From assembly GCA_000004985.1 (NCBI GenBank), contig GG738976.1: DNA of 36,632 bases. One strand, given 5' to 3'. Under the pieces are notes generated by a model. It ran no database searches. It worked only from the letters and a program-made list of their open reading frames with translations, and was not told where the DNA came from. Source of the stretch: Naegleria gruberi (lineage: Eukaryota). Shown piece by piece: positions 1 through 36,632 of this stretch. Position 1 is the stretch's first letter, and each line of letters begins with the position of its first letter. Both the position numbers and the translations under genes were made by a program.

Positions 1-351
1 TACAACTGGTTCGTTCAAATAATGAACATTATTGTAAACTAATACGAAAGATGAAGAATTGCTTCTTCTCCTTTCGAATATTTCAGACATTTGATCAACA
101 ATTTCACTTCTATAATATAAAAATTCATCATCATCATCAACATTCGAATCCAGTTCATCTTCCTGGTCATTGGAATCATTCGTCTGATTTCGAATAACAA
201 TTTCTCCATCAGAATTCTCCTCTTCCAATGGTTTAAAATTTGACAAGTAGAGAAAAATGTGTTCCAACTCGTTGGTCACTTCATCCTCCGTCGAAATCAA
301 TGTTTTCTGATCAATAATGGAGCTGCTAATTCGTGAGCGAAGATTTGACAT
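1..351 (-). CDS. 5' part of a hypothetical protein with an acidic D/E/S-rich segment. The ORF starts at the ATG at 351-349 and runs off the window start without a stop.
   Basis: I reverse-complemented it by hand. The sequence reads MSNLRSRISSSIIDQKTLISTEDEVTNELEHIFLYLSNFKPLEEENSDGEIVIRNQTNDSNDQEDELDSNVDDDDEFLYYRSEIVDQMSEIFERRRSNSSSFVLVYNNVHYLNEPVV. That is 117 codons, stop-free, and in frame to position 1. The start context cataaaaaaATGtc matches the A-rich context of the other genes here. I recognise no homology. It is absent from the ORF track only because it has no stop within the window. Confidence 0.35.
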   Translation of the reverse strand, partial: MSNLRSRISSSIIDQKTLISTEDEVTNELEHIFLYLSNFKPLEEENSDGEIVIRNQTNDSNDQEDELDSNVDDDDEFLYYRSEIVDQMSEIFERRRSNSSSFVLVYNNVHYLNEPVV

Positions 352-476
352 TTTTTTATGTTTGAAAGTTTTTGATCTTTCTTAATTTAGCAAACGTGAT
401 GTCTAATTCTGAGCGAAGTGAAGAATGGACTTGTTTTCATTGTAAACTTAATAAAATATAAGTTGAGTATTTTTCC

Positions 477-799
477 ATGCTCAAAAAATTATCACAATGG
501 CCCCAACACCAACTACACCAAAGAACAACAAGAAAACGAAAGACCTTAGCTCACCTTCTGCAGATAACTCCCACCCAATTAGTCCCACCCTTATTCAACC
601 TTTTTTACGCTCTCAATGATTCTTGGTAAGTGTTCATTGAAGTGAGGTTTCAGATATCATCAAATGATATCTTTTTTATTTTAATTTCAGTTTAGTTATG
701 CCATCCTATTCGCACCTCCTAATTTTTTTCTTATCTTTACTAATACTATTGATAAGTTTTTTTATAAGAGCCATATTTATTAATCTCGGGACCTGCTAA
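477..799 (+). CDS. Speculative small two-exon gene. Exon 1 is 477-625, the intron is 626-690 (GTAAGT...TTTAATTTCAG), and exon 2 is 691-799. It would encode a peptide of about 85 aa with a basic N-terminus (RTTRKRK) and a hydrophobic C-terminal segment, so it looks tail-anchored. The alternative is a 40-aa ORF from the ATG at 497 to the TGA at 617-619.
   Basis: There is a canonical GTAAGT donor at 626-631 and a TTTCAG acceptor ending at 690. The ATG at 477 frame stays open through the donor with phase 2. It resumes after the acceptor and runs to the TAA at 797-799, which overlaps AATAAA (798-803). The ATG at 497 frame instead hits TGA 7 nt before the donor. There is no homology support. Confidence 0.2.
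775..780 (-). promoter_or_regulatory. Candidate poly(A) signal for the minus-strand NHL gene. It reads TTTATT on plus, which is AATAAA on minus.
   Basis: It is the AATAAA hexamer on the minus strand, about 108 nt downstream of the stop at 890-888. Confidence 0.3.
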
Positions 800-829
800 T
801 AAAGATTTATATCCATTAAAGCAGGTCTC
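788..829. other. Hairpin-forming inverted repeat. The stem is 788-797 paired with 820-829, which is 10 bp including one G.U pair (core gacctgct/agcaggtc). The loop is 22 nt. A second small hairpin lies at 839-853 (tcacc ttaaa ggtga).
   Basis: Direct reading gives gggacctgct ... agcaggtctc. The structure sits in the shared 3' intergenic region between convergent genes. Confidence 0.3.
798..803 (+). promoter_or_regulatory. AATAAA hexamer overlapping the TAA at 797-799. It would be the poly(A) signal for a plus-strand transcript ending here.
   Basis: Sequence ctgcTAATAAAgattt. Confidence 0.25.
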
Positions 830-839
830 AAGGCTGAAT
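799..839 (+). repeat. Copy A of a conserved element of about 41 bp (ataaagatttatatccattaaagcaggtctcaaggctgaat). A second copy lies at 23689-23729.
   Basis: Ungapped hand alignment to 23689-23729 gives 34 of 41 identical bases, about 83%. Both copies lie in plus orientation between tail-to-tail gene pairs. Confidence 0.45.
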
Positions 840-887
840 CACCTTAAAGGTGAAACAGTCCCTGAGCTTTAATACCCATTAGTATAA

Positions 888-1133
888 TTACTTGTTCTCA
901 ATCTTGTTTTTATTAATTTGCAATGTAACATTTCCATAATCACAACAAAGTAGTAACTGTTTCTTTCCATCTCTTTCAACTAGGGCAGCAGAATTTGCTC
1001 CTCCAATGTAGATATCATCATCAGAGGTTTGATTCTGATCAATTATCAACACTGGTTCGATATTATCCAAGCTCTCCTTCTCGTTCAGTTTTTGAACAAT
1101 CTCACTGATGTTCAAAATGCAAGATGTAATTCC
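888..1133 (-). CDS. Distal part of the NHL-repeat reading frame. It is in the same frame as 1134-1430 and is separated from it only by the in-frame TGA at 1136-1134. It is a gene continuation if that stop is an error or is read through. Otherwise it is a pseudo-exon or relic.
   Basis: Translation downstream of the TGA continues GITSCILNISEIVQKLNEKESLDNIEPVLIIDQNQTSDDDIYIGGANSAALVERDGKKQLLLCCDYGNVTLQINKNKIENK, then TAA at 890-888. The IYIGG...VTLQI segment resembles a second NHL or beta-propeller blade. The ORF track's 'M' here is a TTG codon, not an ATG. Confidence 0.3.
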   Translation of the reverse strand, partial: GITSCILNISEIVQKLNEKESLDNIEPVLIIDQNQTSDDDIYIGGANSAALVERDGKKQLLLCCDYGNVTLQINKNKIENK

Positions 1134-1430
1134 TCAGCATTGATCACATTCAAAACATTCAATTCTCTTATTGCTACCATCAGAAATAACCAACACCCCA
1201 TTCTTATCATCAAAGGCAACACCACAAGGATAGACAGGATTATAGAGAAGACCATGCAACTTGATCGATTTGATTAATTGAAACTTTCCAGAATATCCCT
1301 TACATGATCTATTCATCTTTTCCGATAATTTCTCATACAACCAATCTTTCCCATCACCTCGATGAACACCTTTCTTATTATCATTTTGATCATCTAAGTG
1401 GATTACAACTTGTTCATCGTGGTTGCTCAT
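1134..1430 (-). CDS. NHL-repeat-containing small protein, 98 aa to the TGA. The start ATG is at 1430-1428.
   Basis: The segment YNPVYPCGVAFDDKNGVLVISDGSNKRIECFE fits the NHL repeat consensus (hydrophobic-P-x-G-V-A-x-D-x-x-G-x-(4)-V-x-D-x-x-N-x-R-I-x-x-F). The start context is ttcagaaaaaATGag. The stop is TGA at 1136-1134. Confidence 0.5.
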   Translation of the reverse strand: MSNHDEQVVIHLDDQNDNKKGVHRGDGKDWLYEKLSEKMNRSCKGYSGKFQLIKSIKLHGLLYNPVYPCGVAFDDKNGVLVISDGSNKRIECFECDQC

Positions 1431-1648
1431 TTTTTCTGAATTGTTAGGATTGAATTAAATGGAAATCTTAATAACAGTTAAAACTGATTTTTTTTTGAGT
1501 GTTACTTGAATGTTGAGATTTTATTATGATTGTAATTGAAATATAAGGTTTACAATAGGTCAAGGAGTAATATGATTTAATATTTTTGTAAAGGTATTAA
1601 ACTCGACTATTTGCTGGAAGTGATAATACTTGGTGCAATATTAAAAAA

Positions 1649-2372
1649 ATGCCTCCAACCAATATTCGAACTCTTTCATCCAACAATAATTCATCACCGT
1701 CTTCGGATACACAAAAATCATTTCCCGCCACAGGTGGAAGAACACTCAGAGTTTCATCCTCATCTACTAATGAAGATAATAGTACTGATAGAATTGGAGC
1801 ATCTTCTTCATCATCAACAGATGTAAAAAAGGCACCTTTGAATAATAATAATAATAATATAATTATTAAACGTGATGATGGTATGGAAAATATTCCGAGA
1901 GAATTTACTCCACAAAAGTTTATACCACCTCCAAGATTTGATACAAACAAAACTCGGAGTAATCCATCTTCATCATCAAGTAATAATTCTTCTAATAGAC
2001 AACATGTTTGTTCGTCGTTATGTTCTTGTCCAAAAACAAGTTCTAGTAATGGAAAGAAGAATTCATGTGATACACCAATTTTCAATCAACAAACAGTGAA
2101 TAGTTTTAGTGATGCAATTATATTGGCAGAATTGAATTCACCAACACCTGATGTTCATGTGTTATTTACTCATTTTGATGGCAAGTATTTCAGAAATAAG
2201 TTGTCAACGTGCACAACTTTGAGATGGAGTTCTAAAATGACACTTTGTGCTGGAATTTGTTATAGTCAATATCAGAAATATACCATAACAAAAACATTTG
2301 GACCTAGAGTGTCTTCGAGTGGATATTATGATCCTAATGATATACTGAAAAAACAAGAGCAAGTCACTCAGA
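1649..2372 (+). CDS. SPRTN: SprT-like zinc metalloprotease of the Spartan/SPRTN type, a DNA-protein crosslink repair protease. This is the N-terminal part: about 150 aa of Ser/Asn-rich low complexity followed by the start of the SprT domain. It is truncated by the N block at 2373.
   Basis: PDVHVLFTHFDGKYFRNKL...TTLRWSSKMTLCAGICY matches the SprT/Spartan N-terminal domain motifs. Human SPRTN has PDLQALFVQFNDQFF...VEVKWSVRMTLCAGIC at the same place. The HExxH motif would lie in the gap. The start context is ttaaaaaaATGcc. Confidence 0.65.
1841..1858 (+). repeat. (AAT)6 coding microsatellite, which encodes a poly-Asn run (NNNNNN) inside the SprT gene's N-terminal extension.
   Basis: Sequence aataataataataataat. 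Confidence 0.6.
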
Positions 2373-5300
2373 NNNNNNNNNNNNNNNNNNNNNNNNNNNN
2401 NNNNNNNNNNNNNNNNNNNNNNNNNNNNNNNNNNNNNNNNNNNNNNNNNNNNNNNNNNNNNNNNNNNNNNNNNNNNNNNNNNNNNNNNNNNNNNNNNNNN
2501 NNNNNNNNNNNNNNNNNNNNNNNNNNNNNNNNNNNNNNNNNNNNNNNNNNNNNNNNNNNNNNNNNNNNNNNNNNNNNNNNNNNNNNNNNNNNNNNNNNNN
2601 NNNNNNNNNNNNNNNNNNNNNNNNNNNNNNNNNNNNNNNNNNNNNNNNNNNNNNNNNNNNNNNNNNNNNNNNNNNNNNNNNNNNNNNNNNNNNNNNNNNN
2701 NNNNNNNNNNNNNNNNNNNNNNNNNNNNNNNNNNNNNNNNNNNNNNNNNNNNNNNNNNNNNNNNNNNNNNNNNNNNNNNNNNNNNNNNNNNNNNNNNNNN
2801 NNNNNNNNNNNNNNNNNNNNNNNNNNNNNNNNNNNNNNNNNNNNNNNNNNNNNNNNNNNNNNNNNNNNNNNNNNNNNNNNNNNNNNNNNNNNNNNNNNNN
2901 NNNNNNNNNNNNNNNNNNNNNNNNNNNNNNNNNNNNNNNNNNNNNNNNNNNNNNNNNNNNNNNNNNNNNNNNNNNNNNNNNNNNNNNNNNNNNNNNNNNN
3001 NNNNNNNNNNNNNNNNNNNNNNNNNNNNNNNNNNNNNNNNNNNNNNNNNNNNNNNNNNNNNNNNNNNNNNNNNNNNNNNNNNNNNNNNNNNNNNNNNNNN
3101 NNNNNNNNNNNNNNNNNNNNNNNNNNNNNNNNNNNNNNNNNNNNNNNNNNNNNNNNNNNNNNNNNNNNNNNNNNNNNNNNNNNNNNNNNNNNNNNNNNNN
3201 NNNNNNNNNNNNNNNNNNNNNNNNNNNNNNNNNNNNNNNNNNNNNNNNNNNNNNNNNNNNNNNNNNNNNNNNNNNNNNNNNNNNNNNNNNNNNNNNNNNN
3301 NNNNNNNNNNNNNNNNNNNNNNNNNNNNNNNNNNNNNNNNNNNNNNNNNNNNNNNNNNNNNNNNNNNNNNNNNNNNNNNNNNNNNNNNNNNNNNNNNNNN
3401 NNNNNNNNNNNNNNNNNNNNNNNNNNNNNNNNNNNNNNNNNNNNNNNNNNNNNNNNNNNNNNNNNNNNNNNNNNNNNNNNNNNNNNNNNNNNNNNNNNNN
3501 NNNNNNNNNNNNNNNNNNNNNNNNNNNNNNNNNNNNNNNNNNNNNNNNNNNNNNNNNNNNNNNNNNNNNNNNNNNNNNNNNNNNNNNNNNNNNNNNNNNN
3601 NNNNNNNNNNNNNNNNNNNNNNNNNNNNNNNNNNNNNNNNNNNNNNNNNNNNNNNNNNNNNNNNNNNNNNNNNNNNNNNNNNNNNNNNNNNNNNNNNNNN
3701 NNNNNNNNNNNNNNNNNNNNNNNNNNNNNNNNNNNNNNNNNNNNNNNNNNNNNNNNNNNNNNNNNNNNNNNNNNNNNNNNNNNNNNNNNNNNNNNNNNNN
3801 NNNNNNNNNNNNNNNNNNNNNNNNNNNNNNNNNNNNNNNNNNNNNNNNNNNNNNNNNNNNNNNNNNNNNNNNNNNNNNNNNNNNNNNNNNNNNNNNNNNN
3901 NNNNNNNNNNNNNNNNNNNNNNNNNNNNNNNNNNNNNNNNNNNNNNNNNNNNNNNNNNNNNNNNNNNNNNNNNNNNNNNNNNNNNNNNNNNNNNNNNNNN
4001 NNNNNNNNNNNNNNNNNNNNNNNNNNNNNNNNNNNNNNNNNNNNNNNNNNNNNNNNNNNNNNNNNNNNNNNNNNNNNNNNNNNNNNNNNNNNNNNNNNNN
4101 NNNNNNNNNNNNNNNNNNNNNNNNNNNNNNNNNNNNNNNNNNNNNNNNNNNNNNNNNNNNNNNNNNNNNNNNNNNNNNNNNNNNNNNNNNNNNNNNNNNN
4201 NNNNNNNNNNNNNNNNNNNNNNNNNNNNNNNNNNNNNNNNNNNNNNNNNNNNNNNNNNNNNNNNNNNNNNNNNNNNNNNNNNNNNNNNNNNNNNNNNNNN
4301 NNNNNNNNNNNNNNNNNNNNNNNNNNNNNNNNNNNNNNNNNNNNNNNNNNNNNNNNNNNNNNNNNNNNNNNNNNNNNNNNNNNNNNNNNNNNNNNNNNNN
4401 NNNNNNNNNNNNNNNNNNNNNNNNNNNNNNNNNNNNNNNNNNNNNNNNNNNNNNNNNNNNNNNNNNNNNNNNNNNNNNNNNNNNNNNNNNNNNNNNNNNN
4501 NNNNNNNNNNNNNNNNNNNNNNNNNNNNNNNNNNNNNNNNNNNNNNNNNNNNNNNNNNNNNNNNNNNNNNNNNNNNNNNNNNNNNNNNNNNNNNNNNNNN
4601 NNNNNNNNNNNNNNNNNNNNNNNNNNNNNNNNNNNNNNNNNNNNNNNNNNNNNNNNNNNNNNNNNNNNNNNNNNNNNNNNNNNNNNNNNNNNNNNNNNNN
4701 NNNNNNNNNNNNNNNNNNNNNNNNNNNNNNNNNNNNNNNNNNNNNNNNNNNNNNNNNNNNNNNNNNNNNNNNNNNNNNNNNNNNNNNNNNNNNNNNNNNN
4801 NNNNNNNNNNNNNNNNNNNNNNNNNNNNNNNNNNNNNNNNNNNNNNNNNNNNNNNNNNNNNNNNNNNNNNNNNNNNNNNNNNNNNNNNNNNNNNNNNNNN
4901 NNNNNNNNNNNNNNNNNNNNNNNNNNNNNNNNNNNNNNNNNNNNNNNNNNNNNNNNNNNNNNNNNNNNNNNNNNNNNNNNNNNNNNNNNNNNNNNNNNNN
5001 NNNNNNNNNNNNNNNNNNNNNNNNNNNNNNNNNNNNNNNNNNNNNNNNNNNNNNNNNNNNNNNNNNNNNNNNNNNNNNNNNNNNNNNNNNNNNNNNNNNN
5101 NNNNNNNNNNNNNNNNNNNNNNNNNNNNNNNNNNNNNNNNNNNNNNNNNNNNNNNNNNNNNNNNNNNNNNNNNNNNNNNNNNNNNNNNNNNNNNNNNNNN
5201 NNNNNNNNNNNNNNNNNNNNNNNNNNNNNNNNNNNNNNNNNNNNNNNNNNNNNNNNNNNNNNNNNNNNNNNNNNNNNNNNNNNNNNNNNNNNNNNNNNNN

Positions 5301-8300
5301 NNNNNNNNNNNNNNNNNNNNNNNNNNNNNNNNNNNNNNNNNNNNNNNNNNNNNNNNNNNNNNNNNNNNNNNNNNNNNNNNNNNNNNNNNNNNNNNNNNNN
5401 NNNNNNNNNNNNNNNNNNNNNNNNNNNNNNNNNNNNNNNNNNNNNNNNNNNNNNNNNNNNNNNNNNNNNNNNNNNNNNNNNNNNNNNNNNNNNNNNNNNN
5501 NNNNNNNNNNNNNNNNNNNNNNNNNNNNNNNNNNNNNNNNNNNNNNNNNNNNNNNNNNNNNNNNNNNNNNNNNNNNNNNNNNNNNNNNNNNNNNNNNNNN
5601 NNNNNNNNNNNNNNNNNNNNNNNNNNNNNNNNNNNNNNNNNNNNNNNNNNNNNNNNNNNNNNNNNNNNNNNNNNNNNNNNNNNNNNNNNNNNNNNNNNNN
5701 NNNNNNNNNNNNNNNNNNNNNNNNNNNNNNNNNNNNNNNNNNNNNNNNNNNNNNNNNNNNNNNNNNNNNNNNNNNNNNNNNNNNNNNNNNNNNNNNNNNN
5801 NNNNNNNNNNNNNNNNNNNNNNNNNNNNNNNNNNNNNNNNNNNNNNNNNNNNNNNNNNNNNNNNNNNNNNNNNNNNNNNNNNNNNNNNNNNNNNNNNNNN
5901 NNNNNNNNNNNNNNNNNNNNNNNNNNNNNNNNNNNNNNNNNNNNNNNNNNNNNNNNNNNNNNNNNNNNNNNNNNNNNNNNNNNNNNNNNNNNNNNNNNNN
6001 NNNNNNNNNNNNNNNNNNNNNNNNNNNNNNNNNNNNNNNNNNNNNNNNNNNNNNNNNNNNNNNNNNNNNNNNNNNNNNNNNNNNNNNNNNNNNNNNNNNN
6101 NNNNNNNNNNNNNNNNNNNNNNNNNNNNNNNNNNNNNNNNNNNNNNNNNNNNNNNNNNNNNNNNNNNNNNNNNNNNNNNNNNNNNNNNNNNNNNNNNNNN
6201 NNNNNNNNNNNNNNNNNNNNNNNNNNNNNNNNNNNNNNNNNNNNNNNNNNNNNNNNNNNNNNNNNNNNNNNNNNNNNNNNNNNNNNNNNNNNNNNNNNNN
6301 NNNNNNNNNNNNNNNNNNNNNNNNNNNNNNNNNNNNNNNNNNNNNNNNNNNNNNNNNNNNNNNNNNNNNNNNNNNNNNNNNNNNNNNNNNNNNNNNNNNN
6401 NNNNNNNNNNNNNNNNNNNNNNNNNNNNNNNNNNNNNNNNNNNNNNNNNNNNNNNNNNNNNNNNNNNNNNNNNNNNNNNNNNNNNNNNNNNNNNNNNNNN
6501 NNNNNNNNNNNNNNNNNNNNNNNNNNNNNNNNNNNNNNNNNNNNNNNNNNNNNNNNNNNNNNNNNNNNNNNNNNNNNNNNNNNNNNNNNNNNNNNNNNNN
6601 NNNNNNNNNNNNNNNNNNNNNNNNNNNNNNNNNNNNNNNNNNNNNNNNNNNNNNNNNNNNNNNNNNNNNNNNNNNNNNNNNNNNNNNNNNNNNNNNNNNN
6701 NNNNNNNNNNNNNNNNNNNNNNNNNNNNNNNNNNNNNNNNNNNNNNNNNNNNNNNNNNNNNNNNNNNNNNNNNNNNNNNNNNNNNNNNNNNNNNNNNNNN
6801 NNNNNNNNNNNNNNNNNNNNNNNNNNNNNNNNNNNNNNNNNNNNNNNNNNNNNNNNNNNNNNNNNNNNNNNNNNNNNNNNNNNNNNNNNNNNNNNNNNNN
6901 NNNNNNNNNNNNNNNNNNNNNNNNNNNNNNNNNNNNNNNNNNNNNNNNNNNNNNNNNNNNNNNNNNNNNNNNNNNNNNNNNNNNNNNNNNNNNNNNNNNN
7001 NNNNNNNNNNNNNNNNNNNNNNNNNNNNNNNNNNNNNNNNNNNNNNNNNNNNNNNNNNNNNNNNNNNNNNNNNNNNNNNNNNNNNNNNNNNNNNNNNNNN
7101 NNNNNNNNNNNNNNNNNNNNNNNNNNNNNNNNNNNNNNNNNNNNNNNNNNNNNNNNNNNNNNNNNNNNNNNNNNNNNNNNNNNNNNNNNNNNNNNNNNNN
7201 NNNNNNNNNNNNNNNNNNNNNNNNNNNNNNNNNNNNNNNNNNNNNNNNNNNNNNNNNNNNNNNNNNNNNNNNNNNNNNNNNNNNNNNNNNNNNNNNNNNN
7301 NNNNNNNNNNNNNNNNNNNNNNNNNNNNNNNNNNNNNNNNNNNNNNNNNNNNNNNNNNNNNNNNNNNNNNNNNNNNNNNNNNNNNNNNNNNNNNNNNNNN
7401 NNNNNNNNNNNNNNNNNNNNNNNNNNNNNNNNNNNNNNNNNNNNNNNNNNNNNNNNNNNNNNNNNNNNNNNNNNNNNNNNNNNNNNNNNNNNNNNNNNNN
7501 NNNNNNNNNNNNNNNNNNNNNNNNNNNNNNNNNNNNNNNNNNNNNNNNNNNNNNNNNNNNNNNNNNNNNNNNNNNNNNNNNNNNNNNNNNNNNNNNNNNN
7601 NNNNNNNNNNNNNNNNNNNNNNNNNNNNNNNNNNNNNNNNNNNNNNNNNNNNNNNNNNNNNNNNNNNNNNNNNNNNNNNNNNNNNNNNNNNNNNNNNNNN
7701 NNNNNNNNNNNNNNNNNNNNNNNNNNNNNNNNNNNNNNNNNNNNNNNNNNNNNNNNNNNNNNNNNNNNNNNNNNNNNNNNNNNNNNNNNNNNNNNNNNNN
7801 NNNNNNNNNNNNNNNNNNNNNNNNNNNNNNNNNNNNNNNNNNNNNNNNNNNNNNNNNNNNNNNNNNNNNNNNNNNNNNNNNNNNNNNNNNNNNNNNNNNN
7901 NNNNNNNNNNNNNNNNNNNNNNNNNNNNNNNNNNNNNNNNNNNNNNNNNNNNNNNNNNNNNNNNNNNNNNNNNNNNNNNNNNNNNNNNNNNNNNNNNNNN
8001 NNNNNNNNNNNNNNNNNNNNNNNNNNNNNNNNNNNNNNNNNNNNNNNNNNNNNNNNNNNNNNNNNNNNNNNNNNNNNNNNNNNNNNNNNNNNNNNNNNNN
8101 NNNNNNNNNNNNNNNNNNNNNNNNNNNNNNNNNNNNNNNNNNNNNNNNNNNNNNNNNNNNNNNNNNNNNNNNNNNNNNNNNNNNNNNNNNNNNNNNNNNN
8201 NNNNNNNNNNNNNNNNNNNNNNNNNNNNNNNNNNNNNNNNNNNNNNNNNNNNNNNNNNNNNNNNNNNNNNNNNNNNNNNNNNNNNNNNNNNNNNNNNNNN

Positions 8301-11300
8301 NNNNNNNNNNNNNNNNNNNNNNNNNNNNNNNNNNNNNNNNNNNNNNNNNNNNNNNNNNNNNNNNNNNNNNNNNNNNNNNNNNNNNNNNNNNNNNNNNNNN
8401 NNNNNNNNNNNNNNNNNNNNNNNNNNNNNNNNNNNNNNNNNNNNNNNNNNNNNNNNNNNNNNNNNNNNNNNNNNNNNNNNNNNNNNNNNNNNNNNNNNNN
8501 NNNNNNNNNNNNNNNNNNNNNNNNNNNNNNNNNNNNNNNNNNNNNNNNNNNNNNNNNNNNNNNNNNNNNNNNNNNNNNNNNNNNNNNNNNNNNNNNNNNN
8601 NNNNNNNNNNNNNNNNNNNNNNNNNNNNNNNNNNNNNNNNNNNNNNNNNNNNNNNNNNNNNNNNNNNNNNNNNNNNNNNNNNNNNNNNNNNNNNNNNNNN
8701 NNNNNNNNNNNNNNNNNNNNNNNNNNNNNNNNNNNNNNNNNNNNNNNNNNNNNNNNNNNNNNNNNNNNNNNNNNNNNNNNNNNNNNNNNNNNNNNNNNNN
8801 NNNNNNNNNNNNNNNNNNNNNNNNNNNNNNNNNNNNNNNNNNNNNNNNNNNNNNNNNNNNNNNNNNNNNNNNNNNNNNNNNNNNNNNNNNNNNNNNNNNN
8901 NNNNNNNNNNNNNNNNNNNNNNNNNNNNNNNNNNNNNNNNNNNNNNNNNNNNNNNNNNNNNNNNNNNNNNNNNNNNNNNNNNNNNNNNNNNNNNNNNNNN
9001 NNNNNNNNNNNNNNNNNNNNNNNNNNNNNNNNNNNNNNNNNNNNNNNNNNNNNNNNNNNNNNNNNNNNNNNNNNNNNNNNNNNNNNNNNNNNNNNNNNNN
9101 NNNNNNNNNNNNNNNNNNNNNNNNNNNNNNNNNNNNNNNNNNNNNNNNNNNNNNNNNNNNNNNNNNNNNNNNNNNNNNNNNNNNNNNNNNNNNNNNNNNN
9201 NNNNNNNNNNNNNNNNNNNNNNNNNNNNNNNNNNNNNNNNNNNNNNNNNNNNNNNNNNNNNNNNNNNNNNNNNNNNNNNNNNNNNNNNNNNNNNNNNNNN
9301 NNNNNNNNNNNNNNNNNNNNNNNNNNNNNNNNNNNNNNNNNNNNNNNNNNNNNNNNNNNNNNNNNNNNNNNNNNNNNNNNNNNNNNNNNNNNNNNNNNNN
9401 NNNNNNNNNNNNNNNNNNNNNNNNNNNNNNNNNNNNNNNNNNNNNNNNNNNNNNNNNNNNNNNNNNNNNNNNNNNNNNNNNNNNNNNNNNNNNNNNNNNN
9501 NNNNNNNNNNNNNNNNNNNNNNNNNNNNNNNNNNNNNNNNNNNNNNNNNNNNNNNNNNNNNNNNNNNNNNNNNNNNNNNNNNNNNNNNNNNNNNNNNNNN
9601 NNNNNNNNNNNNNNNNNNNNNNNNNNNNNNNNNNNNNNNNNNNNNNNNNNNNNNNNNNNNNNNNNNNNNNNNNNNNNNNNNNNNNNNNNNNNNNNNNNNN
9701 NNNNNNNNNNNNNNNNNNNNNNNNNNNNNNNNNNNNNNNNNNNNNNNNNNNNNNNNNNNNNNNNNNNNNNNNNNNNNNNNNNNNNNNNNNNNNNNNNNNN
9801 NNNNNNNNNNNNNNNNNNNNNNNNNNNNNNNNNNNNNNNNNNNNNNNNNNNNNNNNNNNNNNNNNNNNNNNNNNNNNNNNNNNNNNNNNNNNNNNNNNNN
9901 NNNNNNNNNNNNNNNNNNNNNNNNNNNNNNNNNNNNNNNNNNNNNNNNNNNNNNNNNNNNNNNNNNNNNNNNNNNNNNNNNNNNNNNNNNNNNNNNNNNN
10001 NNNNNNNNNNNNNNNNNNNNNNNNNNNNNNNNNNNNNNNNNNNNNNNNNNNNNNNNNNNNNNNNNNNNNNNNNNNNNNNNNNNNNNNNNNNNNNNNNNNN
10101 NNNNNNNNNNNNNNNNNNNNNNNNNNNNNNNNNNNNNNNNNNNNNNNNNNNNNNNNNNNNNNNNNNNNNNNNNNNNNNNNNNNNNNNNNNNNNNNNNNNN
10201 NNNNNNNNNNNNNNNNNNNNNNNNNNNNNNNNNNNNNNNNNNNNNNNNNNNNNNNNNNNNNNNNNNNNNNNNNNNNNNNNNNNNNNNNNNNNNNNNNNNN
10301 NNNNNNNNNNNNNNNNNNNNNNNNNNNNNNNNNNNNNNNNNNNNNNNNNNNNNNNNNNNNNNNNNNNNNNNNNNNNNNNNNNNNNNNNNNNNNNNNNNNN
10401 NNNNNNNNNNNNNNNNNNNNNNNNNNNNNNNNNNNNNNNNNNNNNNNNNNNNNNNNNNNNNNNNNNNNNNNNNNNNNNNNNNNNNNNNNNNNNNNNNNNN
10501 NNNNNNNNNNNNNNNNNNNNNNNNNNNNNNNNNNNNNNNNNNNNNNNNNNNNNNNNNNNNNNNNNNNNNNNNNNNNNNNNNNNNNNNNNNNNNNNNNNNN
10601 NNNNNNNNNNNNNNNNNNNNNNNNNNNNNNNNNNNNNNNNNNNNNNNNNNNNNNNNNNNNNNNNNNNNNNNNNNNNNNNNNNNNNNNNNNNNNNNNNNNN
10701 NNNNNNNNNNNNNNNNNNNNNNNNNNNNNNNNNNNNNNNNNNNNNNNNNNNNNNNNNNNNNNNNNNNNNNNNNNNNNNNNNNNNNNNNNNNNNNNNNNNN
10801 NNNNNNNNNNNNNNNNNNNNNNNNNNNNNNNNNNNNNNNNNNNNNNNNNNNNNNNNNNNNNNNNNNNNNNNNNNNNNNNNNNNNNNNNNNNNNNNNNNNN
10901 NNNNNNNNNNNNNNNNNNNNNNNNNNNNNNNNNNNNNNNNNNNNNNNNNNNNNNNNNNNNNNNNNNNNNNNNNNNNNNNNNNNNNNNNNNNNNNNNNNNN
11001 NNNNNNNNNNNNNNNNNNNNNNNNNNNNNNNNNNNNNNNNNNNNNNNNNNNNNNNNNNNNNNNNNNNNNNNNNNNNNNNNNNNNNNNNNNNNNNNNNNNN
11101 NNNNNNNNNNNNNNNNNNNNNNNNNNNNNNNNNNNNNNNNNNNNNNNNNNNNNNNNNNNNNNNNNNNNNNNNNNNNNNNNNNNNNNNNNNNNNNNNNNNN
11201 NNNNNNNNNNNNNNNNNNNNNNNNNNNNNNNNNNNNNNNNNNNNNNNNNNNNNNNNNNNNNNNNNNNNNNNNNNNNNNNNNNNNNNNNNNNNNNNNNNNN

Positions 11301-14300
11301 NNNNNNNNNNNNNNNNNNNNNNNNNNNNNNNNNNNNNNNNNNNNNNNNNNNNNNNNNNNNNNNNNNNNNNNNNNNNNNNNNNNNNNNNNNNNNNNNNNNN
11401 NNNNNNNNNNNNNNNNNNNNNNNNNNNNNNNNNNNNNNNNNNNNNNNNNNNNNNNNNNNNNNNNNNNNNNNNNNNNNNNNNNNNNNNNNNNNNNNNNNNN
11501 NNNNNNNNNNNNNNNNNNNNNNNNNNNNNNNNNNNNNNNNNNNNNNNNNNNNNNNNNNNNNNNNNNNNNNNNNNNNNNNNNNNNNNNNNNNNNNNNNNNN
11601 NNNNNNNNNNNNNNNNNNNNNNNNNNNNNNNNNNNNNNNNNNNNNNNNNNNNNNNNNNNNNNNNNNNNNNNNNNNNNNNNNNNNNNNNNNNNNNNNNNNN
11701 NNNNNNNNNNNNNNNNNNNNNNNNNNNNNNNNNNNNNNNNNNNNNNNNNNNNNNNNNNNNNNNNNNNNNNNNNNNNNNNNNNNNNNNNNNNNNNNNNNNN
11801 NNNNNNNNNNNNNNNNNNNNNNNNNNNNNNNNNNNNNNNNNNNNNNNNNNNNNNNNNNNNNNNNNNNNNNNNNNNNNNNNNNNNNNNNNNNNNNNNNNNN
11901 NNNNNNNNNNNNNNNNNNNNNNNNNNNNNNNNNNNNNNNNNNNNNNNNNNNNNNNNNNNNNNNNNNNNNNNNNNNNNNNNNNNNNNNNNNNNNNNNNNNN
12001 NNNNNNNNNNNNNNNNNNNNNNNNNNNNNNNNNNNNNNNNNNNNNNNNNNNNNNNNNNNNNNNNNNNNNNNNNNNNNNNNNNNNNNNNNNNNNNNNNNNN
12101 NNNNNNNNNNNNNNNNNNNNNNNNNNNNNNNNNNNNNNNNNNNNNNNNNNNNNNNNNNNNNNNNNNNNNNNNNNNNNNNNNNNNNNNNNNNNNNNNNNNN
12201 NNNNNNNNNNNNNNNNNNNNNNNNNNNNNNNNNNNNNNNNNNNNNNNNNNNNNNNNNNNNNNNNNNNNNNNNNNNNNNNNNNNNNNNNNNNNNNNNNNNN
12301 NNNNNNNNNNNNNNNNNNNNNNNNNNNNNNNNNNNNNNNNNNNNNNNNNNNNNNNNNNNNNNNNNNNNNNNNNNNNNNNNNNNNNNNNNNNNNNNNNNNN
12401 NNNNNNNNNNNNNNNNNNNNNNNNNNNNNNNNNNNNNNNNNNNNNNNNNNNNNNNNNNNNNNNNNNNNNNNNNNNNNNNNNNNNNNNNNNNNNNNNNNNN
12501 NNNNNNNNNNNNNNNNNNNNNNNNNNNNNNNNNNNNNNNNNNNNNNNNNNNNNNNNNNNNNNNNNNNNNNNNNNNNNNNNNNNNNNNNNNNNNNNNNNNN
12601 NNNNNNNNNNNNNNNNNNNNNNNNNNNNNNNNNNNNNNNNNNNNNNNNNNNNNNNNNNNNNNNNNNNNNNNNNNNNNNNNNNNNNNNNNNNNNNNNNNNN
12701 NNNNNNNNNNNNNNNNNNNNNNNNNNNNNNNNNNNNNNNNNNNNNNNNNNNNNNNNNNNNNNNNNNNNNNNNNNNNNNNNNNNNNNNNNNNNNNNNNNNN
12801 NNNNNNNNNNNNNNNNNNNNNNNNNNNNNNNNNNNNNNNNNNNNNNNNNNNNNNNNNNNNNNNNNNNNNNNNNNNNNNNNNNNNNNNNNNNNNNNNNNNN
12901 NNNNNNNNNNNNNNNNNNNNNNNNNNNNNNNNNNNNNNNNNNNNNNNNNNNNNNNNNNNNNNNNNNNNNNNNNNNNNNNNNNNNNNNNNNNNNNNNNNNN
13001 NNNNNNNNNNNNNNNNNNNNNNNNNNNNNNNNNNNNNNNNNNNNNNNNNNNNNNNNNNNNNNNNNNNNNNNNNNNNNNNNNNNNNNNNNNNNNNNNNNNN
13101 NNNNNNNNNNNNNNNNNNNNNNNNNNNNNNNNNNNNNNNNNNNNNNNNNNNNNNNNNNNNNNNNNNNNNNNNNNNNNNNNNNNNNNNNNNNNNNNNNNNN
13201 NNNNNNNNNNNNNNNNNNNNNNNNNNNNNNNNNNNNNNNNNNNNNNNNNNNNNNNNNNNNNNNNNNNNNNNNNNNNNNNNNNNNNNNNNNNNNNNNNNNN
13301 NNNNNNNNNNNNNNNNNNNNNNNNNNNNNNNNNNNNNNNNNNNNNNNNNNNNNNNNNNNNNNNNNNNNNNNNNNNNNNNNNNNNNNNNNNNNNNNNNNNN
13401 NNNNNNNNNNNNNNNNNNNNNNNNNNNNNNNNNNNNNNNNNNNNNNNNNNNNNNNNNNNNNNNNNNNNNNNNNNNNNNNNNNNNNNNNNNNNNNNNNNNN
13501 NNNNNNNNNNNNNNNNNNNNNNNNNNNNNNNNNNNNNNNNNNNNNNNNNNNNNNNNNNNNNNNNNNNNNNNNNNNNNNNNNNNNNNNNNNNNNNNNNNNN
13601 NNNNNNNNNNNNNNNNNNNNNNNNNNNNNNNNNNNNNNNNNNNNNNNNNNNNNNNNNNNNNNNNNNNNNNNNNNNNNNNNNNNNNNNNNNNNNNNNNNNN
13701 NNNNNNNNNNNNNNNNNNNNNNNNNNNNNNNNNNNNNNNNNNNNNNNNNNNNNNNNNNNNNNNNNNNNNNNNNNNNNNNNNNNNNNNNNNNNNNNNNNNN
13801 NNNNNNNNNNNNNNNNNNNNNNNNNNNNNNNNNNNNNNNNNNNNNNNNNNNNNNNNNNNNNNNNNNNNNNNNNNNNNNNNNNNNNNNNNNNNNNNNNNNN
13901 NNNNNNNNNNNNNNNNNNNNNNNNNNNNNNNNNNNNNNNNNNNNNNNNNNNNNNNNNNNNNNNNNNNNNNNNNNNNNNNNNNNNNNNNNNNNNNNNNNNN
14001 NNNNNNNNNNNNNNNNNNNNNNNNNNNNNNNNNNNNNNNNNNNNNNNNNNNNNNNNNNNNNNNNNNNNNNNNNNNNNNNNNNNNNNNNNNNNNNNNNNNN
14101 NNNNNNNNNNNNNNNNNNNNNNNNNNNNNNNNNNNNNNNNNNNNNNNNNNNNNNNNNNNNNNNNNNNNNNNNNNNNNNNNNNNNNNNNNNNNNNNNNNNN
14201 NNNNNNNNNNNNNNNNNNNNNNNNNNNNNNNNNNNNNNNNNNNNNNNNNNNNNNNNNNNNNNNNNNNNNNNNNNNNNNNNNNNNNNNNNNNNNNNNNNNN

Positions 14301-17300
14301 NNNNNNNNNNNNNNNNNNNNNNNNNNNNNNNNNNNNNNNNNNNNNNNNNNNNNNNNNNNNNNNNNNNNNNNNNNNNNNNNNNNNNNNNNNNNNNNNNNNN
14401 NNNNNNNNNNNNNNNNNNNNNNNNNNNNNNNNNNNNNNNNNNNNNNNNNNNNNNNNNNNNNNNNNNNNNNNNNNNNNNNNNNNNNNNNNNNNNNNNNNNN
14501 NNNNNNNNNNNNNNNNNNNNNNNNNNNNNNNNNNNNNNNNNNNNNNNNNNNNNNNNNNNNNNNNNNNNNNNNNNNNNNNNNNNNNNNNNNNNNNNNNNNN
14601 NNNNNNNNNNNNNNNNNNNNNNNNNNNNNNNNNNNNNNNNNNNNNNNNNNNNNNNNNNNNNNNNNNNNNNNNNNNNNNNNNNNNNNNNNNNNNNNNNNNN
14701 NNNNNNNNNNNNNNNNNNNNNNNNNNNNNNNNNNNNNNNNNNNNNNNNNNNNNNNNNNNNNNNNNNNNNNNNNNNNNNNNNNNNNNNNNNNNNNNNNNNN
14801 NNNNNNNNNNNNNNNNNNNNNNNNNNNNNNNNNNNNNNNNNNNNNNNNNNNNNNNNNNNNNNNNNNNNNNNNNNNNNNNNNNNNNNNNNNNNNNNNNNNN
14901 NNNNNNNNNNNNNNNNNNNNNNNNNNNNNNNNNNNNNNNNNNNNNNNNNNNNNNNNNNNNNNNNNNNNNNNNNNNNNNNNNNNNNNNNNNNNNNNNNNNN
15001 NNNNNNNNNNNNNNNNNNNNNNNNNNNNNNNNNNNNNNNNNNNNNNNNNNNNNNNNNNNNNNNNNNNNNNNNNNNNNNNNNNNNNNNNNNNNNNNNNNNN
15101 NNNNNNNNNNNNNNNNNNNNNNNNNNNNNNNNNNNNNNNNNNNNNNNNNNNNNNNNNNNNNNNNNNNNNNNNNNNNNNNNNNNNNNNNNNNNNNNNNNNN
15201 NNNNNNNNNNNNNNNNNNNNNNNNNNNNNNNNNNNNNNNNNNNNNNNNNNNNNNNNNNNNNNNNNNNNNNNNNNNNNNNNNNNNNNNNNNNNNNNNNNNN
15301 NNNNNNNNNNNNNNNNNNNNNNNNNNNNNNNNNNNNNNNNNNNNNNNNNNNNNNNNNNNNNNNNNNNNNNNNNNNNNNNNNNNNNNNNNNNNNNNNNNNN
15401 NNNNNNNNNNNNNNNNNNNNNNNNNNNNNNNNNNNNNNNNNNNNNNNNNNNNNNNNNNNNNNNNNNNNNNNNNNNNNNNNNNNNNNNNNNNNNNNNNNNN
15501 NNNNNNNNNNNNNNNNNNNNNNNNNNNNNNNNNNNNNNNNNNNNNNNNNNNNNNNNNNNNNNNNNNNNNNNNNNNNNNNNNNNNNNNNNNNNNNNNNNNN
15601 NNNNNNNNNNNNNNNNNNNNNNNNNNNNNNNNNNNNNNNNNNNNNNNNNNNNNNNNNNNNNNNNNNNNNNNNNNNNNNNNNNNNNNNNNNNNNNNNNNNN
15701 NNNNNNNNNNNNNNNNNNNNNNNNNNNNNNNNNNNNNNNNNNNNNNNNNNNNNNNNNNNNNNNNNNNNNNNNNNNNNNNNNNNNNNNNNNNNNNNNNNNN
15801 NNNNNNNNNNNNNNNNNNNNNNNNNNNNNNNNNNNNNNNNNNNNNNNNNNNNNNNNNNNNNNNNNNNNNNNNNNNNNNNNNNNNNNNNNNNNNNNNNNNN
15901 NNNNNNNNNNNNNNNNNNNNNNNNNNNNNNNNNNNNNNNNNNNNNNNNNNNNNNNNNNNNNNNNNNNNNNNNNNNNNNNNNNNNNNNNNNNNNNNNNNNN
16001 NNNNNNNNNNNNNNNNNNNNNNNNNNNNNNNNNNNNNNNNNNNNNNNNNNNNNNNNNNNNNNNNNNNNNNNNNNNNNNNNNNNNNNNNNNNNNNNNNNNN
16101 NNNNNNNNNNNNNNNNNNNNNNNNNNNNNNNNNNNNNNNNNNNNNNNNNNNNNNNNNNNNNNNNNNNNNNNNNNNNNNNNNNNNNNNNNNNNNNNNNNNN
16201 NNNNNNNNNNNNNNNNNNNNNNNNNNNNNNNNNNNNNNNNNNNNNNNNNNNNNNNNNNNNNNNNNNNNNNNNNNNNNNNNNNNNNNNNNNNNNNNNNNNN
16301 NNNNNNNNNNNNNNNNNNNNNNNNNNNNNNNNNNNNNNNNNNNNNNNNNNNNNNNNNNNNNNNNNNNNNNNNNNNNNNNNNNNNNNNNNNNNNNNNNNNN
16401 NNNNNNNNNNNNNNNNNNNNNNNNNNNNNNNNNNNNNNNNNNNNNNNNNNNNNNNNNNNNNNNNNNNNNNNNNNNNNNNNNNNNNNNNNNNNNNNNNNNN
16501 NNNNNNNNNNNNNNNNNNNNNNNNNNNNNNNNNNNNNNNNNNNNNNNNNNNNNNNNNNNNNNNNNNNNNNNNNNNNNNNNNNNNNNNNNNNNNNNNNNNN
16601 NNNNNNNNNNNNNNNNNNNNNNNNNNNNNNNNNNNNNNNNNNNNNNNNNNNNNNNNNNNNNNNNNNNNNNNNNNNNNNNNNNNNNNNNNNNNNNNNNNNN
16701 NNNNNNNNNNNNNNNNNNNNNNNNNNNNNNNNNNNNNNNNNNNNNNNNNNNNNNNNNNNNNNNNNNNNNNNNNNNNNNNNNNNNNNNNNNNNNNNNNNNN
16801 NNNNNNNNNNNNNNNNNNNNNNNNNNNNNNNNNNNNNNNNNNNNNNNNNNNNNNNNNNNNNNNNNNNNNNNNNNNNNNNNNNNNNNNNNNNNNNNNNNNN
16901 NNNNNNNNNNNNNNNNNNNNNNNNNNNNNNNNNNNNNNNNNNNNNNNNNNNNNNNNNNNNNNNNNNNNNNNNNNNNNNNNNNNNNNNNNNNNNNNNNNNN
17001 NNNNNNNNNNNNNNNNNNNNNNNNNNNNNNNNNNNNNNNNNNNNNNNNNNNNNNNNNNNNNNNNNNNNNNNNNNNNNNNNNNNNNNNNNNNNNNNNNNNN
17101 NNNNNNNNNNNNNNNNNNNNNNNNNNNNNNNNNNNNNNNNNNNNNNNNNNNNNNNNNNNNNNNNNNNNNNNNNNNNNNNNNNNNNNNNNNNNNNNNNNNN
17201 NNNNNNNNNNNNNNNNNNNNNNNNNNNNNNNNNNNNNNNNNNNNNNNNNNNNNNNNNNNNNNNNNNNNNNNNNNNNNNNNNNNNNNNNNNNNNNNNNNNN

Positions 17301-20300
17301 NNNNNNNNNNNNNNNNNNNNNNNNNNNNNNNNNNNNNNNNNNNNNNNNNNNNNNNNNNNNNNNNNNNNNNNNNNNNNNNNNNNNNNNNNNNNNNNNNNNN
17401 NNNNNNNNNNNNNNNNNNNNNNNNNNNNNNNNNNNNNNNNNNNNNNNNNNNNNNNNNNNNNNNNNNNNNNNNNNNNNNNNNNNNNNNNNNNNNNNNNNNN
17501 NNNNNNNNNNNNNNNNNNNNNNNNNNNNNNNNNNNNNNNNNNNNNNNNNNNNNNNNNNNNNNNNNNNNNNNNNNNNNNNNNNNNNNNNNNNNNNNNNNNN
17601 NNNNNNNNNNNNNNNNNNNNNNNNNNNNNNNNNNNNNNNNNNNNNNNNNNNNNNNNNNNNNNNNNNNNNNNNNNNNNNNNNNNNNNNNNNNNNNNNNNNN
17701 NNNNNNNNNNNNNNNNNNNNNNNNNNNNNNNNNNNNNNNNNNNNNNNNNNNNNNNNNNNNNNNNNNNNNNNNNNNNNNNNNNNNNNNNNNNNNNNNNNNN
17801 NNNNNNNNNNNNNNNNNNNNNNNNNNNNNNNNNNNNNNNNNNNNNNNNNNNNNNNNNNNNNNNNNNNNNNNNNNNNNNNNNNNNNNNNNNNNNNNNNNNN
17901 NNNNNNNNNNNNNNNNNNNNNNNNNNNNNNNNNNNNNNNNNNNNNNNNNNNNNNNNNNNNNNNNNNNNNNNNNNNNNNNNNNNNNNNNNNNNNNNNNNNN
18001 NNNNNNNNNNNNNNNNNNNNNNNNNNNNNNNNNNNNNNNNNNNNNNNNNNNNNNNNNNNNNNNNNNNNNNNNNNNNNNNNNNNNNNNNNNNNNNNNNNNN
18101 NNNNNNNNNNNNNNNNNNNNNNNNNNNNNNNNNNNNNNNNNNNNNNNNNNNNNNNNNNNNNNNNNNNNNNNNNNNNNNNNNNNNNNNNNNNNNNNNNNNN
18201 NNNNNNNNNNNNNNNNNNNNNNNNNNNNNNNNNNNNNNNNNNNNNNNNNNNNNNNNNNNNNNNNNNNNNNNNNNNNNNNNNNNNNNNNNNNNNNNNNNNN
18301 NNNNNNNNNNNNNNNNNNNNNNNNNNNNNNNNNNNNNNNNNNNNNNNNNNNNNNNNNNNNNNNNNNNNNNNNNNNNNNNNNNNNNNNNNNNNNNNNNNNN
18401 NNNNNNNNNNNNNNNNNNNNNNNNNNNNNNNNNNNNNNNNNNNNNNNNNNNNNNNNNNNNNNNNNNNNNNNNNNNNNNNNNNNNNNNNNNNNNNNNNNNN
18501 NNNNNNNNNNNNNNNNNNNNNNNNNNNNNNNNNNNNNNNNNNNNNNNNNNNNNNNNNNNNNNNNNNNNNNNNNNNNNNNNNNNNNNNNNNNNNNNNNNNN
18601 NNNNNNNNNNNNNNNNNNNNNNNNNNNNNNNNNNNNNNNNNNNNNNNNNNNNNNNNNNNNNNNNNNNNNNNNNNNNNNNNNNNNNNNNNNNNNNNNNNNN
18701 NNNNNNNNNNNNNNNNNNNNNNNNNNNNNNNNNNNNNNNNNNNNNNNNNNNNNNNNNNNNNNNNNNNNNNNNNNNNNNNNNNNNNNNNNNNNNNNNNNNN
18801 NNNNNNNNNNNNNNNNNNNNNNNNNNNNNNNNNNNNNNNNNNNNNNNNNNNNNNNNNNNNNNNNNNNNNNNNNNNNNNNNNNNNNNNNNNNNNNNNNNNN
18901 NNNNNNNNNNNNNNNNNNNNNNNNNNNNNNNNNNNNNNNNNNNNNNNNNNNNNNNNNNNNNNNNNNNNNNNNNNNNNNNNNNNNNNNNNNNNNNNNNNNN
19001 NNNNNNNNNNNNNNNNNNNNNNNNNNNNNNNNNNNNNNNNNNNNNNNNNNNNNNNNNNNNNNNNNNNNNNNNNNNNNNNNNNNNNNNNNNNNNNNNNNNN
19101 NNNNNNNNNNNNNNNNNNNNNNNNNNNNNNNNNNNNNNNNNNNNNNNNNNNNNNNNNNNNNNNNNNNNNNNNNNNNNNNNNNNNNNNNNNNNNNNNNNNN
19201 NNNNNNNNNNNNNNNNNNNNNNNNNNNNNNNNNNNNNNNNNNNNNNNNNNNNNNNNNNNNNNNNNNNNNNNNNNNNNNNNNNNNNNNNNNNNNNNNNNNN
19301 NNNNNNNNNNNNNNNNNNNNNNNNNNNNNNNNNNNNNNNNNNNNNNNNNNNNNNNNNNNNNNNNNNNNNNNNNNNNNNNNNNNNNNNNNNNNNNNNNNNN
19401 NNNNNNNNNNNNNNNNNNNNNNNNNNNNNNNNNNNNNNNNNNNNNNNNNNNNNNNNNNNNNNNNNNNNNNNNNNNNNNNNNNNNNNNNNNNNNNNNNNNN
19501 NNNNNNNNNNNNNNNNNNNNNNNNNNNNNNNNNNNNNNNNNNNNNNNNNNNNNNNNNNNNNNNNNNNNNNNNNNNNNNNNNNNNNNNNNNNNNNNNNNNN
19601 NNNNNNNNNNNNNNNNNNNNNNNNNNNNNNNNNNNNNNNNNNNNNNNNNNNNNNNNNNNNNNNNNNNNNNNNNNNNNNNNNNNNNNNNNNNNNNNNNNNN
19701 NNNNNNNNNNNNNNNNNNNNNNNNNNNNNNNNNNNNNNNNNNNNNNNNNNNNNNNNNNNNNNNNNNNNNNNNNNNNNNNNNNNNNNNNNNNNNNNNNNNN
19801 NNNNNNNNNNNNNNNNNNNNNNNNNNNNNNNNNNNNNNNNNNNNNNNNNNNNNNNNNNNNNNNNNNNNNNNNNNNNNNNNNNNNNNNNNNNNNNNNNNNN
19901 NNNNNNNNNNNNNNNNNNNNNNNNNNNNNNNNNNNNNNNNNNNNNNNNNNNNNNNNNNNNNNNNNNNNNNNNNNNNNNNNNNNNNNNNNNNNNNNNNNNN
20001 NNNNNNNNNNNNNNNNNNNNNNNNNNNNNNNNNNNNNNNNNNNNNNNNNNNNNNNNNNNNNNNNNNNNNNNNNNNNNNNNNNNNNNNNNNNNNNNNNNNN
20101 NNNNNNNNNNNNNNNNNNNNNNNNNNNNNNNNNNNNNNNNNNNNNNNNNNNNNNNNNNNNNNNNNNNNNNNNNNNNNNNNNNNNNNNNNNNNNNNNNNNN
20201 NNNNNNNNNNNNNNNNNNNNNNNNNNNNNNNNNNNNNNNNNNNNNNNNNNNNNNNNNNNNNNNNNNNNNNNNNNNNNNNNNNNNNNNNNNNNNNNNNNNN

Positions 20301-23300
20301 NNNNNNNNNNNNNNNNNNNNNNNNNNNNNNNNNNNNNNNNNNNNNNNNNNNNNNNNNNNNNNNNNNNNNNNNNNNNNNNNNNNNNNNNNNNNNNNNNNNN
20401 NNNNNNNNNNNNNNNNNNNNNNNNNNNNNNNNNNNNNNNNNNNNNNNNNNNNNNNNNNNNNNNNNNNNNNNNNNNNNNNNNNNNNNNNNNNNNNNNNNNN
20501 NNNNNNNNNNNNNNNNNNNNNNNNNNNNNNNNNNNNNNNNNNNNNNNNNNNNNNNNNNNNNNNNNNNNNNNNNNNNNNNNNNNNNNNNNNNNNNNNNNNN
20601 NNNNNNNNNNNNNNNNNNNNNNNNNNNNNNNNNNNNNNNNNNNNNNNNNNNNNNNNNNNNNNNNNNNNNNNNNNNNNNNNNNNNNNNNNNNNNNNNNNNN
20701 NNNNNNNNNNNNNNNNNNNNNNNNNNNNNNNNNNNNNNNNNNNNNNNNNNNNNNNNNNNNNNNNNNNNNNNNNNNNNNNNNNNNNNNNNNNNNNNNNNNN
20801 NNNNNNNNNNNNNNNNNNNNNNNNNNNNNNNNNNNNNNNNNNNNNNNNNNNNNNNNNNNNNNNNNNNNNNNNNNNNNNNNNNNNNNNNNNNNNNNNNNNN
20901 NNNNNNNNNNNNNNNNNNNNNNNNNNNNNNNNNNNNNNNNNNNNNNNNNNNNNNNNNNNNNNNNNNNNNNNNNNNNNNNNNNNNNNNNNNNNNNNNNNNN
21001 NNNNNNNNNNNNNNNNNNNNNNNNNNNNNNNNNNNNNNNNNNNNNNNNNNNNNNNNNNNNNNNNNNNNNNNNNNNNNNNNNNNNNNNNNNNNNNNNNNNN
21101 NNNNNNNNNNNNNNNNNNNNNNNNNNNNNNNNNNNNNNNNNNNNNNNNNNNNNNNNNNNNNNNNNNNNNNNNNNNNNNNNNNNNNNNNNNNNNNNNNNNN
21201 NNNNNNNNNNNNNNNNNNNNNNNNNNNNNNNNNNNNNNNNNNNNNNNNNNNNNNNNNNNNNNNNNNNNNNNNNNNNNNNNNNNNNNNNNNNNNNNNNNNN
21301 NNNNNNNNNNNNNNNNNNNNNNNNNNNNNNNNNNNNNNNNNNNNNNNNNNNNNNNNNNNNNNNNNNNNNNNNNNNNNNNNNNNNNNNNNNNNNNNNNNNN
21401 NNNNNNNNNNNNNNNNNNNNNNNNNNNNNNNNNNNNNNNNNNNNNNNNNNNNNNNNNNNNNNNNNNNNNNNNNNNNNNNNNNNNNNNNNNNNNNNNNNNN
21501 NNNNNNNNNNNNNNNNNNNNNNNNNNNNNNNNNNNNNNNNNNNNNNNNNNNNNNNNNNNNNNNNNNNNNNNNNNNNNNNNNNNNNNNNNNNNNNNNNNNN
21601 NNNNNNNNNNNNNNNNNNNNNNNNNNNNNNNNNNNNNNNNNNNNNNNNNNNNNNNNNNNNNNNNNNNNNNNNNNNNNNNNNNNNNNNNNNNNNNNNNNNN
21701 NNNNNNNNNNNNNNNNNNNNNNNNNNNNNNNNNNNNNNNNNNNNNNNNNNNNNNNNNNNNNNNNNNNNNNNNNNNNNNNNNNNNNNNNNNNNNNNNNNNN
21801 NNNNNNNNNNNNNNNNNNNNNNNNNNNNNNNNNNNNNNNNNNNNNNNNNNNNNNNNNNNNNNNNNNNNNNNNNNNNNNNNNNNNNNNNNNNNNNNNNNNN
21901 NNNNNNNNNNNNNNNNNNNNNNNNNNNNNNNNNNNNNNNNNNNNNNNNNNNNNNNNNNNNNNNNNNNNNNNNNNNNNNNNNNNNNNNNNNNNNNNNNNNN
22001 NNNNNNNNNNNNNNNNNNNNNNNNNNNNNNNNNNNNNNNNNNNNNNNNNNNNNNNNNNNNNNNNNNNNNNNNNNNNNNNNNNNNNNNNNNNNNNNNNNNN
22101 NNNNNNNNNNNNNNNNNNNNNNNNNNNNNNNNNNNNNNNNNNNNNNNNNNNNNNNNNNNNNNNNNNNNNNNNNNNNNNNNNNNNNNNNNNNNNNNNNNNN
22201 NNNNNNNNNNNNNNNNNNNNNNNNNNNNNNNNNNNNNNNNNNNNNNNNNNNNNNNNNNNNNNNNNNNNNNNNNNNNNNNNNNNNNNNNNNNNNNNNNNNN
22301 NNNNNNNNNNNNNNNNNNNNNNNNNNNNNNNNNNNNNNNNNNNNNNNNNNNNNNNNNNNNNNNNNNNNNNNNNNNNNNNNNNNNNNNNNNNNNNNNNNNN
22401 NNNNNNNNNNNNNNNNNNNNNNNNNNNNNNNNNNNNNNNNNNNNNNNNNNNNNNNNNNNNNNNNNNNNNNNNNNNNNNNNNNNNNNNNNNNNNNNNNNNN
22501 NNNNNNNNNNNNNNNNNNNNNNNNNNNNNNNNNNNNNNNNNNNNNNNNNNNNNNNNNNNNNNNNNNNNNNNNNNNNNNNNNNNNNNNNNNNNNNNNNNNN
22601 NNNNNNNNNNNNNNNNNNNNNNNNNNNNNNNNNNNNNNNNNNNNNNNNNNNNNNNNNNNNNNNNNNNNNNNNNNNNNNNNNNNNNNNNNNNNNNNNNNNN
22701 NNNNNNNNNNNNNNNNNNNNNNNNNNNNNNNNNNNNNNNNNNNNNNNNNNNNNNNNNNNNNNNNNNNNNNNNNNNNNNNNNNNNNNNNNNNNNNNNNNNN
22801 NNNNNNNNNNNNNNNNNNNNNNNNNNNNNNNNNNNNNNNNNNNNNNNNNNNNNNNNNNNNNNNNNNNNNNNNNNNNNNNNNNNNNNNNNNNNNNNNNNNN
22901 NNNNNNNNNNNNNNNNNNNNNNNNNNNNNNNNNNNNNNNNNNNNNNNNNNNNNNNNNNNNNNNNNNNNNNNNNNNNNNNNNNNNNNNNNNNNNNNNNNNN
23001 NNNNNNNNNNNNNNNNNNNNNNNNNNNNNNNNNNNNNNNNNNNNNNNNNNNNNNNNNNNNNNNNNNNNNNNNNNNNNNNNNNNNNNNNNNNNNNNNNNNN
23101 NNNNNNNNNNNNNNNNNNNNNNNNNNNNNNNNNNNNNNNNNNNNNNNNNNNNNNNNNNNNNNNNNNNNNNNNNNNNNNNNNNNNNNNNNNNNNNNNNNNN
23201 NNNNNNNNNNNNNNNNNNNNNNNNNNNNNNNNNNNNNNNNNNNNNNNNNNNNNNNNNNNNNNNNNNNNNNNNNNNNNNNNNNNNNNNNNNNNNNNNNNNN

Positions 23301-23307
23301 NNNNNNN
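2373..23307. other. Block of 20,935 N (assembly gap or hard mask). It hides the 3' part of the SprT gene, the 5' part of the GH1 gene and everything between them.
   Basis: Literal run of n characters. Confidence 1.
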
Positions 23308-23622
23308 ACAATGATTTATGTGACTGAGAATGGTGTTGATGCTCCAGGTGAAAGCTCAATGCCAATTAGTCAAGCTTTGAACGACACTTTTAGAGTTAAC
23401 TATTTACATGACTATCTCACAGAGGTATCCAATGCAGTGATGCAAGATGGTGTTAATGTTAAGGCCTACTTTGTTTGGTCAATGATGGATAACTTTGAAT
23501 GGACCAATGGTTATAGTTGTCGTTTTGGTGTTGTCTTTGTTGACTATAATAGTCCTAATCTTACAAGATATGTCAAGAACTCTGCCAAGTGGTACAGTGA
23601 ATTGGTTAAACCATACAACTAG
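23308..23622 (+). CDS. Glycoside hydrolase family 1 (beta-glucosidase-like), C-terminal 104 codons from the catalytic-nucleophile motif to the TAG stop. The 5' end is in the gap.
   Basis: IYVTENG is the GH1 I/V-TENG nucleophile motif. It is followed by YFVWSMMDNFEW and CRFGVVFVDY, which are the typical GH1 C-terminal signatures. The frame is open back to the gap edge. TAG is at 23620-23622. Confidence 0.85.
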   Translation, partial: TMIYVTENGVDAPGESSMPISQALNDTFRVNYLHDYLTEVSNAVMQDGVNVKAYFVWSMMDNFEWTNGYSCRFGVVFVDYNSPNLTRYVKNSAKWYSELVKPYN

Positions 23623-23625
23623 ATC

Positions 23626-23631
23626 AATAAA
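23626..23631 (+). promoter_or_regulatory. AATAAA poly(A) signal for the GH1 gene, 4 nt after the stop.
   Basis: Sequence tagatcAATAAAcaac. Confidence 0.4.
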
Positions 23632-23656
23632 CAACACTAAAGGATTGTAAAGTGGT

Positions 23657-23662
23657 TTTATT
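23657..23662 (-). promoter_or_regulatory. Candidate poly(A) signal for the convergent minus-strand gene. It reads TTTATT on plus, which is AATAAA on minus.
   Basis: It lies about 175 nt downstream of the minus-strand stop at 23837-23835. It is only about 26 nt from the GH1 AATAAA, so the two 3' UTRs must overlap. Confidence 0.3.
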
Positions 23663-23688
23663 TCATCATTCACTTATGGAAGTTATTC

Positions 23689-23729
23689 ATAAAGATTTAT
23701 GTCCTTTAAGGCAGGTTCCAAGGTTGATT
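23689..23729 (+). repeat. Copy B of the conserved element of about 41 bp (ataaagatttatgtcctttaaggcaggttccaaggttgatt).
   Basis: It is about 83% identical to 799-839. It lies between the GH1 stop and the minus-gene stop. Confidence 0.45.
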
Positions 23730-23834
23730 TAAATATGAAGAATGCTTGAACTATTCAAAATTGAGAAAGAAAACCGCAGGATGGAATGAATGGGAATTTT
23801 GCTCAAATGTAGCCAGATACTACTATTCAATATA

Positions 23835-24050
23835 TCATTCCTTTTTTACTCCTTCTCTTTTAGTAACTAATACTTTCTGATTATTGGGTATATGCAGATT
23901 TGAATAAACCAATTGGGATGGATCACTCAAAAACCAACCATTTATCTGCTCTGCCAATTTACAATTATGAGTTTTAAATATTTTGGCAGTCATTGGAATA
24001 ATTAATTGTTTTGTCCAATCTGGATCTCCTTCATTGACCATGAATGGCTC
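23835..24050 (-). CDS. Terminal coding exon of an unidentified minus-strand gene (...EPFMVNEGDPDWTKQLIIPMTAKIFKTHNCKLAEQINGWFLSDPSQLVYSNLHIPNNQKVLVTKREGVKKE*).
   Basis: The upstream exon ends ...KPFDCE at 24169, directly before a perfect GTAAGT donor (minus strand). A CAG acceptor at 24053-24051 restores the same phase-0 frame for 71 codons to the TGA at 23837-23835. The unspliced alternative ends 12 codons after the donor (VSLLCSFVKCGK*). Confidence 0.45.
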   Translation of the reverse strand, partial: EPFMVNEGDPDWTKQLIIPMTAKIFKTHNCKLAEQINGWFLSDPSQLVYSNLHIPNNQKVLVTKREGVKKE

Positions 24051-24168
24051 CTGTGAATTGGTTTTGAAAATAATTCCCTCACTTATTGATCCTTGTCCTC
24101 TCTAATATATTTGAGATGAGAGAAATAAATTACTTTCCACATTTCACAAAGCTACAGAGTAAACTTAC
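24051..24168 (-). other. Putative 118-nt intron on the minus strand (GTAAGTTTAC...CAATTCACAG).
   Basis: It has a canonical GTAAGT donor and a CAG acceptor. The frame is continuous across the junction. Confidence 0.45.
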
Positions 24169-24678
24169 CTCACAATCGAAAGGTTTCACCATGCTCAATC
24201 TCTTATAAATTTTCACACATTCTCCATATTGAATAGTCGAAGCAAGAATTAAAGTGTTATCAAAATAAACATCAGGTTGATTGAGATATAAAACAGTCCT
24301 ATCCTTCAAATATTCATTGCAATATTTCAAGAATATTGATCTATTAATCTCTTTTCCAATGTGGCGAATTTTAATCTTATTCGAAAATAATAATGACATG
24401 ATATCTGAATCTAAACTATTGTCAATTTGAAGTAAATGATATTCCGAAACTGATGGATTCAATAAATTCATCTGTATGCTCGTTAATAAATCAAGGAAAA
24501 ACACATTATCTTTATCCGAAAGTCCAACAATTAATTGTGAAACAATCACAACATTCGGTAATTCACTAATTTCATCATTTCTAATTAATTTCACAAATTC
24601 CAATTGTTGTTTTTGTGCTATTTTCATAAAATCACCATATTCATTCGAATTATATAGCCTTTGTCTTGAAAATGGCAC
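24169..24678 (-). CDS. Internal or penultimate exon of the same unidentified gene, giving 170 aa visible. It continues 5' into the N block.
   Basis: The minus-frame ORF is stop-free: VPFSRQRLYNSNEYGDFMKIAQKQQLEFVKLIRNDEISELPNVVIVSQLIVGLSDKDNVFFLDLL...IQYGECVKIYKRLSMVKPFDCE. It has ordinary non-repetitive globular composition. I recognise no family. Confidence 0.55.
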
Positions 24679-27600
24679 NNNNNNNNNNNNNNNNNNNNNN
24701 NNNNNNNNNNNNNNNNNNNNNNNNNNNNNNNNNNNNNNNNNNNNNNNNNNNNNNNNNNNNNNNNNNNNNNNNNNNNNNNNNNNNNNNNNNNNNNNNNNNN
24801 NNNNNNNNNNNNNNNNNNNNNNNNNNNNNNNNNNNNNNNNNNNNNNNNNNNNNNNNNNNNNNNNNNNNNNNNNNNNNNNNNNNNNNNNNNNNNNNNNNNN
24901 NNNNNNNNNNNNNNNNNNNNNNNNNNNNNNNNNNNNNNNNNNNNNNNNNNNNNNNNNNNNNNNNNNNNNNNNNNNNNNNNNNNNNNNNNNNNNNNNNNNN
25001 NNNNNNNNNNNNNNNNNNNNNNNNNNNNNNNNNNNNNNNNNNNNNNNNNNNNNNNNNNNNNNNNNNNNNNNNNNNNNNNNNNNNNNNNNNNNNNNNNNNN
25101 NNNNNNNNNNNNNNNNNNNNNNNNNNNNNNNNNNNNNNNNNNNNNNNNNNNNNNNNNNNNNNNNNNNNNNNNNNNNNNNNNNNNNNNNNNNNNNNNNNNN
25201 NNNNNNNNNNNNNNNNNNNNNNNNNNNNNNNNNNNNNNNNNNNNNNNNNNNNNNNNNNNNNNNNNNNNNNNNNNNNNNNNNNNNNNNNNNNNNNNNNNNN
25301 NNNNNNNNNNNNNNNNNNNNNNNNNNNNNNNNNNNNNNNNNNNNNNNNNNNNNNNNNNNNNNNNNNNNNNNNNNNNNNNNNNNNNNNNNNNNNNNNNNNN
25401 NNNNNNNNNNNNNNNNNNNNNNNNNNNNNNNNNNNNNNNNNNNNNNNNNNNNNNNNNNNNNNNNNNNNNNNNNNNNNNNNNNNNNNNNNNNNNNNNNNNN
25501 NNNNNNNNNNNNNNNNNNNNNNNNNNNNNNNNNNNNNNNNNNNNNNNNNNNNNNNNNNNNNNNNNNNNNNNNNNNNNNNNNNNNNNNNNNNNNNNNNNNN
25601 NNNNNNNNNNNNNNNNNNNNNNNNNNNNNNNNNNNNNNNNNNNNNNNNNNNNNNNNNNNNNNNNNNNNNNNNNNNNNNNNNNNNNNNNNNNNNNNNNNNN
25701 NNNNNNNNNNNNNNNNNNNNNNNNNNNNNNNNNNNNNNNNNNNNNNNNNNNNNNNNNNNNNNNNNNNNNNNNNNNNNNNNNNNNNNNNNNNNNNNNNNNN
25801 NNNNNNNNNNNNNNNNNNNNNNNNNNNNNNNNNNNNNNNNNNNNNNNNNNNNNNNNNNNNNNNNNNNNNNNNNNNNNNNNNNNNNNNNNNNNNNNNNNNN
25901 NNNNNNNNNNNNNNNNNNNNNNNNNNNNNNNNNNNNNNNNNNNNNNNNNNNNNNNNNNNNNNNNNNNNNNNNNNNNNNNNNNNNNNNNNNNNNNNNNNNN
26001 NNNNNNNNNNNNNNNNNNNNNNNNNNNNNNNNNNNNNNNNNNNNNNNNNNNNNNNNNNNNNNNNNNNNNNNNNNNNNNNNNNNNNNNNNNNNNNNNNNNN
26101 NNNNNNNNNNNNNNNNNNNNNNNNNNNNNNNNNNNNNNNNNNNNNNNNNNNNNNNNNNNNNNNNNNNNNNNNNNNNNNNNNNNNNNNNNNNNNNNNNNNN
26201 NNNNNNNNNNNNNNNNNNNNNNNNNNNNNNNNNNNNNNNNNNNNNNNNNNNNNNNNNNNNNNNNNNNNNNNNNNNNNNNNNNNNNNNNNNNNNNNNNNNN
26301 NNNNNNNNNNNNNNNNNNNNNNNNNNNNNNNNNNNNNNNNNNNNNNNNNNNNNNNNNNNNNNNNNNNNNNNNNNNNNNNNNNNNNNNNNNNNNNNNNNNN
26401 NNNNNNNNNNNNNNNNNNNNNNNNNNNNNNNNNNNNNNNNNNNNNNNNNNNNNNNNNNNNNNNNNNNNNNNNNNNNNNNNNNNNNNNNNNNNNNNNNNNN
26501 NNNNNNNNNNNNNNNNNNNNNNNNNNNNNNNNNNNNNNNNNNNNNNNNNNNNNNNNNNNNNNNNNNNNNNNNNNNNNNNNNNNNNNNNNNNNNNNNNNNN
26601 NNNNNNNNNNNNNNNNNNNNNNNNNNNNNNNNNNNNNNNNNNNNNNNNNNNNNNNNNNNNNNNNNNNNNNNNNNNNNNNNNNNNNNNNNNNNNNNNNNNN
26701 NNNNNNNNNNNNNNNNNNNNNNNNNNNNNNNNNNNNNNNNNNNNNNNNNNNNNNNNNNNNNNNNNNNNNNNNNNNNNNNNNNNNNNNNNNNNNNNNNNNN
26801 NNNNNNNNNNNNNNNNNNNNNNNNNNNNNNNNNNNNNNNNNNNNNNNNNNNNNNNNNNNNNNNNNNNNNNNNNNNNNNNNNNNNNNNNNNNNNNNNNNNN
26901 NNNNNNNNNNNNNNNNNNNNNNNNNNNNNNNNNNNNNNNNNNNNNNNNNNNNNNNNNNNNNNNNNNNNNNNNNNNNNNNNNNNNNNNNNNNNNNNNNNNN
27001 NNNNNNNNNNNNNNNNNNNNNNNNNNNNNNNNNNNNNNNNNNNNNNNNNNNNNNNNNNNNNNNNNNNNNNNNNNNNNNNNNNNNNNNNNNNNNNNNNNNN
27101 NNNNNNNNNNNNNNNNNNNNNNNNNNNNNNNNNNNNNNNNNNNNNNNNNNNNNNNNNNNNNNNNNNNNNNNNNNNNNNNNNNNNNNNNNNNNNNNNNNNN
27201 NNNNNNNNNNNNNNNNNNNNNNNNNNNNNNNNNNNNNNNNNNNNNNNNNNNNNNNNNNNNNNNNNNNNNNNNNNNNNNNNNNNNNNNNNNNNNNNNNNNN
27301 NNNNNNNNNNNNNNNNNNNNNNNNNNNNNNNNNNNNNNNNNNNNNNNNNNNNNNNNNNNNNNNNNNNNNNNNNNNNNNNNNNNNNNNNNNNNNNNNNNNN
27401 NNNNNNNNNNNNNNNNNNNNNNNNNNNNNNNNNNNNNNNNNNNNNNNNNNNNNNNNNNNNNNNNNNNNNNNNNNNNNNNNNNNNNNNNNNNNNNNNNNNN
27501 NNNNNNNNNNNNNNNNNNNNNNNNNNNNNNNNNNNNNNNNNNNNNNNNNNNNNNNNNNNNNNNNNNNNNNNNNNNNNNNNNNNNNNNNNNNNNNNNNNNN

Positions 27601-29009
27601 NNNNNNNNNNNNNNNNNNNNNNNNNNNNNNNNNNNNNNNNNNNNNNNNNNNNNNNNNNNNNNNNNNNNNNNNNNNNNNNNNNNNNNNNNNNNNNNNNNNN
27701 NNNNNNNNNNNNNNNNNNNNNNNNNNNNNNNNNNNNNNNNNNNNNNNNNNNNNNNNNNNNNNNNNNNNNNNNNNNNNNNNNNNNNNNNNNNNNNNNNNNN
27801 NNNNNNNNNNNNNNNNNNNNNNNNNNNNNNNNNNNNNNNNNNNNNNNNNNNNNNNNNNNNNNNNNNNNNNNNNNNNNNNNNNNNNNNNNNNNNNNNNNNN
27901 NNNNNNNNNNNNNNNNNNNNNNNNNNNNNNNNNNNNNNNNNNNNNNNNNNNNNNNNNNNNNNNNNNNNNNNNNNNNNNNNNNNNNNNNNNNNNNNNNNNN
28001 NNNNNNNNNNNNNNNNNNNNNNNNNNNNNNNNNNNNNNNNNNNNNNNNNNNNNNNNNNNNNNNNNNNNNNNNNNNNNNNNNNNNNNNNNNNNNNNNNNNN
28101 NNNNNNNNNNNNNNNNNNNNNNNNNNNNNNNNNNNNNNNNNNNNNNNNNNNNNNNNNNNNNNNNNNNNNNNNNNNNNNNNNNNNNNNNNNNNNNNNNNNN
28201 NNNNNNNNNNNNNNNNNNNNNNNNNNNNNNNNNNNNNNNNNNNNNNNNNNNNNNNNNNNNNNNNNNNNNNNNNNNNNNNNNNNNNNNNNNNNNNNNNNNN
28301 NNNNNNNNNNNNNNNNNNNNNNNNNNNNNNNNNNNNNNNNNNNNNNNNNNNNNNNNNNNNNNNNNNNNNNNNNNNNNNNNNNNNNNNNNNNNNNNNNNNN
28401 NNNNNNNNNNNNNNNNNNNNNNNNNNNNNNNNNNNNNNNNNNNNNNNNNNNNNNNNNNNNNNNNNNNNNNNNNNNNNNNNNNNNNNNNNNNNNNNNNNNN
28501 NNNNNNNNNNNNNNNNNNNNNNNNNNNNNNNNNNNNNNNNNNNNNNNNNNNNNNNNNNNNNNNNNNNNNNNNNNNNNNNNNNNNNNNNNNNNNNNNNNNN
28601 NNNNNNNNNNNNNNNNNNNNNNNNNNNNNNNNNNNNNNNNNNNNNNNNNNNNNNNNNNNNNNNNNNNNNNNNNNNNNNNNNNNNNNNNNNNNNNNNNNNN
28701 NNNNNNNNNNNNNNNNNNNNNNNNNNNNNNNNNNNNNNNNNNNNNNNNNNNNNNNNNNNNNNNNNNNNNNNNNNNNNNNNNNNNNNNNNNNNNNNNNNNN
28801 NNNNNNNNNNNNNNNNNNNNNNNNNNNNNNNNNNNNNNNNNNNNNNNNNNNNNNNNNNNNNNNNNNNNNNNNNNNNNNNNNNNNNNNNNNNNNNNNNNNN
28901 NNNNNNNNNNNNNNNNNNNNNNNNNNNNNNNNNNNNNNNNNNNNNNNNNNNNNNNNNNNNNNNNNNNNNNNNNNNNNNNNNNNNNNNNNNNNNNNNNNNN
29001 NNNNNNNNN
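24679..29009. other. Block of 4,331 N. It hides the upstream exons of the minus-strand gene.
   Basis: Literal run of n characters. Confidence 1.
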
Positions 29010-29227
29010 GGATATAAGCTTCATCCAATCAATGATGACACCCAATTAAAGCCAAGCAAGATAACCACCTAATTGTTCTGTCACTCTGATTTCATTAGAA
29101 CAAAGCTTACAAAACCTTACAAAGAAATATCGTGTTTCATGTTAATTCTTCAAATCTGGATTTGAATTTCAATTTACCACAAAAGCAAGCTGATCAAGTT
29201 ATTAATAATCAATTCCATTACTAAAAA

Positions 29228-29845
29228 ATGTCACAACAACAAAAAGCTATTTCAGGATCATCTTCCAACACCAATGCAAATATCAAAAAAACAAATTCCA
29301 AAGAGAATCGCCACGTATTCCTCACAGAAAAGGAACAACTCGAACAATATGGAAGAATTGTTGAACATGAAGAAATATCATGTGGTATTTTGCTTTTTAG
29401 AAAATTGACTTCTAAATATGATTTCCTTTTAATGAAACACAGTCGTAGACTTGATTTACCAAAAGGGAGAATGGAACCTGGTGAAACATTTATTGAAACT
29501 GCAAAGAGAGAATTCAATGAAGAGACTTCTATTCCATTGGATCTGATTGGGATTCATCCAGATTTTCTATTCGAAGAAAAGTATGCTTACTTTTCTAAAT
29601 CAAAATCTATTCAAGTTGGAAAAACTCTAAAAATGTATATTGCATTTGCCAAGGACAGTACCAAGCTGAATATTAAATTGACAGAGCATGGTGATTGTAA
29701 ATGGACTCAATTCAAGGAAAAGGAAGCCATGACCATTCAGAATAATACAATTGATCCTCTCTTGAAAAGTATTCAGGACTATATGAATGAGAAGGGATTG
29801 GATTTGGAAGCATTGGAAAAGACCAGTTTATCATCAAATATTTAA
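29228..29845 (+). CDS. NUDT2: Nudix hydrolase, of the diadenosine tetraphosphate (Ap4A) hydrolase / NUDT2-like type. It is intronless and encodes 205 aa.
   Basis: It has a canonical Nudix box, GRMEPGETFIETAKREFNEETSI (G-x5-E-x7-R-E-hydrophobic-x-E-E-x-x-hydrophobic). The segment SCGILLFRK...DFLLMKH...LPKGRMEPGE parallels NUDT2 ACGLIIFRR...EFLLLQ...PPKGHVEPGE. The C-terminal CKWTQFKEKEAMTIQ parallels NUDT2 YRWLGLEEACQLAQ. The start context is ctaaaaaATGtc and the stop is TAA. Confidence 0.85.
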   Translation: MSQQQKAISGSSSNTNANIKKTNSKENRHVFLTEKEQLEQYGRIVEHEEISCGILLFRKLTSKYDFLLMKHSRRLDLPKGRMEPGETFIETAKREFNEETSIPLDLIGIHPDFLFEEKYAYFSKSKSIQVGKTLKMYIAFAKDSTKLNIKLTEHGDCKWTQFKEKEAMTIQNNTIDPLLKSIQDYMNEKGLDLEALEKTSLSSNI

Positions 29846-30390
29846 AGAATATTTCCTCAATATTATTAAACATAACCGACTTTATTTCACTCATCTGCAA
29901 TGCACATTACAATTAAGAAAAGTTGATTATCTAGTAAAAAATTGAAAATAAACAAGTCAAAAATATCTTTTATAGGGCTGTCGGTGAGGATTCTATTCAA
30001 TCAAAAAAACAATCAACACCCATCACGCAACGCAACGACATTTTTCAAAGCTCAAAAACTGTAGATTGGCTTTCACTTTACAGTTTTCATTTTGATCAAC
30101 CTTTGTAAGTTCAAGTCCAGATAAGTAAGTTCTCACTTTAGCTTGTCATGCAATAACGATATTCATGGTGTTAATAATAGTTTATGGTTGTCTTCTCCCA
30201 ATTAAACAATCTCTTTTACAAAAAGCCAACTCATTGATTGATCTGTGAATTGTTGATCAATTTCTCCACCAAGAACACAAATAGACTTGTTAAAAAAATC
30301 ATCACCCATACAACTAGAAGTGGAAAATTAGATATTATTAATAGTAGTTGTAATATTTAACAAATAGTAGTAAAAAACATTAGAAAAACA

Positions 30391-30425
30391 ACAAGAGAAT
30401 CAGTAGATAATCAGTCGATTATCAG
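30391..30425 (+). promoter_or_regulatory. Three tandem copies of the motif (t)aATCAGT(a/c)GA, about 245 bp upstream of the next ATG. They are followed by a caacaagaa duplication (30436-30453).
   Basis: Sequence gaatcagtagataatcagtcgattatcagtaaa. This is a candidate set of transcription-factor sites. There is no functional evidence. Confidence 0.2.
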
Positions 30426-30667
30426 TAAAACACAACAAGAACAACAAGAAACTAACTGATATTATCATCAACATCAAGTGCATTCTCCAGATCGCCATCC
30501 ACTCTACAAAATAAGTAACCACAGTTACCGCCACTTTTTCTAATAATACTTCCCCATTAATAATCATCATCAGAACGAGAGTACCAACCATAGCATTGAA
30601 CCCGGACCTCTCATCACAACAAACACCTTGGCAATTTAGAAAAACCGTTGCAAAAATCAAAAAACAA

Positions 30668-31201
30668 ATGCCAAAACAGCTAGTGTGTCAAAATAGAGAA
30701 GAATCTGCCGTTGGAACTACTTTATCAATGGATAGAGTCGCAATCAACCAATCTTCTCAAAGACCAAATAGTAAACCAGCAACAGCATCACATAGATTGG
30801 GATCCTTTGCATTTCAACCTTATCAATTGTTCAATCCGACTCCCTATGCAACAAAACACAAGGCAACTGATTGTTGTGATGATGTTATCAGTAACGGATC
30901 CAATCATTCAAAATCTTCCGATTCTAAGGAACTACCAATCAATTTGATGACTAGTAACAACAAGGTGGAGAGAATGTCTATCTGTAACGTATCATCTGAA
31001 ACTAGGCAATTACCAAACAGCAAACCATTGTCTCCTCCATCATCGTCATCATCATTAGCAGTTCAAAAGACTTGTCATCCACCAATTACAACTATTACTC
31101 ATGTACCATCACCTGTAACAACTAATGTTGCATTATCTCGTTCTACCCACCACCTAGGCTCTAGTCAACCAAACAGTGTTGTACCACAAATCAAACTACC
31201 A
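30668..31201 (+). CDS. Start of a Ser/Thr/Pro-rich, low-complexity, probably disordered protein. This is the first ATG in a frame that stays open for 607 nt and runs into the N block.
   Basis: MPKQLVCQNREESAVGTTLSMDRVAINQSSQRPNSKPATASHRLGSF...PPSSSSSLAVQKTCHPPITTITHVPSPVTTNVALSRSTHHLGSSQPNSVVPQIKLP. The start context is aaaacaaATGcc. The 'M' shown at 30596 in the ORF track is a TTG codon. Confidence 0.3.
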
Positions 31202-34200
31202 NNNNNNNNNNNNNNNNNNNNNNNNNNNNNNNNNNNNNNNNNNNNNNNNNNNNNNNNNNNNNNNNNNNNNNNNNNNNNNNNNNNNNNNNNNNNNNNNNNN
31301 NNNNNNNNNNNNNNNNNNNNNNNNNNNNNNNNNNNNNNNNNNNNNNNNNNNNNNNNNNNNNNNNNNNNNNNNNNNNNNNNNNNNNNNNNNNNNNNNNNNN
31401 NNNNNNNNNNNNNNNNNNNNNNNNNNNNNNNNNNNNNNNNNNNNNNNNNNNNNNNNNNNNNNNNNNNNNNNNNNNNNNNNNNNNNNNNNNNNNNNNNNNN
31501 NNNNNNNNNNNNNNNNNNNNNNNNNNNNNNNNNNNNNNNNNNNNNNNNNNNNNNNNNNNNNNNNNNNNNNNNNNNNNNNNNNNNNNNNNNNNNNNNNNNN
31601 NNNNNNNNNNNNNNNNNNNNNNNNNNNNNNNNNNNNNNNNNNNNNNNNNNNNNNNNNNNNNNNNNNNNNNNNNNNNNNNNNNNNNNNNNNNNNNNNNNNN
31701 NNNNNNNNNNNNNNNNNNNNNNNNNNNNNNNNNNNNNNNNNNNNNNNNNNNNNNNNNNNNNNNNNNNNNNNNNNNNNNNNNNNNNNNNNNNNNNNNNNNN
31801 NNNNNNNNNNNNNNNNNNNNNNNNNNNNNNNNNNNNNNNNNNNNNNNNNNNNNNNNNNNNNNNNNNNNNNNNNNNNNNNNNNNNNNNNNNNNNNNNNNNN
31901 NNNNNNNNNNNNNNNNNNNNNNNNNNNNNNNNNNNNNNNNNNNNNNNNNNNNNNNNNNNNNNNNNNNNNNNNNNNNNNNNNNNNNNNNNNNNNNNNNNNN
32001 NNNNNNNNNNNNNNNNNNNNNNNNNNNNNNNNNNNNNNNNNNNNNNNNNNNNNNNNNNNNNNNNNNNNNNNNNNNNNNNNNNNNNNNNNNNNNNNNNNNN
32101 NNNNNNNNNNNNNNNNNNNNNNNNNNNNNNNNNNNNNNNNNNNNNNNNNNNNNNNNNNNNNNNNNNNNNNNNNNNNNNNNNNNNNNNNNNNNNNNNNNNN
32201 NNNNNNNNNNNNNNNNNNNNNNNNNNNNNNNNNNNNNNNNNNNNNNNNNNNNNNNNNNNNNNNNNNNNNNNNNNNNNNNNNNNNNNNNNNNNNNNNNNNN
32301 NNNNNNNNNNNNNNNNNNNNNNNNNNNNNNNNNNNNNNNNNNNNNNNNNNNNNNNNNNNNNNNNNNNNNNNNNNNNNNNNNNNNNNNNNNNNNNNNNNNN
32401 NNNNNNNNNNNNNNNNNNNNNNNNNNNNNNNNNNNNNNNNNNNNNNNNNNNNNNNNNNNNNNNNNNNNNNNNNNNNNNNNNNNNNNNNNNNNNNNNNNNN
32501 NNNNNNNNNNNNNNNNNNNNNNNNNNNNNNNNNNNNNNNNNNNNNNNNNNNNNNNNNNNNNNNNNNNNNNNNNNNNNNNNNNNNNNNNNNNNNNNNNNNN
32601 NNNNNNNNNNNNNNNNNNNNNNNNNNNNNNNNNNNNNNNNNNNNNNNNNNNNNNNNNNNNNNNNNNNNNNNNNNNNNNNNNNNNNNNNNNNNNNNNNNNN
32701 NNNNNNNNNNNNNNNNNNNNNNNNNNNNNNNNNNNNNNNNNNNNNNNNNNNNNNNNNNNNNNNNNNNNNNNNNNNNNNNNNNNNNNNNNNNNNNNNNNNN
32801 NNNNNNNNNNNNNNNNNNNNNNNNNNNNNNNNNNNNNNNNNNNNNNNNNNNNNNNNNNNNNNNNNNNNNNNNNNNNNNNNNNNNNNNNNNNNNNNNNNNN
32901 NNNNNNNNNNNNNNNNNNNNNNNNNNNNNNNNNNNNNNNNNNNNNNNNNNNNNNNNNNNNNNNNNNNNNNNNNNNNNNNNNNNNNNNNNNNNNNNNNNNN
33001 NNNNNNNNNNNNNNNNNNNNNNNNNNNNNNNNNNNNNNNNNNNNNNNNNNNNNNNNNNNNNNNNNNNNNNNNNNNNNNNNNNNNNNNNNNNNNNNNNNNN
33101 NNNNNNNNNNNNNNNNNNNNNNNNNNNNNNNNNNNNNNNNNNNNNNNNNNNNNNNNNNNNNNNNNNNNNNNNNNNNNNNNNNNNNNNNNNNNNNNNNNNN
33201 NNNNNNNNNNNNNNNNNNNNNNNNNNNNNNNNNNNNNNNNNNNNNNNNNNNNNNNNNNNNNNNNNNNNNNNNNNNNNNNNNNNNNNNNNNNNNNNNNNNN
33301 NNNNNNNNNNNNNNNNNNNNNNNNNNNNNNNNNNNNNNNNNNNNNNNNNNNNNNNNNNNNNNNNNNNNNNNNNNNNNNNNNNNNNNNNNNNNNNNNNNNN
33401 NNNNNNNNNNNNNNNNNNNNNNNNNNNNNNNNNNNNNNNNNNNNNNNNNNNNNNNNNNNNNNNNNNNNNNNNNNNNNNNNNNNNNNNNNNNNNNNNNNNN
33501 NNNNNNNNNNNNNNNNNNNNNNNNNNNNNNNNNNNNNNNNNNNNNNNNNNNNNNNNNNNNNNNNNNNNNNNNNNNNNNNNNNNNNNNNNNNNNNNNNNNN
33601 NNNNNNNNNNNNNNNNNNNNNNNNNNNNNNNNNNNNNNNNNNNNNNNNNNNNNNNNNNNNNNNNNNNNNNNNNNNNNNNNNNNNNNNNNNNNNNNNNNNN
33701 NNNNNNNNNNNNNNNNNNNNNNNNNNNNNNNNNNNNNNNNNNNNNNNNNNNNNNNNNNNNNNNNNNNNNNNNNNNNNNNNNNNNNNNNNNNNNNNNNNNN
33801 NNNNNNNNNNNNNNNNNNNNNNNNNNNNNNNNNNNNNNNNNNNNNNNNNNNNNNNNNNNNNNNNNNNNNNNNNNNNNNNNNNNNNNNNNNNNNNNNNNNN
33901 NNNNNNNNNNNNNNNNNNNNNNNNNNNNNNNNNNNNNNNNNNNNNNNNNNNNNNNNNNNNNNNNNNNNNNNNNNNNNNNNNNNNNNNNNNNNNNNNNNNN
34001 NNNNNNNNNNNNNNNNNNNNNNNNNNNNNNNNNNNNNNNNNNNNNNNNNNNNNNNNNNNNNNNNNNNNNNNNNNNNNNNNNNNNNNNNNNNNNNNNNNNN
34101 NNNNNNNNNNNNNNNNNNNNNNNNNNNNNNNNNNNNNNNNNNNNNNNNNNNNNNNNNNNNNNNNNNNNNNNNNNNNNNNNNNNNNNNNNNNNNNNNNNNN

Positions 34201-35512
34201 NNNNNNNNNNNNNNNNNNNNNNNNNNNNNNNNNNNNNNNNNNNNNNNNNNNNNNNNNNNNNNNNNNNNNNNNNNNNNNNNNNNNNNNNNNNNNNNNNNNN
34301 NNNNNNNNNNNNNNNNNNNNNNNNNNNNNNNNNNNNNNNNNNNNNNNNNNNNNNNNNNNNNNNNNNNNNNNNNNNNNNNNNNNNNNNNNNNNNNNNNNNN
34401 NNNNNNNNNNNNNNNNNNNNNNNNNNNNNNNNNNNNNNNNNNNNNNNNNNNNNNNNNNNNNNNNNNNNNNNNNNNNNNNNNNNNNNNNNNNNNNNNNNNN
34501 NNNNNNNNNNNNNNNNNNNNNNNNNNNNNNNNNNNNNNNNNNNNNNNNNNNNNNNNNNNNNNNNNNNNNNNNNNNNNNNNNNNNNNNNNNNNNNNNNNNN
34601 NNNNNNNNNNNNNNNNNNNNNNNNNNNNNNNNNNNNNNNNNNNNNNNNNNNNNNNNNNNNNNNNNNNNNNNNNNNNNNNNNNNNNNNNNNNNNNNNNNNN
34701 NNNNNNNNNNNNNNNNNNNNNNNNNNNNNNNNNNNNNNNNNNNNNNNNNNNNNNNNNNNNNNNNNNNNNNNNNNNNNNNNNNNNNNNNNNNNNNNNNNNN
34801 NNNNNNNNNNNNNNNNNNNNNNNNNNNNNNNNNNNNNNNNNNNNNNNNNNNNNNNNNNNNNNNNNNNNNNNNNNNNNNNNNNNNNNNNNNNNNNNNNNNN
34901 NNNNNNNNNNNNNNNNNNNNNNNNNNNNNNNNNNNNNNNNNNNNNNNNNNNNNNNNNNNNNNNNNNNNNNNNNNNNNNNNNNNNNNNNNNNNNNNNNNNN
35001 NNNNNNNNNNNNNNNNNNNNNNNNNNNNNNNNNNNNNNNNNNNNNNNNNNNNNNNNNNNNNNNNNNNNNNNNNNNNNNNNNNNNNNNNNNNNNNNNNNNN
35101 NNNNNNNNNNNNNNNNNNNNNNNNNNNNNNNNNNNNNNNNNNNNNNNNNNNNNNNNNNNNNNNNNNNNNNNNNNNNNNNNNNNNNNNNNNNNNNNNNNNN
35201 NNNNNNNNNNNNNNNNNNNNNNNNNNNNNNNNNNNNNNNNNNNNNNNNNNNNNNNNNNNNNNNNNNNNNNNNNNNNNNNNNNNNNNNNNNNNNNNNNNNN
35301 NNNNNNNNNNNNNNNNNNNNNNNNNNNNNNNNNNNNNNNNNNNNNNNNNNNNNNNNNNNNNNNNNNNNNNNNNNNNNNNNNNNNNNNNNNNNNNNNNNNN
35401 NNNNNNNNNNNNNNNNNNNNNNNNNNNNNNNNNNNNNNNNNNNNNNNNNNNNNNNNNNNNNNNNNNNNNNNNNNNNNNNNNNNNNNNNNNNNNNNNNNNN
35501 NNNNNNNNNNNN
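31202..35512. other. Block of 4,311 N.
   Basis: Literal run of n characters. Confidence 1.
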
Positions 35513-36138
35513 ACTTGACAATCAAATAGTGTTATTGGCAATACCTCTCACTCTTAAATAATATGTAATACAAAACCCATCTCAATAACAAATATTTCGA
35601 AATCAATACAGTCAAATGTTATCATCATCACTCTACAATTTTTTCACAAGTTATTTCCGCCCAATTTAACGATATTCATCAATTTGGCACTCTCTTTCCC
35701 CTCTGTGAATTTTCCATTTAAAAGGCATTACTCATTTTTAACTGAATTTTCTGTAAAAGAAGAGAGGAATGTTTTTTTGGAGGTTGTGCCGTAAGTACAG
35801 TGGTTCATGGATGATTTGAAGAAAGGGCAGACAAACAACTTGTTGTAAAGAGACGCACACTAGAGAGTTTTAACAAGTTAAAAAACAGTGTCAATTGGTT
35901 GCTCTCTGATCCTCTTTTACTTTCGATTGGTTTCGTATATCGTAGTTATTGGACTAAGAGTATCGACGATAGTGGAAGATTTTAAAGGATTTTGGGTAAT
36001 AATTATTTTATGGGGTAGGTTTTACTTGTCAACGTTCTAGTTCACCTTCTTGCCTGTCAAAAATACAAAAAAAGGACGAAATATTATCTCTTAAAGTTTT
36101 GATGAGAATTGAATAATCAATCAATAGAAAATTATAAA

Positions 36139-36205
36139 ATGTTAACCCAAAAGTATAATCCCAAGATGAAACTTGGTAGTGGAGCAGAAGGATTAGTTTA
36201 TTTAG
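36139..36205 (+). CDS. Exon 1 of a Ser/Thr protein kinase (NEK/NIMA-like). It reads MLTQKYNPKMKLGSGAEGLVYL followed by 1 nt, and contains the glycine-rich loop.
   Basis: The GSGAEGLVY segment is a G-x-G-x-x-G-x-V P-loop. The donor GTTCGT is at 36206. Phase 1 joins exon 2 to give ...GLVYLVEEKSTNKLFAIKMI, the canonical Gly-loop to VAIK spacing. The start context is aaattataaaATGtt. Confidence 0.6.
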
Positions 36206-36331
36206 GTTCGTATACCTATTCGAAATATATATTGACATTAGGAAACATATTATTTCATCATCATTTTCAATAATAATAACAATAATAACAATAATTCATC
36301 ATCATCATCATCATCGTGATCACAACTCCAG
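36206..36331 (+). other. Kinase intron 1, 126 nt (GTTCGT...CTCCAG). It is phase 1 and contains a compound microsatellite.
   Basis: The donor and acceptor are flanked by a protein-level join that recreates the kinase subdomain I to II spacing. The intron has an in-frame stop, so retention would truncate the protein. Confidence 0.55.
36269..36315 (+). repeat. Compound microsatellite inside kinase intron 1, (AAT/AAC)n followed by (TCA)n.
   Basis: Sequence aataataataacaataataacaataat tcatcatcatcatcatcatc. Confidence 0.6.
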
Positions 36332-36542
36332 TCGAGGAAAAATCCACCAACAAACTATTCGCCATCAAAATGATTACTCTCTTTGAGGAAGAAAATTTTG
36401 AAAAGATTAAAAAGGAAGTCGATTTGGTTCGGAAGTTTCATGAACACAACAATATTGTGAGGTATTTTGATTATTTTGAGGAGAGAACCATTGATGCTTT
36501 TGCAGGTGTTGAATTGAGACTCTTCTTTGTTATGGAATATTG
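36332..36542 (+). CDS. Exon 2 of the NEK/NIMA-like kinase. It carries subdomains II to V: VAIK lysine, the C-helix glutamate, HxNIVRY, and VMEY plus tg.
   Basis: VEEKSTNKLFAIKMITLFEEENFEKIKKEVDLVRKFHEHNNIVRYFDYFEERTIDAFAGVELRLFFVMEY. Compare NEK2 ...VWKELDYGSMTEAEKQMLVSEVNLLRELKHPNIVRYYDRIIDRTNTTLYIVMEYC. The donor GTAAGTAA is at 36543. The split codon tg plus N most likely completes MEYC. The gene continues beyond the window. Confidence 0.7.
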
Positions 36543-36632
36543 GTAAGTAATTTATATATTTGATTTGTTATATATTCAGTATATTATATTATATTCAAAT
36601 TTGCTATTATTATTATGTGTTTTTCAATATCC

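What the first reader, a model, noticed from the sequence alone, without database searches (positions are those of the whole stretch)
2373..35512. 81% of the window is hard N, so any novel system would have to lie in unreadable sequence
The three N blocks (20,935, 4,331 and 4,311 nt) interrupt at least four reading frames mid-exon: SprT at 2372, GH1 at 23308, the minus-strand gene at 24678 and the S/T-rich ORF at 31201. At the gene density seen in the readable islands (about one gene per 1-1.5 kb), the 20.9-kb block alone could hide of the order of ten genes. The visible 7 kb contains only ordinary eukaryotic housekeeping-type genes. I can neither confirm nor exclude anything unusual inside the gaps.
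Basis: seen in the sequence. Interest (0 to 1): 0.5.

Follow-up and report, generated by a model that had tools for sequence, protein, structure and literature searches.

The report
Assembly gaps in Naegleria gruberi scaffold
The window is a whole small, gap-riddled scaffold of the published Naegleria gruberi (amoeba) genome, and its three N runs are ordinary sequencing gaps whose content is represented by a near-identical, fully sequenced and annotated copy on a large scaffold of the same assembly, so nothing unusual is indicated.

Summary
There are three N runs (20,935, 4,331 and 4,311 nt) that make up 80.7% of the window, and long reading frames abut four of the six gap edges.

The window can be identified. 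Its only complete intron-less gene (NUDIX, 29228-29845) is residue-for-residue Naegleria gruberi NEG-M protein EFC35945/NAEGRDRAFT_76393. That protein's contig length on record is 36,632 bp, which is the window length.

Every other readable gene has a 96-100% identical counterpart in the same assembly:
- SprT, GH1, a two-exon minus-strand gene, NUDIX and the S/T-rich protein all lie on one 413,107-bp scaffold, in an accession order matching the window.
- The left-end gene lies on a 218,836-bp scaffold.

On the 36.6-kb scaffold, only genes that lie wholly inside readable islands carry gene models. The genes cut by N have none there, although their counterparts on the large scaffold are annotated. 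So the Ns were most likely already in the deposited record. They are scaffold gaps in a low-coverage, redundant (most likely second-haplotype) scaffold of a Sanger assembly, not a mask over something special.

Near-identical metagenome contigs run 1.1-1.2 kb into two gaps and show only the expected continuation of GH1 and the S/T-rich gene.

Verdict: an assembly artefact, with very low interest.

The parts
1..351 (-). 5' part of a gene that runs off the left end of the scaffold. It encodes the first 117 aa of N. gruberi NAEGRDRAFT_53838 (EFC37219, 437 aa).
   Evidence: The translation is an exact substring of P0163, which sits on a different scaffold of 218,836 bp. It is 97% identical to the ENA protein P0123, and contig L007 matches it at 98.0% DNA identity.
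888..1430 (-). NHL-repeat-like reading frame split by one in-frame TGA at 1134-1136 (ORFs 1134-1430 and 888-1115). No gene model was found for it.
   Evidence: Weak Pfam NHL hit, E 0.0015, below the cut-off. The two ORFs share a frame. No homologue was returned.
1649..2372 (+). N-terminal 241 codons of a SprT-like (SPRTN-type) gene, cut by gap 1.
   Evidence: Pfam SprT-like profile 3-43/108. 236/246 identical, with in-frame indels in Ser/Asn runs, to N. gruberi NAEGRDRAFT_49599 (P0121, 509 aa, 413,107-bp scaffold).
2373..23307 (.). Scaffold gap 1 (20,935 N). The sister scaffold implies it covers the last ~264 codons of SprT, about 11 gene models (inferred from accession numbers), and the first ~408 codons of GH1.
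   Evidence: ENA contig L006 extends 1,093 nt into the right end and carries the GH1 coding sequence.
23308..23622 (+). C-terminal 103-104 codons plus stop of a family-1 glycoside hydrolase (beta-glucosidase).
   Evidence: Pfam GH1, E 4e-34, profile 356-449/453. Exact substring of N. gruberi EFC43609 (P0161, 512 aa, 413-kb scaffold).
23835..24678 (-). Two-exon gene of unknown function. Exon 1 is 24627-24169, the intron is 24168-24102 (67 nt, GTAAGT...TAG), and exon 2 is 24101-23835. The frame stays open from 24627 to the gap edge at 24678.
   Evidence: The spliced translation equals P0170 (EFC43701/NAEGRDRAFT_68369, 241 aa, 413-kb scaffold) exactly. The model on this scaffold, P0166 (EFC35946/NAEGRDRAFT_76392, 189 aa, contig 36,632), is its C-terminal part. 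No Pfam family.
24679..29009 (.). Scaffold gap 2 (4,331 N).
   Evidence: UniProt accession order on the sister scaffold leaves four numbers between the minus-strand gene (D2VHL6) and NUDIX (D2VHM1) (inference).
29228..29845 (+). Complete NUDIX hydrolase gene (Ap4A-hydrolase-like, 205 aa). It equals N. gruberi EFC35945/XP_002668689/NAEGRDRAFT_76393, and it is the gene that identifies the scaffold.
   Evidence: Pfam NUDIX, E 3.8e-12. The translation is identical to P0159, whose contig length is 36,632. The counterpart P0160 on the 413-kb scaffold is 99% identical.
30668..31201 (+). First 178 codons of a Ser/Thr-rich predicted protein, cut by gap 3 (the ORF is open from 30596).
   Evidence: 178/178 identical to N. 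gruberi EFC43612/NAEGRDRAFT_58240 (P0157, 341 aa, 413-kb scaffold). ENA contig L001 continues the ORF for 164 more codons.
31202..35512 (.). Scaffold gap 3 (4,311 N). Its first ~494 nt correspond to the end of the S/T-rich gene.
   Evidence: L001 covers the equivalent of the first 1,234 nt.
36139..36632 (+). 5' part of a protein-kinase gene with spliceosomal introns. Exon 1 is 36139-36205, the intron is 36206-36331, exon 2 is 36332-36543, and a second intron starts at 36544 (GTAAGT). The gene runs off the right end.
   Evidence: Pfam Pkinase profile 20-79/263, 30.8 bits, just under the 31.7 cut-off, on the fragment. Exon and intron boundaries were read from the sequence by eye, not computed. 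The spliced product reads GSGAEGLVYLVEEKSTNKLFAIK.

Best explanation
The window is one complete small scaffold (36,632 bp) of the Sanger whole-genome assembly of the free-living amoeba Naegleria gruberi strain NEG-M. It consists of four short sequence contigs (1.1-2.4 kb) held together only by clone-end links. The three N runs are the assembler's size estimates for the unsequenced stretches between them.

The scaffold is redundant. The same genes, 96-100% identical at protein level, occur on a 413,107-bp scaffold of the same assembly, in an accession order consistent with the window's gene order (positions could not be read). The window is therefore most likely the second haplotype of a heterozygous region, made of leftover reads that did not merge.

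The hidden sequence is therefore expected to be the allelic version of already annotated, ordinary amoeba genes. By accession numbering that is the rest of SprT, about 11 gene models and most of GH1 in block 1, about 4 models in block 2, and the end of the S/T-rich gene plus the region upstream of a kinase gene in block 3.

Shown here: the identity of the scaffold, the duplicated gene series, and the lack of gene models across the N runs.
Inferred: haplotype status, gene counts, and the origin of the gap sizes.
For: 1. Identity of the scaffold. The window's NUDIX ORF is identical to N. gruberi EFC35945/NAEGRDRAFT_76393, recorded on a contig of 36,632 bp, which is the window length. A second model on the same 36,632-bp contig (EFC35946, 189 aa) is encoded at 23835-24471 and is a suffix of P0170, to which the window's spliced translation is identical.

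2. Counterparts on the 413,107-bp scaffold:
- SprT, EFC43604, 96%
- GH1, EFC43609, fragment 100%
- minus-strand gene, EFC43701, 241/241
- NUDIX, EFC43611, 99%
- S/T-rich protein, EFC43612, 178/178
The UniProt order D2VHK3 < D2VHL5 < D2VHL6 < D2VHM1 < D2VHM2 equals the window order.

3. The Ns pre-date annotation.
- The SprT cluster has a single member. The GH1 and S/T-rich proteins are each recorded on one contig only, the 413-kb scaffold.
- On this scaffold the NUDIX model (EFC35945, plus strand) lies downstream of the minus-strand gene (EFC35946) yet has the lower number, so plus-strand genes appear to be numbered first.
- That leaves no number for the plus-strand S/T-rich gene, which on the big scaffold is annotated directly after NUDIX.

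4. What lies under the N edges. Near-identical contigs of an ENA metagenome (97.6-98.3% DNA identity) cross two edges and show plain continuation of coding sequence, not repeats. There are no tandem repeats at the island edges.

5. Differences from the sister copy are substitutions and in-frame indels, so they are real alleles and not read errors. Heterozygosity in NEG-M and Sanger sequencing are reported in PMC9928731. The published 33% GC and 1.7 exons per gene match the window (PMC8296547).

6. Geometry fits clone-end scaffolding. The total of 36.6 kb is about a fosmid insert. Island 2 start to island 3 end is 7,894 bp, and island 3 start to island 4 end is 7,623 bp, about an 8-kb plasmid insert. 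The library sizes are from my own knowledge of JGI Sanger projects, not from a tool.
Against: - I could not read the GenBank/AGP record or any N. gruberi DNA. N. gruberi genes are not in the position index. Gap features and true distances on the 413-kb scaffold are therefore unverified.
- The 'no gene model across N' argument rests on cluster membership, contig counts and accession adjacency. The word-indexed homologue search is not exhaustive: one search missed EFC35946 and EFC43701, which one search found.
- The left-end gene matches a gene on a different scaffold (218,836 bp). The region is therefore not simply one haplotype of one scaffold.
- Haplotype versus recent segmental duplication cannot be separated without read depth.
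- Four gene models in a 4.3-kb gap (block 2) is dense. Either the accession-order inference or the gap estimate is imprecise.
Confidence: 0.88

Rival explanations
1. The N runs are a hard mask laid over real, fully sequenced DNA, either by a repeat masker, by a contamination screen, or by whoever prepared the window. Under this reading the scaffold is really 36.6 kb of known sequence.
For: The tool description for one collection says that 'a few stretches are masked and read as runs of N'. The island edges are high-quality sequence with no rise in differences towards the edges. The N lengths are not round numbers.
Against: - Genes cut by the N runs have no gene model on this scaffold, although their counterparts are annotated on the 413-kb scaffold.
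- The only two models recorded on the 36,632-bp contig lie inside readable islands, and one of them is N-terminally shortened next to a gap.
- Contigs from a near-identical strain show unique coding sequence, not repeats, under two edges.
- Two blocks differ by only 20 nt (4,331 vs 4,311). This is expected for gap estimates from one clone library but not for masking of unrelated sequence.
Confidence: 0.05
2. The scaffold is a recent segmental duplication (a paralogous copy) of the 413-kb region, or a chimeric mis-join of leftover reads, rather than the second haplotype. In that case the gap sizes and hidden content need not mirror the sister region.
For: - The left-end gene matches a gene on a third scaffold of 218,836 bp.
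- Divergence is patchy: 0% in four genes, about 1% in NUDIX and about 4% in SprT.
- Links in such small Sanger scaffolds rest on very few clones (inference).
Against: - Five genes have an accession order that matches the window's gene order and, as far as the numbering reveals strand, the same orientation.
- Heterozygosity is reported for NEG-M (PMC9928731).
- The third-scaffold match is equally explained if the 218-kb and 413-kb scaffolds are neighbours that this scaffold bridges.
Confidence: 0.1

Closest known systems
Estimated-size scaffold gaps in Sanger-era paired-end (clone-end) whole-genome assemblies
   Same: - Runs of N with non-round, library-dependent lengths lie between short contigs.
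- The total span is about one fosmid insert, and the sub-spans are about an 8-kb plasmid insert.
- Genes are truncated at arbitrary positions.
- Annotation is restricted to the sequenced islands.
   Different: Nothing found here differs. The gap (AGP) records themselves could not be inspected.
Unmerged second-haplotype ('haplotig') scaffolds in assemblies of heterozygous eukaryotes
   Same: A small, low-coverage scaffold duplicates the gene series of a large scaffold at 96-100% protein identity. The differences are substitutions and in-frame indels in low-complexity runs.
   Different: One end matches a third scaffold of 218,836 bp. The scaffold may therefore also span a junction that the main assembly left open. 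Allelic status was not tested by read depth.
Hard-masked interspersed repeats (RepeatMasker-type N masking)
   Same: Long runs of N replace sequence.
   Different: The flanks are unique coding sequence. A near-identical strain shows ordinary genes continuing under the N edges. No gene models exist there in the deposited annotation.

Membership tests
True assembly (scaffold) gap | The stretch is an uninterrupted run of N and nothing else, within a record whose total length includes the Ns. | tested here: met
   There are three pure N runs. The N. gruberi contig that carries the window's NUDIX protein is recorded as 36,632 bp, which is the window length including the Ns.
True assembly (scaffold) gap | The Ns were present when the record was annotated, so no gene model crosses them and the genes they cut are missing or shortened. 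| tested here: met
   - Only EFC35945 (NUDIX) and EFC35946 (189 aa, versus 241 aa for its counterpart) are recorded on the 36,632-bp contig.
- No second N. gruberi model exists for SprT, GH1 or the S/T-rich protein: cluster sizes and contig counts are 1.
- No accession number is left for a plus-strand gene after NUDIX.
The evidence is indirect.
True assembly (scaffold) gap | Gap features are present in the deposited record or AGP file. | not testable with these tools
   No tool gives the GenBank record. N. gruberi loci could not be fetched.
Hard-masked repeat | The masked sequence is repetitive, and the mask edges coincide with repeat boundaries. | tested here: not met
   Contigs L001 and L006 (97.6-98.3% identical) continue as single-copy coding sequence across edges 31201 and 23308. 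No tandem repeats lie at the island edges.
Second-haplotype scaffold | The same genes occur elsewhere in the same assembly, in the same order, at near-identity. | tested here: met
   Five genes lie on the 413,107-bp scaffold at 96-100% identity. GenBank and UniProt accession orders are consistent with the window order. Order is inferred from accession numbering, not from coordinates.
Second-haplotype scaffold | Each copy has half of the genome-wide read depth, and a phased assembly shows a single locus. | not testable with these tools
   No reads and no N. gruberi DNA are available.
Glycoside hydrolase family 1 (gene at 23308-23622) | Match to the family profile above the curated cut-off. | tested here: met
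   PF00232, 118 bits against a cut-off of 22.6, for the C-terminal part only. The fragment is identical to the end of the 512-aa N. gruberi GH1.
SprT-like / SPRTN metalloprotease (gene at 1649-2372) | Profile match above the cut-off, and the HExxH metal site. | tested here: inconclusive
   The readable fragment scores 20.6 bits, below the 25.6 cut-off, and stops before the HEMIH motif. The 96%-identical full-length counterpart P0121 carries PF10263 and PF22934 and the motif HEMIH.
NUDIX hydrolase (29228-29845) | Profile match above the curated cut-off. | tested here: met
   PF00293, 46.8 bits against a cut-off of 21.1. Sources name the cluster members bis(5'-nucleosyl)-tetraphosphatase.

The most novel reading that the evidence does not exclude
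One of the gaps, most plausibly the 20.9-kb one, hides a haplotype-specific structural difference from the 413-kb scaffold. Examples would be a mobile element, a viral or bacterial insertion, or a gene-content polymorphism. Such a difference could be the reason these reads did not merge with the main scaffold. Nothing seen here points to it. It is simply not excluded, because neither the hidden bases nor the sister scaffold's coordinates could be read.
Probability: 0.04. Interest if true: 0.3.

Novelty: not a real feature. Interest (0 to 1): 0.03.

Why it matters
It matters only as housekeeping. Windows like this one, small gap-dominated and redundant scaffolds of old Sanger assemblies, can be recognised and dropped from a scan. 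Their 'hidden' content should be looked up on the sister scaffold rather than treated as unknown.

Two minor practical points follow:
- The scaffold may link two large N. gruberi scaffolds (218,836 bp and 413,107 bp).
- Duplicated gene models such as NAEGRDRAFT_76393/49610 and 76392/68369 are likely alleles that inflate gene counts.

Tried and rejected
1. Giant-virus or bacterial origin. I considered this because the DNA is AT-rich and gene-dense. I rejected it because of the spliceosomal introns and the exact matches to N. gruberi proteins.

2. Finding the source record by an exact 53-mer. There were no matches in genome contigs, viral contigs or metagenome contigs.

3. Fetching N. gruberi DNA around NUDIX, SprT or the S/T-rich gene. 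None of them is on record in the position index. Gap lengths could therefore not be compared with real distances.

4. Inferring hidden genes from synteny with N. fowleri and N. lovaniensis (loci L003, L004, L008, L009). Only the query genes match; no neighbour is shared, and GH1 is inverted relative to NUDIX in N. lovaniensis. These species are not usable as proxies.

5. Looking for low-quality contig ends. Differences from near-identical contigs are spread evenly. They are substitutions, or indels that fall in non-coding DNA or are in-frame. This test is uninformative for gap versus mask.

6. tRNA and Rfam scans of the window and L001 found nothing.

7. Literature. The 2010 genome paper is not held. 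Searches for the UniProt accessions of the intervening genes found nothing.

8. My early reading that a plus-strand gene ends at 29072 was dropped. The 20-codon open frame there is at chance level.
Full report
**Observation.** One search confirms the three N runs at exactly the stated coordinates: 2373-23307 (20,935 nt), 24679-29009 (4,331 nt) and 31202-35512 (4,311 nt). Together they are 29,577 N, or 80.7% of the 36,632-base window. Four readable islands remain, of 2,372, 1,371, 2,192 and 1,120 nt, with GC 0.30-0.34.

One search measured the reading frames that abut the gaps.
- They are 257, 104, 182 and 229 codons at edges 2372, 23308, 24678 and 31201.
- With a 6.5% stop-codon frequency in the readable DNA, each is unlikely by chance (corrected P between 1.7e-7 and 5e-3).
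- The two remaining edges (29010 and 35513) have nothing above chance.

Pfam identifies:
- a truncated SprT-like domain (profile 3-43 of 108)
- the C-terminal fifth of a family-1 glycoside hydrolase (profile 356-449 of 453, E 4e-34)
- a complete NUDIX gene
- the start of a protein kinase
- a weak NHL repeat

**What the DNA is.** An exact 53-mer from the window is absent from the three searchable DNA collections. Protein searches placed it.
- The NUDIX protein's best named relatives are Naegleria lovaniensis, N. fowleri and Willaertia, at 50-54% identity. One unnamed ENA hit is 99% identical.
- The SprT fragment is 96% identical to N. gruberi NAEGRDRAFT_49599.
- The S/T-rich fragment is 178/178 identical to N. 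gruberi NAEGRDRAFT_58240.
- Both of those proteins sit on a 413,107-bp contig.

Listing the members of the 90% clusters settled the source. The window's NUDIX ORF is identical to N. gruberi NEG-M EFC35945 / XP_002668689 / NAEGRDRAFT_76393 (verified). That protein is recorded on a contig of 36,632 bp, which is the length of the window. The window is thus one entire small scaffold of the published N. gruberi assembly.

The literature held here describes that assembly as Sanger-sequenced, 41 Mb, 33-35% GC, about 15,700 genes and 1.7 exons per gene, with heterozygosity reported by the genome authors (PMC9928731; PMC8296547). The window fits this description.
- The minus-strand gene has a 67-nt GTAAGT...TAG intron.
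- The kinase gene appears to be split by a GT..AG intron at 36206-36331 and to enter a second one at 36544. I read these boundaries from the sequence by eye.

**The scaffold is redundant.** Every readable gene has a near-identical twin elsewhere in the same assembly.

| Gene in the window | Twin | Scaffold | Identity to window |
|---|---|---|---|
| SprT | EFC43604 | 413,107 bp | 96%, with in-frame indels in Ser/Asn runs |
| GH1 | EFC43609, 512 aa | 413,107 bp | fragment 100% |
| Two-exon minus-strand gene | EFC43701, 241 aa | 413,107 bp | spliced translation 100% |
| NUDIX | EFC43611 | 413,107 bp | 99% |
| S/T-rich protein | EFC43612 | 413,107 bp | fragment 100% |
| Left-end gene | EFC37219 | 218,836 bp | first 117 aa 100% |

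The UniProt accessions run D2VHK3, D2VHL5, D2VHL6, D2VHM1, D2VHM2. This is the order of the genes in the window, including the two adjacencies GH1 / minus-strand gene and NUDIX / S/T-rich gene.

The simplest reading is that the window is the unmerged second haplotype of that region. A recent duplication cannot be excluded without read depth.

**Gap or mask?** Three lines of indirect evidence say the Ns were already in the deposited record.

1. Only two gene models are recorded on the 36,632-bp contig.
   - Both lie inside readable islands.
   - They are NUDIX (EFC35945) and the minus-strand gene (EFC35946).
   - The latter model is 189 aa, against 241 aa for its twin, although the window encodes all 241.

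2. The genes that the Ns cut have no second N. gruberi model.
   - The SprT cluster has one member.
   - The GH1 and S/T-rich proteins are each seen on one contig only.
   - On this scaffold the plus-strand NUDIX gene has the lower accession number although it lies downstream of the minus-strand gene, so plus-strand genes appear to be numbered first.
   - The consecutive numbers EFC35945 and EFC35946 therefore leave no room for the plus-strand S/T-rich gene.
   - On the big scaffold that gene is annotated directly after NUDIX.

3. What lies beneath the edges is ordinary.
   - Three MEGAHIT contigs from one ENA metagenome (ERZ929261, PRJEB11402) are 97.6-98.3% identical to the window.
   - L001 runs 1,234 nt into gap 3 and simply completes the S/T-rich ORF, 366 aa in total.
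   - L006 runs 1,093 nt into the right end of gap 1 and carries the GH1 coding sequence.
   - No tandem repeats lie at the island edges.

The geometry also looks like clone-end scaffolding.
- The whole scaffold is one fosmid insert long.
- Island 2 to island 3 spans 7.9 kb and island 3 to island 4 spans 7.6 kb, like 8-kb plasmid inserts.
- This would explain why two gaps differ by only 20 nt.
- The library sizes are my own recollection of JGI practice and were not checked.

**What is probably hidden.** By the sister scaffold:
- Gap 1 should hold the last ~264 codons of SprT, including the HEMIH metal site seen in P0121. It should also hold the first ~408 codons of GH1, and whatever lies between.
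- The UniProt numbering leaves 11 accessions between SprT and GH1, and 4 between the minus-strand gene and NUDIX.
- The GenBank numbering for plus-strand genes leaves 4 and 1 respectively.

I could not name these genes.
- N. gruberi loci cannot be fetched.
- The accession numbers are not mentioned in the searchable literature.
- N. fowleri and N. lovaniensis share no neighbours with this region beyond the query genes themselves.

**Qualification on one of the four 'interrupted' frames.** The annotated start of the minus-strand gene (window 24627) is 51 nt inside island 2. However, the frame is open to the edge. The 17 residues upstream of that start are about 70% identical (my count) to a 75%-identical homologue from a Logan assembly that begins 22 residues further upstream. 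The true start is therefore probably inside gap 2.

**Verdict.** The scaffold is a gap-dominated, redundant piece of a published eukaryotic genome. Its readable genes are ordinary and already annotated. Its unreadable parts have a sequenced, annotated counterpart. Interest is very low.

The only residual possibility is a haplotype-specific insertion inside a gap. There is no evidence for it, and I put it at about 4%.

Noticed in passing
window 1-381 (minus strand): The left-end gene is 100% identical (117 aa) to NAEGRDRAFT_53838. That gene is recorded on a 218,836-bp scaffold, whereas all other genes of the window have their twins on the 413,107-bp scaffold. This small scaffold may bridge two large N. 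gruberi scaffolds, or it may be a mis-join.
   Followed up: partly
window 888-1430 (minus strand), TGA at 1134-1136: An NHL-repeat-like frame is split by a single in-frame TGA. The 81 codons after it stay open in the same frame, which has about a 0.4% chance at the local stop frequency. Possible causes are a read error in low-coverage Sanger sequence, a nonsense allele, an intron or a recoded codon. No N. gruberi gene model was found for it.
   Followed up: no
window 23835-24627 vs gene models EFC35946 (189 aa) and EFC43701 (241 aa): The same coding sequence received two different gene models on the two scaffolds, with the one next to the gap starting at an internal Met. Both models may be too short at the N-terminus, because homologues are conserved upstream of the annotated start. 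The family has no Pfam domain. Its only relatives found are a few Naegleria-like proteins and a paralogue, NAEGRDRAFT_71840.
   Followed up: partly
L001, L006, L007 (ENA ERZ929261, PRJEB11402): A metagenome contains an N. gruberi-complex strain 97.6-98.3% identical in DNA to NEG-M across this region. Indels relative to the window are confined to non-coding DNA or are in-frame.
   Followed up: partly
L006 1470-1729: The end of this MEGAHIT contig is the reverse complement of window 23555-23819 and overlaps the part it already covers in forward orientation. This is a fold-back (inverted duplication), most likely an assembly artefact of that contig.
   Followed up: no
window 30394-30427: An 11-nt tandem repeat (AGATAATCAGT, about 3 copies) lies in the NUDIX / S/T-rich intergenic region. 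It is 13 nt longer in the window than in the ENA strain, so it is a small length polymorphism.
   Followed up: no
vs 53 (method): The word-indexed homologue search with a concatenated query missed the 100%-identical N. gruberi proteins EFC35946 and EFC43701, which the exhaustive phmmer search found. In addition, named N. gruberi proteins were hidden as non-representative members of clusters headed by unnamed ENA proteins. Absence from that search is therefore weak evidence.
   Followed up: yes
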